A stretch of 64,000 nt of DNA. Origin: Longimicrobiales bacterium. Lineage in GTDB: Bacteria > Gemmatimonadota > Gemmatimonadetes > Longimicrobiales > Gaopeijiaceae. A program made the translations under genes and the position numbers. The stretch lies in assembly GCA_963664435.2 (NCBI GenBank), contig CAXXKM010000001.1, forward strand, positions 608,001 through 672,000, written 5' to 3'. Each line of letters opens with the position of its first letter. Position 1 is the stretch's first letter. Below, one piece after another: positions 1 to 64,000 of the stretch. A model generated the notes under the pieces. The model searched no databases. It had not been told where the DNA came from and was given only the letters and a program-made list of their open reading frames with translations.

Positions 1-151
1 CTCCGAGCAAGAGGATGCGGGAAGCCCTGCGCGGCCGCCTGGCCGCTTCGGACCCATGCCCGTTCGCCGAGGCCGGGTACCCGAGCCCGATACCGATACC
101 GCCGCCGGCCACGGCCGACAGCCGGAGAAAGTCGCGTCGATTCGTTGTCAT
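1..151 (-). CDS. 5' part of a Tat-signal protein, probably an NAD-dependent epimerase/dehydratase (runs off the window)
   Basis: Not in the ORF track. Manual translation from ATG at 151 gives MTTNRRDFLRLSAVAGGGIGIGLGYPASA...RILLLG: a twin-arginine RRxFL motif followed by the start of a Rossmann-like beta1 strand. Confidence 0.65.
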   Translation of the reverse strand, partial: MTTNRRDFLRLSAVAGGGIGIGLGYPASANGHGSEAARRPRRASRILLLG

Positions 152-215
152 CGAGTTCGTGATCCAGTCTGAGGGTGAGTTCGGTGATGCAGGTGCAGGC
201 TGGGGAGGGGCTCGG

Positions 216-1622
216 TTACCGAGTCCCTTCCTCCGTGGCCGGGCGTTGCGAACTACGCCCGCCTTCCTTGTAGACGACGCCATCCTTCATGACGAAGTCG
301 ATGTCTTGCAGGAGGTCGATGTCGGCCAGCGGGTCGCCCTGCACTGCCACCAGGTCGGCGACCTTGCCTGGCTCCACGCTTCCCAGTTCCTCCGTGCGGT
401 GCAGCACGATGGCGGCCTCCCGGGTAGCGGCGAGAATCGCCTGCATCGGCGACATTCCGACGTCCACCAGCAGACGGAACTCGCCCCCGTTCTCCCCATG
501 CGGGAAGACTCCGGCGTCCGTTCCGAAGCCGATCTTCACACCCTCCCGAACGGCCAGCTGGATCGACTCCCGGAAATACGGATAGATCTCCAGGGCCTTC
601 TCTCCCGGCAGCCCCGTGAGTGTCCCCGCCAGCGCCCGCTCCCGGACATTCTCGAACGCCATCATGGTGGGAACCAGGTAGGTGCCGTGCTCGTCCATGA
701 GCCGGACAGTCTCCTCGTCAAGCATCGAGCCATGGTCGATGGTGGTGACGCCCGCACGCACGGCCGCCTTGATTCCTTCGAGGCCGTGGGCGTGGGCGGC
801 CACCGTACGGTCGGCCATTTTGGCGGTCTGAACGAGGACGACCATCTCCTCCTCCGTGAACTGCTGCACGCCAACGGCGTCGCCCTCCGACAGCACGCCG
901 CCGGTCGCGCAGAACTTGATGAGGTCCGCGCCATACTTGATCTGGTAGTTCACCGCCTCGCGCACGTTTTCGATGCCCTGGGCGATGCCCTTCTCGATCC
1001 CCGGCTCCTCGAAGATGTCCGGGCGGTAGCCGTTGCTGTCGCAATGCCCCCCGGTGATCCCCAGGGAGTAGACTGCGGTGTACATCCGCGGGCCCGGCAC
1101 AAGGCCGCGGTTGATGGCGTCCCGGAGCGCCACGTCGGCGAAGTTGTCGGCTCCCACGTTGCGTACGGTGGTGAAGCCGGCCTCGAGGGTGATGCGCGCG
1201 TTCATGACCCCCACGATGGCCAGGTGCCCCGGCCAGCGATGCAGGCGGCTGTCGCGGCTTCCGTCCCCGCTGGTGAGGTGCGTGTGCAGGTCGATGAGGC
1301 CCGGCATCACGGTATGGTCGGACAGATCGATGCGGGTCGCCCCCGACGGGACCGAAATGTTCTCGCCAACCGCCTCCAGGCGGGTGCCGCGCACCAGAAC
1401 GGTGACGTTCTCGCGCACGCTTCCGTCCACCCCGTCGATGAGGCGGCCAGCCGTAATCGCGGTCACGTCGGTGCTGTCGGGGAGGGTCACCCGCTGGGCA
1501 GCGAGGCCCGCGGGACCGGCGGTCCACACAGCCGTCAACACGAGCGCGAGCAGTATCCGGATCCGGTTGGCCGAGGCTCGCTCTTTCGGATGGCCACTCA
1601 TTCCATTTGCCTGTTTCGCCAT
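216..1622 (-). CDS. Secreted metal-dependent amidohydrolase (Xaa-Pro dipeptidase-like)
   Basis: Signal peptide; motifs PGLIDLHTH, LIKFCATGG, AAHAHG, DHG, GTDAG, GKVADLV; AGGAGAGG RBS. Confidence 0.9.
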   Translation of the reverse strand: MAKQANGMSGHPKERASANRIRILLALVLTAVWTAGPAGLAAQRVTLPDSTDVTAITAGRLIDGVDGSVRENVTVLVRGTRLEAVGENISVPSGATRIDLSDHTVMPGLIDLHTHLTSGDGSRDSRLHRWPGHLAIVGVMNARITLEAGFTTVRNVGADNFADVALRDAINRGLVPGPRMYTAVYSLGITGGHCDSNGYRPDIFEEPGIEKGIAQGIENVREAVNYQIKYGADLIKFCATGGVLSEGDAVGVQQFTEEEMVVLVQTAKMADRTVAAHAHGLEGIKAAVRAGVTTIDHGSMLDEETVRLMDEHGTYLVPTMMAFENVRERALAGTLTGLPGEKALEIYPYFRESIQLAVREGVKIGFGTDAGVFPHGENGGEFRLLVDVGMSPMQAILAATREAAIVLHRTEELGSVEPGKVADLVAVQGDPLADIDLLQDIDFVMKDGVVYKEGGRSSQRPATEEGTR

Positions 1623-1732
1623 GGTCCTCTCCTCATTTCATTGCGCCGCCGGTTCCACTTGGCCCGGACGGATCACGGACCTCCAGGCCCGCGCGCGACC
1701 GCGTACATATACCGCCCAGCCGACGTAAACGG

Positions 1733-3154
1733 CTAGTCTCTCCAGGGGGCGTCGGATACGGGACGCGAGGGGTCGATCCCCGGGCCCTTGTACTGAACAC
1801 CCCCCTTGATCACATGGATAACGTTGTTCTGTTGCAGCGCACTCATGTTCCGCAGGGGGTTCCCGTTCACCACGATGATGTCAGCGAGCTTTCCGGGCTC
1901 GAGCGTGCCGAGATCGTCCAATGCGCCATACAGCAGCGCCGGGTACCGCGTTGCCATGCTGATGACCTTCATCGGCGGGATGCCGTAACGAACGAAGAGG
2001 TCCATCTCCTGCCAGGTCGACTCGTAGTGGAAGTTCATCGGGGTGCCCGAATCGGTCCCGACCACGAGTCGAACCCCGTTCTCGTACAGCTGTCTCACCT
2101 TCGCGGGATGATGCCGGTTGGCGTTCTTCGCGCCGGAAAAGTAGTTGAGCCTGCTGAAGTGGTTCAGCGAACTGCGGATATCCTCGTACATGTCCGGAGG
2201 CAGATCGGCCCGTAGCTGGGGGTTGTCCAGCCGCTCCGGATACTCGGTGGTGATGTCGTAGATCTTGCTCACCAAGGATGTCACGGAGGCAACGATGCCG
2301 TTCTCCGCGATGAGGCGCAACGCCTCCTCCGGATAGAGCGGATAGGAACCGCCACCCATGTGCTCGATGGAGCCCACCCCCATCTCCGCCGCCGCGCGCA
2401 CCTCCTCGACCGACCGCGCGTGCACGGCCATGTGCAGCCCGGCCCGGCGGGCCTCGCCCGCGATGGCCATCCGTTCCTCCGGGCTCAGCTCGGCCAGCTG
2501 GATGACCTTGATGACATCCACTCCGGCGTCCACGAGCTGGCGCGCCTTGCGGGCGGCATCCTCCGGCCCATCGACGGTCCAGCGAACGAACGCCTGGGTG
2601 CGGTAGTCGTAGCGCGTCCCCTGGGGAACCGGCAGGCTCTTCTGCAGAAACGGTCCCGAGACGAAGAGCCGCGGGCCGGCCATTCGGCCCGCGTTGATCT
2701 CTTCGCGTACCCAGATGGCGTCTTCGAGGGGAGCACCCAGGTCGCGGGCGGTGGTGACGCCCGCCATCAGAAGCTGGCGGGCGGAGATCTCCATGATCTC
2801 CCGCCAGCGGCCCATGTAGCGCGGAAAGTATTCGTCGTAGACGCCGTGACCCATGACGATCAGGTGGGCGTGGGCCTCGTTCAGCCCCGGCATGACCGTC
2901 AGCCCGTTTGCATCGATCACCCGGGCACCCGCCGGAATCTCCGTGTCGGAAACCGTCCCGACATGGGTAATGCGGTCCCCTTCGACGAGGATTACCGAAT
3001 TCTGGATCGGGACTCCCTCATGGCCATCGATCAGCACGCCGCCCACGATGGCGAGCTGGCCCGGAGCCTGACCCTGGAGGGCGGGGGAACGGCTCGAAAC
3101 CAGAGCCAGCGTCCCCATTCCTACGAGCCCGCACACCCGCAGATAGTTCTTCAT
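1733..3154 (-). CDS. Secreted amidohydrolase
   Basis: Signal peptide; PGLNEAHAH, VIKV, VHA, EHMG, GTDSG, GKLADII; GGAGG RBS. Confidence 0.9.
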   Translation of the reverse strand: MKNYLRVCGLVGMGTLALVSSRSPALQGQAPGQLAIVGGVLIDGHEGVPIQNSVILVEGDRITHVGTVSDTEIPAGARVIDANGLTVMPGLNEAHAHLIVMGHGVYDEYFPRYMGRWREIMEISARQLLMAGVTTARDLGAPLEDAIWVREEINAGRMAGPRLFVSGPFLQKSLPVPQGTRYDYRTQAFVRWTVDGPEDAARKARQLVDAGVDVIKVIQLAELSPEERMAIAGEARRAGLHMAVHARSVEEVRAAAEMGVGSIEHMGGGSYPLYPEEALRLIAENGIVASVTSLVSKIYDITTEYPERLDNPQLRADLPPDMYEDIRSSLNHFSRLNYFSGAKNANRHHPAKVRQLYENGVRLVVGTDSGTPMNFHYESTWQEMDLFVRYGIPPMKVISMATRYPALLYGALDDLGTLEPGKLADIIVVNGNPLRNMSALQQNNVIHVIKGGVQYKGPGIDPSRPVSDAPWRD

Positions 3155-3223
3155 GCCTGGCCTCCCAGTGTCCGGGCTGACGTCATATGCCGGATTCCCG
3201 GCCGCTCACTCGCTGCCCTGGGG

Positions 3224-4648
3224 TCAGTCCCGGCGCGCGTCGGCGTCGGAGACCGGGCGCGTCGTTTCGATGCCGGGGCCCTTGTACTCGACACCGCCCT
3301 TGATGACATGGATCACGTTGTTCTGCTCCAGCGCGGCCATGTTCCTCAGCGGATTCCCGTTTACGACGATGATGTCGGCGAGCTTGCCCGGCTCGATGGT
3401 GCCGAGATCGTCGAACTCCCTGTAGAGCAGCGCCGGGAACTTGGTCGCCATGCTGATGACCTTCATCGGCGGAATGCCGTAGCGTACGAACAGGTCCATC
3501 TCCTGCCACGTGGACTCGTAGTGGAAGTTCATCGGGGTGCCCGAATCGGTGCCGATCACGAGACGGATGCCGTTCTCGTAGAGTTGTCGCACCTTGGCCG
3601 GGTGATGGGCGTTCGAGTCCTTGGCGCCCGAGAAGTAGTTGAGCCTGCTGAAGAAGTCCAGTGATCTGCGCACGTCCTCGTACATGGCGGCCGGCAGATC
3701 GGCCTTGAGCTGCGGATTGTCCAGCCGTTCGGGGTATTCCGTCGTGATGTCGTAGACCTTGCTGACCATGGAGGTCACCGACGCCACGATGTTGTTGTCC
3801 GCCATCAGGCGAATGGTCTCTTCCGGGTAGAGCGGATAAGGACGTCCTCCCATGTGCTCGATGGAGTTGGCTCCCATCTCCGCGGCCTGCCCAACCTCCT
3901 CTATCGTACTGGCGTGTACCGCGATGTGGAGCCCCGCCTCGCGGGCGACCTCGCCGATGGCCATCCGCTCCTCCCGCGTCAGCTGGGCCAATTGGATCAC
4001 CTTCAGGAGATCCACTCCGGCATCCACCAGCTCTTGCGCCTTGCGGCGGGCGTCCTCGGGTCCGTCCACGGTCCAGCGGAAGAACGCCTGCACCTGGGAG
4101 TCGTAGCTGGTCCCCTGGGCGCCCGGGAGGCTCTTCTGCAGGAAGGGGCCGGACACGAACAGGCGCGGCCCCAGCATGCGGCCGGCGTTGATTTCGTCCC
4201 GGATATACAGGGCGTCCTCCAGGGGAGCGCCCAGGTCACGCGCCGAAGTCACGCCCGCCATCAGCAACTGATGGGCGGAGATCTCCATGATCTCGCGCCA
4301 CCGGCCCATGTAGCGGGGGAAGAACTCGTCGTAGATGCCGTGCCCGATGATGAAGAGGTGAGCGTGGGCTTCGTTGAGCCCCGGCATGACCGTCAGCCCG
4401 TTTGCATCGATCACCCTGGCTCCCGCCGGAATCTCGGTATCCGACACGGTTCCCACGTGGGTGATGCGGTCGCCTTCCACGAGCACCACCGAATTCTGAA
4501 TCGGCACCCCCTCCTGCCCGTCGATCAGGTACCCCCCCACGATGGCCAGCTGATCCGGGGCTTGCGCCGACACCTGCTCCGGAGGGTTCAGTGCCACCCA
4601 GCCCAGCAGAATACCCATTGCGGTCAGCAACTCTCGCTCGATTCTCAT
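3224..4648 (-). CDS. Secreted amidohydrolase, close paralog of 1733-3154
   Basis: Start moved to ATG 4648 (AAAGGAG RBS). Same motifs as the neighbour, with long identical peptide stretches. Confidence 0.9.
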   Translation of the reverse strand: MRIERELLTAMGILLGWVALNPPEQVSAQAPDQLAIVGGYLIDGQEGVPIQNSVVLVEGDRITHVGTVSDTEIPAGARVIDANGLTVMPGLNEAHAHLFIIGHGIYDEFFPRYMGRWREIMEISAHQLLMAGVTSARDLGAPLEDALYIRDEINAGRMLGPRLFVSGPFLQKSLPGAQGTSYDSQVQAFFRWTVDGPEDARRKAQELVDAGVDLLKVIQLAQLTREERMAIGEVAREAGLHIAVHASTIEEVGQAAEMGANSIEHMGGRPYPLYPEETIRLMADNNIVASVTSMVSKVYDITTEYPERLDNPQLKADLPAAMYEDVRRSLDFFSRLNYFSGAKDSNAHHPAKVRQLYENGIRLVIGTDSGTPMNFHYESTWQEMDLFVRYGIPPMKVISMATKFPALLYREFDDLGTIEPGKLADIIVVNGNPLRNMAALEQNNVIHVIKGGVEYKGPGIETTRPVSDADARRD

Positions 4649-4706
4649 GCTCACTCCTTTTCGCCTTGCCCGGCCTCGGTAGCAGGTAGCACCCCGGGGC
4701 ATGAAA

Positions 4707-6074
4707 TCACTTGTACCTCACACCATCCTTGACGACCATCCGCACATAGCCCAGAACGTTGATGTCAAAGAGCGGATTGCCCTCGACAACGATGATGTCG
4801 GCCAGTTTGCCGGGTTCTATCGTGCCCAGATCCCTGCCCATGCCCATTACCTCGGCCCCCGTCTTGGTCGAAGCCGAGATCGCAGCCAGCGGACTCATTC
4901 CCGAGTCCACCAGGGCGGAGATCTCTCTCCAGGCGGCTTCGGTGTGAAAGTTCATGGGAGACCCCGAATCGGTACCCATTGCGATGACCGCGCCCCCGTC
5001 GATGAACTGGCGGGCGGCGATCTCGGAGTTGCGAATCTGACGCGGGGTCGTGCGAAAGTACGAGTTCCTGTGGAAGTCCTCGAAGGAACGCTGGAACTCG
5101 CCGTAGAGGTCGGGTGGCAGGTCCTCCTTGAGACGGGAGTCCTGCAGCCGCTCCGGGAACTCCAAGGTCGCGGGATAGACCCAGATCCGATGAGCAATGG
5201 TCTGTACGATCGGGATCCCCCGGTGCGCGATCTCCGTGATCAGGTCGTCGCTGTAGGGCGGATTGCCACCCGACCCGGCATGCTGGATGACATCCGTTCC
5301 CGCGCGGATCGCCGCCCACATGTCCTCGGGAGCGTAGAGATGGGTGTGGACCTCGATGCCCCGCCGGTGCGCGGCGTCGACAACCGCCCGCATGTCGTCT
5401 TCGCTCATCCCAGCCCAGATCTTGATCAGGTCGACCCCGGCATCGATGAGGTCGTCCGTCTGTTCGGTAGCCTCTTCGGGAGAGGTGATGCGACGCTGGA
5501 ACCAGGGTGGGAACTGCTGCCCCACGCGCGTGATCCAGGGGCCGCTGACCAGCATGCGGGGTCCTGGAAGCCGACCCTCGTTGATGTCGTCGCGCACGTT
5601 GAGGATCTCGAGCGGCGCACCCAAGTCGACGGCGGTGGTGACACCGGCCATCAATAGCTGTCTGGCCGAGATGGCCATCATCTCTTCCCTGGCCCCATCG
5701 AGAATCGGCCACCACTCGGCGTATTCGCCATGGCCGAGGATCATCAGGTGGACGTGGAGATCGACTAGGCCGGGAAGCATGGTCATGCCCTCGGTATTGA
5801 CGATTTCCGCTCCGGCCGGAATCTCTACGTCGCTGGCAGGTCCCACGGCGACGATGCGGTTGCCCTCGATGACCACGGCCGCGTGATGGATGGGAGGCGT
5901 CTCGTATCCGTCGAGGAGCATCCCGCCCACCAGCGCCATGGTACCCGACCCTCCCTGCGCGGCGACCGGCGCCGGCAGAACAATGCTCAGCAGAATGCCC
6001 GCTATCAACGGAGTCGCTGCTCGGACCTTTTGGGGGTGCGGTTTCTTCATTGGTTTTCTTCCTTGCGTGTGCAT
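4707..6074 (-). CDS. Secreted amidohydrolase, more distant paralog
   Basis: Signal peptide ending PVAAQ; DLHVH, LIKIW, VHTH, IQHAG, GTDSG. Alternative start at 6050. Confidence 0.9.
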   Translation of the reverse strand: MHTQGRKPMKKPHPQKVRAATPLIAGILLSIVLPAPVAAQGGSGTMALVGGMLLDGYETPPIHHAAVVIEGNRIVAVGPASDVEIPAGAEIVNTEGMTMLPGLVDLHVHLMILGHGEYAEWWPILDGAREEMMAISARQLLMAGVTTAVDLGAPLEILNVRDDINEGRLPGPRMLVSGPWITRVGQQFPPWFQRRITSPEEATEQTDDLIDAGVDLIKIWAGMSEDDMRAVVDAAHRRGIEVHTHLYAPEDMWAAIRAGTDVIQHAGSGGNPPYSDDLITEIAHRGIPIVQTIAHRIWVYPATLEFPERLQDSRLKEDLPPDLYGEFQRSFEDFHRNSYFRTTPRQIRNSEIAARQFIDGGAVIAMGTDSGSPMNFHTEAAWREISALVDSGMSPLAAISASTKTGAEVMGMGRDLGTIEPGKLADIIVVEGNPLFDINVLGYVRMVVKDGVRYK

Positions 6075-6170
6075 ACGCCTCCCCGCATCAGCGACGCCGG
6101 GTCACACCCGCGGGTCCGTGATGGATCCGGACGATGTGGACACCGGCGTCGTCGAACCGTCACTTCTGGC

Positions 6171-6192
6171 AAAAAAAGCCGCAACGGCGGCT
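6171..6192 (-). terminator. Rho-independent terminator
   Basis: Minus strand AGCCGC-cgtt-GCGGCT followed by a T-run, about 50 nt after the stop at 6242. Confidence 0.65.
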
Positions 6193-6241
6193 GCTCCGGC
6201 CGCGGACGCTACACCATACGACCGCGGCCGGAGTCGCGAAA

Positions 6242-7465
6242 CTACGTGCTCCCGCCCGCCTCGGGTGACACCACGCCGGCCTCGATATGCCGGTCTCCGG
6301 CGACGTAAACGTCGCACCCGAACATCGCGAAGTGGGTGTGATTGGGCGCGATGCGCGACGAGTAGCCGAGCCCGGAATACCCTGCTCCGGCTCCCCCAAG
6401 TCCGTGCCCGAAGTTCATCCCAAGGGAATAGAGCAGGCTTCCCTCCTTGTTGTGGTGGAAGTGGCCGACGTCGCCCGGCCCTCCCAGCTCGGTGTTCTCG
6501 TGCGTCCCCCAGCCGAAGTGGCTTATGCCGAACGCCTCCCGGTCGTTGTAGGAATTCAGAAGCGTTTCGAACTCCTGCGCACGCCTGCCTCCCTCGACGC
6601 GGGTGACATAGCCGCCCTCGAAGTGGAGGGTCACGGCTTCTTCGAGAACCTGGGGATGCAGATCGGTGATGATGTCACCGGGTTGAAGGACCAGTACCCC
6701 TTCCGCGGTGTCCTCGTTCGGGCCGCATGCCACACAGCCGTAGCCGAAGTTGTCCCAGCGGCCGGCCATGTCGGCGATGCCGTACTGGGCGTGACCCGGA
6801 CGGTCCTCCATCGAGCAGCGCCAATCGGAGCCGGCGTCGCTGACCACCCGGAGTTCGCCCCGGGTCTCGTCCAGCAACTGGGCGCCCCGGAGCGTGCGCT
6901 CCCGCCGCTCTGCTGTCGGGAAGTAGCGCTGCTGACGCGGCACGTCGTAGCCGAGCGCCAGCCATCGGGTCTTGTGCCCCGGCCGGTTGATGGCCTCGAA
7001 GTCCGTGCGGTAGGGGTGGTCGCCCACCTTGTTGCCATATGCTGTCGACGCGCCCGGAAGACCGATGTCGTTCCCCAGATTCGAGGTAATCAGCAGGTCA
7101 GCTTCCGCATAGGCGTTCCAGTGCCACGCGCTCAGCGCGCTCTCGTACTGACCGGCGCTGTTGATTCTCGGGAAGACCGAGATGTGGGCCCCGGTCGCCC
7201 CGATCTCGCCCGCTGCCGTGAGTAGTGCCAGCAGGTAGTCGTGGTCGAAGACCATGGGCGTGGCCACTATGAAGAGTTCGCCCTCCCGCAGCAGATTCTG
7301 TTCGAGAATCCTCTTGCAGTGGGCGACAAGGGGCGAGGGTGGCTCCGGGCGTGCGTTCAGGTCATCCGTGGTGGAGACCAGTGGGTCGGCAGACGCGGGA
7401 ATGGCCATTAGCGAGGACCCTGCCCCCGCGGCTCCCACGATCTTGACGAAGTTGCGTCGTTTCAT
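6242..7465 (-). CDS. Tat-exported NicX-like protein (2,5-dihydroxypyridine dioxygenase / aminopeptidase T fold)
   Basis: MKRRNFVK...PASA Tat signal; GRWDN, GPNE, PGDI, GYVTRVEGG, ISHFGWG resemble NicX; C-terminal HTH where the family has HxD. Confidence 0.7.
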   Translation of the reverse strand: MKRRNFVKIVGAAGAGSSLMAIPASADPLVSTTDDLNARPEPPSPLVAHCKRILEQNLLREGELFIVATPMVFDHDYLLALLTAAGEIGATGAHISVFPRINSAGQYESALSAWHWNAYAEADLLITSNLGNDIGLPGASTAYGNKVGDHPYRTDFEAINRPGHKTRWLALGYDVPRQQRYFPTAERRERTLRGAQLLDETRGELRVVSDAGSDWRCSMEDRPGHAQYGIADMAGRWDNFGYGCVACGPNEDTAEGVLVLQPGDIITDLHPQVLEEAVTLHFEGGYVTRVEGGRRAQEFETLLNSYNDREAFGISHFGWGTHENTELGGPGDVGHFHHNKEGSLLYSLGMNFGHGLGGAGAGYSGLGYSSRIAPNHTHFAMFGCDVYVAGDRHIEAGVVSPEAGGST

Positions 7466-7534
7466 GCTTACCTCCTGCGGCTGGATGTTTCACTGCTTTC
7501 CAAGCACTGGTCGGACGGTGTATGACCTCCGGGC

Positions 7535-8776
7535 TCAGTTCAACGGAGGCCGACCGGCCTGCAACTCGGCGATCGGTACATAGTCGAAATCGAATCCGAA
7601 GTGGCGCGGACCGATGATGTCGATGCCTGCCGGCGTCAACCACTCATCGTGGCCGCGGACGCCAACCATCGCCACTTCCATTCCAATTGGATATCCACCC
7701 AATCCCCCGCCGGTGATCGCATGCCCGGTTTCGGGATCGAGATTGAAAATATAGTCCGGGGAAATGACATCGAGCTCGCCGTCCAACCACGATACGATGT
7801 TCTCGTTCTTGACGAAGATCTCGTAGGTGTGGCCCTCGAATTCGCCTACCCCGGCGAGCTCCGCGTCCGTCCAGCTGAAGCCGCGGTCGCCGCGCTGGTC
7901 GGACCTGGTGACGATGCCCTGGAAGAGCTTGTACCCGCCGGTCAATTCGATCAGGGCTGCAATCGGGTCGTTCCCCTGCTCGCGGGCCTCGCGCACAGCG
8001 CGACCGAACTCGATGGCCTCGGTGAGGGCCCCCGTGATGGTTCCGCGCTTCACCTCCGCGCCGGTCATGGGGTTCATCGCAATGGACGCGCCCCCGCCGC
8101 TGCTCACGGCCACACCGCGCGCAAGGTCCTCCGCCCGATAGTCGTCCACGCCTTCGATGACCACTTGGTCGCCCCAACGCGTGACCAGGGCGGAAGGGGT
8201 GGAGGGAATGCCGACCAGCCAAGGAATCTGCTGCTGGATCTCCGGGCGAGCCCGCACCGACAGGCAGGCATCGACCAGCGGAGCCCCCATGTCGGAGGCG
8301 AGCATCAGCGCCTGAACGGTCGCGCCCGCGGACTCGAGGCGCAGTACCGCGTTGAATTCCACCCCCATGTGATCGGCAAGAAGCTCGACTGACCTGAGGT
8401 TGGTGCCTTCGACGCGCTCCAGTCCCTGCGCTTCCGTGCGCTCGATCACGTGCTCCCAGGCACCGCCCCCACCGACGCCGGCGGTACCCACCGCCATCCA
8501 GTCGTCGGGAAGATCCTCCGCGGAAACGATCTGGAACTCCGCTCCCTCGGCCATGGCCGCGCTCACGCGCTCGATGTAGTTGGCCGTGCTGCAGCCGCGG
8601 GTAGCCTGGATGCAGGATCCGACCAGCATGTCGATGACTTCCTGCTGGCTGAGCGTGCGCGTCTCGGGCATGTCCCGAGCGGCATCCGTCCCGGGATCCG
8701 CCGGCGCACAGGCGCCGACCATCACAAGCAGCAACACGAGCAGCCAGACGGTTTCTTTGCATGTTGGACGGTTCAT
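7535..8776 (-). CDS. DUF917-like lipoprotein
   Basis: Lipobox MVGAC; VDA..RARPE, LFQG, GFSW, KNEN, SPD and GPRHFGFDFDY fit DUF917 as I recall it. Confidence 0.7.
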   Translation of the reverse strand: MNRPTCKETVWLLVLLLVMVGACAPADPGTDAARDMPETRTLSQQEVIDMLVGSCIQATRGCSTANYIERVSAAMAEGAEFQIVSAEDLPDDWMAVGTAGVGGGGAWEHVIERTEAQGLERVEGTNLRSVELLADHMGVEFNAVLRLESAGATVQALMLASDMGAPLVDACLSVRARPEIQQQIPWLVGIPSTPSALVTRWGDQVVIEGVDDYRAEDLARGVAVSSGGGASIAMNPMTGAEVKRGTITGALTEAIEFGRAVREAREQGNDPIAALIELTGGYKLFQGIVTRSDQRGDRGFSWTDAELAGVGEFEGHTYEIFVKNENIVSWLDGELDVISPDYIFNLDPETGHAITGGGLGGYPIGMEVAMVGVRGHDEWLTPAGIDIIGPRHFGFDFDYVPIAELQAGRPPLN

Positions 8777-9630
8777 TCGGGCACCCCCCCTGCGAATACC
8801 AGCAACGGCGACGTGACCCGGACGTAGCCGCTCCCCCGGATCTCCTCGGGGCTGGACATGAAATCGGCGAGTTTTCGACGGGCCATGGCGTGATGCTGCT
8901 CCACTTCCTTGCGAGTCATGCCTCCCCGGCCCACCAGGGCCATGGTCGGCTCCGGCAAGCGAGAAGACTCGGTTCTCAACTGGCCCTCGACATCTTCAAG
9001 CGTCCTGCGAGGGTCGCTCATCAGAAAAACCTGGCAGACGGCCTCCGCGGCTATGTCCTTCACGCCGTGGCGCAGCAGGATCTCGGGCACCTTCAAGCCC
9101 ACATGCTGATCCACTCCCCTGCGCTTCCATCCACGAACGAACGCGTTGTTCAGCTTGGCGGACAGGTAGGTGAAGCGCCTGCTGTCCGGATCGCGACACC
9201 TCTGTTCGCCGGCCGGCTCGGCGATGGCGACGACCCCACCCTTGCGCGTGATGCGCAGCATCTCCCGGACCACGGCATCCGCCTCCTTCAGTGAACAGAG
9301 GAGGCTGCTGCATACGACCAGGTCGGCCCCTCCGTCCGGAAGGCGCAGACTACGGGCGTCCCCGACGTCGAACGTGACGTTGGAGACGCGCTCGGCACGG
9401 GCTTCCCGCGCCGCCAAACCCAATACCTCCTTGCTCGTATCGAGCCCCAGCACATGTCCGCGTCCACCGACGAGCCCGGCCATCCGAATGGCCAGCCTGC
9501 CTCTCCCGCAACCGACTTCCACGATCCTGAAGATCCGACTGAAGTCGATCAGCGACTCGAGGACTCTCGCCAACTCCGCGCTCTTGTCGGGTGGAATGCG
9601 CCGTTCCCTGATCATGCCGGAACGGCGCAT
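8773..9630 (-). CDS. Class I SAM-dependent methyltransferase
   Basis: VEVGCGRG motif I, LGLD, VGDA, ADLVVC; 4-nt ATGA overlap with the DUF917 gene. Confidence 0.85.
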   Translation of the reverse strand: MRRSGMIRERRIPPDKSAELARVLESLIDFSRIFRIVEVGCGRGRLAIRMAGLVGGRGHVLGLDTSKEVLGLAAREARAERVSNVTFDVGDARSLRLPDGGADLVVCSSLLCSLKEADAVVREMLRITRKGGVVAIAEPAGEQRCRDPDSRRFTYLSAKLNNAFVRGWKRRGVDQHVGLKVPEILLRHGVKDIAAEAVCQVFLMSDPRRTLEDVEGQLRTESSRLPEPTMALVGRGGMTRKEVEQHHAMARRKLADFMSSPEEIRGSGYVRVTSPLLVFAGGVPE

Positions 9631-9656
9631 CCCCCCGGTTCCGTGAACCCGGCGGG

Positions 9657-10817
9657 CTAGGCCAGGTCCGCGGGAACTATGGTGTTGTCGCTGTCGACGA
9701 TAAGCTCGTCGTCGAGGTACATCCTCTTGTTCCGGCAGCAGATGTCGATGTGCACGGGGGTGTAGTTGAGCCCGCCCAGGCCCGCATAGCGATCACCCGA
9801 ATCGAACATGTTGCGGCCGATGGAAACCATGACGCTCCCGTACATGCTCTCGGAGTCCATGCCCATGACGTGCCACTGCGCCCTGTGCTCGGTACCCCAG
9901 CCCGCGTGCGCGATACGGAACGGATCGGCCAGGTGGCCGTCGGGATCTACGTAGTCCTCGAACAACTCCAGGCGCTCGCGGATCATGTCGGCGTCGTAAC
10001 CGCCTTCGATGCGCACGAGACGACCCGCTTCCATGGTGATGCGGACTTCGTCCAGGCAGCGGTGCTGCAGCCCGAGGATGACGTCCCCGGGCCTGACGAC
10101 GTAGACGCCTTCCGACTGGTCCTCATGGGGCCCGCAGGCCACCAGACCCGAGGGCCAGTGGTCCCACCGCCCGCGGTCTGCCGAGACGCCGACCTGGCCA
10201 TGACCCTTGCGTCCCGCCTTCTGCAGGGTGAAATCGCTTCCGAATTCGTCGGTCACGCGAATCTCGCTCGCGTTCCACATGCGTTCGGCGCCGGCGTAGG
10301 TCCGGTCGATGACCGCTTGGTCGGGAAACATCCGGCGAAGTGTCTCGACGCTCTGGCCGACCATGAGCGTACGCGTGCCCGCGGCGAGGGCGGCGTTGTG
10401 CGCGTCCGTATACAGGGGGATCTGCCCGTAGACGAGATCGGCCGCCTTGAACGTCTCCTCCAGCAGGTCCGCCGGGGCGATGTCACGGTCGGTGCTCGTT
10501 TGGGCGCTGGACGCGGTGGTCGCCACCAGCGAGAAGGCGTTCGCGCCCAGGCCCTTGGCCGCAGCCAGGGACGCTTCGACGTATTCGGGGTGCTCGAAGC
10601 CCGGAGTCGAGTAGAAGAGGAAGGTCTCTCCTTCCTGCACTGCATTGAGCCTCATGTGGGCCGTGAAGAGGTCGACCAGGTCGGCCGCCTGATCCATGGT
10701 CCGGTCCGTGTCCACCTCCTTAATGCGCACGTTGTCGTTCGCGAGCAAGGCGGTGGGAAGCGCGGTCGCGGCCACAGCCTGGACCGACATTCCTTTGCAG
10801 AAGTCTCTTCGCTTCAT
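9657..10817 (-). CDS. Tat-exported NicX-like protein
   Basis: MKRRDFCK Tat signal; GRWDHWPSG, RIEGG, AHAGWG, MGMDS and HIDI closely follow P. putida NicX motifs as recalled. Confidence 0.75.
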   Translation of the reverse strand: MKRRDFCKGMSVQAVAATALPTALLANDNVRIKEVDTDRTMDQAADLVDLFTAHMRLNAVQEGETFLFYSTPGFEHPEYVEASLAAAKGLGANAFSLVATTASSAQTSTDRDIAPADLLEETFKAADLVYGQIPLYTDAHNAALAAGTRTLMVGQSVETLRRMFPDQAVIDRTYAGAERMWNASEIRVTDEFGSDFTLQKAGRKGHGQVGVSADRGRWDHWPSGLVACGPHEDQSEGVYVVRPGDVILGLQHRCLDEVRITMEAGRLVRIEGGYDADMIRERLELFEDYVDPDGHLADPFRIAHAGWGTEHRAQWHVMGMDSESMYGSVMVSIGRNMFDSGDRYAGLGGLNYTPVHIDICCRNKRMYLDDELIVDSDNTIVPADLA

Positions 10818-10933
10818 GTCTTGTTCTCCCTTATGCGGGTCTTTGTGCCTGTGCCGTCACAGGCTCTCGATTAATCCAGTGTGTCTATCGGTCTTCCCGT
10901 TTTCCGGTCGGGGGGTTAACGCGCGCTCCCGGT

Positions 10934-12283
10934 TCATCCTCCGGAGTACTGCAGGCCCGGGATGTTGTCGATTTCGCGTTGCGGCAGCGCCCGGCACGTC
11001 TGACTCCCCACCGGCACTCCCTGGGGCACCTCGTCGTGGAACAGGTTGAGGTTGTACTTCTCGAGGTAAAGACGCGTGTCGCCCATTAGCGTCCCCTCCA
11101 GATACAGGCTCCTCCGGCGCTCGTCGATCAGCTTGTCGCGGATCTCATTGGGACCCATGTCCATCGGCGTCCACTGAACCTCGAGGCCGCGGTGCGCCCG
11201 CAGGTCATTGATGATCTCCACAGCGCGGTCGTCATGCATCATGGAGAGTTCCGCCTCCGCAATGATGTACTGCATCTCAACACCGGAGGTGATGATGAGA
11301 GGAGTTGATCCCGATGGCACCTTCATTGGTGCGTACACGTCGAAGAAGTCACCCCGCGGAGGAACTGGGTTGTGCACGGTTGCGGTTCGCGGATCGGGCA
11401 TATCGGTATCGTCGACGGTGAGATCGAGGAATGCGGGTGAGACCGAGTGTTCGCCGAATCCCCAGGTCCTGAACCATATGCGGTTGGTCTGCTCGAACGT
11501 ATTGGTGGAATAGGTTGCATGGAATTCGAAGTCCACGGGCACCTGTTCCGCGTACTGCACAGCCTGGGCGTCGTTACCCAGAAGCCTGTTCACCCGCGCA
11601 AGGCCGGCGATGGCCGCGAGGCGAATCTCCTCCTCCGCTCCCGAAGCTCCCATCGCGGCCTGGAACTGCTCCACCGCCATCTCGTATCCTCTACGCGAAG
11701 AATGGACCGGCCCTTCTCCATAGAGCACGAATTCACAGTAGAAGTTGGCCAGCCATACGAGTTCGAACCCGTTGTAAACCGATACGCGCGCGTATTCCGC
11801 CGAACTCGACGGATTGGAAATCGACTCGAATTCCCCGGCCAGGATGCGCTCTTGGGCGTTGTGCGACGAGGCGATCGCCTGTTGAAGGAATGCATAGTAG
11901 GCAACGCCGGGACCACGCCGGTCCCGTCCGCCACCCGTGAGTCCGCCGGCCTGGCCTCCGCCCCGGTTGATCTGCCGCAGTGATTGCGTGTAGCGAAGCA
12001 GCCCGAGAGCGACCATTCCGCCTGAGAACATGTTGGTCTCGTACATCCACACGTCGTAAGCGAAGTTGAGGTCCACCAGAGCGCCCACCATTGTCTCCGA
12101 CAACTGCGCCGGGTTGAGGCTGGCATCCACGTAATGCGGATCGGGCGCGACTTCGAGCAGACCCTCGCACGCTGGCGTCACCGTGATGGCGGCCGCCATG
12201 GCGAGGAATCGAACGCCGAGTCCCACCTTCTTCCGCCGGACTTTTCCGTCATCGAGATAATTGTTCATAGCCTGGCTCTCCAT
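10934..12283 (-). CDS. SusD/RagB-like outer-membrane lipoprotein
   Basis: Lipobox-like TPAC; EMQYIIAEA, INDLRA, ERRRSLYLEG, LPQREIDN; directly downstream of the SusC-like gene. Confidence 0.8.
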   Translation of the reverse strand: MESQAMNNYLDDGKVRRKKVGLGVRFLAMAAAITVTPACEGLLEVAPDPHYVDASLNPAQLSETMVGALVDLNFAYDVWMYETNMFSGGMVALGLLRYTQSLRQINRGGGQAGGLTGGGRDRRGPGVAYYAFLQQAIASSHNAQERILAGEFESISNPSSSAEYARVSVYNGFELVWLANFYCEFVLYGEGPVHSSRRGYEMAVEQFQAAMGASGAEEEIRLAAIAGLARVNRLLGNDAQAVQYAEQVPVDFEFHATYSTNTFEQTNRIWFRTWGFGEHSVSPAFLDLTVDDTDMPDPRTATVHNPVPPRGDFFDVYAPMKVPSGSTPLIITSGVEMQYIIAEAELSMMHDDRAVEIINDLRAHRGLEVQWTPMDMGPNEIRDKLIDERRRSLYLEGTLMGDTRLYLEKYNLNLFHDEVPQGVPVGSQTCRALPQREIDNIPGLQYSGG

Positions 12284-12347
12284 ATTTCCAATTCTCCTGG
12301 ATTCACGTCTTCAACGGGGCATCTCATCTTCCCTTGCCTGATTGCCC

Positions 12348-15300
12348 TCAGAAAGCCAATTGAACGCGAGCGAGCCAGCGCCTTACCTGGCCCTCGCCGT
12401 AGAATTCCTCGTTGGCGGGATATGCGGTCCTCCCTCCTGGTGTAATCGTCTCCGGGTCCAGCCCTGTGTAGTTGGTCCAGGTCAACAGGTTCCTGCCGCC
12501 GATCGCGATGGTCGCGGAGGAGGCACTCAGGAATTCTAGGTACCCGGGAGGCACGTCGAAGGACAGCGTCAACTCCCGCCAGCGGATGAAGCTTCCGTCC
12601 TCGACGAAAACGAATGTCCGCCAGCGGCCTCCGTCTACCAGCGATCTCTCCATCCCCGCCTGCTGTGCGGGCGTCATCCTGGACTCGCGGAAAGCGTAGT
12701 GCCAGGTCGCCGCATGGTCGCGGCCGAAGCTCACATGGAAGTTGTCGGAGCTGTTGTTCTTCTTGACATCGCCCTTGCGGTCGATAAGCGACGAGAGCCT
12801 GAGCCGGCCCCCGAAGAAGGAGAGCGTAGTTGAGAGGTTCTCGAAGTCGCCCGCCTGAGGGCTGCCCAAGAATGAGTCGTCGCCATTCAGGTCGCCGGGC
12901 TTCACCACGATGCTCCCGTCCACGATCTGGCCCGACGCGTCACGCTGTGCGCTCTCGATGACGGGCCCATAGTAGGCCCCCGGGGGGAATCCCTCGATGA
13001 AAGCGCCCCGATTCGATCCCAGGAAGAGCGGAGGCGTGTCGCCGAGATCCGTTACGATGGGGTCCTGCGTGGAAAGCCTGAAGTCCACATCCCAGGAGAA
13101 ATCGGGGGTGTTGACCAGCTCGGCCCCCACCGACAACTCGAAGCCCTTGTTCGTCAGTTCGCCGACGTTGACCCACTGCTCACCCCGGAATCCCAGGGAG
13201 GGCGACAGGAAGCGTGTGACGATGGCGTCGGTCGTCCTCTGCTGGAAGTACGTGAGTTTCACCGCTAGTCGGTCCTCCAGGAGGCCTACGTCGACCCCGA
13301 CCTCCATCTCAGACTTCCTCTCGGCGCTCAGTTCCGGATTGCCCGGATAGGCCGCGGAGATGCCGGCCACCTGGTTGCCACCCACTTCCAGGCTCACCGG
13401 AAGCAGCCTCTGAATCGCCGCCGAAGGGGGCGGAGCCTGCGCGGCCGTGCCCCAAGCGAAGCGGAGACGCATGCTGTTGACGGTTTCGTAGTTCCAGAAG
13501 GGCATGTCACTGAGCACCGCGGAGGCGTTGAAGCTGGGAGACCAGATTCCGCCCCGCTCCACGCCGAAGGCACTGTTGTCGTCGAATCGGATTCCGCCGG
13601 TCGCGTACAGATAGTCCCGATAGCCGAAGCGCTGCTGTGCATAGGCGCCCGCCTCGACTCGTTCGATCAGGTTGGAGAAGCCGGTTCTGATCAGCGCCGC
13701 GTCGCAGGCCGTGGCCGTGGGGCTGGCGAAGCCGCCCTCCCCAATGCAGGCCACCAACTCCGTGCGCTGCCCGAAGTACTGCGCACCGACCGTGGTCGTC
13801 GTAGCGAGATCGGGCATCAGGTCCGCAGTCACCGTCGCAGTGTACTCGAGGGTCCTGTTGACGTCGGTGGTGCGCTGATCGCGCAGGTATCCGGCCGAGA
13901 GCACGCCGAAGGGACGACCTTCGTCCAGGGGGAACTCGTTGATGTCCTTCATCTGGGAATGGTCGATACCGGCGATGGCTCGGTTCGTCAGCCAGGACAA
14001 CGGGCTCCAGCGGATCGTCGCGCTTCCTACGAACCGCCCCGTCTGCTGGCCGCCGAACACCGTGTTCAGGTTGTCGAAGTTTGAGACCAGGTTCCCCTGG
14101 CGAAGTTCACAGGTGGACGGGTTGGCTCCGTTCACGAGCGTGCCCAGGCAATCACCGCGGCTGCCGTCCGACCGAACCCCGAAGGAGTTGATGGGCGCTC
14201 CGGCACCTGCGTTCGTGGAGTAGCCGCGGAAGCTGCGCGAGGATTCGGGGAACTGAACGTCCGACTCCAGATAGTTCGTGTTGACCGAAACCTCGAAGGC
14301 CTCGCTCGTCCTCGCGGTAATGTTTGCACGCAGGGAACCCTGCTGGAGGTTATTCGTGGGATAAGGTCCGTCGGCACTGTTCCAGCGGCCGGAGACGAAG
14401 TACTGGATGTCCTGTCCGCCTCCGCTGACGCTCAGCGTCGTGTTCGCGAAGGGTCCCCTGCGGAGCGGACTGGTCAGCGGGTTGGTCATGGAGTTGTTGA
14501 AGCCCCAGACATCCCCGGTCACGTCGTTGGTGATCGCATTCCACTGCTGCGCCACCGGGTCGCTGGCGCTTGTGATGCCCATGTGCTTGGTGAAGTTGTA
14601 CCACTTGTCCCAATACGAGGCGATGTCCTCGACGAAGCCGAATTCCGAGTTGATGGACACGCGGTGGTTGTCCGTTTCGCCCCTTCGGGTCTCGATCAGG
14701 ATCACCCCCGAAGCCGCGCCGGCTCCATACAGAGCCGTTGCCGTGGGCCCCTTAATGACCTGCACGCTGGCGATGTCGGCGGGGTTCAGATCGTCGAGAC
14801 GGGACACCGTCCGGCCTTCCGTCCAGTCGATGGACTCCGGGCCGAGGTCGGTCTGGTTGTTTGTCCGTATGCCGTCGATGATGATGATCGGATTCGCTCC
14901 CTGGGTGAGGCTGGTCACGCCTCTTACGCGGATCCGGGACGCGGTTCCTACGGGACCCGAGCCCATCTGCACATCGACTCCGGCGGCCCGGCCGCTCAGG
15001 AGGTCCGACACGCTGGCGACGGCGGCTCTTTCGACTTCCGCGGCTGCATCGAATCGTTCGATGTCGGTGCCGAACTCCATGCGTCTGGCCGCCACGGCAT
15101 CCACCGAAACGACAATTTCCTCCAGATCGATCGCCACCGAGGCCATCGCGAAGTCTGCGGTCGTCGCCTGGTCGGCGGTGACGGTGATGGACTGTTCGAT
15201 CGCGGAGTATCCGATCTGCTCCGCCCGCAGGACATGCTCTCCCAAGGGCAGGTTCAACAGAAAGCGGCCGTCCTGATTGGTGACGGTTCCGAGCTGACTT

Positions 15301-15473
15301 TCCGGAACGTAGACCTGCACTCCAACCAGGGGCCGCTGCGTGTCCTCATCCGTCACCACGCCGGTCACGATGCCCTGTGCCTGCATGGCTGTAGCCGATG
15401 CAGGCAACAGAAGAAGACCCGCTGCGACGGCGACCAGAGCCGCCCCTTTTCGGCTCACGGCATATCTCGTCAT
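12348..15473 (-). CDS. SusC/RagA-family TonB-dependent receptor
   Basis: Start at ATG 15473 (GGAGG RBS); CarboxypepD_reg-like N-terminus; IRVRG, LNPADI..KGPTATALYG..ASGVILIET; GNPEL; NLLTWTNYTGLDPE; terminal Phe. Confidence 0.9.
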   Translation of the reverse strand: MTRYAVSRKGAALVAVAAGLLLLPASATAMQAQGIVTGVVTDEDTQRPLVGVQVYVPESQLGTVTNQDGRFLLNLPLGEHVLRAEQIGYSAIEQSITVTADQATTADFAMASVAIDLEEIVVSVDAVAARRMEFGTDIERFDAAAEVERAAVASVSDLLSGRAAGVDVQMGSGPVGTASRIRVRGVTSLTQGANPIIIIDGIRTNNQTDLGPESIDWTEGRTVSRLDDLNPADIASVQVIKGPTATALYGAGAASGVILIETRRGETDNHRVSINSEFGFVEDIASYWDKWYNFTKHMGITSASDPVAQQWNAITNDVTGDVWGFNNSMTNPLTSPLRRGPFANTTLSVSGGGQDIQYFVSGRWNSADGPYPTNNLQQGSLRANITARTSEAFEVSVNTNYLESDVQFPESSRSFRGYSTNAGAGAPINSFGVRSDGSRGDCLGTLVNGANPSTCELRQGNLVSNFDNLNTVFGGQQTGRFVGSATIRWSPLSWLTNRAIAGIDHSQMKDINEFPLDEGRPFGVLSAGYLRDQRTTDVNRTLEYTATVTADLMPDLATTTTVGAQYFGQRTELVACIGEGGFASPTATACDAALIRTGFSNLIERVEAGAYAQQRFGYRDYLYATGGIRFDDNSAFGVERGGIWSPSFNASAVLSDMPFWNYETVNSMRLRFAWGTAAQAPPPSAAIQRLLPVSLEVGGNQVAGISAAYPGNPELSAERKSEMEVGVDVGLLEDRLAVKLTYFQQRTTDAIVTRFLSPSLGFRGEQWVNVGELTNKGFELSVGAELVNTPDFSWDVDFRLSTQDPIVTDLGDTPPLFLGSNRGAFIEGFPPGAYYGPVIESAQRDASGQIVDGSIVVKPGDLNGDDSFLGSPQAGDFENLSTTLSFFGGRLRLSSLIDRKGDVKKNNSSDNFHVSFGRDHAATWHYAFRESRMTPAQQAGMERSLVDGGRWRTFVFVEDGSFIRWRELTLSFDVPPGYLEFLSASSATIAIGGRNLLTWTNYTGLDPETITPGGRTAYPANEEFYGEGQVRRWLARVQLAF

Positions 15474-15507
15474 ACCAACCTCCGTTGTACGGGTGGATCG
15501 GGAAACT

Positions 15508-15929
15508 CTACCTACAGAAGACCGCTTCGAAGCCCGGACCAAGTCCTCCGCCTCGACGGGTTGTTACGAGGATGATTCCGCCGAAATGCCCGAGCCGTAG
15601 CGAAGGTTGCTTTCCTGGGTACTCAGGAATTCAATCTCGCCGACGTCCGAGGCGGCGATGGAGCGCAGAAAATCCAGCTCCCCGACATCAACCCCATCCA
15701 TGTACACCCTGGGGTATGCGGGACGCGGATCGCTCACTGAGATCGGACCGCGGGAAATCAGCCAGCCTCGGCGAAGTTGGCGTACGAGGTCATGGGCGTT
15801 GGTGGCGGAGGCGGAAGCGATCTCCGAGGATTGGATGGTGCCCGTACGCCTAGCGCTGCTGCCCGTCTGACGACCGGCACAGGACAACAAACCTGCCAGA
15901 ACCACAAGAACCACCACGCCTCGGAGCAT
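15508..15929 (-). CDS. Small lipoprotein with a stand-alone TonB plug-like domain, apparent frameshift near 15590
   Basis: Lipobox LLSC; VYMDG, DVGEIEFL, RYG. The plug-type ending HFGGIILVTTRRG lies in another frame and ends at TAG 15510-15508. Confidence 0.65.
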
Positions 15930-15939
15930 GGACGGACCC

Positions 15940-16262
15940 CCCTTGGTGGCCGACCTACCTCCAGCCCGCGTACTTCCCCGGCGTGCAGCACCTCCAGCGC
16001 CGCAACCTCAGCGTCCGGAGCCCTGCGGTGCGCGCCTGCCGACGAGCTCCCGTCCCGAAGACCCTCCCGTCCCTGCGCCTCGTACCGGATCACCCCGCGC
16101 CGGACCGTGCGTTCGCTCATCCCCAGCACCCCGCCCGCCTCTACCTGCGTTACCCGGTTTCGACCGCCATCGAAAAGCTCGCAAACCTCAGAATACGCAC
16201 TTCGAGCAGCACGTCCATCCGGTTCATACAGCCTCGCCGTCGGCCGCCCCAAAACCGGACAA
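15940..16262 (-). mobile_element. Degenerate ISNCY (IS1202-like) transposase 5' remnant
   Basis: ATG 16227 gives MNRMDVLLEVRILRF; after a frameshift, VTQVEAGGVLGMSERTVRR..RYEAQGREGL..RRAPDAEV (HTH). A TGTCCGGTTTT end-type motif lies at 16251-16261. No DDE domain. Confidence 0.7.
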
Positions 16263-16297
16263 TGGAAATACGAGGAGTGTGGTCCGGTCCAAGACGG

Positions 16298-18589
16298 TCA
16301 AAACGACCAGAGTCTGGTGAGCTTGACCGTGAACCGGCGGTCGAGAACGCCGCCTGTGGCTGTGTTGCGCCGTTCCGTGTAGACGAGAAACAGATCGCTC
16401 AATGGAGCATGGATGTAGTCCAGGCGGACGTTCGTGATGAGTTCGTCGGTAACCCCGTTGTACTGGATGAAGCCGCTTCCGAAGAGCTCGGTCGAGTAAG
16501 CGTACTCCACACGGCCTCGATAGATCTTCGCCGAGAAGGGCCCATCTCCAAGATCGATGCGGTTATCCTGCGCACCTGCGTCCAGCGTGACGTGGTGATT
16601 CGCCTTCCACTGTGCTCCGAGTCGAAGAGAGCGGCGCGTTCCTCCGAAGTACCCGCCCTCGCTGAACCCCAGCATCGCCGAAAAGACGCGCCCGGTACTC
16701 GTCTGCAGATCGAGGACGCGCTCCCCGAAGCTGTAGGCGCCATCCGGCACGATCCTGTCGCCGAGGAGGCGGAAGGGTTCGAACAGCCTTTCGAAGCGAT
16801 CGTTGTACTGCAGCGTCAGGCGGCTCCCGTCCGAGAGTGTTGTGATGAATCCGGCGGTGCCGGTCCGGGTTTCCAGCACGGAAGCCAGGTTGGTGATGTA
16901 GTGCATTTCCAGGAAGGGGTTGAGCTCGTTCAGAAGTGATTCGGCCCGCCGATGATGGACGCCGACGGTGGCGTAGCCGTGGCGGACGGCTTCCCGGCGC
17001 ACGTATCCCATCTCAGGCCTGAAGGCGTCTCCGATCTCACGGAACATCAACGACGTGTTCAGGAACTGGTCGCGCCAGGCGATGGAGACACGGGCCGCCC
17101 GGTTGTTTCCTCGCTCTCCGTCATCGATGGTCCCCGCGAGGTACGACTGCACGATCATCCTGTCCCAGAAGCGTGCATAGAGATCCGCTCCGAGGCTTCG
17201 ACTGTATCCGCCCCCCCGGCTCTCCTCCGTGATGTTCCGATTCAGGAACATGCCCCCGATCTGGAAATTGCCGAACACCGTTCGCCGGAGGCGCAACGCG
17301 GTGAAGTTCTCGGCAGCTACATCCTCGATGCCCCTCGTCTGCATGTTGAGGAATCCGACTCCCCAGTCCCCGACTCTTCCGGTCAGCCGGCCTCCCCCGA
17401 GCACCGGAACAGGACGTCCGCCTTCAAGTCCGATTCGGCGCGAGTGGAACAGCTTGAAGTCCTCGAGCCCGGCTCCCAGTCGATATCCTCTCTCGGGCAG
17501 GTCGCCGAAGTCGAACAGCCCTGCGTTCTCGACGAAGAAGTCCCTCTTCTCCGGAAAGAAGAGCGAAAAACGAGTCAGATTCACCTGTTCGTCGTCCACT
17601 TCGACTTGTGAGAAGTCGGTCCGGTAGGTCAGGTCCAGGGCCAAGCCCTGGCTGAGGGCATACTTGACGTCCAAACCGGCATCGAAATCCGTGGCGTCGC
17701 CCTCGACGGCGGCTTCTCCCGATGATCTCGCGGTAAGCGCAAACGGCTTTACCAGGAGGTTCAGGCCTCCGCTCATGGCCGGAAGGCCCTCGAGCGTGCC
17801 CGCTTCGGACATGCGGTTCAGGCTGTAACGCCGGTCGATGGGCGCCCAGAAGCTGTCCTCACCCTTGTGGCGCAGGCGACGGACGAAATTCAGGCCCCAG
17901 GGCCGGTCAGGCTGGTTCGGGTCGAAGCGGAGAGTACTGAAGGGAACAGCGAGTTCAGCCGTCCATCCCTCTTCGTGGACGCGCACTGCCCGGTCCGCGA
18001 TTCCGTCCCACGCAAAGTTGATGTCGCGGCCGTTGTCGAAGGTCTGGAGGTCGACCATCGCTCCGCCGGCATTGACGCCGAACATGAAGGCGTTGCTCCG
18101 GTCCAGGTACGTATCGAAAGCGATTCCCAGAATGTCGCCTTCGCCGGAAGGGAAATCCCTCTTGAGGGAATGAAGCGTGATGTCGCCGGGATCCTGATAG
18201 TACAAGGTCGCCCCGACGTAAAGCGTTTCGTCGTCATACAGGACGCGGATCTCGGTGTGCTCGCTAGAGGGGTATCCCGCGTTCGGCTTGGACTGCACGA
18301 ACCCCGTAATGATCTCTGCCTCGGTCCAGCTTGGCTCGTTCAGAAACCCGTCCACGGAGATTGGGCCCGAGGCGCGCCGTGCGAGGACGCTGGGCCGTGG
18401 TAACGATTCAGGATCGACGCCGATCTGCGCGGGCACGCTGTCGGGTGGTGGGGCGTCTTGAGATAGCGCCGTCGCGGGTTCTGAAAGTGCCAGCGCGAAC
18501 AGCACGATGGCCCAGGAACGTAGGCCTCCGGGTCCCTTGGAGGGACTCCTCCGTAGTGCCGGGGCCAAACAGCTTGACAACGCATCCAT
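16298..18589 (-). CDS. CBM9-like / DUF5916 outer-membrane protein
   Basis: VDGFLNEPSW, YDDETLY, WTAELAVPF, DFSQVEVD, EKRDFFVE, FHSRRIG; terminal Phe. Start uncertain. Confidence 0.85.
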   Translation of the reverse strand: MDALSSCLAPALRRSPSKGPGGLRSWAIVLFALALSEPATALSQDAPPPDSVPAQIGVDPESLPRPSVLARRASGPISVDGFLNEPSWTEAEIITGFVQSKPNAGYPSSEHTEIRVLYDDETLYVGATLYYQDPGDITLHSLKRDFPSGEGDILGIAFDTYLDRSNAFMFGVNAGGAMVDLQTFDNGRDINFAWDGIADRAVRVHEEGWTAELAVPFSTLRFDPNQPDRPWGLNFVRRLRHKGEDSFWAPIDRRYSLNRMSEAGTLEGLPAMSGGLNLLVKPFALTARSSGEAAVEGDATDFDAGLDVKYALSQGLALDLTYRTDFSQVEVDDEQVNLTRFSLFFPEKRDFFVENAGLFDFGDLPERGYRLGAGLEDFKLFHSRRIGLEGGRPVPVLGGGRLTGRVGDWGVGFLNMQTRGIEDVAAENFTALRLRRTVFGNFQIGGMFLNRNITEESRGGGYSRSLGADLYARFWDRMIVQSYLAGTIDDGERGNNRAARVSIAWRDQFLNTSLMFREIGDAFRPEMGYVRREAVRHGYATVGVHHRRAESLLNELNPFLEMHYITNLASVLETRTGTAGFITTLSDGSRLTLQYNDRFERLFEPFRLLGDRIVPDGAYSFGERVLDLQTSTGRVFSAMLGFSEGGYFGGTRRSLRLGAQWKANHHVTLDAGAQDNRIDLGDGPFSAKIYRGRVEYAYSTELFGSGFIQYNGVTDELITNVRLDYIHAPLSDLFLVYTERRNTATGGVLDRRFTVKLTRLWSF

Positions 18590-18772
18590 GGAGTACAACG
18601 TATCGCGTGTGCACGCGCGCCGGACAGCCTGTTCCGAGCGGTCCCGGGCCACCCCTTGCGGCGACCACCCCTACCCTGTTACCGAATAGACACCGAATCT
18701 CAAACTCCGACGTCACCGGGAGCCTGGCGCAAGTGTCGGGCCTCCCGGGACGCTGGCGGACCAGCCATCCCC

Positions 18773-19837
18773 ATGCGACTGCCTGTTCGAGGCCGCGGAG
18801 CCTCGCGCGATCCGCCCAATCGCTTCGAGCGGCTTCACCTGGAGCCGGAAGCGGAGCTCGGCGCCGGGGATGAGCCGGCTCCCGCGACCCGGTTCTTCAT
18901 CGACCGGTCCCGGAGCGTCATCTCGCGCAACTCGAGTCCGGACCTGGGCTTTTCGGTCAGCCTCAACCCCTACCGCGGCTGCGAGCACGGCTGCAGCTAC
19001 TGCTACGCGAGACCGACACACGAATACCTGGGGTTCTCGGCGGGGCTCGACTTCGAGAGCCGGATCATGGTCAAGCCCGATGCCGCCGACCTGTTGAAGA
19101 AGGCGCTGGCCGGACGCGCCTGGCAGCCCCAGGTGCTCGCGCTCAGCGGCGTGACCGATCCCTACCAGCCGGTGGAGCGCCGGCTGAGGGTCACGCGCGC
19201 CTGCCTGGAGGTGCTGCTCGAGTGCCGGCATCCCGTGTCGATCGTCACGAAGAACCACCTGGTGGCGAGGGACATCGACATCCTGTCGCGCATGGCGGAG
19301 CATCGAACGGTGATGGTTACCCTTTCGATCACGACGCTGCGGAACGATCTCCGCCGGGTGATGGAGCCGAGAACCTCGATTCCCGCCCGCCGGCTCGGTG
19401 CTGTGCGGGCGCTGGCGGACGCGGGGATCCCCGTGGGGGTGAACGTGGCGCCGCTGATCCCGGGGCTGAACGACCACGAGCTGCCGCTGATTCTCGAAGC
19501 GGCCCGCGAGGCGGGCGCGTCCCATGCCGGGATGATGCTGCTGCGCCTCCCCCTCGGGGTGAAGGAGCTGTTCGCCGAATGGCTGGAGCAGCACTTCCCC
19601 GATCGGCGCAAGAAGGTGCTCGGGCGCCTGAGAGAGGTGCACGGAGGCAAACTTTACGACCCGCGCTTCGGGCGGCGGGGGCGCGGGAGAGGGCCCTTCG
19701 CCGAGCATCTGGGAAACCTGTTCCGCGTCAGCTGCCGAAGGCTCGGGCTGAAGCGGCGATCGTACGACCTCGCGACCGAAGCCTTCCGCAGGCCCGAGCG
19801 AGGCGGGCAGATGCGGCTGTTCGACGCGCGCGGCTGA
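18773..19837 (+). CDS. PA0069-family radical SAM protein (SplB-like)
   Basis: GRGA..PPNRF, NPYRGCEHGCSYCYARPTHEYLG, TDPYQP, IPGLND. Confidence 0.92.
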   Translation: MRLPVRGRGASRDPPNRFERLHLEPEAELGAGDEPAPATRFFIDRSRSVISRNSSPDLGFSVSLNPYRGCEHGCSYCYARPTHEYLGFSAGLDFESRIMVKPDAADLLKKALAGRAWQPQVLALSGVTDPYQPVERRLRVTRACLEVLLECRHPVSIVTKNHLVARDIDILSRMAEHRTVMVTLSITTLRNDLRRVMEPRTSIPARRLGAVRALADAGIPVGVNVAPLIPGLNDHELPLILEAAREAGASHAGMMLLRLPLGVKELFAEWLEQHFPDRRKKVLGRLREVHGGKLYDPRFGRRGRGRGPFAEHLGNLFRVSCRRLGLKRRSYDLATEAFRRPERGGQMRLFDARG

Positions 19838-19876
19838 GCGGAAACCGACCGGCTGCCGCCTGCGGCCCGGGCGCCC

Positions 19877-21046
19877 TCAACGCAGCGCTCCCAGCAACTC
19901 CACGAGCAGTTCCTGTCCCGCGGCGCCCAGGCCGGCCTCGCTCTGGTTGTAGTTGCGCAGCAGGACGACGCCCAGCCCCGACTCGGGTTCGAAGAGCATG
20001 TAGGCGTTGTAGCCGGCCACCGAACCCGAGTGCCCGATCAGCCGTGCCCCGTCGTCCGTGGTACGGATCATCACACCGAGACCGTAGCCGTTGTCGGGGT
20101 CCTCGGGCGTGTGAACGCGGCTCATCTCCGCAACGCTTTCGCCGGAGAGGATCGCGGGCGAAGCACTCCCCTGCAGCGCACCCATGAAGCGGGCCAGGTC
20201 GCCGACGGTCGAGTAGACGCCTCCGTTGGGGACCTTGTAGCCGCGGCCGGCATGCTCGCGCGCCGGCTGGTCCGGATCCGGGTTTCCGTCCCCCCGGTTC
20301 ACGTAGCCGACGGTCAGTCGGGGCGCCAGTTCGGGTCCGATGACGAAGGTGGAGCTGGTCATGCCCAGCGGCTTGAAGACGTCCTCTTCCACGAACTCCA
20401 TGAAGGGCCGCCCCACGGCCCGCGCCACGGCCAGCCCGAGCGTGCCGTAGCCGATGTTGGAATAGGAGTACTCCGCCCCCGGCGCGTTCTGGAATCGGGT
20501 CAGCGGAATGGAGGCGACGACACGCTCCTCCCAGATTCCGATGGGCCCGGAGGCGGCGATGTCCCAGTCGGGCTCGCGCACCAGCCCGGAGGTGTGGCTG
20601 GCGAACTGGCGCACGGTCGGCGCGGGAGCGCCCGCCATCGCCCCGGGGAAGTGGGCGGTCGCCGGAAAGACCTCGCTCAGCGGCTGGTCGAGGTCGATGT
20701 AGCCCCGCTCAACCGCCCGCATCATCACCACCGCGGTGACCGTCTTGGAGATGGAGCCCACCCGGTAGATGGAACCTACCCCGGCCGGGATGCGGCGGTC
20801 GCGGTCGGCCCATCCGAAGGCCCGGGCCCATACGACGTCGCTGCCCCGCGCAACGGCTGCGCTGACCCCGCCGACATCGTCGGCCGCCACCTGTGCCTCC
20901 AACTTCTGCTCGAAACGCGAGATGGCGGCCTGCCAGGCGTCGGCGTCGACGCCCTGGGCAAGGGCCGGGCGCGCACCGATAAATGGTGCGAGCACCGCCA
21001 CGATGGCATAAACCCTTGCCAAGGCGCACCCGCGCCGGACAGCCAT
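19877..21046 (-). CDS. Secreted serine hydrolase, class C beta-lactamase family
   Basis: SISK (SxxK), HTSG, YSYSN, GHSG; signal peptide. Start uncertain (21046-21097). Confidence 0.88.
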   Translation of the reverse strand: MAVRRGCALARVYAIVAVLAPFIGARPALAQGVDADAWQAAISRFEQKLEAQVAADDVGGVSAAVARGSDVVWARAFGWADRDRRIPAGVGSIYRVGSISKTVTAVVMMRAVERGYIDLDQPLSEVFPATAHFPGAMAGAPAPTVRQFASHTSGLVREPDWDIAASGPIGIWEERVVASIPLTRFQNAPGAEYSYSNIGYGTLGLAVARAVGRPFMEFVEEDVFKPLGMTSSTFVIGPELAPRLTVGYVNRGDGNPDPDQPAREHAGRGYKVPNGGVYSTVGDLARFMGALQGSASPAILSGESVAEMSRVHTPEDPDNGYGLGVMIRTTDDGARLIGHSGSVAGYNAYMLFEPESGLGVVLLRNYNQSEAGLGAAGQELLVELLGALR

Positions 21047-21065
21047 CACAGCCCGCTCCCGCACC

Positions 21066-22400
21066 TCAGTTCCCCATCTCATCCGCGATCTCCTCAAGCC
21101 TTCTCCGGATTTCCTCTTCGGGCAGCCAGCGGCCCCGGAACATGACGCCCGCGCGGTCGGCCACGTTGGCCACGTCGGACAGCGGGTTCGCGTTCAGCAG
21201 CAGGAGATCCGCGCGCCGCCCCACCGCCACCGTGCCGAACGCATCTCTCCCCTGGAAGTACTCACCCACGTTGCGGGTCCCGCTGACCAGGATCTCCCAG
21301 GCGGACATCCCCGCGTCGGCCATCGCCTTCAACTCGCGATGGATCGAAAAGCCCGGCACGCTGAAGATCTGGGGCGAATCGGTCCCCAGGAGAATGCCGG
21401 CGCCTCCGTCCGACAGCGCCTTCAGAACCCGGTTGCGGTTTGCCGCCCACTGCGCCGCCCGCTCCGGGCTGGTCCGGGACGCCGCCGCCCTCTGCCGGTT
21501 CCCCCAGCCCCACACCTGACCGGAGGGCCAGTAGCGCATCTCCGGGTAGCCCGCCAACTCGTCCGCGTCGCCCCGGCCGATGATGCCGACCTCCCAGAGA
21601 ACCATGGTGGGGACGACCCAGGCGCCCGCGTCGCGCGTCAGCTGCACGATGTACTGGAGCCGGTCCTCGTCCACCTCGCCCTCGAAGGCGTCCAGGTACT
21701 CGATGTAGCCGTCGAGGTGGTCGAAGGTCTCCTGGCCCATGAGGATGGCGTGCTCGAGCCCCACGTCGGCCGGCACATGCCCGGCGAAACGGATCCCCAC
21801 TTCCTGGGCAGTGACGGCCATGGCGTTGTATTCGTCGAGCGTGGGTCCCGGATGGATCTTCAGCAGATCCCATCCTTCGCGCTTCTGGCGACGCACCTGT
21901 TCCTCCGCCTCCCGGGGCGAATTCACGCTTCCGTCGTTGAAGCTCGGGCCCGCCATGTAGAGCGTCGGCGCGATGATCTCCCCGGCGTTGGCCCTGGCGC
22001 GCAACGCAAGATGGCCGTCCTGCCCGAGCATCCCGCGCACGGTGGTGACGCCGTTGGCCACGTAGAGGAACATCACCGTTTCCTCGATGTTGCCGCCGGG
22101 CATGTGTCCGTGCATCTCGGCGAGACCGGGCATGAGGTACTTGCCGCCGGCATCGATGACCAGGGCGCCGGCGGGCGGATCGACAGATGCCGACGGACCC
22201 ATGTCCACGATGCGCCCGCTGGAGACCACGACCGTGTAATCGGCGAGCACGCCTTCGCGGTCCATGGGCACGACGTTCGCGTTGACGAATGCGGTGGTGC
22301 GCTGTGGCGGCATCTGGGCATGCATGTCCTGCGCAAGAGCCAGACCGGCGATGGCCAGCCACGACGCGGCGAGAATCGTTCGGGGGGCAGTAGCGTGCAT
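21066..22400 (-). CDS. Secreted amidohydrolase
   Basis: ATG 22400 with GGAGG RBS; PGLAEMHGH, LLKIH, AGHV, DHLDG, GTDSP. Confidence 0.9.
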   Translation of the reverse strand: MHATAPRTILAASWLAIAGLALAQDMHAQMPPQRTTAFVNANVVPMDREGVLADYTVVVSSGRIVDMGPSASVDPPAGALVIDAGGKYLMPGLAEMHGHMPGGNIEETVMFLYVANGVTTVRGMLGQDGHLALRARANAGEIIAPTLYMAGPSFNDGSVNSPREAEEQVRRQKREGWDLLKIHPGPTLDEYNAMAVTAQEVGIRFAGHVPADVGLEHAILMGQETFDHLDGYIEYLDAFEGEVDEDRLQYIVQLTRDAGAWVVPTMVLWEVGIIGRGDADELAGYPEMRYWPSGQVWGWGNRQRAAASRTSPERAAQWAANRNRVLKALSDGGAGILLGTDSPQIFSVPGFSIHRELKAMADAGMSAWEILVSGTRNVGEYFQGRDAFGTVAVGRRADLLLLNANPLSDVANVADRAGVMFRGRWLPEEEIRRRLEEIADEMGN

Positions 22401-22736
22401 GTCGAAACCTCCTCTCTCGATCGGGGGATGCGTCACATCGAGGGATGCAGCGCACACCAGGGCGTTGCGCCGCCAGAGGTGCGCTCCGTCAATAAGGCTG
22501 CCCGCTGAACGTGTGTCAATCGGAAGCCGGCCGGGGTCGAGGTCGCCGGGCCCGGCGCACGCGCGAGGTTTGCGCCCCGGACTGTCCAGCCTGCATGGTT
22601 CCCTGTCCACATCGCCCGGGCCCCGTTGGCTCGACGAACGAGGGCGTGGCCTCGAGCCATGCCTGCAGCCACCGGCGAAACCGGTCCGCGACAGCCGCCC
22701 GGCCCCATCCCCGAACACCCCGACATCCAGGCGCCC

Positions 22737-23627
22737 GTGAACGTCCATCTCATTGACGGCACCTACGAGCTGTTCCGCCACTTCTATGCGGTCCCTTCGC
22801 GCACCGACCAGGCGGGCCGCGAGGTGGGCGCGCTCCTGGGAGTGCTGCACTCGCTGCTGGGCATGCTGGAGGCGGGAGCAACGCACCTGGGGGTGGCCAC
22901 CGATCACGTCATCGAGTCCTTCCGAAACGATCTGTGGCCGGGCTACAAGAGCTCGGCGGGCATCGATCCGGCGCTATGGGCGCAGTTTCATCCCCTGGAG
23001 GGCGCCCTGGCGGCGATGGGGATCGCAGTGTGGCCGATGGTCGAGCTGGAAGCCGATGACGGGCTGGCCGCGGCGGCCCGGGTGGCGAGCGCGGACCCGG
23101 CGGTGGAGCGCGTCTTCATCTGTACGCCCGACAAGGACCTCAGCCAGTGCGTCTCGGGGACGCGGATCGTCCAGTTCGACCGGCGCCAGCGCATGCTGCG
23201 CGACGAGGATGGCGTGGTGGACAAGTTCGGAGTGGGGCCGGCCTCCATCCCCGACTACCTGGCGCTGGTGGGCGACAGCGCGGACGGGTTTCCGGGCATC
23301 CCCGGCTGGGGCGCCAAGTCGACCTCCACGGTGCTCGCGCACTACGGGCATCTGGAGGCAATCCCGCTCCGCAGCCTGCCCTGGGGCGTTGCCGTACGAG
23401 GCGCGGCGAGGCTGCAGGAGAATCTTCGCACCGGGTGGCGGGACGCGCTGCTGTTCCGGGATCTGGCCACGCTCCGGGATGACGCCTCGCTGTTCGAGGA
23501 CCTCGAGGAACTCCGCTGGACCGGAGCGACGCCCGGCTTCGAGCGCGTTGCCGGGTCCCTGGGAGATGCCCGGCTCGCGGATCGGGTCGAGCGCATTGCG
23601 GCGGAGCGGGGCGCTGGGCCCATGTAG
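22737..23627 (+). CDS. Stand-alone 5'-3' exonuclease / flap endonuclease
   Basis: GTG start; HLIDG, FRN..YK, EADD, TPDKD, LVGDSADGFPGIPGWGAK (H3TH motif). Confidence 0.92.
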   Translation: MNVHLIDGTYELFRHFYAVPSRTDQAGREVGALLGVLHSLLGMLEAGATHLGVATDHVIESFRNDLWPGYKSSAGIDPALWAQFHPLEGALAAMGIAVWPMVELEADDGLAAAARVASADPAVERVFICTPDKDLSQCVSGTRIVQFDRRQRMLRDEDGVVDKFGVGPASIPDYLALVGDSADGFPGIPGWGAKSTSTVLAHYGHLEAIPLRSLPWGVAVRGAARLQENLRTGWRDALLFRDLATLRDDASLFEDLEELRWTGATPGFERVAGSLGDARLADRVERIAAERGAGPM

Positions 23628-23789
23628 GAACCGGAACCATCATCGGCAAACAGGGGTCCGCGGGGCCCAATACCGCATGCCGGCCGAACACATGCATACA
23701 TGGGACGATCCGCTCCCGCGGGGAAGCGGAGTCCGGCCCGTCGCTTTAGATTAACACGGCTGACACGGATTTCTTCCAAAGGGGCTCAC

Positions 23790-26700
23790 ATGAAGAACAT
23801 CATCACCCTCTTGCTCGCCCTCCCGATTCTCGCGGTGGCGCTGCCGCCGGCGGCCCAGGCGCAGTCCAACGGGGCCGGGGCCGGGGCAACCGTTTCCACG
23901 ACCCTCTTCGACGGGATGCGTTACCGCACCGTCGGGCCCTCCCGCGGTGGACGCGTCACAACCGTCGCGGGACATCCCAGCCACCCCGCGACCTTCTACA
24001 TGGGGGCGGTCGGCGGGGGCATCTGGAAGACGGAGGACTACGGGCAGACCTGGCGGCCCATCTCGGACGGCTATCTGGCCACCGGCTCGATGGGTGCGAT
24101 CCGGGTTGCGCCCTCGGACCCGAACATCATCTACGCCGGGACCGGCTCCGACGGCATCCGCAGCAACGTGATCACCGGAAAGGGCATCTACCGGTCCGAC
24201 GACGCCGGAGACAGCTGGCGCTTCATCGGCCTGCCCGACGCGGGCCAGATCGGCGCCGTCGAGGTGCATCCCGACGATCCCGATCTGGTCTTCGTTGCGG
24301 CGATGGGCAACACCTTCAAACCCAACCCCGAGCGCGGCGTCTACCGGAGCCGCGACGGGGGCACGAGCTGGGAACAGGTTCTCTTCGTCTCCGACTCGAC
24401 GGGCGCCGTGGACCTCGAGCTCGCGCCCGACAACCCGGACGAGATCTACGCCGGCATGTACCGCGGCGAGCGGAAGCCCTGGACCATCATCAGCGGGGCG
24501 TACGAGGGCGGGATCTACAAATCCTCGGACGGCGGCGACAGCTGGACCCGGCTGGAGCAGGGCCTGCCGGGCGGGCTCTTCGGCAAGAGCGATCTGGCGG
24601 TCTCCCCCGCGGATCCCGACCGGGTATACGCGCTCATCGAGGCGCCCGAGCCGGAGGACGGCCTGTATCGCTCCGACGACCGCGGCGCCACCTGGCGTCA
24701 GGTGTCGAGCTACAACCCGATCCTCAACCGGCCCTTCTATTACACCGGGGTGGACGCCGACCCGACCAACGCGGACATCGTCTACGTCAACAACGAGGGC
24801 TTCTACAAGTCGACCAACGGCGGCGCGGACTGGGAGCGGCGCCCGACGCCGCACGGCGACAACCACGACATGTGGATCAACCCGGACGACCCCGACCTGT
24901 TCGTCCAGTCCAACGACGGCGGGGCCAACGTCACCCGCGACGGCGGCCTGACCTGGTCCACCCAGAACAACCAGCCCACGGCCGAACTCTACCAGGTCGA
25001 CATCGACGACCGCTTCCCCTACTGGCTGTACGCCGGCCAGCAGGACAACTCCACCATCGCGGTGCCCAGCCGGCGACCCTACGGGATGCCCGCCGGCCAC
25101 ACGGCCCACTGGCGCGCGGTCGGCGGGTGCGAGACCGGGCCGGTGGTGCCGAAGCCGGGCAATCCGGACATCGTCTACGCCAACTGCAAGGGCCGCTTCG
25201 GCCGCTACAGCTGGAGCACCGACCAGGAGAAGCAGTACTACGTGGGCGCCTGGGACCTGTACGGCCGCAACCCGGCCGACCTGCCCTACCGCTTTCAGCG
25301 GGTGGCGCCCATCCACGTGTCGCCCAACGACCCCGACGTCGTCTACCACACCTCGCAGTACGTGCACCGCACCACCGACGAGGGCATGACCTGGGAGACC
25401 ATCTCCCCCGATCTCACCGCCTTCGAGCCCGAGACCCAGATGGCCTCCGGGGCGCCCATCACCCGTGACATCACCGGGGAAGAGCACTACAGCGTCCTCT
25501 ACGACATTCAGGAATCGCCCCACGACCCCGACGTCATCTGGACGGGCGCCAACGACGGCCCCGTCCACGTCACCCGCGACGGGGGCGAGAACTGGGAGGA
25601 CGTGACCCCCGACATGCCGGGACGAGGCCGGGTGCAGAACGTCGAGGTGTCGCCGCACGACCCCGCCAAGGCCTACGCCACCATCCTGCGCTACCAGCTG
25701 GGCGACTTTGAGCCGTATGCATACCGGACGGAGGACTACGGCCAGTCCTGGACCCGCATCACCACCGGCGACAACGGCATCCCGGACGACCATCCGGTGC
25801 GCGTGGTGCGCGAGGACCCGGGCCGCGAGGGACTGCTCTACGCCGGCACCGAGTTCGGGATGTTCATCTCCTTCGACGACGGCGGCAGCTGGCAGTCGTT
25901 CAAGCTGAACATGCCCACCACGCCCATCACCGACATGAAGGTGCATCTGGGCGATCTGGTTCTGTCCACGATGGGACGCGGATTCTGGATCCTCGACAAC
26001 CTGGGCCCCCTCCACGAGCTGAGCGCGGAGGTCGCCGCCGCGGACGCACATCTCTTTGAGCCGCGCCCCGCGTACCGCGCCTTCAGCTCCGGCTTCGGCG
26101 GGGGCTTCGACCCGGCCGCGCCCGAGTATCCGCGCCCCGGCGTGACGATCGACTACTACCTGGCGAACGACGCGGACGAGGTCACGCTCGACATCCTGGA
26201 CGCCGAGGGCAATCTCGTGCGCGCCTTCTCGAGCGACGCCATGGGCGAGCAGATGGTGCCCCCGGCCGAACCGGGCATGCGCGCGCCCACGCTGGAGCGC
26301 GTCGGCACCCCCCGGATGCCGAACTCCGCCGGCATGCACCGCTTCACCTGGGACTTCCGCTACCCGGGTCCCTGGGACGCCAGTCCCGCGCGCGCCGGAC
26401 GCGGCGGACCGGTGGCGGTGCCGGGCGCCTACCAGGTGCGCCTGAACGTGGGCAGCTGGAGCGCGACCGCGGGCGCCGAGGTGCTCATGGATCCGCGCGT
26501 GGCGGCCGACGGGGTCACCATGGAGCACCTGCGCGAGCAGTTCGCGCTGGCCATGCAGGTGCGCGACGCCCTCAGCCAGGCGCGCATGGCCGCGGCGAAG
26601 ATCGCCGAGGTCACCCCCGGCCTCGAGGACCGCGACGAGATGCAGGACGCCCTCGAGCAGCTGCAGGAGATCGAGAGCGCCCTGGTCAACGAGAGCGACG

Positions 26701-26888
26701 ACGGGATCCGCTATCCCGAGCGCATGCTGCTGAGCCAGATGAACTACCTCTACTCGATGCTCAACCGCGCCGACCAGATGCCGGGACGAGACGCGCAGGT
26801 CCGCTACGAGGAACTGCAGGCGGAGCTGGAAGTGCACATCCGCAACCTGGAACGCCTGCTGAGAGCCACGATCACCGCGGCCAACTGA
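23790..26888 (+). CDS. Secreted VPS10/BNR-repeat glycosyl hydrolase-like protein
   Basis: Signal peptide; GPSRGGR; many SxDxGxxW Asp-boxes; HGDNH, QDN, GTEFG. Confidence 0.88.
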   Translation: MKNIITLLLALPILAVALPPAAQAQSNGAGAGATVSTTLFDGMRYRTVGPSRGGRVTTVAGHPSHPATFYMGAVGGGIWKTEDYGQTWRPISDGYLATGSMGAIRVAPSDPNIIYAGTGSDGIRSNVITGKGIYRSDDAGDSWRFIGLPDAGQIGAVEVHPDDPDLVFVAAMGNTFKPNPERGVYRSRDGGTSWEQVLFVSDSTGAVDLELAPDNPDEIYAGMYRGERKPWTIISGAYEGGIYKSSDGGDSWTRLEQGLPGGLFGKSDLAVSPADPDRVYALIEAPEPEDGLYRSDDRGATWRQVSSYNPILNRPFYYTGVDADPTNADIVYVNNEGFYKSTNGGADWERRPTPHGDNHDMWINPDDPDLFVQSNDGGANVTRDGGLTWSTQNNQPTAELYQVDIDDRFPYWLYAGQQDNSTIAVPSRRPYGMPAGHTAHWRAVGGCETGPVVPKPGNPDIVYANCKGRFGRYSWSTDQEKQYYVGAWDLYGRNPADLPYRFQRVAPIHVSPNDPDVVYHTSQYVHRTTDEGMTWETISPDLTAFEPETQMASGAPITRDITGEEHYSVLYDIQESPHDPDVIWTGANDGPVHVTRDGGENWEDVTPDMPGRGRVQNVEVSPHDPAKAYATILRYQLGDFEPYAYRTEDYGQSWTRITTGDNGIPDDHPVRVVREDPGREGLLYAGTEFGMFISFDDGGSWQSFKLNMPTTPITDMKVHLGDLVLSTMGRGFWILDNLGPLHELSAEVAAADAHLFEPRPAYRAFSSGFGGGFDPAAPEYPRPGVTIDYYLANDADEVTLDILDAEGNLVRAFSSDAMGEQMVPPAEPGMRAPTLERVGTPRMPNSAGMHRFTWDFRYPGPWDASPARAGRGGPVAVPGAYQVRLNVGSWSATAGAEVLMDPRVAADGVTMEHLREQFALAMQVRDALSQARMAAAKIAEVTPGLEDRDEMQDALEQLQEIESALVNESDDGIRYPERMLLSQMNYLYSMLNRADQMPGRDAQVRYEELQAELEVHIRNLERLLRATITAAN

Positions 26889-26915
26889 GGGCTGCCGGAG
26901 GCACGATCCGCGGAG

Positions 26916-27173
26916 GTGCGATTGAGCTTTGCCTATCACGTCACCTCCGCGGACGTGCTTCTGGTTCTGGAGGCGCACGGCGCCGCGGAGTCGGAAGAGG
27001 ATGACGCGGTCCTGGACGCGCTCTATCTCGTCAACGAACGGGAGGGGCGCATCTCCGAGGTGGCGCTGAAACATGGCAGCGCCCATGACAGCCAGCTCGC
27101 CGTCTGGCACGAGATCGAGGCCATCCTCATCGAGGAAGGCTACCTGGAGGAACCCCCGAGGCTGGGCGAGTGA
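26916..27173 (+). CDS. Small acidic hypothetical protein
   Basis: 85 aa ORF filling the gap; GTGA overlap with kynA. Confidence 0.65.
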   Translation: MRLSFAYHVTSADVLLVLEAHGAAESEEDDAVLDALYLVNEREGRISEVALKHGSAHDSQLAVWHEIEAILIEEGYLEEPPRLGE

Positions 27174-27964
27174 CCCGCAACCCCGAAGCCGTCAACTACG
27201 AGCGCTATCTCAGGCTGGATGAGCTTCTGCGGCTCCAGCGGCCGAGGGACGACGTTGAACACGACGAGATGCTGTTCATCGTCATCCACCAGGTCTACGA
27301 GCTGTGGTTCAAGGTGCTCCTCCACGAGATTGACTACTGCTGTCGCCTGCTCGCAGACGGAGACGCACCCCGGGCCCAGCATACGCTCAAGCGCATCCTC
27401 ACCATCCTGAAGGTGCTGGTGGCGCAGCTCGACATCCTCGAGACCATGAGCCCGGTCGAGTTCCTGACCTTCCGCGACCGCCTCGACACCGCCAGCGGCT
27501 TCCAGTCCGACCAGTTCCGGGCCCTCGAGTTCTGTCTGGGCCGGAAGCACCGCGCCGCCATGAGGCGCTTCGAACCCGGGAGCCGCGCGCGGCTGGATCT
27601 CGAGCGCCGCTGGAGCGCGCCGACGCTCTGGGACTGCTTCCTCCGCTATCTCGCGGGGGAGGGATACGACATTCCGCGCACAAGCCTGGAGCGGGACGTG
27701 ACGCGGCCGGTGGCGACGGACGAGGCCATGCAGGAGGTCCTGGTCCGCATCTATCGCGGGGACGCCCGCAACGCCCAGCTGTGCGAGCGGCTGGTGGACC
27801 TGGACGAGGGGCTTCAGGAATGGCGCTACCGCCACATGAAGATGGTGCAGCGGACCATCGGCCATAAGCCGGGGACCGGCGGATCCGCGGGATCCCGCTA
27901 CCTGGCCACGACGCTCGACAAGCCGGTGTTTCCGGACCTGTGGGAGATCCGGGCCCGCCTGTAA
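27170..27964 (+). CDS. kynA: Tryptophan 2,3-dioxygenase
   Basis: YERYLRLDELL, HDEMLFIVIHQVYELWFK, SGFQS, WRYRH, GTGGS. Confidence 0.93.
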   Translation: MTRNPEAVNYERYLRLDELLRLQRPRDDVEHDEMLFIVIHQVYELWFKVLLHEIDYCCRLLADGDAPRAQHTLKRILTILKVLVAQLDILETMSPVEFLTFRDRLDTASGFQSDQFRALEFCLGRKHRAAMRRFEPGSRARLDLERRWSAPTLWDCFLRYLAGEGYDIPRTSLERDVTRPVATDEAMQEVLVRIYRGDARNAQLCERLVDLDEGLQEWRYRHMKMVQRTIGHKPGTGGSAGSRYLATTLDKPVFPDLWEIRARL

Positions 27965-27973
27965 GCTGCTGAT

Positions 27974-29128
27974 TCAGGGCTCGAGCGCGTCAACGCCCGC
28001 GGCTGATGGCGGCGTCCTGTCGGAACCCGCGCAGACCCTCGGCGCCGTGTAGTCCAGCCCCAGCAGGCGGAAGTAGTTCCGGCCGAGCGCGATGTTGCGG
28101 AAGGCGGTGTCGTCGAGGTAGCGCAGGATCCGGCCGGTGACTTCCAGCTCGGCGCGGTAGACCTCGAGGTTCTTGTCCCTGGAGGCCAGAAAGTCGGTCC
28201 CCGGAAGAATGCGCTCCGAGTACTCGTTCAGGAACGGAACGTACGCTGCCCTGGCCTCCGGATCCGAGAAATAGGCGTCGTCCAGGACGCGCCAGGAGAT
28301 ATCGAGCATCAGCCGGGGATGGCGGTCCAGCATCGACTTCATGATCGCGATGTGCTCGGCCGGGGTCATCTCCGTCAGTTCCCGGGAGAGACCCATGTGC
28401 ACCCACACGATGTCGTTGTCGGGATACAGGCGCAGCACCTCCTCCATCAGCGGAAGATAGAGGGTCGGATCCTCGTCGTTGCCCAGATCGGAGTGGATCG
28501 CAAGCGGCATGTTCCGATCCCGGAGCGCTTCCATGAACGGCGCCCACTCGTCCAGCACCTCCCGCGGAACCGGCCTCCGGCCGTTGGCGAACACGGCCTG
28601 CTTCACCAGGTTGACTTCGCCCATCCACGAGAAGACGCCGGGGTATTCTTCCTCCAGGCGCCGCATTTCAGGGAGGATGGTGGCGGGGCGCGCGAGATCC
28701 GGGAAAGTCATCGAGAGCGTCAGATGGACGCGGGGGGATGGCCTCGCCAGATACCCGGCAGCGTTGGCGACATCGTTCCTGGGCGACGGCGTCAAGGGAG
28801 TGCCGGGACAGTCCAGGTAGTAGGTGCAGGACGAGAAGTCCGGGAGGGTCTGGCCGATCCCGTAGACGTTCGCGAACAGCACGCCCGTCTCCTCCAGGTA
28901 CTCCACGATTTCCTCGAACGGGATTGCCTGGCCTCCGAAGGGACGAAAGTGGAGGTGGGCATCGACGACCGCGGTCTGGGACTCGACGGAGCGATCGTAG
29001 CACCGGGCGTCCCTGGCCCGGTACAACTCCAGCGCCGAAGACGAGACGCAGCCCGTGACGGCCAGCAGGGCGCCGAACAGAAAAACGGCCCCGGAAGGTT
29101 GCCAGGCGACCTTCCGGGGCCGTTTGAT
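27974..29128 (-). CDS. Amidohydrolase_2-like protein, probable lipoprotein
   Basis: VDAHLH, GEVN, IHSD, WVHMG, GTDF. The frame is open upstream of TTG 29026 and encodes IKRPRK...FLFGALLAVTGC. Start uncertain. Confidence 0.75.
   Translation of the reverse strand: MKRPRKVAWQPSGAVFLFGALLAVTGCVSSSALELYRARDARCYDRSVESQTAVVDAHLHFRPFGGQAIPFEEIVEYLEETGVLFANVYGIGQTLPDFSSCTYYLDCPGTPLTPSPRNDVANAAGYLARPSPRVHLTLSMTFPDLARPATILPEMRRLEEEYPGVFSWMGEVNLVKQAVFANGRRPVPREVLDEWAPFMEALRDRNMPLAIHSDLGNDEDPTLYLPLMEEVLRLYPDNDIVWVHMGLSRELTEMTPAEHIAIMKSMLDRHPRLMLDISWRVLDDAYFSDPEARAAYVPFLNEYSERILPGTDFLASRDKNLEVYRAELEVTGRILRYLDDTAFRNIALGRNYFRLLGLDYTAPRVCAGSDRTPPSAAGVDALEP
29078..29125 (-). terminator. Rho-independent terminator after the TonB receptor gene
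   Basis: Perfect 17-bp inverted repeat AAACGGCCCCGGAAGGT (29083-29099) / ACCTTCCGGGGCCGTTT (29109-29125), with a T-rich tail on the minus strand. Confidence 0.8.
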
Positions 29129-29160
29129 GCTACTGCCGCCCGTGGCGGATCAGCTCCGCG

Positions 29161-32100
29161 CTACCACCTGTACGCCAGCTTGCTGTACAGGAAGGCCCCG
29201 TTGAAGCCGTAGGGCGTGAACTGGCCGAACCGGTTGCCGACGCCGTCGGCCGCGCCCGGGTACTCCTGCGGCTTGGTATTCAGCGCGTTCTGGGATCCCA
29301 CCGTCAGGGTCATGTTATCGCTCAGGGAGTAGGCTGCTTCCACGTCGAAGAGGATGCGGGCCGGATAGTCGATCGTGTTGCTGGAATCCGACTCGTAGTA
29401 GGGCGTCTCACCGTCGTAGTAGCCGCCCCAGTAGCTCGCGCGCACGAGGGCGCGAAGTCCACTGGCGAAGTTGTGGTTGAGCGCGATGTTGCCGCGGACG
29501 TTGGGAAGCCCCTCCTCGAGGATGCGAATGCGCGTTCCCGTCAGGGTTTCGGAGTTGAAATCCGTTACCGTGGTCCCGGTCCAGTTCCAGGCGCTGGTGA
29601 TGCCGGTGCTGGACCCGTCGCCTCCGTCGATCTGATAGGCGGCCACGAGATCGAGGCCCCGGGTGCGGGTGGCGAAGTCGTTGATGAAGAAGCGGAAGCG
29701 CGCCAGGACGCCGCCCGGCCGGACGATGCCGTCCCGCACGAGCTGGTCGATCTCGGCCGGGGTGAGCTGGCGGTCGGCGCTCGTCGTCAGGCGGTCGGAC
29801 ACGTTGATCTGGAAGAAGTCGGCCGAGAGGCTGAAGTTGCCCTGATCGATCACGGCGCCGAGCGCCATGTTCACCGACTTCTCCGGCTTGAGCGCCTCGC
29901 CTCCATACAGGCCGGCGAGCTCCGACGTCGAGGGAATGGTGCCGTTGTTGGTGAGGTCCATGATCTCGGGATCGTAGATCGTCGAGATGTTGAAGGCGTT
30001 CTGCTGGCCGGGCGTCGGCGCCCGGAAGCCCGTGCTCGTGCTGGCACGGAGGGCAAATCCCTCGGAGACGCTGACGCGGCCCGCAACCTTCCCGTTGACC
30101 GTGGTGCCGAAGTCGGAGAACCTCTCAACGCGCCCGGCGACGCCGAACGTCCAGGCGCCTGCCGGATCCCTCAGTTCGAGGTCGCCGTAGCCGGCGAAGT
30201 TGCTGCGGTTCCAGTTGCCCACGGTGAGAGGCCCGAAACCCGAGAAACCGTTGGAGGCGGGGGTGAAGCCCTGGTTCGCGAGCGGACCCTCGATCCATGA
30301 GGGCTCGTCTCCCTGGAAGATCTCGAAGCGCTCGTTCCGCCACTCCGCGCCACCGGCAAGGTTGACCCTTTCGTTCACGGCATAGGAGAGGTCGGCGTTC
30401 AGGTTGACCTCCTGCTGATCGTAGATGCCCGGATGGAAGTACGGCGTGCACGGCTGGTTCGGGACCGCGACCGAGGTGCCCTGGTCGCTGCACGGCTGGT
30501 CCGGTCCCAGCGATGCGTTGACCGTGTTGTACATGTAGAAGTCCATGTTGGAGTTGCCCCAGGCCGCGCTCGCATCCCAGTCGAGCCGGCCCCTGGTGCC
30601 CCTCAGGCCCGCCACCGCGGAGGCGTCGGTCACGTACGCGCCGAACTGCGGCGTGAAGCCTCCGGGGAAGATCTTGCGGAAGGTGAAGCAGTTGGGATCG
30701 GACATGACCTGGTTGTACGCCTCACGGTCCCTGATGGCCCCGCTGGCGCCGTCAACCAGCACCCTGGGGCAGTTGGCCGCGTTCGGCACGCCGGTCTGCG
30801 CCTGGAGCAGGTCGCCGACCAGAAGGATGGACCGCTCCCATTCCGGGTCACACGGCTGGTCGCCGAAATAGCGCGGGCAGCCCGAGGTGGCGAACACGCC
30901 GCTGCGGGTGCCGGGGTTCCGGAAGTAGAACCCGCCCTCCACCTGCTTGCTCACGTAGTTGCCGTGTCCGTAGAACGAGAGGGCGTCGCTGAACAGGTAG
31001 CCGGTGTTCGCCCAGATCTTGATTTCGTCGTTGATCTCGGGGGAGCCCCAGATCTGAGCGGGCGTGCGCACGCTCGCGTTGCCCTCGTGAACGATCAGCC
31101 CGAGCGCGTCCCTGCGCTGCGTGCTGCGGTCGGTCGGGTTGGCGTTGCCGTACTCGCCGGTCAGGTTCAGGAAGCCGGTCTCTCCGAGCGGCAGGCCGAC
31201 GTTGCCCGCGATGCTGTACATCTCTCCGTCGCCCGGGATCGAGCCATCCTCGAAGCGCGCCCCGGTCCGCGACATCAGGTTCCCGCCCGTCTTGAACTCG
31301 ATGGCGCCCCCGGAGCGGCTGTTGTTGAGGACGAAGTTCATCACCCCCGCGATGGCATCGGAGCCGTACTGGGCCGATGCGCCGTCGCGAAGCACCTCGG
31401 CCTGCTCCAGCGCCAACCCCGGAATCAGCGCGATGTCGGGGCCCTGGGATCCGTCCGCGAGGCCGTTGCCGTACCAGGTGATGACCGCGGTGCGGTGACG
31501 CCGCTTCCCGTTCACCAGAATCAGCGTGTGGTCCGGGGCCAGGCCGCGCAGGTTGGCCGGACGCGCGAACGTGGCCGCGTCGCTGATGGGCTGGGTGTTC
31601 ACGTTGAAGGACGGCACCACGTTGCGGAGCAGGTTGGCGAAGTCGTTGTCGCCCTGGTTGACGATCTCCGCACTCGGGATGACGTCGACGGGGACCGCCG
31701 ATTCGGTAACCGTACGCGGCCGGGCGCGGGTGCCGATGGCGACGATGCCGCCCAGCGCGATGGCTTCCTGGCTCAGAAGCACGTCGAGCTGCGTCGTCTG
31801 GCCGTCCGTGATGGTCACCTCCTGCCGCTCGGCGGCGTAGCCGATCAGCTGAATCTCGACCACGTGCGATCCGGCGGGTATGCCGCCGATGCTGAAGGAG
31901 CCGTCGTTGCCGCTGAGGCTGCCGATGTTGAGAGCGGAGATGAACACCTGGGCGCCGACGATTCCCTGGTTGGTCGTGCCATCGCGAACCGTGCCTTCGA
32001 GGGAGCCTTGGGCGTGCGCCGCCGCGGGGAGAGCCGCGCACGACAGCATGAGGGCGGTCAGCTTGAGAAACCGGTTCAAGTTGTTGCCAGGCAAGCTCAT
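29161..32100 (-). CDS. TonB-dependent receptor
   Basis: ATG 32100 (AGGAGG RBS); PVDVI, LRGLAPDHTLILVNGKRRH, EVLRDGASAQYGSDAIAGV, GFRAP; terminal Trp. Confidence 0.92.
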   Translation of the reverse strand: MSLPGNNLNRFLKLTALMLSCAALPAAAHAQGSLEGTVRDGTTNQGIVGAQVFISALNIGSLSGNDGSFSIGGIPAGSHVVEIQLIGYAAERQEVTITDGQTTQLDVLLSQEAIALGGIVAIGTRARPRTVTESAVPVDVIPSAEIVNQGDNDFANLLRNVVPSFNVNTQPISDAATFARPANLRGLAPDHTLILVNGKRRHRTAVITWYGNGLADGSQGPDIALIPGLALEQAEVLRDGASAQYGSDAIAGVMNFVLNNSRSGGAIEFKTGGNLMSRTGARFEDGSIPGDGEMYSIAGNVGLPLGETGFLNLTGEYGNANPTDRSTQRRDALGLIVHEGNASVRTPAQIWGSPEINDEIKIWANTGYLFSDALSFYGHGNYVSKQVEGGFYFRNPGTRSGVFATSGCPRYFGDQPCDPEWERSILLVGDLLQAQTGVPNAANCPRVLVDGASGAIRDREAYNQVMSDPNCFTFRKIFPGGFTPQFGAYVTDASAVAGLRGTRGRLDWDASAAWGNSNMDFYMYNTVNASLGPDQPCSDQGTSVAVPNQPCTPYFHPGIYDQQEVNLNADLSYAVNERVNLAGGAEWRNERFEIFQGDEPSWIEGPLANQGFTPASNGFSGFGPLTVGNWNRSNFAGYGDLELRDPAGAWTFGVAGRVERFSDFGTTVNGKVAGRVSVSEGFALRASTSTGFRAPTPGQQNAFNISTIYDPEIMDLTNNGTIPSTSELAGLYGGEALKPEKSVNMALGAVIDQGNFSLSADFFQINVSDRLTTSADRQLTPAEIDQLVRDGIVRPGGVLARFRFFINDFATRTRGLDLVAAYQIDGGDGSSTGITSAWNWTGTTVTDFNSETLTGTRIRILEEGLPNVRGNIALNHNFASGLRALVRASYWGGYYDGETPYYESDSSNTIDYPARILFDVEAAYSLSDNMTLTVGSQNALNTKPQEYPGAADGVGNRFGQFTPYGFNGAFLYSKLAYRW

Positions 32101-32245
32101 ACGGAAATCCCTCCTGTGATATGGAGCCAAACCGAACCTTACCAATTCAAGCCGGGACGACGAATCCCAGCCGCCACAACCGCAGATCCGGCGGCGAGAG
32201 GACCGAAAGACCCAGACCGGAAGATACGACAATATTGCGGAAAAA

Positions 32246-32276
32246 AGCGACAGAATGCCATCCCCCAGCGACAGAA
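32246..32276. promoter_or_regulatory. Direct-repeat operator candidate
   Basis: AGCGACAGAA at 32246 and 32267 (21-bp period), upstream of the TonB receptor gene. Confidence 0.45.
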
Positions 32277-32391
32277 CACTGACTCACGCGCTCCATCCGT
32301 CACCCCCTTGTAGCTGAATCAGTCTTGATGGAAAGCAACGTAACCGCAAGTCTCGTACCGTGAAGACGGACGGATTCGGGGGGCGAGGACC

Positions 32392-34152
32392 TCAGATTCT
32401 GGCCTGCACCGTGTACAGTTCGTGGTAGCGGCCCCGGCGGGCGACCAGATCCTCGTGCCGGCCGCGTTCCACGATGCGGCCTTCCTCCAGCACCAGGATG
32501 AGGTCGGCGCGGCGGATGGTCGACAGCCGGTGCGCGATGACCAGGGTGGTGCGTCCCCGCAGGAGCTGCGCCAGCGAAGCCTGGATGAGAGCTTCGCTCT
32601 CGGTGTCCAGACTCGAGGTCGCTTCGTCGAGAAAAAGGAGACGCGGGTCGGCGAGAATCGCCCGGGCGATGGTGACGCGCTGGCGCTGGCCGCCGGAGAG
32701 CTTGACCCCGCGTTCGCCGATGACGGTGTCGAGCCCGTCCGGGAAGCGGTCGCTGAACTCGGTGACGAACGCCTGCCGGGCGGCGTGCCTCACTTCATCC
32801 CCACTCGCGCCCGGGCGCGCGAAGAGCAGATTCTCGCTGATGGTGCCGTCGAAAAGGAAATCGTCCTGGAGCACCAGCCCCAGTTGGTTGCGGTAGCTCG
32901 GCAGCCGCACCTCGCTCAGGTCGACGTCGTCCACGAGCACGCGACCTTCATCGGGCGTGAGGAAGGAGGCGGCCAGGCTGGCCATCGTCGACTTGCCGGA
33001 TCCGGAGCTTCCCACGAGCGCGACCACGGTCCCGGGCTCGACGTCGAAGCTGATTCCCCGGAGCACGGGCTTGTCCTCCTCGTAACGGAAGTGGACATCC
33101 TCGAACCGGAGCCGTCCGCGGATGCGTGGCATCTCCACGACCCGCCTCGGATCGTCGTCCTCGGTCGGCCAGGAGAGCAGTTCGGCGGTACGGTCGAGGC
33201 CGGCGAAGGCCTCCGTCATCTGGGTGCCGATGTTGGCCATCTGGATCACGGGAGCGATCAGGAAACCCAGGAGGAAGGTGAACGAGAAGAGTTCGCCCAC
33301 CGTAAGCTGGCCCTGAACGATCAGCCACCCGCCGTACCCCATCACCAGGACCCCCGCGAGTCCCATGAAGAACGTACCCGCGCTGGTGACCAGGCTGGAG
33401 GTGGTGAGCGTCTTCCTGATGTTGCGGAAGATGCGCATGACGCCCTCGCGGAAGATCGTCCCTTCCGCCTTCACGGCGTGGAAGCCCTTGATGACGCGAA
33501 TGCCGCCGAGGGACTCGGTAAGCCGGCCCGTGACGTCCGCGCGGATCTTGCCGCGTTCGCGGAACGCGGGCCGCAGCGTGCGGAAGGCGTTCGTGGAGAT
33601 GATGGCGAAGGCGGCGAGCGGGCCCAGCGTGAGCAGCGTCATCATGGGAGAGATGCTGAGCAGGTACGCGAAGCCCACAATCGCCGTGATCACCCCGCCG
33701 ACCAGCTGGACCAGGCCGGTTCCGACCAGGTTCCGGACGCCCCGCACGTCCTCCATGATGCGCGAGACGAGATCGCCCGAGCGGGTGTTGTCGAAGACGC
33801 GCACGGGGAGGCTCAGCACGTGCCGCTGCACCTGAGTGCGCAGATCGGCGATGAGGCGCTGCGCCTCCACGCTGAGCATCATGGTCAGGGTGTACGACGT
33901 GGCCGCCTGGACGACCACCGCCACCGCCACCGCCCCGAGGAGCCGGAACAGTCCCGGGAGGTCGCTCGTCGCGATCACGTCGTCGATGAGGGGACGGGTG
34001 GCGATCGGGAGGACGAGTCCGGCCAGGCGGTTCATCAGGATCAGCACGAGACCGAGAAGAACCAGCCTGCGCCGCGGCCAGATGATTTCGTGGAACGCGT
34101 GCCTGAGGCTGGCGCCGGAGATCCGCTTCTTCTTCGCTTTGTCGTCCGTCAC
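32392..34152 (-). CDS. ABC exporter with fused TMD and NBD (MsbA/MdlA-like)
   Basis: N-terminal transmembrane domain; GSSGSGKS, LSGGQ, LDEATS, AHRLST; GTG start at 34152. Confidence 0.93.
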   Translation of the reverse strand: MTDDKAKKKRISGASLRHAFHEIIWPRRRLVLLGLVLILMNRLAGLVLPIATRPLIDDVIATSDLPGLFRLLGAVAVAVVVQAATSYTLTMMLSVEAQRLIADLRTQVQRHVLSLPVRVFDNTRSGDLVSRIMEDVRGVRNLVGTGLVQLVGGVITAIVGFAYLLSISPMMTLLTLGPLAAFAIISTNAFRTLRPAFRERGKIRADVTGRLTESLGGIRVIKGFHAVKAEGTIFREGVMRIFRNIRKTLTTSSLVTSAGTFFMGLAGVLVMGYGGWLIVQGQLTVGELFSFTFLLGFLIAPVIQMANIGTQMTEAFAGLDRTAELLSWPTEDDDPRRVVEMPRIRGRLRFEDVHFRYEEDKPVLRGISFDVEPGTVVALVGSSGSGKSTMASLAASFLTPDEGRVLVDDVDLSEVRLPSYRNQLGLVLQDDFLFDGTISENLLFARPGASGDEVRHAARQAFVTEFSDRFPDGLDTVIGERGVKLSGGQRQRVTIARAILADPRLLFLDEATSSLDTESEALIQASLAQLLRGRTTLVIAHRLSTIRRADLILVLEEGRIVERGRHEDLVARRGRYHELYTVQARI

Positions 34153-34325
34153 CAGTGTCGTCCCTGACTCGCGCCCCTTCGGGTAACGTTGCATCTTGCC
34201 GGGCGAAAGATGGCGGCAAGCGGGAGTGGTTGGAAGCGGCAGGGGAGGTGGATCCAATCCGGGCGGGTGCGAAACCCCCCAGTTGCGCGGGTGGGTGCGG
34301 GGCCCGCGCGAAGGAGTTGGAAGCG

Positions 34326-35687
34326 ATGATGGCAGGCCAGCAGCTCAAGGGCGGGCGGGCGCGGGCATGGTGGATCGGGGCGCTCCTGGGGGTGTTGGCG
34401 GGTTGCGGCGACGGGCCCGGGACCGGCGGCACGGGCGGGACCGGGGACACGGGCGCGGCGCCGGCAACCGGCCAGGGCGACGCCGGTGGCGGTGCGGGCG
34501 GCACGGCCGCGGAGGGCGTGGTCGTGCTGCGCGCCGACCGCGTGCTGGACGGGCGCGGCGGATCCATGAGCGGGCGCGAGGTGGTGGTGCGCGACGGCCG
34601 CATCGAGGCGGTCGTCGAGGCCGGGAGCACGGCCGGGGCCGCGGTCTACGACCTGTCGGGCGCCACCCTGCTGCCCGGCCTGATCGACACCCACGTCCAC
34701 CTGGGATGGCACTTCGACCGCGAGACCGGGCGGCTGCACACCGCGGAATCGACCGACGGCCCCGAGGATCAGGCCCTGTACGCGGCCGAGAGCGCGTGGA
34801 AGATGCTCCGGAGCGGCGTCACCACCGTGCAGAGCGTCGGCGGAGCGGAGGACGTCCCGGTGCGCGACGCGATCGCGGGCGGCACGCTCCCGGGGCCGCG
34901 CGTGCTCACCTCGATCCGGGCGATCAACGCGGGAACCGGCGGGCCGGCCGCGATGCGGGCCCATGTGGACGAAATGGCGGCTGCGGGCGCGGACGTGATC
35001 AAGATCTTCGCCTCGGAGAGCATCCGGGTGGGGGGCGGGCCGACGCTCAGCCAGGAGCAGCTCGACGCCGCCTGCGGCCGGGCCGGCGAGCACGGCCTGC
35101 GCACGGTGGTGCACGCCCACGGCCCCGAGAGCGCGAGCCGCGCGGCGCGGGCGGGATGCTCGCAAATCGAGCACGGCGCCCTGCTGGACCGGGCCACGCT
35201 CGAGCTGCTGGCCGGGCGCGGGCTCTACTACGACCCGCACATCCACGTCATCTTCGACAACTATTTCTCCAACGCGGAGCGATACCTGGGCATCGGCAAC
35301 TACACCGAGGAGGGGTTCGAGCAGATGCGCGCGGCCGTACCGGTGGCGCTGGCCACCTTCCAGGAGGCGCTGAGCGTGGACGGGCTCGAAATCGTGTTCG
35401 GCACCGACGCCGTGGCGGGGGCACACGGCAACAACTGGCGGGAGCTGGTCTATCGCGTCGAGGAGGGAGGCCAGGATCCCATGGCGGCGGTGGTGTCGGC
35501 GACCAGCCTGGCGGCCGAATCGCTCGGGCTCGGAGGGTCGCTGGGCGCGGTGGAACCCGGCTACGAGGCGGACCTGATCGCCGTGGCGGGCGATCCCTCC
35601 GCAGACATCGCGGCGCTCGGGCGCGTGGTCTTCGTCATGCGCGCGGGCACAGTGTACCGGAACGATCCCGTGGGGGCGGGGCGATGA
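34326..35687 (+). CDS. Amidohydrolase lipoprotein
   Basis: AAGGAG RBS; lipobox LAGC; Gly/Thr linker; DTHVH, VIKIF, VHAHG, EHG, GTDA. Confidence 0.88.
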   Translation: MMAGQQLKGGRARAWWIGALLGVLAGCGDGPGTGGTGGTGDTGAAPATGQGDAGGGAGGTAAEGVVVLRADRVLDGRGGSMSGREVVVRDGRIEAVVEAGSTAGAAVYDLSGATLLPGLIDTHVHLGWHFDRETGRLHTAESTDGPEDQALYAAESAWKMLRSGVTTVQSVGGAEDVPVRDAIAGGTLPGPRVLTSIRAINAGTGGPAAMRAHVDEMAAAGADVIKIFASESIRVGGGPTLSQEQLDAACGRAGEHGLRTVVHAHGPESASRAARAGCSQIEHGALLDRATLELLAGRGLYYDPHIHVIFDNYFSNAERYLGIGNYTEEGFEQMRAAVPVALATFQEALSVDGLEIVFGTDAVAGAHGNNWRELVYRVEEGGQDPMAAVVSATSLAAESLGLGGSLGAVEPGYEADLIAVAGDPSADIAALGRVVFVMRAGTVYRNDPVGAGR

Positions 35688-36571
35688 TTCTTCGTGTGCA
35701 GCACATCGGCATGGTCGTGCGCGACCTGGAGGACGCCTGCGCGCGTTTCGAGCGCGTTCTCGGGCTCAAGGCGCGCGATTTCCGGGACGACCAGGGCAAG
35801 GGGATGCAGCTCGACGCCCGCATCCTCCTCGGCAACGAGTGCTGGCTGCACCTCGTCCAGAACTGGAACCCGGAGTCGCGCGTGAACCGGTTTCTCCAGG
35901 AGAAGGGCGAGGGGCTGGAGCACATCTGCCTGGAGACGGACGACATCGAAGCCGATGTCGCCCATCTTCGGGAGATCGGCGTGGGGGTGTGGGAGAACCG
36001 CATCCTCGACGCCAACGACGGCTACGAGGCCTTCGTCTATCCCGACAGGCTTCCCGGCCTGACCATCGAGCTCATCCAGTCGCACGACCGTAGCTGGTAC
36101 TATCCGCCGGAAGCGGTGGGCGAGCCCGTGAGCGACTCGATGGAGCTGTTCCGCCTGCAGCACATCGGCCTCTGCGTCCACGACCTGGCGGACGCCTGCT
36201 CGCGCTTCGAGCGCTTCTTCGGGCTCGTCGCCCAGGACTATCGCAACGATCAGGGCAAGGGCAGGCAGCTCGACGCGCGCATCCTCTTCCCCAACCAGTG
36301 CTGGCTGCACCTGGTGCAGAACTGGGACCCGGAGTCGCGCGTGAACCGGTTCCTGAAGTCGCGGGGCGAGGGGCTGGACCACATCGCCCTGCAGACCACG
36401 GACATCGACGGCGACGTCGCGGGCCTGCGCGAGCGCGGGATCCCCTTCTTCCAGGACACCATCTTCGACGCCAACGACGGCTACGAGGCGTTCGTCTATC
36501 CCGATCAGCTTCCCGGGATGACGGCGGAGCTGATCCAGCCTCACGCGCACAGCTGGGGGTTCGGGGAGTAG
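35684..36571 (+). CDS. Tandem two-domain VOC protein (methylmalonyl-CoA epimerase-like)
   Basis: ATGA overlap; two near-identical units QHIG...WLHLVQ...RFL..GEGL(E/D)HI...ELIQ. Confidence 0.85.
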   Translation: MILRVQHIGMVVRDLEDACARFERVLGLKARDFRDDQGKGMQLDARILLGNECWLHLVQNWNPESRVNRFLQEKGEGLEHICLETDDIEADVAHLREIGVGVWENRILDANDGYEAFVYPDRLPGLTIELIQSHDRSWYYPPEAVGEPVSDSMELFRLQHIGLCVHDLADACSRFERFFGLVAQDYRNDQGKGRQLDARILFPNQCWLHLVQNWDPESRVNRFLKSRGEGLDHIALQTTDIDGDVAGLRERGIPFFQDTIFDANDGYEAFVYPDQLPGMTAELIQPHAHSWGFGE

Positions 36572-36596
36572 CCCGAGCGGCCCGGGGAGCACTGCC

Positions 36597-37679
36597 ATTA
36601 CCTACCATCTGGACGAACGGGTCGCGGTCGAGCGCTTTCGCGAGCCCTCGGTGCGCGGGTTCGCCGAGGACGTGCTGCGGGCGCTTGGCGCGAGCGCCGA
36701 GGAAGCGCGCATCAACGCCGACGGAGTGGTGACGGCGTCGCTCTGGTGGCATCCGGGGCAGCACCAGGGGCTGGAGAAGCTGTTTCGCTACGCGAGACGC
36801 ATGCGCAACGGGGGGATCCTGCCCGATGCGCCGATGACCTGGGTGCGGGAGCGGCCGGCCGCGGCGCTTCTCGATGCGAACAAGGGACTCGGGTATGTCG
36901 CCGCGCGGCGGGCCATGGACCGTGCCGTGGAGATGGCGCGGCAGGTCGGGGTGGCGATGGTCGGCGTGCGCCACAGCAACCACTTCGGTATCGCCGGCTT
37001 CCACGCCAGGCGGGCGGCGGACCTGGGGCTGATCGGGATTTCGATGACGAACGCGGGCGCGGAGATGGCTCCCTGGGGCGCGACCCGGCCGATCCTCGGC
37101 ACGAATCCATGGGGCATGGCGGTTCCGAGACCCGGAGGACGCGATCCCATCGTGCTGGACATGGCGCTGACCCAGTCGGGCAAGGGGATGATGCGCTGGC
37201 TCGGACGCGCGGGCCTGCCCATGCCGGACCACTGGGCGCTCACGCCCGACGGCGCCCGCACGACCGACCCGGACGAGGCCATGAAGGGGCCCCTCCTGCC
37301 CATCGGCGACTACAAGGGCTATGGCCTCAGCCTCTTCACCGACATTCTCACGGGCGTGCTGACGGGATCGCTGTTCGGGGCGCAGGTATTCCAGGACGAC
37401 AGGAACTACGACGTGGCCCACACCATGATCGCCGTCGACATCGAGGCGTTCATGTCGTCGGAGGAATTCGGGGAGAGGCTCGAGCGGTTGATCGCGGACG
37501 TGCTGGCGGCCCCGCCCATCGATCCGGCCCGGCCGGTTCGGCTGCCGGGCCAGGCGGAGCAGGAACGGGCCCGGCATCGATTGAAGCACGGGATCCCGAT
37601 GGACCCGAACACGGTGGTGCGGCTGCGGGCGCTCGCCGAAGAGCTGGGGGTGCCGTTCTCGCTGGAGCCGGCGGCCTGA
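36597..37679 (+). CDS. Ldh_2-family (malate/L-lactate/ureidoglycolate) dehydrogenase
   Basis: RHSNHFG, GTNP, DMA, KGYGL, RLPG. Proposed ATT start at 36597; first canonical start is GTG 36651. Confidence 0.88.
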   Translation: MTYHLDERVAVERFREPSVRGFAEDVLRALGASAEEARINADGVVTASLWWHPGQHQGLEKLFRYARRMRNGGILPDAPMTWVRERPAAALLDANKGLGYVAARRAMDRAVEMARQVGVAMVGVRHSNHFGIAGFHARRAADLGLIGISMTNAGAEMAPWGATRPILGTNPWGMAVPRPGGRDPIVLDMALTQSGKGMMRWLGRAGLPMPDHWALTPDGARTTDPDEAMKGPLLPIGDYKGYGLSLFTDILTGVLTGSLFGAQVFQDDRNYDVAHTMIAVDIEAFMSSEEFGERLERLIADVLAAPPIDPARPVRLPGQAEQERARHRLKHGIPMDPNTVVRLRALAEELGVPFSLEPAA

Positions 37680-37736
37680 TGCGAGGGAGCGGAAGCGTCC
37701 TGGCCCGCCAAAGGAAGCCCGGACAATGCCCAGGAG

Positions 37737-37780
37737 CTTGAGGGCGGTGGAATGGCGACTTGAGGGCGGTGGAATAGCGA
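37737..37780 (+). repeat. 22-bp tandem duplication
   Basis: CTTGAGGGCGGTGGAAT(G/A)GCGA twice. Confidence 0.85.
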
Positions 37781-37832
37781 AACAGGTCACACACCATGCA
37801 TGACACATACAGGCTTCATATAGGATGAATAC

Positions 37833-38834
37833 ATGAGCAACGAAGTGCTGGCGATCGGGAACGCGGAGGCACCCCCCGGGACCATGGCCAGGGGCGCGAT
37901 CCCGGTCGGATCCGACGTGGCGGCGGTCGCACGCGAGATTCCCATCCTGCTATGCAGGGGCGCGTCCGACGGGCCGATCCTCTGGATCAACGGCGCCACC
38001 CACGGAGACGAGCCGGAGGGGGCGCTCTCGATCTTCAAGCTGTTCGCGACGCTCGATCCGGCGGGCGTGCGCGGGACGGTGGTCGGGGTCCCGGCGATGA
38101 ACGTGCCCGCGTTCGAGGCCGGCAAGCGCGGCGATCCGCTGGACACCTTCTCGTACGACATGAACCGCATCTACCCGGGGCGGGCCGATGGCTACCCGAC
38201 AGAGCGGGCGGCGTGGGCGCACTGGGAGGCCATGAAGGACGCCTGCGATCTCCAGATCGCCGTCCACTCGGGCGGGGAGCACTCCTACCTCGCGCACATG
38301 ATCTTCGCCTCCGACAACCCGGTCAGCTTCGAGCTGGCGGCCGCGATGGGGCCGCAGTGGGACCTCGTGTTTCGCAGCGGGGTGGGCGGCGCCAATCCCT
38401 CCTCGAAGATCGCGGAGCGGGGCAAGGCCGGAATCACCATCGAGCTGGGGGGCAACTGCCGCACGCTCACCTCCGACTTCCACGCCGTGGCCGAGGACCT
38501 GGCGGACAGCTACCGCAACGTCCTGCGCCACTACGGGATGATCGAGGGCGAGGCTCGCCATGCCCCCGAGTGGCGGATGGGGCATCAGCAGGCGCTGTTG
38601 GCTCCGGCGTCGGGCATGTGGGTCGGGGAGCCGGACGTGCCCTTCGAGACGCCGATTCCGGCAGGGACGCCGCTGGGACGGATCTTCGATCTCTATGGCG
38701 ATGTGCGCGGTGAAGTCGTGGCCCCGCGGGAGGGCGTGGTGTTCGGACTGCGCTCACGCCCCGCAGTGATCGAGGGCGAGTGGTGCTGCTTCTACGGCAT
38801 CATCGACGAGGTCAGGGACGACCTGCTGGGGTAG
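37833..38834 (+). CDS. Succinylglutamate desuccinylase/aspartoacylase (M14) family
   Basis: HGDE, DMNRIYPG, VHSG, TIELGG; C-terminal barrel-sandwich-like segment. Confidence 0.9.
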   Translation: MSNEVLAIGNAEAPPGTMARGAIPVGSDVAAVAREIPILLCRGASDGPILWINGATHGDEPEGALSIFKLFATLDPAGVRGTVVGVPAMNVPAFEAGKRGDPLDTFSYDMNRIYPGRADGYPTERAAWAHWEAMKDACDLQIAVHSGGEHSYLAHMIFASDNPVSFELAAAMGPQWDLVFRSGVGGANPSSKIAERGKAGITIELGGNCRTLTSDFHAVAEDLADSYRNVLRHYGMIEGEARHAPEWRMGHQQALLAPASGMWVGEPDVPFETPIPAGTPLGRIFDLYGDVRGEVVAPREGVVFGLRSRPAVIEGEWCCFYGIIDEVRDDLLG

Positions 38835-38836
38835 GA

Positions 38837-38987
38837 CCAGCTCCCCGGTCCTGCCAGCTCCCCGGTCCTGCCATACCCCCGGTCCTGCCATACCCTCTGT
38901 CCTACCATACCCTCCGTCCCACCATACCCTCCGTCCTACCATACACCTCGGTCCCACCATACCCCCGTCCTACCATACCCTCCGTTG
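38837..38987. repeat. About 9 x 17-bp degenerate tandem repeat
   Basis: Consensus CCATACCCTCCGTCCTA, units of 16-18 bp with no spacers. Confidence 0.9.
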
Positions 38988-39018
38988 TTTGCCACATTTT
39001 GGTATTTGTGGCAGACAA
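38985..39018. terminator. Hairpin between convergent genes
   Basis: TTGTTTGCCACA-N10-TGTGGCAGACAA (11 of 12 positions paired). Confidence 0.5.
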
Positions 39019-39039
39019 AAGAGGGGGCCGGGAAACCAA

Positions 39040-40197
39040 TCAAGCGCCGGCGGCGGCGCTCGTCCCCACCGCGAGCCTCGCCTTCGCCAACACGTCCACG
39101 AATTCGTCTACTTCATCCGCAGTGTTGTAGTAGTGCGGGCTGGCCCGGACCACGCCCGGACGGCTGTCCACGATGATTCCGCGGTCGGCGAGGTGGCTCA
39201 CCGCGTCCGCGGGCGCCGGATGGCGAACGGGAACGATCGCCGAGCGTTGATCCGGGTGGCCCGCGACCCGGGGTGAGAGACCGGCAGCCCGGCAGCCTTC
39301 GATCAGTCGCTTGGTCAGCGTCACGTTCCGGGCCCGAATCGCCTCGACGCCCACCTGGTCGATAAGGTCCTGGCCGCCGAGGGCAGTGTGGACCGTGGCG
39401 AGTGCGGGGGTCCCGAGCTCGAAGCGGCGCGCGTCCGCGTGGTAGCGGAAGTCGCCCGGATTGAAGCGGAACTGGTCCTCGGTCGCGAACCAGCTCGTGA
39501 TCCTCGGCTCGAGGGCGGGGATCAGGTCATCGCGCACGTACAGATACGCGAGCCCCGGGCCTCCGCAGAGCCACTTGAGGGGGCCGGCGGTATAGAAGTC
39601 GACGCCGGTCGCGGGCAGGTCCACCGGCACCTGACCCGCCCCCTGGTATCCGTCGATGAGGCAATACGCACCGGCGCGGTGCGCGATCTCCGCGATCGAC
39701 TCCAGATCGAGGATGGCGCCGGTGGTGAAGAAGACGTGGCTGGTGGCGATGGCCAGCGTGCGCTCGTCGACGGCGTCCTCGAACTGCTGCGGGTCGACCC
39801 GGACGCCGTCCGGACTCTCCAGAACGACCATCTCCACGCCGGGACGCACCTTCCACTGGTACAGGAGCGTGGGAAAGTCGAGCTCGGTCGTGACGATGCG
39901 GTTGCGCTCCGACCAGTCCAGGCTCTCGGAGATGACCGAGAGGCAGGCGGAGGTGGAGGGCATGAGCGCGATGGTCCCGGCGGGGGCCGCGAAGAGGTCC
40001 GCGACGCGCCGCCGGAGTTCCGCGAGGAGCTCCCACCAGTGCTCGTACCACGCCGAGGCGCCCATGTCGTGCCATCGATCGAGGAAGTCCTGCAGGCGCT
40101 CCTCGGCCCGGGTCGAGAGGGCGCCCAGCGAGCAGGAATTCAGGTAGTTGCGGCGCTGGAGAATCGGGAACGCCCCGCGAACCCGGTCGAGGTTCAC
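39040..40197 (-). CDS. Class V PLP enzyme (kynureninase / selenocysteine lyase-like)
   Basis: GTG start overlapping the hydA stop; YLNSCSLG, SHV, IDGYQ, LKWLCGGPG, RFELGT, RASPHYYN. Confidence 0.85.
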   Translation of the reverse strand: MNLDRVRGAFPILQRRNYLNSCSLGALSTRAEERLQDFLDRWHDMGASAWYEHWWELLAELRRRVADLFAAPAGTIALMPSTSACLSVISESLDWSERNRIVTTELDFPTLLYQWKVRPGVEMVVLESPDGVRVDPQQFEDAVDERTLAIATSHVFFTTGAILDLESIAEIAHRAGAYCLIDGYQGAGQVPVDLPATGVDFYTAGPLKWLCGGPGLAYLYVRDDLIPALEPRITSWFATEDQFRFNPGDFRYHADARRFELGTPALATVHTALGGQDLIDQVGVEAIRARNVTLTKRLIEGCRAAGLSPRVAGHPDQRSAIVPVRHPAPADAVSHLADRGIIVDSRPGVVRASPHYYNTADEVDEFVDVLAKARLAVGTSAAAGA

Positions 40198-41591
40198 GGC
40201 AGCGCTGCCGGGTCGATGCGCCGCCGCTCGGCGAGACGTCCCCTGCCCCGCTCCGCGACCGGTTCTCCGCGATCGACGATGATCTCGCCCCGGGAGAGCG
40301 TCCAGGTCGGGAATCCGCTCACGCGCATCCCCTGGAAGGGACTGTAGTCGACGGCGGAGTGGAGCCTGGCCGCATCGATTACCGTCTCCGCCTCCGGGTC
40401 CACGACGATGATGTCGGCGTCGGCTCCGGCGTCCAGCGTGCCCTTGCGCGGGTACATCCCGAAGATGCGCGCCGGGTTGGTGGAGGCGAGCTCCACGAAG
40501 CGCTGGGGCGAGATCACGCCGGTCGACACGCCACCGGAAAACACCAGGGGCAGGCGGGTTTCGATCCCCGGGAGGCCGTTGGGGATGCGGGTGAAGTTGC
40601 CGCGCCCGGTGGTCTTCTGGTCGTGGTAGCGGAAGGGCGCGTGGTCGGAGGATACCTGCTGGATCGATCCGGCCGCCAGGGCGCTCCAGAGCGCGTCGCG
40701 GTGCTCGGCGGCGCGCATCGGGGGGCTGCACACGAACTTGGCGACCTCGAATCCGCCGCAGGGGTCGTAGACGGTTTCGTCGAGCACCAGGTACTGCGGA
40801 CAGGTCTCGGCCACCACCGGTTCCCCGCGCTCGCGGGCGGCGGCCACATGAGCCGCCGCGCCCGCCGAGGTGACGTGCGCGATGCAGAGAGGCGCATCCA
40901 CCACCCCGGCCAGCATGATGGCGCGATGGGTCGCCTCCGCCTCCACCACCGGCGGGCGGCTGGGGGCGTGGAATGCGGGACCGGTCTTTCCCGCGTCCAG
41001 GTGCTGGTTGATCAGGTATGTGACCGCGCAGTCGTTCTCGCAGTGAACGTAGACGAGTCCGCCGTGGGCGCCGGTCGCCTCCAGCAGGCGCAGCAGCCCG
41101 TCGTCGTTGACGATCTTGTCGCCGTACGTCATGTAGACCTTGAACGAGGGGAACCCTCCCTCGATCAATTCCGGCACTTCGTCGAGAACATCGTCGCGGA
41201 CATCCGTGACTATGGTATGGAAGCCGTAGTCGATGACGGCGTCGGGCGCGATCTCACCCAGACGCCGGTCGCGCGCCAGCGCCAGCGACTCGCCGCGGCG
41301 CTGCAGCGAGAAGTCGATGATGGTGGTGACGCCCCCGCACGCCCCCGCGACGGTGCCGATAAAGAAGTCGTCGGCGGTGGTGATCCCCAGGCGGTCGATG
41401 GGGTGGGCCAGATGGGTGTGGGTGTCGATGCCGCCGGGCATGACCCAGTGGCCGCTCGCGTCGAGGACCTCGCCCTCGGTGGTCAGGTCCCGCCCGACGC
41501 CAGCGATCCGCCCGTCCCGGACGAGAACGTCGGCCGGCTCCATGCGGTCGGCGGTCACCGCCGTGCCCCCGGCGATCAGCAGTTCGCTCAA
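40194..41591 (-). CDS. hydA: Dihydropyrimidinase / D-hydantoinase
   Basis: PGGIDTHTH, SFKVYMTY, VHCEN, ETCPQY, CSPP, SSDHAPF, IPNGLPG. Confidence 0.92.
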   Translation of the reverse strand: MSELLIAGGTAVTADRMEPADVLVRDGRIAGVGRDLTTEGEVLDASGHWVMPGGIDTHTHLAHPIDRLGITTADDFFIGTVAGACGGVTTIIDFSLQRRGESLALARDRRLGEIAPDAVIDYGFHTIVTDVRDDVLDEVPELIEGGFPSFKVYMTYGDKIVNDDGLLRLLEATGAHGGLVYVHCENDCAVTYLINQHLDAGKTGPAFHAPSRPPVVEAEATHRAIMLAGVVDAPLCIAHVTSAGAAAHVAAARERGEPVVAETCPQYLVLDETVYDPCGGFEVAKFVCSPPMRAAEHRDALWSALAAGSIQQVSSDHAPFRYHDQKTTGRGNFTRIPNGLPGIETRLPLVFSGGVSTGVISPQRFVELASTNPARIFGMYPRKGTLDAGADADIIVVDPEAETVIDAARLHSAVDYSPFQGMRVSGFPTWTLSRGEIIVDRGEPVAERGRGRLAERRRIDPAALP

Positions 41592-41691
41592 CGCGCGCTC
41601 CTCCTTGCTGGCGACCCCCGGACCCGCGCAGAGCCTGGTCCGCGCGAGCCCGGGGGCCGGTCGGTGTTTGTCGCGATGTCCCGGGTCGCCC

Positions 41692-42351
<660 letters not shown>

Positions 42352-42501
42352 GGTGCTCCCTCCAGGTTCAGGGTCCGGTGCGGGTCTCGGCAGGCTCGCG
42401 AAGCGTAGCCATCGCACCGGGACTACGCCACACGCGATTGCCGGTTCCGCCGCAGGAACGCCCGCGGCGCGGCCGACGGTACCGGCCTCCATCCGACCAT
42501 C

Positions 42502-43704
42502 CTACAGGTCGCGGGCGAATGTCCGAATGCGCTGCATCGACTCGAGGATGCGCGCCTCCGGACACAGGAGCGAAACCCGCACCCAGTTGCGCCAGCGCTC
42601 CCCGAAGGAGGCGCCGGGGAACATCAGCACGCCCGCCTCGTCGAGGAGGCGGTAGCAGAAGGTCTCGGCATCCATTCCGAAGCGCGACACGTCGGCCCAC
42701 ATGAACAAGCCTCCCCCGTGGGACCCGTGCGGGACGGCCAGGTCGGCGAAGCCGTCGATCAGCGCCTGGCGCCGGCGTCGATAACGCGCCAGGTACTGCG
42801 GGCGCGGGTCCGGATCGGCCTCGAGGGCCGCGAGGGCGGTGTACTGCGAGAAAGCCGGACACGGGCCGGAGGTCGTGCTCTTGATGGCCTCCACCGCGTC
42901 GATGAAGGCAGGCGGGCCGACGAGGTAGCCGACCCGGAAGCCGGTCATCGCGTACGCCTTGGAGAAGCCCGAAAGGACCACCGAGCGCCCGCGCGCGCCC
43001 TCCGCGGCGAGCAGCGACAGGAAGGGTTCCTCGCGGAAGACCACGTCCTCGTAGATCTCGTCGGCCACCACGACCATGTCGAGGTCGGCTGCGGCCCGCG
43101 CCAGATCGCGGACGCCCTGCGGGCCGACGCAGGCGCCCGTCGGGTTCGATGGATTCACGAACACGAGCAGCTTGCAGCCCTGCGCGTGCTGCCGGAGTTC
43201 CCCGCTCCCGAGCTCGAAGGGCCGGTCGCCGCCGGTGGGGACGGGCACGATGTCGCCGCCCGCGGTCCCGATGGCCTGGTCGTAGGAGCTGTAGCGCGGG
43301 TCCTGGCAGGCAACCCGGTCGCCCGGGTCGACGAGCGCCAGCATGGCCAGGAAGAGCCCCTCCTGGGCGCCGTTGGTGATGGCGATCTCGGTGGCGGGAT
43401 CGACTTCGACGCCCTTCTCGCGGGCATACCGGCGGGCGATGCCCTCCCGCAGTGGAAGCAGGCCACGCACCGGTCCTTCGTCCCATACGGCCATCCCCGC
43501 GCCCATCGCGCCGGCGAAACGGGCCAGGCCATCCTCCACGATCGCGGGCTGCGTGTGCAGGTCGGGATCGCCCCGGCCGAGCGAGATGACGTTCTCTCGT
43601 TCTCGCGCGAGCGCCATCATCTTGTAGCGCAGGGTGGTGGCCGCCTCACCCTTGCGCAGCGATGCGGAACCCGCACGTTCCCGGGACTTCATCGGGGCGC
43701 TCAT
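42502..43704 (-). CDS. Class I/II PLP aminotransferase
   Basis: [30 protein letters not shown]. Confidence 0.92.
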   Translation of the reverse strand: [400 protein letters not shown]

Positions 43705-44570
43705 GGCCGCACCCCCAGCGCCCACAACGCGGCGCGCTGCGAGGGAGCCGGCGAGCAGATGGACGACGCCTGCTTCCACTTGGCGATGCGCGGCCGCACG
43801 GCCACCGGAGCGGCGACGAAGCCGAGAGAGAACGGGTGCATTCCCTCGAGGCCGTCCAGCGAGCCGATGACGATGGCGTCCGCGAGGTCGGGATCGGGAT
43901 CGCCCGGGACCGACGGGCCGGCACCGGAATCCCTGGCTGACGAAGGAGCTCCGCGCGTCGTCGAGGACGCGATTGGATTCGGCGAGTCGCCGGCGGCAAA
44001 GAGCCGGTCCCCGATGGCGTGCACCCGGGAGATTCCCAGGTCGGGGGATGCGTTCCCATTCTCGAGGATGGCCGCCCCCGCCTCGTACTCGATCAGCTGA
44101 AACGCCGCCTCGGCTCCAGGCGGAGCGTCGGCGCCGGGTTCGATCACGCGCACCCGCATCCAGTCGAGCAGGCGCTGATGCCGACCTCCCGAACTTGCGA
44201 CGATGACCGCCCCCTCTCCGCCGCCGAGGCCCAGGAGGGTCGCGAAGAGGGACTCTCCTTCGCCCTGAGTAATGAGCACGCCATCCGGTTCGCGGGCGGG
44301 AAACCCCACGCGCTGAAGCGCTTCGCCTACGCGGCGGCGCAGCTCTCCCATACCCGGCCGGTCCGGATAGTGCGTTTCTCCGGCCAGCAGGTGATGGCGC
44401 AGGCCGGCCCACAAGCCTTCGCTCGGGCCCGACCGAGTGGGTGCGGACAAGGCGTCCGACGTTGCGACGCGAAAGGACTTCATCGCTGCCCTGGCGCGCT
44501 GGGAAACCGCCGCCTCCGCGGCGCTTCCGTGGGTCCCCGCGGGCACGTTTCCGTTGCTCGTTTCGGTCAT
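43701..44570 (-). CDS. Degenerate, truncated aminotransferase-like protein
   Basis: THYPDRPGMGELR, VLITQG, LGFVAAP, ICSPAPSQRAAL align with the class I fold; NPxNPTG, DEIY and the PLP Lys are absent; ATGA overlaps at both ends. Confidence 0.7.
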   Translation of the reverse strand: MTETSNGNVPAGTHGSAAEAAVSQRARAAMKSFRVATSDALSAPTRSGPSEGLWAGLRHHLLAGETHYPDRPGMGELRRRVGEALQRVGFPAREPDGVLITQGEGESLFATLLGLGGGEGAVIVASSGGRHQRLLDWMRVRVIEPGADAPPGAEAAFQLIEYEAGAAILENGNASPDLGISRVHAIGDRLFAAGDSPNPIASSTTRGAPSSARDSGAGPSVPGDPDPDLADAIVIGSLDGLEGMHPFSLGFVAAPVAVRPRIAKWKQASSICSPAPSQRAALWALGVRP

Positions 44571-45394
44571 CCGACAGCCTCCGGCGTATATTCGGCGATT
44601 TCGTGAATCCGGTTCATCATCCCCCGCGTGCCCCATTGCTCCAGTGCCCGCGTCAATGTCCAGGCGTCGAAGCGGCAGCCGCTGATCTGCCCGCGCAGCC
44701 CGGCGAGAAAGAGGAACGCGGGCCCCAGCCTGATGGGATCCCGCCATCCCGCACGCGTCGCCGCATCCGCATCTTCCGCGTCGCTCTGCGTGAGGGAGGT
44801 CGGCTTGATGGGCAACCCCGGCGTCACCGTGTTGGCGCTGATGGGCAACCCCGCCAGCTCCAGCGCGAGGCATCGGGTGAATGCCTCCATGCCGAATTTC
44901 GATGCACAGTATGCGGCCTGCCGCGGGAATGCGCCGGTCCCCGCGCGCGAGGAGACGTTGATCACGGATCCGCCCTCTTCCCCAAGGAGCGGAAGGAGAT
45001 CCCGGGTCAGGAAGACCGGAGCTTCCAGGTTTACGCTCATGATGCGCCGCCAGTGTGCGGCGTCCAGTGAAGCGACCGGCTCACGTTCCAGCACGCCGGC
45101 GTTGTTGACGATGACGCGCAGCTTGCGGGCTTCCTTGCGCAGGGTGCGAGCCAGTCCCTTTCGTGCATCGTCCCGCCCGAGATCGGTGACGAGAATGTGA
45201 GCCTCGCCCCCCGCCGAGCGGATGTCGGACGCAGTCCACTCGAGCTCCTCCGGCACCTCCGACACCAGCCACACGCGCGCGCCCGCCGCCGCCATCGACT
45301 GTGCAATTCCCCGACCCAGACCTCGACCGGATCCGGTCACGAGAACGTCGATGCCCGCGACGCTTAGCGGAGGTGCAACGCTGTATGCGGGCAT
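44567..45394 (-). CDS. SDR oxidoreductase
   Basis: TGSGRGLG, NNAG, NVSS, YCASK. Confidence 0.92.
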   Translation of the reverse strand: MPAYSVAPPLSVAGIDVLVTGSGRGLGRGIAQSMAAAGARVWLVSEVPEELEWTASDIRSAGGEAHILVTDLGRDDARKGLARTLRKEARKLRVIVNNAGVLEREPVASLDAAHWRRIMSVNLEAPVFLTRDLLPLLGEEGGSVINVSSRAGTGAFPRQAAYCASKFGMEAFTRCLALELAGLPISANTVTPGLPIKPTSLTQSDAEDADAATRAGWRDPIRLGPAFLFLAGLRGQISGCRFDAWTLTRALEQWGTRGMMNRIHEIAEYTPEAVG

Positions 45395-45473
45395 GCCTTA
45401 TCGAAAGGTGGGCACACGTTGGTTCGCGGGGTGACAGGCAACAGGATCGATCGCCGGGGAATCGATCTCGGCC

Positions 45474-46703
45474 CTAACCCACAAGCGCATCAACCAACTG
45501 GGCGCAGGCGTAGCCAAGATAGTTCCCGAGGGCATATCCGAAGATGCCCACGATGACCGCGGGGGCGACCAGCTTGTGCCACTTCATCGCCATGCCGATG
45601 GCCAGCGCCGATCCGGGCCCGCCGATGGCGGCCTGGCTTGCGATCGAGACGGTGGCGAGATCGATGCGGAAAAGCCAGCCGATCCCGTACGCGACGACGA
45701 CGTGAATGCCGATGATCGCGATCATGAAGCCGAAGATGGGAACGCCGGCGTCCAGGATGGTCGCCAGGTCGGAGGCCGCGCCCAGCGCGATGAAGAAGAT
45801 GTGGAGCGCGAAGTAGGAAAGGACTTCAGCCCCGCGCAGTTTTCTCACCCACGGCAACTGCGCCACGATGAGCGCGATAGTCGTGAGCCAGAGGACGTCC
45901 GGCACCTCGCTGAGGAAGCTGACCAGTCCGTACCAGGGCGAGCCGTCCGTCATGGAGGGGAGGGCTTCCGTCAGGCTTTCGCTGATGAGCCGGGCCACCC
46001 AGAGCGCGGCGAGGGGCAGGCCTCCCAGGATGGCGAAATCCGTGATGCTGATGTCGGTGTCGGTCCAGCGGCGGCGCATCGTCTCCTCCTGCGCGTCCTG
46101 CTCTTCCTTCTCCGCGGGGTCCGTGGCCGATACCGCCGCCAACCCGGGACCGGACCGCCGCAGGAACATCGCGCCAAGGATCCCCGCCAACCACACCTGG
46201 AACAACAGGTACGGGACCGTCGACATGTTGTCGGCCAGCGCAGCCGCGGCGAAGGTGCTCGGTTCGACTTCGAGCCCCTGCCCGACCGCGGCGAAGTTCA
46301 TCCCGCCCCCCGCGAAGGCGGCCGAGAACGCCCCGGAGAGCTTCCACGTCTCCGGACCGACCCATCCCGCCATGGTCGCGCCCGCGACCGCCCCGCCAAC
46401 GAAGCTGCCCCCGCACGCGGCGAGATACGCGATCAGGAGCGGCCTTCCCGCGTTGGCCAATTCCTTCATCTGCGTGCCCATGATGACGAGCACGATCGCG
46501 TAGGGGATGGCGAAGGTGAACACGCCCTCGTGCGCGGGCCCGGTGTGCTCGATCACGCCGACGTTGGCGAGCGTGATGCCGAGCAGGGTGCACACGACGG
46601 CGGAGCTGATCTTCTTGATGACGTCGTAGCGCTCTTCCAGCCAGCGCGCGAAGGCCACCACGGCCAGCATGAATGCGACAACCAGAAGCGGGTCTCTCAG
46701 CAT
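45474..46703 (-). CDS. DUF819-family membrane protein (putative transporter)
   Basis: Polytopic; GGGMNFAAV, ADN, ASQAAIGGP, GYALGNYLG. Confidence 0.85.
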   Translation of the reverse strand: MLRDPLLVVAFMLAVVAFARWLEERYDVIKKISSAVVCTLLGITLANVGVIEHTGPAHEGVFTFAIPYAIVLVIMGTQMKELANAGRPLLIAYLAACGGSFVGGAVAGATMAGWVGPETWKLSGAFSAAFAGGGMNFAAVGQGLEVEPSTFAAAALADNMSTVPYLLFQVWLAGILGAMFLRRSGPGLAAVSATDPAEKEEQDAQEETMRRRWTDTDISITDFAILGGLPLAALWVARLISESLTEALPSMTDGSPWYGLVSFLSEVPDVLWLTTIALIVAQLPWVRKLRGAEVLSYFALHIFFIALGAASDLATILDAGVPIFGFMIAIIGIHVVVAYGIGWLFRIDLATVSIASQAAIGGPGSALAIGMAMKWHKLVAPAVIVGIFGYALGNYLGYACAQLVDALVG

Positions 46704-46824
46704 GGCGTTCGGGGCTCAGAGTTGTGTGGATGGGAACGGTGATCGTGACCCTTCTCGTCCCGTAGCGACATGGGCCCGCCCATCGGCGACCGCGATCCGG
46801 ACCGACGCCCCCGGGCGACCGGCG

Positions 46825-47835
46825 TCATCCGGGCCGGACAAGGCCCTTCACCTCATCACCCCGCCCCGCCGCGACCAGATTTGCGACCACGTCGTCGATC
46901 ATGCCGCGCTGCCCGCCGCCGGTCCCGCCGCCCACATGGGGTGACAGGAGGACGTTGGGCGCATCCGCCAGCGGGCTGCCCGCCGGCAGCGGCTCGTAGA
47001 GGAAGGCGTCCAGCCCCGCCCCGGCGATCCGGCCGCCGTGAAGGGCGTCGACGAGCGCATCTTCATCGACCAGCCCGCCGCGCGCCGTGTTCACCAGGAT
47101 GGCCGTGGGCTTCATGAGCCCAAGGGCAGCGGCGTCGATCATGCGTTCGGTCTCGTCGGTGTGGGGCGCGTGCAGGCTGACCACATCGCTCGCGGCGAGG
47201 AGCTCCGGGAGCGGCAGGAAGCGCGCCCCGACCATCTCCTCGTGCGCCCGGGGCAGGGGCGTGCGCTTGGTGTAGACGACTTCCATATCGAAAGCGCGCG
47301 CGCGCCGCGCGACCTCGAGCGCGATGTCGCCAAGCCCGACCAGACCGAGCGTCGCGCCGTGCAGTTGCCAGACGTCTGGATAGCGCAGCCAGTTGAAGGC
47401 GATCTTGCGCTCCGTGGTGCGTACGGGCTCGACGCCAAGACCTTGATACTCCGCGTCCCGGGTGCCCAGATGCCCCGGCACCAGTTTGCGGTAGAGGCCC
47501 AGCATCAGCGCGACGGTCTGCTCGGCGACGGCGATCGCGCCTCGGTGCGGAAGCACCGACACCGGCACTCCGGCCGCAGCAGCGGCGTCCCGATCCACCG
47601 CCCAGGGCGCCCGTCCCTGTACCTGGATCAGACGAAGCTGCGGGGAGGCGCCGATCAGGTCCGCGCCGACGGACCGTTTCGCGGTCACGAGCGCGTCGGC
47701 GCTGGCCGCAGCCGCGCGCAATTCCCGTTCATCCATCCCGCCGCCCCACGTCATCTCGACTCCGGCACCCTCCGCAGTCTGCTGAAAGAGGCCTTGGATC
47801 CAGTCGGCAAGGGGTTCGACATGCAGTGCTCGCAA
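46825..47835 (-). CDS. D-2-hydroxyacid dehydrogenase family
   Basis: AVAE, GLVGLGDIA, SLHAP, NTARG, SPHVGG. Proposed TTG start at 47835 with GGAG upstream. Confidence 0.88.
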   Translation of the reverse strand: MRALHVEPLADWIQGLFQQTAEGAGVEMTWGGGMDERELRAAAASADALVTAKRSVGADLIGASPQLRLIQVQGRAPWAVDRDAAAAAGVPVSVLPHRGAIAVAEQTVALMLGLYRKLVPGHLGTRDAEYQGLGVEPVRTTERKIAFNWLRYPDVWQLHGATLGLVGLGDIALEVARRARAFDMEVVYTKRTPLPRAHEEMVGARFLPLPELLAASDVVSLHAPHTDETERMIDAAALGLMKPTAILVNTARGGLVDEDALVDALHGGRIAGAGLDAFLYEPLPAGSPLADAPNVLLSPHVGGGTGGGQRGMIDDVVANLVAAGRGDEVKGLVRPG

Positions 47836-48081
47836 GGTGGGGAAACTCCGCGTGAGGTTGGAGACGAGGACGGGGTCCGGAGGCGTGCTGGCGGTGGCAA
47901 CCTCAGAGCGCGAGCAACATAGAGAGCAGCGGCAATACGCGCGAGAGCAGCGGTACCGGCGCGTCGGCAATCCACGCCAGTGTGATACCAGGCGCCCGAA
48001 GCCGCGCGCTTGCATTGGCATCGCGCGGGAGCAGCATGGACCTCGGTGTGGAGACCTGCGGCCTTCGTCACCGGCGCAGAA

Positions 48082-48495
48082 TCAGGGACAATCGTCCTCC
48101 GGCACAACCAACTCCAGGGCGGTGTGCCGGGCGATTACCTCGAAGTCGCGGCTGCGGGCCAGAAGGGGGCGAGCCGCGTCAACTGCGGCGGCGGCGACCA
48201 TGCAGTCCACGATCGATCGGATCGTGCAGCCGGCGCGGCGGCAGGTGCGCTGGATGAGAGCCGCATGCTGGAACTCCCCCAGCGAATCGGGGACGATGAT
48301 TTCGAAGCGGGAGAGCATCCGGTGCAGTTTGCGGGCGTCGGATTCCGTGCGTGAGCCCGCCAGCAACTCCATTACGACGGGAGCCGGCGTGGCGATGGGC
48401 CGTCCCGCTTGAACTCCGGCGCGCAGCGCGAGGTGGATCGGGCTCCCCGTCTTGCGCAGGTACTCGACCCACGCAGAGGTATCGACGATCACCAA
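48082..48495 (-). CDS. vapC: PIN-domain toxin
   Basis: IVDTSAWVE, MELLAG, SIVDCMVAA, SRDF. Confidence 0.9.
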   Translation of the reverse strand: MVIVDTSAWVEYLRKTGSPIHLALRAGVQAGRPIATPAPVVMELLAGSRTESDARKLHRMLSRFEIIVPDSLGEFQHAALIQRTCRRAGCTIRSIVDCMVAAAAVDAARPLLARSRDFEVIARHTALELVVPEDDCP

Positions 48496-48902
48496 AGATC
48501 ACCGGGACTACCGTCTCGCATCTCGTCCAGATCCCCGTCCCAACCGAATCCCTGCATCGCGAGCGCTTCCTCCTTCGTCATCGGCACGATCGCCTGACGC
48601 CAGACCGCTTCCTTGACGGCCCTCGACCAGTTGCGGAGCCCGTAGCGCTTCCGGATGGCTTCCAGATCGGCTTCCGGCAGCTTCACTTCGAGGTTGACAT
48701 AGGGATAATCGGCGGATTCCGGCGCCCGGTACTCCGGACGCGCTTCCCGCACCGCCACGGCCCCCCCGCGCAGCTCCCGCTCCCGTGCCTCGCGCAGCGT
48801 CCTCCGGACCCATGCGGACACCGTGATGCGATTGCGCCTCGCGGCGTCGCGGATCTCCTCAAGTTCCGCTTCGGACAGCACGACCTGCAGTCTCTTACTC
48901 AT
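48489..48902 (-). CDS. vapB: Antitoxin with an RHH domain plus a VapB-like domain
   Basis: MSKRLQVVL..VSAWVR (RHH); C-terminal RYGL..AV..GFGWDGDLDEMR; overlaps vapC. Confidence 0.8.
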   Translation of the reverse strand: MSKRLQVVLSEAELEEIRDAARRNRITVSAWVRRTLREARERELRGGAVAVREARPEYRAPESADYPYVNLEVKLPEADLEAIRKRYGLRNWSRAVKEAVWRQAIVPMTKEEALAMQGFGWDGDLDEMRDGSPGDLW

Positions 48903-49167
48903 GGTATGAGTATGATATACTTATCATGAACCGGGTTCAAGTCGTGGATTCGGTTCCTCCGGCTCGGATTGCGTCGGCAGCCCGCTCCGAAGCGCTGGCA
49001 ATGTCGCGCCCGCCTCCGTAAGCTTGCAGCGACATGATCGCGAAGCGGCGAAATCTCCCGCGCAGAGCAGGGGACGGGCCGGAGGCGAGAGCCTTTGAGG
49101 TACGTGTGCAAGGCGCGTCGCGCGGCCCGTCGGTGCCGCAAATCATCGAATCCGGGAGCATCAATCC

Positions 49168-49449
49168 ATGACCATGGACCGCCGAAAGTTCACCGCAGTC
49201 GCCGGCGCGAGCGCGATGGCGCTGGCCTGGGCGCAGGCCTGTGCCGAGGTCGCCGAGACCGGAGAGGTTACGACCGCGACGGCCAACACGCTGCTCGATC
49301 ACCAGGGATCACGGGGCATCTACGACGACGCCGCGGAGCTGGAGCGGCTGAAGGCGGCCATCGCCAACATGGTCAACGTGCAGCGGACGCTGCGCGACTT
49401 CCCGCTCGATCCCGACGAGCCTCCCCTTCTCGTTTTCCGGAGGGGCTGA
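49168..49449 (+). CDS. Small Tat-signal protein, GatC/AtzG-like
   Basis: DRRKF twin-Arg plus hydrophobic region; C-terminal LRDFPLDPDEPPLLVF; 3 nt upstream of the amidase. Confidence 0.7.
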   Translation: MTMDRRKFTAVAGASAMALAWAQACAEVAETGEVTTATANTLLDHQGSRGIYDDAAELERLKAAIANMVNVQRTLRDFPLDPDEPPLLVFRRG

Positions 49450-49452
49450 GCC

Positions 49453-50922
49453 ATGCAGGAATCGACCTTCTTTCTGACGGTACGCGAACTGGCCGACCTC
49501 CTCGCCGACGGCTCCATCACCTCGGTCGAAATGACCGAGGCCTACCTGGACCGTGCCGAGGAGCTGGACGTCCCCCCCTTCGAGCTGCCCAGCGAGCCCC
49601 GCACCGACCAAAACGGCAAGCTGGCCACCATGGTCACCATCGCGCGCGACCACGCCCTCGAGGCCGCCGAGCGCGCCGACCGGGAGCTGGCCGCCGGGAA
49701 TCGCCGCAGCATCCTGCACGGGATCCCCTACGGCGTGAAGGACCTGCTCGACACCCGCGGCATCCGCACCACCTGGGGCTCCGGCATCTTCCGGGACCGG
49801 GTGCCGGACCGGAACGCGGCCGTCATCGACATGCTCGAAGGCGCCGGCGCCGTGCTCATGGCGAAGAATTCGCTCGGCGAGTTCGCGGGCGGCAACACCA
49901 GCTCCGCCCTCAACCCGTGGAAGCTCGACCGCACCAGCTTCGGCTCCTCCAGCGGGACGGTGTCGGCGGCGGTGGCCGGCCTCATCGGCTTCGGCATCGG
50001 GACGGAGACGGGCGGCTCCATAGTATTTCCGGCCTCCGCGGTGGGGGCTTCCGGGCTCCGCCCCAGCTTTGGCCGCGTGAGCCGCTTCGGCTGCATGGCG
50101 CTCTCATGGAGCCTGGACAAGATCGGTCCCGTGGGGCGCTCGGCGGAGGATTGCGGTCACATCCTGCAGTACATCGCCGGATACGACGCGCGCGACAACA
50201 GCACCGTCGACCGGCCGTTCGTCTTCCGCGCGGATCCGGGCACCATGCGCGGGCGGCGGCTGGGCGTGCATCGGCCCGAATTCCTGCTCTCGGGCTCGGA
50301 GAACACCCGGCGCGTCTTCCAGGAGGCGCTCGACGTCTTCGAGCAGATGGGCGTGGTGCTGGAGGATGTGGAGCTGCCCCTCCGGCCCACCGGCGCCCTC
50401 TTCACCACCATCGTCACGGTGGAGAGCGGCACCAACTTCCAGGCCCTCTTCGAGGACGGCAGCGCGGCCAACATGTTCTCGTTCAACGAGGACCGGCGCG
50501 CGGGCTGGATGGCCGGGCGCATGATGCCCGCCGCCGACTATCTCACGGCCCAGCGCATCCGCAACCAGCTCGTGCGCGAAACCGACGAGATCCTCTCGCG
50601 CTACGACGCGGTCATCGCCCCGACGTGGCCCAACGGCGCCGCCATGCGCGAGGTGAGCGAGGGCTGGCCCATCCCGGCGCGCAACGAGTGGGAGCCGCCC
50701 GACGACGTCAGCGGCCGCACCCCGCGCCTCAACTACATCGCCAACCTGGTCGGCCTTCCGGGGCTCGCCATCCCCTGCGGATTCGACGAGGACGGGCTGC
50801 CGCTGTCGCTGCAGATCTGCGGCTCGTCGATGGACGATCAGGCCGTGCTGGATATGGGAATGGGGTATCAGCGCGAGACGGACTGGCACCTGCGGCGGCC
50901 GGAGTATCCCTGGAGGGAATAG
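49453..50922 (+). CDS. Amidase-signature enzyme (GatA/AtzE-like)
   Basis: LHGIPYGVKD, GSSSG, GTETGGS, GLPGLAIPCG; no signal peptide. Confidence 0.93.
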   Translation: MQESTFFLTVRELADLLADGSITSVEMTEAYLDRAEELDVPPFELPSEPRTDQNGKLATMVTIARDHALEAAERADRELAAGNRRSILHGIPYGVKDLLDTRGIRTTWGSGIFRDRVPDRNAAVIDMLEGAGAVLMAKNSLGEFAGGNTSSALNPWKLDRTSFGSSSGTVSAAVAGLIGFGIGTETGGSIVFPASAVGASGLRPSFGRVSRFGCMALSWSLDKIGPVGRSAEDCGHILQYIAGYDARDNSTVDRPFVFRADPGTMRGRRLGVHRPEFLLSGSENTRRVFQEALDVFEQMGVVLEDVELPLRPTGALFTTIVTVESGTNFQALFEDGSAANMFSFNEDRRAGWMAGRMMPAADYLTAQRIRNQLVRETDEILSRYDAVIAPTWPNGAAMREVSEGWPIPARNEWEPPDDVSGRTPRLNYIANLVGLPGLAIPCGFDEDGLPLSLQICGSSMDDQAVLDMGMGYQRETDWHLRRPEYPWRE

Positions 50923-51008
50923 GACGCCGACTCGGACGGAGCCGCAGCGCGGACGCGGACCGGGCCACAGGGCCTGGCGGTGCCCCGTTGATGCGGGTGG
51001 GCTGACCC

Positions 51009-52301
51009 TCAGTTCCGGTGCAACCGAAATACCCGCGGATGCTCGACGTCCAGCTCATCCCGGTAGACGCCGAGCACGTAGTCCACGCCGATCTCCATGA
51101 CCGACAAATCGGCCGGGATCTCGACGCCGCCCAGCCATGCGCCATCGGGCCCCAGCACCTGCCAGGTTTCCGGGCCGCCGCCTTCATTCGGCGCGACGAA
51201 CGGTCTCAGCCAGATCGCTCCCGTCGGGTCCACCTTCACGTCCGCGTAGGCCGGACGCCGGTCGGTGACGGGCAGATCCTGGTAGAACTCCAAGATCATC
51301 GGCGGAAGCTCGTCCGGGTCCTGCAGGCGTGCGTCTCGTTCCCTTTCGAATGCGTCGGCGGACAGCTCCAGCGGATATCCCGGAATGCGAAGGATGCGAG
51401 CCGGCACGCCGTCGGCCGTCAACTCCTCGATCTGCATGTCGACGGCGTCTCCCAGGAAAACTCGCCCCGCGTGCGCCGCCACGAACGCATCGCGACCGAA
51501 GGGATGAGGGCCGGCGAAGGCCCCGCCGCCGCTGTTGACGTGCATGAAGACCTCGTTGCCGGCCGTCACCCCGATGCTGTCGACCGACTCGCCGGCCGGG
51601 TCAACGCGGAACAATCCGCCCGGCTGCCTGAGGAAGGCGCTCCCGCCCTCATGCCCCATCATGAACCGGATACGCGTCTCGATGACGATTTCGCCATTCC
51701 CGAGATGGGCCACGGCGTTTGATTCGGCGATCACGCCGGACGGGAGGGGCACGTTGAAGGTCCCGAGCAATGCCCGGTCCGGCCCGAAGAAGGTCACGCG
51801 GCCACTGGCATCCAGGACGATCAGCGAATCGCCGGCGTTGTCGAATCCCACGATCGCGCGGAACTCACCGGGACCATCCCCCTCGCCGCCCAGGGAAGCG
51901 ATGTGGCTGCCTTCCGCCGTATACAGCCGGATTTCGTTCGAGCCTCCGTTGGCCACAGCCAGCGACCCTGCGCTCAGGCGCCGCATTCCCCGCACCCGGA
52001 AGAATTCGTGACCGGGTCCCGTTCCGGCTGCGCCGAGATCCAGCAGCGGCTCCGGCTCCACGCGCCATGCGTCCGAGTCCGACCATCGCGGTGCCGTGGA
52101 TTCGACGATTTCGATGCCCGCGCTGTCCCGAACGGTCGTGGACGGGGCTTCGCCCTGCCGGCCGTCTCCGCCGCATGCCGCGCCGAAGATCAGGAACAGC
52201 GCGGGGAGGACGTGCTGGGGGAGGGTACGATGGCGGAGGACGCGATGGGGGAGGACGCGATGACCGAAGCGCCCGATGGGCTCTACCTCATGCACATGCA
52301 T
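51009..52301 (-). CDS. 6-bladed beta-propeller lipoprotein
   Basis: Lipobox GAAC; VRDSAGIEIVE, GEGDGPGEF, VDPTGAIW, DELDVE. Start uncertain. Confidence 0.75.
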   Translation of the reverse strand: MHVHEVEPIGRFGHRVLPHRVLRHRTLPQHVLPALFLIFGAACGGDGRQGEAPSTTVRDSAGIEIVESTAPRWSDSDAWRVEPEPLLDLGAAGTGPGHEFFRVRGMRRLSAGSLAVANGGSNEIRLYTAEGSHIASLGGEGDGPGEFRAIVGFDNAGDSLIVLDASGRVTFFGPDRALLGTFNVPLPSGVIAESNAVAHLGNGEIVIETRIRFMMGHEGGSAFLRQPGGLFRVDPAGESVDSIGVTAGNEVFMHVNSGGGAFAGPHPFGRDAFVAAHAGRVFLGDAVDMQIEELTADGVPARILRIPGYPLELSADAFERERDARLQDPDELPPMILEFYQDLPVTDRRPAYADVKVDPTGAIWLRPFVAPNEGGGPETWQVLGPDGAWLGGVEIPADLSVMEIGVDYVLGVYRDELDVEHPRVFRLHRN

Positions 52302-52312
52302 CCCAGGCCGTC

Positions 52313-53323
52313 CTAGTTCCAGGAACGTCCCCGCATCCCCTCCACATCCAGGTTGCCGCCGCTCAGCACGCAGACGGTCCGGGTTCCCGGAGGTGCATCC
52401 ACCAGCCCCTGAAGAAGGGCGCCGACCGGAGCGGCGGCGGCCCCCTCGACCACGACCTTGGCCCGGGTCATCAGCCACAGCATCGCGTCGAAGATCTGGG
52501 AATCGGGGAGGGTGACGATCTCGTCGACGAAGCGCGACACCACCGAGCAGGTGTGGTTGCCGACCTTCCTGACGCGGAGTCCGTCGACGAGGCAGTCGAC
52601 CTCGTCGAGGACCACGCTCGCTCCCGCCTCCACGCTTCGCTTCATCCCAGGGGCGCCGGAGGACTCCACGCCGACGATCCGGACCTCCGGCTTGACGGAC
52701 TTTGCCGCCATCGAGACGCCCGAGATGAGGCCGCCGCCCCCGATGGGCACGATCAGGAGTTCGGTTTCCGGGAACTGGTCCATGATCTCGAGCCCGAGGG
52801 TCCCCTGCCCCGCGATCAGCTCCGGGTCATCGAACGGGTGGATGTAGGTGAGGCCCTCGGCCTTGACGAGCTCCAGCGCCTTTTCGTTGGCCTCGTCCCA
52901 GATGCTGCCGTGGAGGACGACGCGGGCCCCGTAGCCCTCGGTGGCCGCGATCTTGGACCGTGTGGCGTTTTCGGCCATGACGACGACCGCACGCACGCCG
53001 TACTGCCGCGCCGCGAGGGCCACGCCCTGGGAGTGGTTCCCCGCCGAGGAACAAATGACGCCGCGGGCGCGCTCCTCCTCGGTCAGCCTCGCGATCTTGT
53101 TGAGCGGTCCGCGCAGCTTGTAGGAGCCGCCCCGCTGGAAGAGTTCGGCCTTCAGGCGCACGTCCAGCCCGCACTCCTCGGTGAGGGATCGGCTGGTCAG
53201 CATGGGCGTGCGGTAGACGTAGGGCGCCACGTTCCTGAACGCGGCCTCGAAATCGGCCCGGTGGAGGGTCAGACCATTGCCGTTGACGGAGGGTCCGGGT
53301 GCCGCGGTGTCGCCATTCTTCAT
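52313..53323 (-). CDS. Threonine/serine dehydratase or racemase (PLP fold II, no ACT domain)
   Basis: RTP, GSYKLRG, SAGNH, HPFD, GGGGL, SGGN; ATG 53323. Confidence 0.92.
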   Translation of the reverse strand: MKNGDTAAPGPSVNGNGLTLHRADFEAAFRNVAPYVYRTPMLTSRSLTEECGLDVRLKAELFQRGGSYKLRGPLNKIARLTEEERARGVICSSAGNHSQGVALAARQYGVRAVVVMAENATRSKIAATEGYGARVVLHGSIWDEANEKALELVKAEGLTYIHPFDDPELIAGQGTLGLEIMDQFPETELLIVPIGGGGLISGVSMAAKSVKPEVRIVGVESSGAPGMKRSVEAGASVVLDEVDCLVDGLRVRKVGNHTCSVVSRFVDEIVTLPDSQIFDAMLWLMTRAKVVVEGAAAAPVGALLQGLVDAPPGTRTVCVLSGGNLDVEGMRGRSWN

Positions 53324-53471
53324 GTTCGCGCCCGGCCAGGGAGGTTGCCGGTCTTGAACTGTGCATGATGCATGGAACGACTCCGGCGTGTTGAGCCACT
53401 GCTCGGTGAGCGGGACGGGGGGCGGCCGCTGGGCGACCCGATGTTGCGTCGGGCCGTCCACAATAGGCATG

Positions 53472-54359
53472 TCACCCGGCCAGCGCCAGCAACCCGATGC
53501 CGGCGAAAACGAGCACGGCTCCGACGGTGCGAACGCGCCCGAACCGCTCTCCCAGAAGGAGCCATCCCGCCAGGGCCCCGAAGACGATGCCCACCTCGCG
53601 CGCGGCGCCGGCGTAGCTGATGGGGGCCATCTGGAAGGCCCGGAGTACCAGCGCATAGGCCACGAACGTCATGACCGCGATCATCGCGATCGGACGAAAG
53701 TGCGTGCGCAGAACCCGAAACACCCGTTTCCCGTCCCGGCTCGCCAGGATGCCCACGAACGCCAGTCCGGAGAGCCCGAATACCAGCACCAGATACGGCA
53801 GCGGGAGCCATTGCCGGACCGCCGCACCATCGAGCGTCGAGTACACGGAGATGAAAAACGCGACCAGCAAGGCCAATCCCGAGCCCCGCGCGTGGGCGCG
53901 CAACTGGCGCCAGCGATGGCCGGCGGGCGTTCGGATGGAGGAAACACGCGACCACAGGGGCGCCCCGCCGAGCACGATCAGCCCGCACAGGATCGTCGCG
54001 ATCCCGAGCACTCCTCCCGGCGACGGGCGCTCGCCCAGAAACAGAACCACCCACAGGGCGAGCATCGCGGGCGCCGTCCCGCGCGCGATCGGATATACGA
54101 GCGAGAAGTCGCCGTCTCCGTACGCCCGCGCCAGGCACCCGTAGTACGCCACGTACACGGCCGCGCTCGCGCCGACGAACGGCCACACACCCGCAGGAGG
54201 GGGCCATGCCGGCACCAGGGTCGGGATGAAGACAACCGCACCGAGCAGCATCGCCCACGCCGCCACAACGACCCGCTCGCTGGAACGCTTGAGGATCAGG
54301 TTCCACGAGGCGTGCAGGAGTCCTGCCGCCAGAACCAGGGCGAGGGCGGTTACGGGCAC
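53472..54359 (-). CDS. EamA/DMT transporter
   Basis: LHASWN, GDFSLVYPIARG, ARE, LGER; about 10 TM helices. Confidence 0.9.
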   Translation of the reverse strand: MPVTALALVLAAGLLHASWNLILKRSSERVVVAAWAMLLGAVVFIPTLVPAWPPPAGVWPFVGASAAVYVAYYGCLARAYGDGDFSLVYPIARGTAPAMLALWVVLFLGERPSPGGVLGIATILCGLIVLGGAPLWSRVSSIRTPAGHRWRQLRAHARGSGLALLVAFFISVYSTLDGAAVRQWLPLPYLVLVFGLSGLAFVGILASRDGKRVFRVLRTHFRPIAMIAVMTFVAYALVLRAFQMAPISYAGAAREVGIVFGALAGWLLLGERFGRVRTVGAVLVFAGIGLLALAG

Positions 54360-54513
54360 GGCGCGGGTTGCTCCTTCAGGGCCCGGTCAGCGGCGGCTCC
54401 GGGGGTCCCCCGCTACGCGCTTCGGGTCCCACGGGTGCGGCCCGGACCCGTCCGGGCGGCGCGGCCTGGATCGCTTCCGGCGGCGCGGTTTGGGTCCCTC
54501 CCGGCGGGCGGCT

Positions 54514-56055
54514 CTATTGCGTCGCGGGCGCGGGGCGACCCGAGGTCCCGAGGATGAAGTCGTCCAGGGTCTCCTTCCACTGCTGCAGCAGCGACTGCTC
54601 GACGTACATCATGTGACCCGCGGCGAAATCGGCGCGCTCGATGTTGGCCCGCAGCTCCGGGGGCAACCCCATGCGGTCCATGGTCCAGACCGCGGCGAAG
54701 TAGGGGGTCGCGAGATCGTAGATGCCGTTGATGAGCAGAACCTTGAGGCTCGGGTTGCGCTTCATGGCCGTGGCCAGGTCGGGCGCGACGTTGGGCGTTC
54801 CGCCGCCCCGGACGAAGCCTCCTCCGCCGCCCAGCCGTCCCCAATTCCAATTGCGTGTCCCGCCGCTGGGCACGTATTCGCGCTCGCCATCGTAGCCCAG
54901 CTCATCCCGCAGATAGCTGTTGAAGGCCGACGTGTACGCCGAGCTGATCGCGGTGGACTGCGGGTCGTGGGAGGGACGCACGCCGAGCGCGTCGCCGGCC
55001 GGACCGGTGAATCGAGCATCCAGGCGCCCCACGATGCGGCCCTGGTCGCGCAGCAGTTCGGCCTCGAAGGCGGGGGCGGTCACGCGCAGGTCGGACTTGT
55101 CGATGAAGTCGTGGCTCAGGCCCGTGTAGCGGTGCATCCGGTCGATGATGCGGGTGCGGCGGGCCGCGTCGAGGGTTCCGCCCGCCAGCAGCGCGGTGGC
55201 GTACTCCGTGAGCGACCACTCCTCGACTTCGGCCATGAAGGCCTCCAGGTCGGATGGCGTGCCCCCGGGAAGGGCGCCCAGATAGCGGGATGTGACGGCG
55301 TAGGACGGGAGGTTGACGATATAGGGCAGGTCATCCCCCGGCGCGAACTGGATGGTGTTGAACTGGAGCACCGAGGAGACAAGAACGATGCCGTTCAGAT
55401 CGATGTTGGCGCGCTGCAGGTGTCCCGCGAGCACGGCCGCGCGCGTGGTCCCGTAGCTCTCGCCGAGGAGGTAGCGGGGCGAGTTCCAGCGCTCGTACTC
55501 GCTCAGGAAGCGGCGGACGAACTGCGCCAGCGAGCGAGCGTCCTCGTCGATCCCCCAGTAGTAGGAACCGGGCGTGTCGCCCAGCGTGTGGCTGAATCCG
55601 GTGCCGATGGGATCGACCATGACGATGTCGGCGATGTCGAGGATCGTGTAGGCGTTGTCCTCCAGCGGATAGGGCGGCGCGCCCTGGGGGCCGACTTCGG
55701 GCGTGACCACCCGGCGTGGTCCCATGATCCCCATGTGCAGCCAGAAGGACGCCGATCCCGGCCCGCCGTTGTAGGCGAAGACCAGGGGCCGTTCGCCCGA
55801 GGGCGCGCCGTTGCGGCGGAAGTAGGCCGTGTAGAAGAGCTCGCCGGCCGGTTCCCCTTCGTCGTTGGTAAGGGTCGTGCTGGCCACCACGGCGTCGTAC
55901 TGAACCGTCTCGCCTCCCACCACGATCGAGTGGCCGGTTTCCCAGCGGGAGGACTCGGCACCGGGGGCGCCCGGCTGGTTCTCCTGGGCCGCGGCCGGTA
56001 CCGCGGGGAGCAGGAACAGGCACAGCGCCAACGCCAACACGAACGGGTTTCTCAT
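54514..56055 (-). CDS. Secreted S10 serine carboxypeptidase
   Basis: ATG 56055; signal peptide; NGGPGS, GESYG, GIYDLATP, GHMMY. Confidence 0.92.
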   Translation of the reverse strand: MRNPFVLALALCLFLLPAVPAAAQENQPGAPGAESSRWETGHSIVVGGETVQYDAVVASTTLTNDEGEPAGELFYTAYFRRNGAPSGERPLVFAYNGGPGSASFWLHMGIMGPRRVVTPEVGPQGAPPYPLEDNAYTILDIADIVMVDPIGTGFSHTLGDTPGSYYWGIDEDARSLAQFVRRFLSEYERWNSPRYLLGESYGTTRAAVLAGHLQRANIDLNGIVLVSSVLQFNTIQFAPGDDLPYIVNLPSYAVTSRYLGALPGGTPSDLEAFMAEVEEWSLTEYATALLAGGTLDAARRTRIIDRMHRYTGLSHDFIDKSDLRVTAPAFEAELLRDQGRIVGRLDARFTGPAGDALGVRPSHDPQSTAISSAYTSAFNSYLRDELGYDGEREYVPSGGTRNWNWGRLGGGGGFVRGGGTPNVAPDLATAMKRNPSLKVLLINGIYDLATPYFAAVWTMDRMGLPPELRANIERADFAAGHMMYVEQSLLQQWKETLDDFILGTSGRPAPATQ

Positions 56056-56240
56056 GATGCCTCTCGTCGGGGATGTCTGGGCTCGGGCAGGTTTCCTCTC
56101 AGGACCGGCTTCCCGTCTAATGTGCGGGGTGGGACAGGCTTGCCAAGTGCACGGTGCCATGACGCCGTCCCAGGCGGGGCGCAATCGACCGCTGCCAGCC
56201 TTCCCATCAACAGCCGGACAGGCGACATCCTGGCCCGAGC

Positions 56241-56807
56241 TCACAGGAATCGCGGCGCCTGGCGCCGATACCGTTCGTACTCCTCGCCGTATTGCTCCTT
56301 CAGCCACACCTCCTCGCTCAGGGGCGCGATGATGAACCACAGGGCCAGCAGCGCATGGGTGATCCAAAGGAGTTGCGAGTTGGCGATGATGCTGAGGCCC
56401 ACGAAAAGGACGGTGTCGCCGACGTATTGCGGATTGCGGGTGAACCGATAGGGGCCGGAGGGAGAAAAGCCGTCTCTCACGCCCGTCGAGTTCTTCCAGC
56501 CGATCGTGGCGATTCCCCAGAACGCCAGCAGGCCGCCCAGCAGCGCCAGCGGGATGCCAAGGAGAAACCGGAGGCCGCCGCCAAGGATCCAGGAGTTCCA
56601 GTCCAGAAACAGCAGGCACGCGTTGAGAGCGAAGGCCACGAGCCAGCCGATCCACGTCAGGGCATATTGCCAGGAGCGGCGTCCCGGCGGGGGCCAGACT
56701 CGGCGATCCGGTCGGACCACGGACCAGACGATGGTGACCAGAAGAAGGAATATGACTATGATGTTGACTATGAATATTATTTGTGTCGATGTATAATATA
56801 TAGTCAT
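56241..56807 (-). CDS. ICMT/PEMT-family membrane methyltransferase
   Basis: GPYRFTRNPQY, EE..L..YGEEY..Y...PRF. Confidence 0.85.
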   Translation of the reverse strand: MTIYYTSTQIIFIVNIIVIFLLLVTIVWSVVRPDRRVWPPPGRRSWQYALTWIGWLVAFALNACLLFLDWNSWILGGGLRFLLGIPLALLGGLLAFWGIATIGWKNSTGVRDGFSPSGPYRFTRNPQYVGDTVLFVGLSIIANSQLLWITHALLALWFIIAPLSEEVWLKEQYGEEYERYRRQAPRFL

Positions 56808-56828
56808 ATCTTTATCACTTCTCGAATA

Positions 56829-58268
56829 TCATGGATTATGATGGCCAGATGCAGGGAACATGGTTTTCTCGAGAAACCGGTTGCGGAACACGCCCTGCGG
56901 ATCGAATCGTGCGCAGGTCGCCCGGAAGGCGGCGAGCCCCGGATAGGCGTCCTCGATCTGCCTCGCCTCAAGCGGATGCCATTTCCCCCAGTGCAGGCGG
57001 GCGCCCAGGGAACGGACCATGGTCGTGGCGAGAAAGCAGGCGACGTTCTGGAAAGGCAGCCGCGGCTCGGCGAAGGTGATGAGGCTGATCGCGTACCAGT
57101 CCCGCTCCTCCATGCCGTGACAGGACGCCATCGAGATCAGCGTGTCGTCGGGACGGACGCGCCGGACGCAGAGGGGATAGTGATGGCTGTAGGAGCCGCG
57201 GATGTTGTCCAGCCCCTCCTGCTTGTCCAGAGCGCGGATACGGCCGTATACGTCGGCCGACACCTCGTAGTCGGCGCTGTCGGCCGCGCGCAGAATCTCG
57301 GCAACATATTCCAGAGCCGGTCTGAGACGGTCGCGCTGCACGAAGATCTCCATCTCCAGATGACGGAAGAGCTCGTGGCGCATGAGCAGCTGCCGGTCGC
57401 TGCGGTCGGTGACACGCCACCTGGGGACGATGCAGGCCGGGAGAAGGTACCGATAGAGGAAGTCCACCAGGCGCCGGCTTCGCAGCAGCGAGGCGGTGAG
57501 CTTGATGCCGAGATGAAGGGCGACATCGATCACGGCCAGCCAGTACGCCCGGTAGAGCATGGCGCCGCCCGACCGGCGGTTGTCCGGGGCCACGCTCCGC
57601 TCGTGCTCCAGGTACGCCCAGGTGTGCGGGATGAGGTAGAACTGCTGCAGGGGCGCGGCCGACTCGCTGTCCAGGATGGCGTTCAGATCCGGGCGCCAGA
57701 CGCATCGTTCGCGAACGTAGTACTGCGGAACGCACTTGAGGGTGACCCCAAGGATTACCCCGAGAGCCCCGACAGAGCATCGGGCCGCCCGCAGAGCTCG
57801 GCCCGAATCGACCGTTCGCACCTCCGCCTCCCCCTCCGCGTTGTAGCAGGCGATGCGCATGGATTCGACGTAATGGGACATCGAGTGCCTTCCCGATCCG
57901 TGCGTCCCCGTGGCGACCGCGCCTGCCACGGTCTGGCGCGCGATCAGGCCAATGGACGGGAGGGTGAGCCCGCGGCGCGCGAGGTGGCCGAGGAGTTCTG
58001 CGATTCGGCATCCCCCACCTACGGAAACGCGGCGGCGATCGGGGTGAAGGTGAATCTGCCGAAGGTGGCGCAGATCCAGCAGCGCATCGGGTGTCTCGAT
58101 GCCTCCGTTCCAGGAATGGCCCGCGCCGATGACGCGAATAGTCCCGGTCCGGTGCTCGTCCAGGATGCGCAACACATCGCTTTCGTCCTGGGGCAGGTAT
58201 CGGTTGCGCGGGCGGAAACGAATGTTTCGGCCGAAGTTCCGTACGCGCGAAGCGCGCCTCGGCGGCAC
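56829..58268 (-). CDS. FAD-linked oxidase, D-arabinono-1,4-lactone oxidase-like
   Basis: GAGHS (covalent-FAD His motif), QTVAGAVATGTHG, RLHWGK, DPQGVF. Confidence 0.88.
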   Translation of the reverse strand: MPPRRASRVRNFGRNIRFRPRNRYLPQDESDVLRILDEHRTGTIRVIGAGHSWNGGIETPDALLDLRHLRQIHLHPDRRRVSVGGGCRIAELLGHLARRGLTLPSIGLIARQTVAGAVATGTHGSGRHSMSHYVESMRIACYNAEGEAEVRTVDSGRALRAARCSVGALGVILGVTLKCVPQYYVRERCVWRPDLNAILDSESAAPLQQFYLIPHTWAYLEHERSVAPDNRRSGGAMLYRAYWLAVIDVALHLGIKLTASLLRSRRLVDFLYRYLLPACIVPRWRVTDRSDRQLLMRHELFRHLEMEIFVQRDRLRPALEYVAEILRAADSADYEVSADVYGRIRALDKQEGLDNIRGSYSHHYPLCVRRVRPDDTLISMASCHGMEERDWYAISLITFAEPRLPFQNVACFLATTMVRSLGARLHWGKWHPLEARQIEDAYPGLAAFRATCARFDPQGVFRNRFLEKTMFPASGHHNP

Positions 58269-58270
58269 GG

Positions 58271-59068
58271 CTAGGCCCGTCCGGGCCTTCGTGGCAGCGA
58301 AGACAGGAGGGCGCGCGTATACGGGTGTCCCGGTTCGCGGAAGAGCGCCTCCGCCGAGGCCATCTCGACGATCTTCCCTTCATTCATGACCGCGACCCGG
58401 TCGCAAAGGTGCTTGACCATCCTCAGATCGTGGGAGATGAAGAGATAGGTCAGCCCGAACTCTTCCTGAATGCCTGCGAGAAGGTTGACGATCTGGGCCT
58501 GGATGGAGATGTCGAGCGACGAAATGGGCTCATCGCAGATGATCAGTTCCGGCTTCAGGGCGAGGGCGCGCGCGATGCCGACGCGCTGGCGCTGACCGCC
58601 CGAAAACTCGTGCGGCAGGCGTCCGGCGAGCTTCGGATCGAGCCCGACGATGCTCATGAGTTCCGCGACCCGGTCCTGTCGCTGTCCGCGGCTCATGCTC
58701 GTGTGCTCCAGCAGGGGCTCGGCGATGGAGCGGCCGACGCTCAGGCGTGGATTCAGCGACGAATGCGTGTCCTGGAAGATCATCTGCATGCGCGGGCGGA
58801 GTGTTCGAAGTTCCGCTGGGGATACGGCTGCGAGATCGACGCCGTCGAAGACGATGCGCCCCGACGTGGGCTCGGTGAGCCGGAGGATGCTGCGGGCCAC
58901 GGTGGTTTTGCCGCAGCCGCTCTCTCCGACCAGGCCGAGCGTCTCGCCGCGATGCAGCCGGAAGCTGACGCCGTCGACCGCGCGCACCGACCCGGTCCGG
59001 CGCTGCATCATTCCGCGACGCACGGGGAAGTGTTTTGTGAGGCCGGTGACTTCGAGGAGGGGGGTCAT
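58271..59068 (-). CDS. Oligopeptide-type ABC ATPase (OppF/DppF-like)
   Basis: [24 protein letters not shown]; ends without the Cys-rich tail. Confidence 0.9.
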
Positions 59069-60060
59069 CCGGTCCACCAGCAGGCCGCGCGGGCCCCCTT
59101 CCCCGCCGGAAGCAGCGGAGGTCTCTCCCGACGGCAGCGGTCGAAGGCGTGCGGGCAGCGTTCCGTGAACGTGCACCCCTCGGGGAGCTGCGTCATGTCG
59201 GGCGGTTGGCCCGGAATCGCATTCAGGTGCCCCCGACCCTCTTCGTCGAGCGCGGGCAGGGAGCCCAGAAGGCCCTGGGTGTAGGGATGGGCCGGCGCGT
59301 CGAACAGGCGCCGGGCCCGGGCGGTCTCGACGATGGACCCTCCGTACATCACCGCGACCCGGTCCGCCAGGCTCGCCACCACGCTCAGATCGTGGGTGAT
59401 CCAGATCATCGCCATGTCGCGCGTCGCCTGAAGCTCGGACACCAGATCCAGAATCTGCGCCTGGATGGTGGCGTCCAGCGCGGTGGTCGGCTCGTCCGCG
59501 ATGAGGAGGCTGGGCTCGCAGGACAGCGCGATCGCGATCATCACCCGCTGACACATGCCGCCCGAGAACTGGTGCGGATAGTCGTCGAACCGGGAGGCGG
59601 GCCGCGGGATGCCCACCGATGCGAGCAGCTCGATCGCGCGGGCGCGCGCGGCGCGGCGCCCAAGCCGGAGGTGCACCTCCAGGCTCTCGGTCAGCTGACG
59701 GCCGATGGTGAGCACGGGATTGAGGGATGCGCGCGGGTCCTGAAAGATCATCCCGATCTCGGCTCCGCGCACGCGTCTCATTTCTTCATCGTTAAGCCCC
59801 AGCAGGCTCCGGCCCTTGAAGCTCACCTCGTCGGCCCGGACGCGGGTACGTTGGGGGGGCAGCAGGCGGAGCACGGAGAGCATGGTGGCGGTCTTGCCGC
59901 AACCGCTTTCGCCGACCAGGGCAAGCACCTCGCCCCGGCGGACCGAGAAGCTCACGCCGTTGACCGCGTGCACGAGCCCCCGGTCGGAGAAGAACTGCGT
60001 GTGCAGGCCTCGAACGCGGAGCAGAGCGCGGGATGCGTCGCCGGGAGGCTCGGGCGTCAT
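59065..60060 (-). CDS. Oligopeptide-type ABC ATPase (OppD/DppD-like)
   Basis: [30 protein letters not shown]-terminal Cys cluster. Confidence 0.92.
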
Positions 60061-61160
60061 GAGCCGGTACCCGTGAGTCCCTCCTGGACATCCCGAAGGC
60101 GCACCCACGCTCCGCTTTGCAGCGATTCGATGCAGGCCTGAACCACGAGAAGCGTCTTCAGATGATCGCGGGCCGTGGTCACGGGCTCGGCCTCGCCGCG
60201 AACGGCGACGAGGAACTCGGCCAGCAGCTCGCGCGTGTCGTCGATGAAGGCCGTGCAGGGCGCGAGCGCTTCCGCGACCGGCGTCTCCGCTTCTGCGTCT
60301 CCCTTGAAGTTGCTGCCGCGGAGTCCCAGGCCGCGATCGAAATCGACGCGCACCAGGTCCTCGAACTGCTCGCGCTGAATCAGCGCCCCGTCCTCGAATT
60401 CGGTGCGCCAGCGGAAGTCCATGCGATTCCACGCCGCCGTCCACGTCCCCAGGTAGTTCGCGCGAACTCCGTTCTCGAAGCGGAAGAGCACGGAGACGCA
60501 GCAGTCGTCTTCATAGGTGCTCCACGACGGCCGCCAGGTGTCGCACACCAGCGACTCAACCTCGGCGTCGTAGCAGTAGCGCAGCAGGTCGAAGTGATGG
60601 ATGCTCTGCTCCAGCAGCATCGGATGAGCCATCGTCATCACGTAGTCGCTCAGGTCGTGGCGGTTGCCGTCCCGCTGCCGGTGGTAGGTGAAGTGCCCGT
60701 AGCTGAGGGCGCCCAGTTGGCGACTTCGCGCGTAGTGACGGATCCGCTGTGAGGTCGGCAGGTAGCGGAAGTTCATCCCGACCAGGAGATGGCGGCCGGC
60801 CTCGTCCGCCCTGGCGATGAGGTCGAGGACTTCGTGCATCTCGTCGGAAAGGGGCTTCTCGCAGAGGACGTCGAGGCCCCGTGCGAACGCCTGGCTCACG
60901 AGGGAATGATGGCTGTCCGGCGGGGTGGCGATGACCACCGCGTCGGCCGCGATGTGGGTGAGGGCGGAGGCGAAATCGCGTTCCACCGGGGCGTCCGGTG
61001 CGTGCTTGTCCCGGGCTCGCCGCGCCCGTGCTTCGTCAAGATCCATGATGCCGGCCAACGTCGCGTCCGGGGCTTCGGCGATGACGCGGGCCCATTTGGC
61101 GCCCCGGACGCCCGCGCCTGCGAGGAGGATGCGCGCGTGGTCGCTTCCCGCCGGGCACAT
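60057..61160 (-). CDS. Gfo/Idh/MocA oxidoreductase
   Basis: AGAGVRG, IATPP, CEKP, SIHHFD. Start 61160 or 61238. Confidence 0.9.
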   Translation of the reverse strand: MCPAGSDHARILLAGAGVRGAKWARVIAEAPDATLAGIMDLDEARARRARDKHAPDAPVERDFASALTHIAADAVVIATPPDSHHSLVSQAFARGLDVLCEKPLSDEMHEVLDLIARADEAGRHLLVGMNFRYLPTSQRIRHYARSRQLGALSYGHFTYHRQRDGNRHDLSDYVMTMAHPMLLEQSIHHFDLLRYCYDAEVESLVCDTWRPSWSTYEDDCCVSVLFRFENGVRANYLGTWTAAWNRMDFRWRTEFEDGALIQREQFEDLVRVDFDRGLGLRGSNFKGDAEAETPVAEALAPCTAFIDDTRELLAEFLVAVRGEAEPVTTARDHLKTLLVVQACIESLQSGAWVRLRDVQEGLTGTGS

Positions 61161-61212
61161 CAGGGCGCCCCGTCCCGCGAGGGGCAGCTGCGCGCCGGGA
61201 ACGAGCCCGGCT

Positions 61213-62385
61213 TCACGATTGCCGCGTCCGTTCGACAAAACGCTTCATCCGCCCCAGGGCTTCTTCCATGGAGGCATAGGGAGACAGCAGGGTGATGCGG
61301 ATGTGCCGGTTGGCGGGATCCGCGAACATGGTTCCGGGAAAGACCATCACCTTCTCCCGGCGCAGCAGCTCAAGGCAGAAGGTCTCCGCGTCGAGCCCCG
61401 TGCTGGAGATGTTGGCGTAGACGTACATCCCGCCGCCCGGCCGGCCATACGAAATGCCCATCTGGTCGAGGCTCCGGAGCACCAGATCGAGCCGGCGCTC
61501 GTACTCGGCCAGCATCGAGGCAACCGCCTCGTCTCCCCCGTCCAGGGCTGCGAGCGCCCCGCGCTGCAGGGCCGGAGGCGTGCAGATGCTCAGGGTGTGC
61601 TTGATCTCCACGGCGGGCTCCATGAACCAGTCGGGCGCGGCCAGGTAGCCGATGCGCCACCCGGTCATCGCGTACGCCTTGGAGAAGCCGTTCACCGTGA
61701 CGGTGCGGTCGAGAAGGTTGCCGAGAGTGCCCAGGCTGACATGCTCCCGCCCGTCGAAGATCAGCTTCTCGTAGATCTCGTCGGAGATGACGAGGAGGTC
61801 GTGCTCCCCGGCCAGTTCCGCGATGCGCGCCAACTCCTCACGCGGCGTGAGGCCGCCGGTGGGATTGTTCGGGTTCGCGATCACGAGGAGCTTCGAGCGC
61901 TCCGTCAGGGCGTTGCGGATGGCGTCGGCCCTGAGCGCGAAGTCATCCTCCTCCAGGGTCGGCACCTCGACCACCCGGCCACCGGCCAGGTTGACCATGT
62001 AGTCGAAGGCGTTGAAGCGCGGCGCCTGGAGCACCACTTCGTCGCCGGGATCGACCAGCGCCAGGATGGAGATGAGGAGCGCTTCCTGGACTCCGTTGGT
62101 GACGATGATCTGCCCGGCCGGATAGTCGAGACCGTTGTCGCGTTTGAGCTTGCCGGAGATAGCCTCGCGCAGTTCGGGGAGACCGGGCGGGGCCGTGTAG
62201 TGGGTATAGCCGTCCGCCAGGGCTTCAGCTCCCGCGGCGACGATGTCCGGTGGCGTGTCGAAGTCGGGGTCGCCCCGGCCGAGCGCGATGATGCCGTCGA
62301 GGCCGGACGACAGCTCGAGCATGCGGGTGCGGAAGCTGGACTTCACACTGACGGCGCGGGCGGCGAGATGGGATCCTGAGACCAT
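61213..62385 (-). CDS. Class I/II PLP aminotransferase
   Basis: LGRGDPD, NPNNPTG, SDEIY, SKAYAMTGWRIG. Confidence 0.93.
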   Translation of the reverse strand: MVSGSHLAARAVSVKSSFRTRMLELSSGLDGIIALGRGDPDFDTPPDIVAAGAEALADGYTHYTAPPGLPELREAISGKLKRDNGLDYPAGQIIVTNGVQEALLISILALVDPGDEVVLQAPRFNAFDYMVNLAGGRVVEVPTLEEDDFALRADAIRNALTERSKLLVIANPNNPTGGLTPREELARIAELAGEHDLLVISDEIYEKLIFDGREHVSLGTLGNLLDRTVTVNGFSKAYAMTGWRIGYLAAPDWFMEPAVEIKHTLSICTPPALQRGALAALDGGDEAVASMLAEYERRLDLVLRSLDQMGISYGRPGGGMYVYANISSTGLDAETFCLELLRREKVMVFPGTMFADPANRHIRITLLSPYASMEEALGRMKRFVERTRQS

Positions 62386-63677
62386 CAGACCGCCCCGGCC
62401 GAAACCGGAGGCCGCGCGTACAGGCAGCTCCCGCGCACGAAGGTCATCTGCACGCGCTCCAGGTCGCGGAGGTCGTCGAGCGGGTTGCCGTCCACCACGA
62501 TGACATCGGCTTCCTTGCCTGCCTCCACGGTGCCGATGCGGTCGTCGAGCCGGTTCATGATGGCGGCCTCGCGGGTGGCGCTCATGATGGCGGCGTGATT
62601 GTCGGCCACCACGCCCACCTTGATCATGAACTCCATCTCGGGGACCACCACGCCGTGGCGCACCGCAGGGCTGCCGGCGTCGGTCCCGAACACGATGCGC
62701 ACGCCCGCGCGCGCCGCCCGCAGCAGCCCGTCGTAGCGGCTCTTGTCGGCGACCAGCCGCTGGCGTTCCCTGATCTTCCACTCGGGGATGTTGTACTTGC
62801 GCGCGATCTCGGGTTTTGACTGGAGGAGGACGGGCGAGAAGGTGGTGATGATGGGAACCCCGCGCTCGACCAGCTTGCCGATGGTTCGGTCGGACATGCT
62901 GCCGCCGTGTTCGACCGTGTCGATGCCGAAGTCGACGGCGCGCTCGATACAGGCGTCGAAGGTGGCGTGCGCGGTGATGGGAAGGTTGCTGCGATGGGTC
63001 TCGTCGACGATCGCCTCGAGCTCCTCGTCGGTGAACTCCAGGAGGTCGTGGCACATCATGATCTTGATGAGATCGGCGCCGGCCTTGACCTGTTCCCGCA
63101 CGGCGCGCCGCATCTCGTCGGCGCCGGTGGCTTCCCGGCAGCACCAGTAGGTGTGGCCGCCGGTCTGGACGATCGCCTCCGCGACGATCAGCAGCCGCGG
63201 GCCCGCGAACACCCCCTGCTCCACCGCCTGCTTGGCGAACGCGCCGCTCCGGTTCATCCCCAGGTCGCGCACCAGGGTGATGCCCGCCCGCACGCAGGCC
63301 AGCATGTTGGCGGCCGCCTTGTAGGCGCTGATCTCGGGCGCGTCTCCGAGCGACTGGGCGGCCAGGTCGTGGATCCCGTCCCAGGCCAGGTGGGCGTGGC
63401 TGTTGATCAGCCCGGCGAGGATGGTTCCGCCGGTTTCCACCACCGCCGGTCCTCCGCTCCCGGCTCGGCCGCCTGCCCGGGCGCCACCGCCGCCCACCGC
63501 CCCACCGCCCTCACCGACGGATGTGATCATGCCCCCTTCAAGGGTCACGTGACCGTTTTCGATCACCTCGCGCCCGACCCCGGTGATCACACGGCCCCGC
63601 AGCGTCACCGACGCGGGCTCCCTCGGGGCCAGGTCCTGCAGGACCGGCTGGAACTTCCAAGCTGGTGCTTCGGGCAT
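62385..63677 (-). CDS. Cytoplasmic amidohydrolase
   Basis: INSHAH, LIKIM, TAHA, EHG, GTDAG; no signal peptide. Confidence 0.9.
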   Translation of the reverse strand: MPEAPAWKFQPVLQDLAPREPASVTLRGRVITGVGREVIENGHVTLEGGMITSVGEGGGAVGGGGARAGGRAGSGGPAVVETGGTILAGLINSHAHLAWDGIHDLAAQSLGDAPEISAYKAAANMLACVRAGITLVRDLGMNRSGAFAKQAVEQGVFAGPRLLIVAEAIVQTGGHTYWCCREATGADEMRRAVREQVKAGADLIKIMMCHDLLEFTDEELEAIVDETHRSNLPITAHATFDACIERAVDFGIDTVEHGGSMSDRTIGKLVERGVPIITTFSPVLLQSKPEIARKYNIPEWKIRERQRLVADKSRYDGLLRAARAGVRIVFGTDAGSPAVRHGVVVPEMEFMIKVGVVADNHAAIMSATREAAIMNRLDDRIGTVEAGKEADVIVVDGNPLDDLRDLERVQMTFVRGSCLYARPPVSAGAV

Positions 63678-63786
63678 GATGGTGTATCGCCTCCGTCAGT
63701 TTGGCGCGAGCCCGCACGAGCATCGTGGCGCCCCGAGCCTGTTCGTGCTGGTTGGTCGCAAGCTTCTTCGTTCGTGTCGGGCTTCC

Positions 63787-64000
63787 TCAGATCCCCAGCT
63801 CCGCCAGCGCCCGCGCGCCTGCGTCGAGATTGGTGAGCCTCATGCTCGCGTAGTTGGGCGAATAGATGACGCCGGCCGCGCCCGCCTCGTACGCCGCGTG
63901 CACGCTCTCGTACACGATCTCGGGCGTGCAAGCCGCCTGTTCCGGGCTCGATCGCGGCGCGTCCACGCCCACGCCCATCAGCACCGGCAGCTCCCCGTCC
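63787..64000 (-). CDS. C-terminal fragment of a hypothetical protein
   Basis: Frame open to the window edge; ends AYEAGAAGVIYSPNYASMRLTNL... Confidence 0.6.
   Translation of the reverse strand, partial: DGELPVLMGVGVDAPRSSPEQAACTPEIVYESVHAAYEAGAAGVIYSPNYASMRLTNLDAGARALAELGI

Follow-up and report, generated by a model that had tools for sequence, protein, structure and literature searches.

A co-inherited two-locus SusC/SusD system with predicted exported NicX-fold, DUF917 and amidohydrolase enzymes in a Longimicrobiales bacterium

We analyzed a window of 64,000 nucleotides from a Longimicrobiales bacterium (assembly GCA_963664435.2, contig CAXXKM010000001.1, positions 608,001 to 672,000), in which one end carries 13 co-oriented genes, as counted in the preliminary description of this DNA. 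Twelve are complete minus-strand ORFs between positions 216 and 18652, and the 13th, a Rossmann gene with a Tat motif, starts at 151, is truncated by the window edge and ends at G000:C1:607012. The features are:

1..151, minus strand: 5' end of the Tat-signal epimerase-type Rossmann gene, a flank gene that is not system-specific
216..1622, minus strand: AH4, a relative of Cc2672-like carboxypeptidases/dipeptidases
1733..3154, minus strand: AH3 amidohydrolase, 80% identical to AH2
3224..4702, minus strand: AH2 amidohydrolase, Sec-like signal, likely start 4648
4707..6074, minus strand: AH1 amidohydrolase, Sec-like signal, likely start 6050
6177..6240, minus strand: GC-rich hairpin after the NicX2 stop, kept in 5 congeners without covariation
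6242..7465, minus strand: NicX2, Tat-signal NicX-fold protein (sequence match to PDB 7cn3)
7535..8776, minus strand: DUF917 lipoprotein with a thiohydantoin-desulfurase fold (PF06032 and PF20906)
8773..9630, minus strand: class I SAM methyltransferase (Pfam), no signal peptide
9657..10817, minus strand: NicX1, predicted Tat-signal NicX-fold metalloenzyme (sequence match to PDB 7cn3)
10934..12283, minus strand: SusD-like lipoprotein (lipobox; profile search)
12348..15542, minus strand: SusC/RagA-family TonB-dependent transporter (TIGR04056), likely start ATG 15473
15564..15929, minus strand: 121-aa lipoprotein ('plug'), lipobox
15930..16297, no strand assigned: 368-bp gap between the DUF5916 and plug-labelled genes
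16298..18652, minus strand: DUF5916 protein (Pfam), Sec-like signal, start 18652 GTG or 18589 ATG

Export signals were called from motif and hydropathy alone, with a weak hydropathy cut-off (the cytoplasmic HyuA reaches 1.70). By these calls, a Tat RRxF motif is present in NicX1, NicX2 and the Rossmann protein, a lipobox in the plug-labelled protein, SusD and DUF917, and Sec-like N-termini in DUF5916, SusC and AH1-4; only the methyltransferase has no signal, which agrees with the preliminary description. The 121-aa protein, previously called a plug lipoprotein, does have a lipobox, but Pfam lends the 'plug' label no support; its gene is kept upstream of SusC in genomes G194, G436 and G437. SusC scores 428.5 bits with TIGR04056, above the model's cut-off of 368.25. 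SusD gave a weak single-sequence match (PF07980, E 0.015), and a 7-sequence SusD profile matched SusD structures with E 2e-9.

A Pfam search of the 13 genes returned no GH, PL or CE match, in agreement with the earlier statement that no glycoside hydrolase is recognisable, and the sole CAZyme-like trace is a sub-threshold CBM9_1 match (E 0.005) in the weakly CBM9-like N-domain of DUF5916. This trace and the SusC/SusD pair would fit a glycan utilization locus with unrecognised CAZymes, an explanation that is barely credible given that all enzymes were assigned to non-CAZyme families and that DUF5916 is a dispensable accessory, lost in G017 and represented by 13 loci in the genome. Polysaccharide utilization loci, in which SusC/SusD are combined with CAZymes, are reported in Gemmatimonadota, and susCD counts serve as markers of polysaccharide use in the phylum, according to the passages of PMC10469786 considered here, in which amidohydrolase, halogenase and dioxygenase have 0 occurrences. 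Our locus resembles them in its tandem SusC/SusD followed by exported enzymes, and in a GntR regulator upstream of the cluster in G437; it differs in the absence of any CAZyme and in cargo enzymes that are predicted to act on amides and probably rings. It is also similar to the RagAB peptide importer of Porphyromonas gingivalis, a reported case of non-glycan SusC/SusD uptake tied to peptides. RagB matches the SusD profile with E 0.25 only. We know of no NicX, DUF917 or halogenase module attached to RagAB.

The preliminary description noted that SusCD pairs usually sit with glycan-degrading enzymes. SusCD without CAZymes, taken alone, proved ordinary in this genome: an amidohydrolase or S9 gene lies no more than 10 kb from SusC at 9 of its 17 SusC loci, and the totals are 22 amidohydrolase and 37 S9 loci. 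Such numbers, and flank genes as syntenic in congeners as the locus itself, would suit an ordinary patchwork of exported hydrolase genes next to one SusCD pair among many, kept through chromosomal synteny alone. This explanation is highly improbable and largely refuted by the exact co-occurrence of two unlinked blocks, which are contiguous beyond the genus between different flanks. The second block lies on contig C3 and encodes DUF5916, hydantoinase A/B, an S9 peptidase, a flavin halogenase and an amidohydrolase. Close orthologs of SusD are found in 6 of 19 genus genomes, and NicX1 and the C3 halogenase in the identical six; HyuB orthologs occur in 5 of the 6 carriers and 0 of the 13 other genus genomes. 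In a phylum sample of 401 genomes, the halogenase and the strong NicX matches come from the same two. All these counts include kin, which are not independent samples, and just 2 of the 6 genus carriers reach 90% completeness and 5% contamination. Trees of flank genes place carriers among non-carriers, and neither block is present at its site in 5/5 non-carriers examined.

The specific core is SusC-SusD-NicX1-methyltransferase-(DUF917)-NicX2-AH2/AH3, and the C3 block belongs with it. The boundaries drawn in the preliminary description were wrong, as AH1, AH4 and the Rossmann gene remain in congeners without the core and the C3 block co-occurs with it. Close orthologs of AH2 and AH3 are confined to carriers, AH1 is also present in 5 non-carrier congeners, and the Rossmann gene (4 loci in the genome) in 5/5; AH4 accompanies the system in distant genomes, yet remains in 4 of the 5 non-carrier congeners examined. 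Outside the genus, the two blocks are contiguous or nearly so in 4 genomes with differing flanks. In G437 all the parts fit into about 47 kb, and in G194 and G436 the core is joined to HyuA/B and S9; the G436 cluster also contains genes for a Glu/Leu/Phe/Val dehydrogenase, an M19 dipeptidase and a permease of the NCS1 type. Synteny had been proposed as a check, with loss of gene order counting against a shared pathway; gene order is kept beyond the genus. The parts are not strictly interdependent, because G011 has lost most of SusC and no DUF917 was found in G194.

The sole PDB match of NicX1 and NicX2 is 7cn3 (E 7e-42 and 1e-31, respectively), and the predicted structure of NicX2 also matches 7cn3 (E 3e-30, TM 0.71). 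The 2,5-dihydroxypyridine dioxygenase NicX binds iron through His265, Ser302, His318 and Asp320 (PMC7910607). NicX1 keeps all four ligands as H304/S332/H356/D358, the Ser332 column resting on MAFFT rows that bear the NicX signature, together with the equivalent of His189. NicX2 fails the full set (Asp320 is replaced by H378, and the serine column is S/A/N across paralogs) and has a predicted His-rich site, H316/H338/S347/H376/H378. The NicX substrate site His105/Glu177/His189/Arg293 is not kept in either protein, reading Y/Q/H/E in NicX1 (with Y136, Q208 and E323) and Y/Q/N/H in NicX2; in NicX itself, R293A abolishes activity and iron binding, and H105F remains active (PMC7910607). Unlike NicX, both proteins carry Tat signals, found in 35 of 37 proteins of the NicX1 clade (support 0.955) and 5/5 of the separate NicX2 clade, and their neighbors are SusCD and amidohydrolases. 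The proteins called NicX-like in the preliminary description thus belong to two Tat-bearing clades that are separate from each other and whose active sites are altered, and they are not NicX proper.

The fold also includes M29 aminopeptidases and the crocagin proteins CgnB/E, which makes oxidative ring cleavage by these proteins uncertain. CgnB/E are a paralog pair from a cluster that includes a methyltransferase, and the metal site of CgnB is a Glu-rich dinuclear zinc centre (PMC10070186). Purely hydrolytic scavenging of peptides or cyclic peptides, with the NicX-folds as metallo-hydrolases or peptide binders like M29/CgnB/CgnE rather than dioxygenases, would be consistent with the resemblance of the NicX2 model to AmpS, PepS, AmpT and CgnB/E, with the neighboring enzymes (amidohydrolases, S9, M19, M24, M28, S15 and amidase), and with Glu323 of NicX1 (NicX Arg293), which falls at the inferred position of a CgnB zinc ligand. 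That comparison was made by motif spacing, not alignment, and the metal sites of the two proteins are built from histidines, plus a single Glu in NicX1. We consider this alternative unlikely, since NicX is by far the nearest fold (TM 0.71 vs 0.52-0.54), the His/Ser/His/Asp iron set is retained in NicX1, and the peptidases here are Sec-signalled, whereas Tat signals were gained by each of the two NicX clades.

The DUF917 protein superimposes on PDB 2o3i (Z 34.5, rmsd 2.7, 326 aligned) and shares PF06032, PF20906 and a hydantoinase/oxoprolinase link with (S-methyl)thiohydantoin desulfurases, but scores far below the NCBIfam cut-offs NF058532 and NF058529 (66.6/450 and 47.7/440 bits). Acidobacteriota paralogs score similarly low. 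The family reaction is presumably the (S-methyl)thiohydantoin desulfuration for which these models are named. The present protein belongs to a signal-bearing (lipoprotein/Sec) clade that forms tandem arrays adjoining TonB receptors in Acidobacteriota; cytoplasmic DUF917 adjoins hydantoinase A in 2/2 loci examined, in agreement with the DUF917-hydantoin link of bioRxiv 2023.09.25.559410. A ring-opening role for the locus is put conditionally below, because Glu177, His105 and Arg293 are missing in both NicX-like proteins and DUF917 lies so far below the desulfurase cut-offs.

All four AH proteins are Amidohydro_1 members (Pfam) with an intact binuclear site (HxH, Lys, His, His, Asp). AH4 aligns over its full length with 3mtw (E 3e-94), a Caulobacter Cc2672-type carboxypeptidase/dipeptidase, and scores 452 bits against the 500-bit cut-off of NF051886, compared with 179-190 for AH1-3. 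AH1-3 differ from Cc2672-type enzymes in that the CATGG loop is missing, and the motifs HGxYxE(W/Y/F) and GTDSG(T/S)PMNFH characterize them as a subfamily of their own.

Our main reading, to which we give a probability of about one half, builds on what was observed: the genes present, their signal motifs and active-site residues, the inheritance of the C3 block together with the core, and the contiguity of the two in distant genomes. It is that of a co-inherited two-locus system of uncultured bacteria in which SusC/SusD likely import a peptide-like N-heterocyclic multi-amide compound for periplasmic breakdown by predicted exported metal enzymes. Non-glycan uptake with exported enzymes, as first proposed, is supported. 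The compound would be bound by SusD and imported by SusC, and its amide bonds would be cut by the Sec-signal amidohydrolases, whose paralog expansion would cover varied side chains, and by the S9 lipoprotein peptidase. The Tat-signal NicX-fold proteins, presumably metal-loaded before export, may then cleave an electron-rich N-ring, and the Arg-to-Glu swap in NicX1 would fit a cationic ring or supply a metal ligand. DUF917 may hydrolyse a cyclic imidazolinone, thiohydantoin or lactam-type group, and the cytoplasmic hydantoinase/oxoprolinase A/B would use ATP to open the remaining cyclic amide.

The halogenase and methyltransferase stand outside this scheme; they may modify or detoxify aromatic fragments. 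The C3 halogenase (PF04820, 377 bits) has tryptophan 5-halogenase as its best PDB match (E 5e-73) and intact GxGxxG, Lys83 and WxWxIP motifs, which we take in their customary meanings, with the lysine as the catalytic one. The methyltransferase, from a small private family, is encoded between NicX1 and NicX2 and overlaps the DUF917 start by 4 bp. Biosynthetic systems are where an intact-motif halogenase and a methyltransferase would more typically be met, which counts against breakdown. Import and tailoring of a precursor, trimmed and then halogenated and methylated in the cytoplasm before periplasmic maturation, would account for them, for the exact co-occurrence of the halogenase with the NicX proteins, and for the likeness to crocagin biosynthesis, which also combines two fold relatives and a methyltransferase. 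Nevertheless, this is quite unlikely, as most genes encode hydrolases, some copies of the methyltransferase gene are degraded, and the longer ORFs listed for the contiguous clusters include no scaffold synthase, precursor peptide or exporter. Alternatively, the system might capture and take apart natural products that chelate metals or are toxic, such as siderophores and alkaloids, to gain iron or to detoxify them and not for C/N. Import through a TonB-dependent transporter, amide hydrolysis in the periplasm and modifying enzymes in the cytoplasm would likewise suit this, and the 10 NicX matches in G194 suggest many related substrates; it is very unlikely, since hydantoinase A/B and an amino-acid dehydrogenase indicate assimilation and the clusters examined showed neither a reductase nor an iron ABC transporter.

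If the breakdown reading is true, the system gives a concrete gene set for extracytoplasmic breakdown of nitrogen-ring compounds. It shows that some SusC/SusD pairs carry non-glycan cargo enzymes, supplies a halogenase whose set of partner genes is defined, and offers candidate new enzymes in the Tat-signal NicX-fold clades with altered metal sites and the signal-bearing DUF917 clade. Our literature search found no published description of such a system. A broader proposal, possible yet rather doubtful, is a class of SusC/TonB-fed loci for N-heterocyclic organic matter with periplasmic oxidative ring cleavage, in which two NicX-fold clades, exported separately and one of them bearing a novel site of four histidines, would work with exported DUF917 proteins and an amidohydrolase subfamily dedicated to the task, under an obligate halogenase tie; there would be a parallel version in Acidobacteriota in which 3-7 DUF917 or 5 amidohydrolase paralogs surround an ECF-regulated TonB receptor.

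Two sequencing runs span all 30 bins with no differences listed, and one of them may be the source sample. Part of the gap at 15930..16297 resembles what we take to be the N-terminus of a decayed IS transposase, as a candidate. A terminator-like T tract (6192-6177) after NicX2 is confined to this genome.

We compared the gene content of the window with family databases to evaluate the labels of the preliminary description. Twelve complete minus-strand ORFs lie between 216 and 18652, and a thirteenth has its first 50 codons alone inside the window. Pfam or NCBIfam matches support DUF5916, SusC, the methyltransferase, DUF917 and the four amidohydrolases AH1-AH4 as first labeled. SusD was recovered by profile and gave no match as a single sequence in the PDB sequence search, DUF917 gave only a spurious cupin match as a single sequence, and a PDB search identified both NicX-like proteins (NicX1 and NicX2) as NicX relatives. 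No family support was found for the "plug" label of the small lipoprotein. The statement that no glycoside hydrolase is present was borne out, since none was found in the locus; DUF5916 gave a sub-threshold CBM9_1 match. Signal peptides were called by motifs and hydropathy. Two sequencing runs span the stretch, with no differences listed.

The SusC/SusD architecture is shared with polysaccharide utilization loci, for which susCD have been taken as markers in Gemmatimonadota, according to the part of PMC10469786 available to us, whereas the locus in the window lacks the CAZymes that characterize them. The source genome (G000) contains 32 SusC-like tblastn loci, 14 SusD-family matches, 13 DUF5916 loci, 22 amidohydrolase loci and 37 S9 peptidase loci, and an amidohydrolase or S9 gene lies within 10 kb of 9 of its 17 near-full-length SusC loci. 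On these counts, a SusCD pair lacking CAZymes is not in itself the finding; among these 17 loci, only that of the window has NicX or DUF917 nearby.

NicX1 has orthologs (92-95% identity) in 5 of 18 congeners, which gives six carriers among the 19 genus genomes; a search of 42 other genomes from the family or order found none. The gene order is conserved in all five NicX1-bearing congeners, but the flanks are equally conserved there. In the non-carriers examined (5/5), the radical-SAM flank gene adjoins AH1 and/or AH4 plus the Rossmann gene. AH1 is also present in five non-carriers, and AH2/AH3 orthologs are limited to the six carriers. The specific unit is DUF5916 through AH3. The 13-gene boundaries first proposed do not hold, since AH1, AH4 and the Rossmann gene persist in congeners that lack the rest. 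Among the carriers, most of SusC is gone from G011; G017 no longer has DUF5916, the plug gene or the Rossmann gene; and G003 has frameshifts in the locus that may be assembly errors. A metagenome copy (L088) matches the window at 100% identity over NicX2 to AH4 and at only 84-97% across SusC-DUF917, a pattern that suggests recombination inside the locus. Between DUF5916 and the small lipoprotein, window 15930-16297 is presumably a decayed IS transposase fragment. The right flank (window 18656-26888) is ordinary and syntenic in congeners, with genes for a PA0069-family radical SAM protein, a beta-lactamase-fold hydrolase, an amidohydrolase, a 5'-3' exonuclease and a VPS10/BNR protein. Left of the window, a region likewise syntenic in congeners (L001:3450-13867) holds an ankyrin-like protein and a second SusC/SusD pair, after creatininase-family and S15 hydrolase genes, together with genes that we take to be DUF1592/DUF1552-like.

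The GC content of the locus is mildly low (0.63-0.66 vs 0.67-0.70 over the next 10 kb) and its GC3 falls inside the genome range, and composition was accordingly not used to claim recent transfer. No sigma-70 promoter matches were found against 2.6 expected, and the number of terminator-like sites (8 vs 9.8) was what chance would give. A T-tract terminator upstream of AH1 was considered as a transcript boundary and rejected, as the T tract is not conserved and the hairpin shows no covariation.

The system proved real and larger than first reported, with a second, unlinked block on another contig of the source genome:

G000:C3:1493428-1504717 (= L022:5428-16717), C3 block: DUF5916, HyuA, HyuB, S9, halogenase, AH6

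HyuA and HyuB are hydantoinase/oxoprolinase A and B, S9 is a lipoprotein peptidase, AH6 is an amidohydrolase, and DUF5916 is 67% identical to the window copy. The halogenase, of the tryptophan-halogenase family, has intact motifs and no signal. It occurs in 6 of the 19 genus genomes, a set identical to the SusD carriers; HyuB orthologs are found in 5/6 carriers, and G015 (67% complete) retains a remnant. The site of the block is clean and empty in 5/5 non-carriers; completeness is 90% or more and contamination 5% or less in 12 of the 13 non-carriers. In flank-gene trees, the carriers are not grouped together as one clade (e.g., G000 with G005, support 0.997, CocE), which implies that locus and block would have been gained or lost jointly more than once, as far as single-gene trees of related, non-independent genomes indicate. 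With the best 3-5 candidates scored in each of 401 phylum genomes, both the halogenase and NicX-profile matches below 1e-110 were confined to G000 and G194; the next NicX-profile matches, in G021 (1e-77) and G041 (1e-81), come without a Tat signal and without the halogenase.

Outside the genus, the halogenase was found in all four of G194, G436, G437 and G438. G194 has a single run of plug-SusC-SusD-NicX1-methyltransferase-NicX2-NicX2, five amidohydrolase matches, AH4, DUF5916, HyuA/B and S9; DUF917 was looked for in this genome and not found. Its halogenase (G194:C1:1220388-1233524; L225, L226) adjoins four further NicX paralogs, and it also has a copy of the methyltransferase, a Tat-like DUF3830 protein and an M20 peptidase beside it. 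G436 keeps the order of the window, including DUF917, with two NicX2 copies, followed by HyuA/B, S9, an M19 dipeptidase, an NCS1 permease and the halogenase; DUF3830 also occurs 3' of its NicX2 paralogs (L224). In G437, the entire set plus a GntR gene falls inside ~47 kb.

The available part of PMC7910607 gives His265, Ser302, His318 and Asp320 as the NicX iron ligands and His105, Glu177, His189 and Arg293 as its substrate-site residues. By position, NicX-type rows read HEHHRSHD, NicX1 YQHHESHD and NicX2 YQNHHSHH, in an alignment from which NicX itself is absent and whose columns are anchored by the PDB matches of NicX1/NicX2 and by signature rows. Substrate-site residues of both proteins, and one iron-ligand position of NicX2, differ from those of NicX, and neither protein belongs to NicX proper. 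In a FastTree tree of 129 aligned proteins, Tat motifs occur in two separate clades, in 35/37 proteins with NicX1 and 5/5 with NicX2. A cytoplasmic NicX-like gene in G041 (L033:6660-8503) has the signature HQHHRSHD; by motif, we take its neighbor to resemble maleate isomerase, and these genes are probably a conventional pyridine-ring pathway. For the NicX2 model (pLDDT 89), NicX was the best structural match, followed by M29 aminopeptidases and CgnB/E (PMC10070186). That the NicX-fold proteins have a purely hydrolytic role, the other main alternative, we consider unlikely.

For DUF917, the model (pLDDT 88) matched only 2o3i, and the protein scored far under the cut-offs of the (S-methyl)thiohydantoin desulfurase equivalogs, outside which it falls. 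AH4 is related to Cc2672. A subfamily apart from it, in which the metal motifs are intact, comprises AH1-3 and AH6. For the methyltransferase, the family counts 16 close members, and the next sequences come only at 36%. Gene content, motifs and co-inheritance are observed. We favor, with a probability of about one half, a pathway whose every reaction is inferred, in which a multi-amide, N-heterocyclic compound would be imported and broken down in the periplasm, with a final ATP-dependent lactam opening in the cytoplasm. Ergothioneine, collagen cross-links, sponge alkaloids and diketopiperazines were considered as substrates, none of which we claim. This scheme accounts least well for the halogenase and the methyltransferase, which keep alive a tailoring or biosynthetic system that we regard as quite improbable. 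The SusC/SusD utilization-locus architecture is known; the enzymes of the locus fall outside NicX and the desulfurase equivalogs. A literature search, with most subscription papers outside its coverage, returned no description of this system, and the accessible part of PMC13405746 added nothing on it.

Signal-like N-termini were found in most of the 120 best DUF917 homologs (110/110 testable, 10 untestable) by a hydropathy test with a weak threshold and no negative control. An exported-DUF917 alignment retrieved 124 loci, of which 118 remained after six close congener loci were set aside. Fifteen of these contain at least three DUF917 copies, 12 of them with a TonB receptor and 10 with an ECF sigma factor; the multi-copy loci with named records are Acidobacteriota.

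L047, L051, L056, L058, L059, L071, L126, L127, L145, L146, DUF917 arrays: 3-7 signal-bearing paralogs around a TonB receptor

The arrays also hold an ECF sigma factor, a conserved partner gene and an amidase or M24/M28 peptidases. In L062, L079 and L084, the same TonB receptor and ECF sigma unit is accompanied by a single DUF917 and five amidohydrolases of the AH1 type. A TonB receptor is present in 15/35 DUF917 loci of at least 15 kb, and many loci are without such context. DUF917 is described as uncharacterised and hydantoinase-like in the part seen of bioRxiv 2023.09.25.559410. A canonical cytoplasmic DUF917 adjoins hydantoinase A in G028 (L202) and G421 (L203), and the G028 locus also contains AroM and an OPT transporter.
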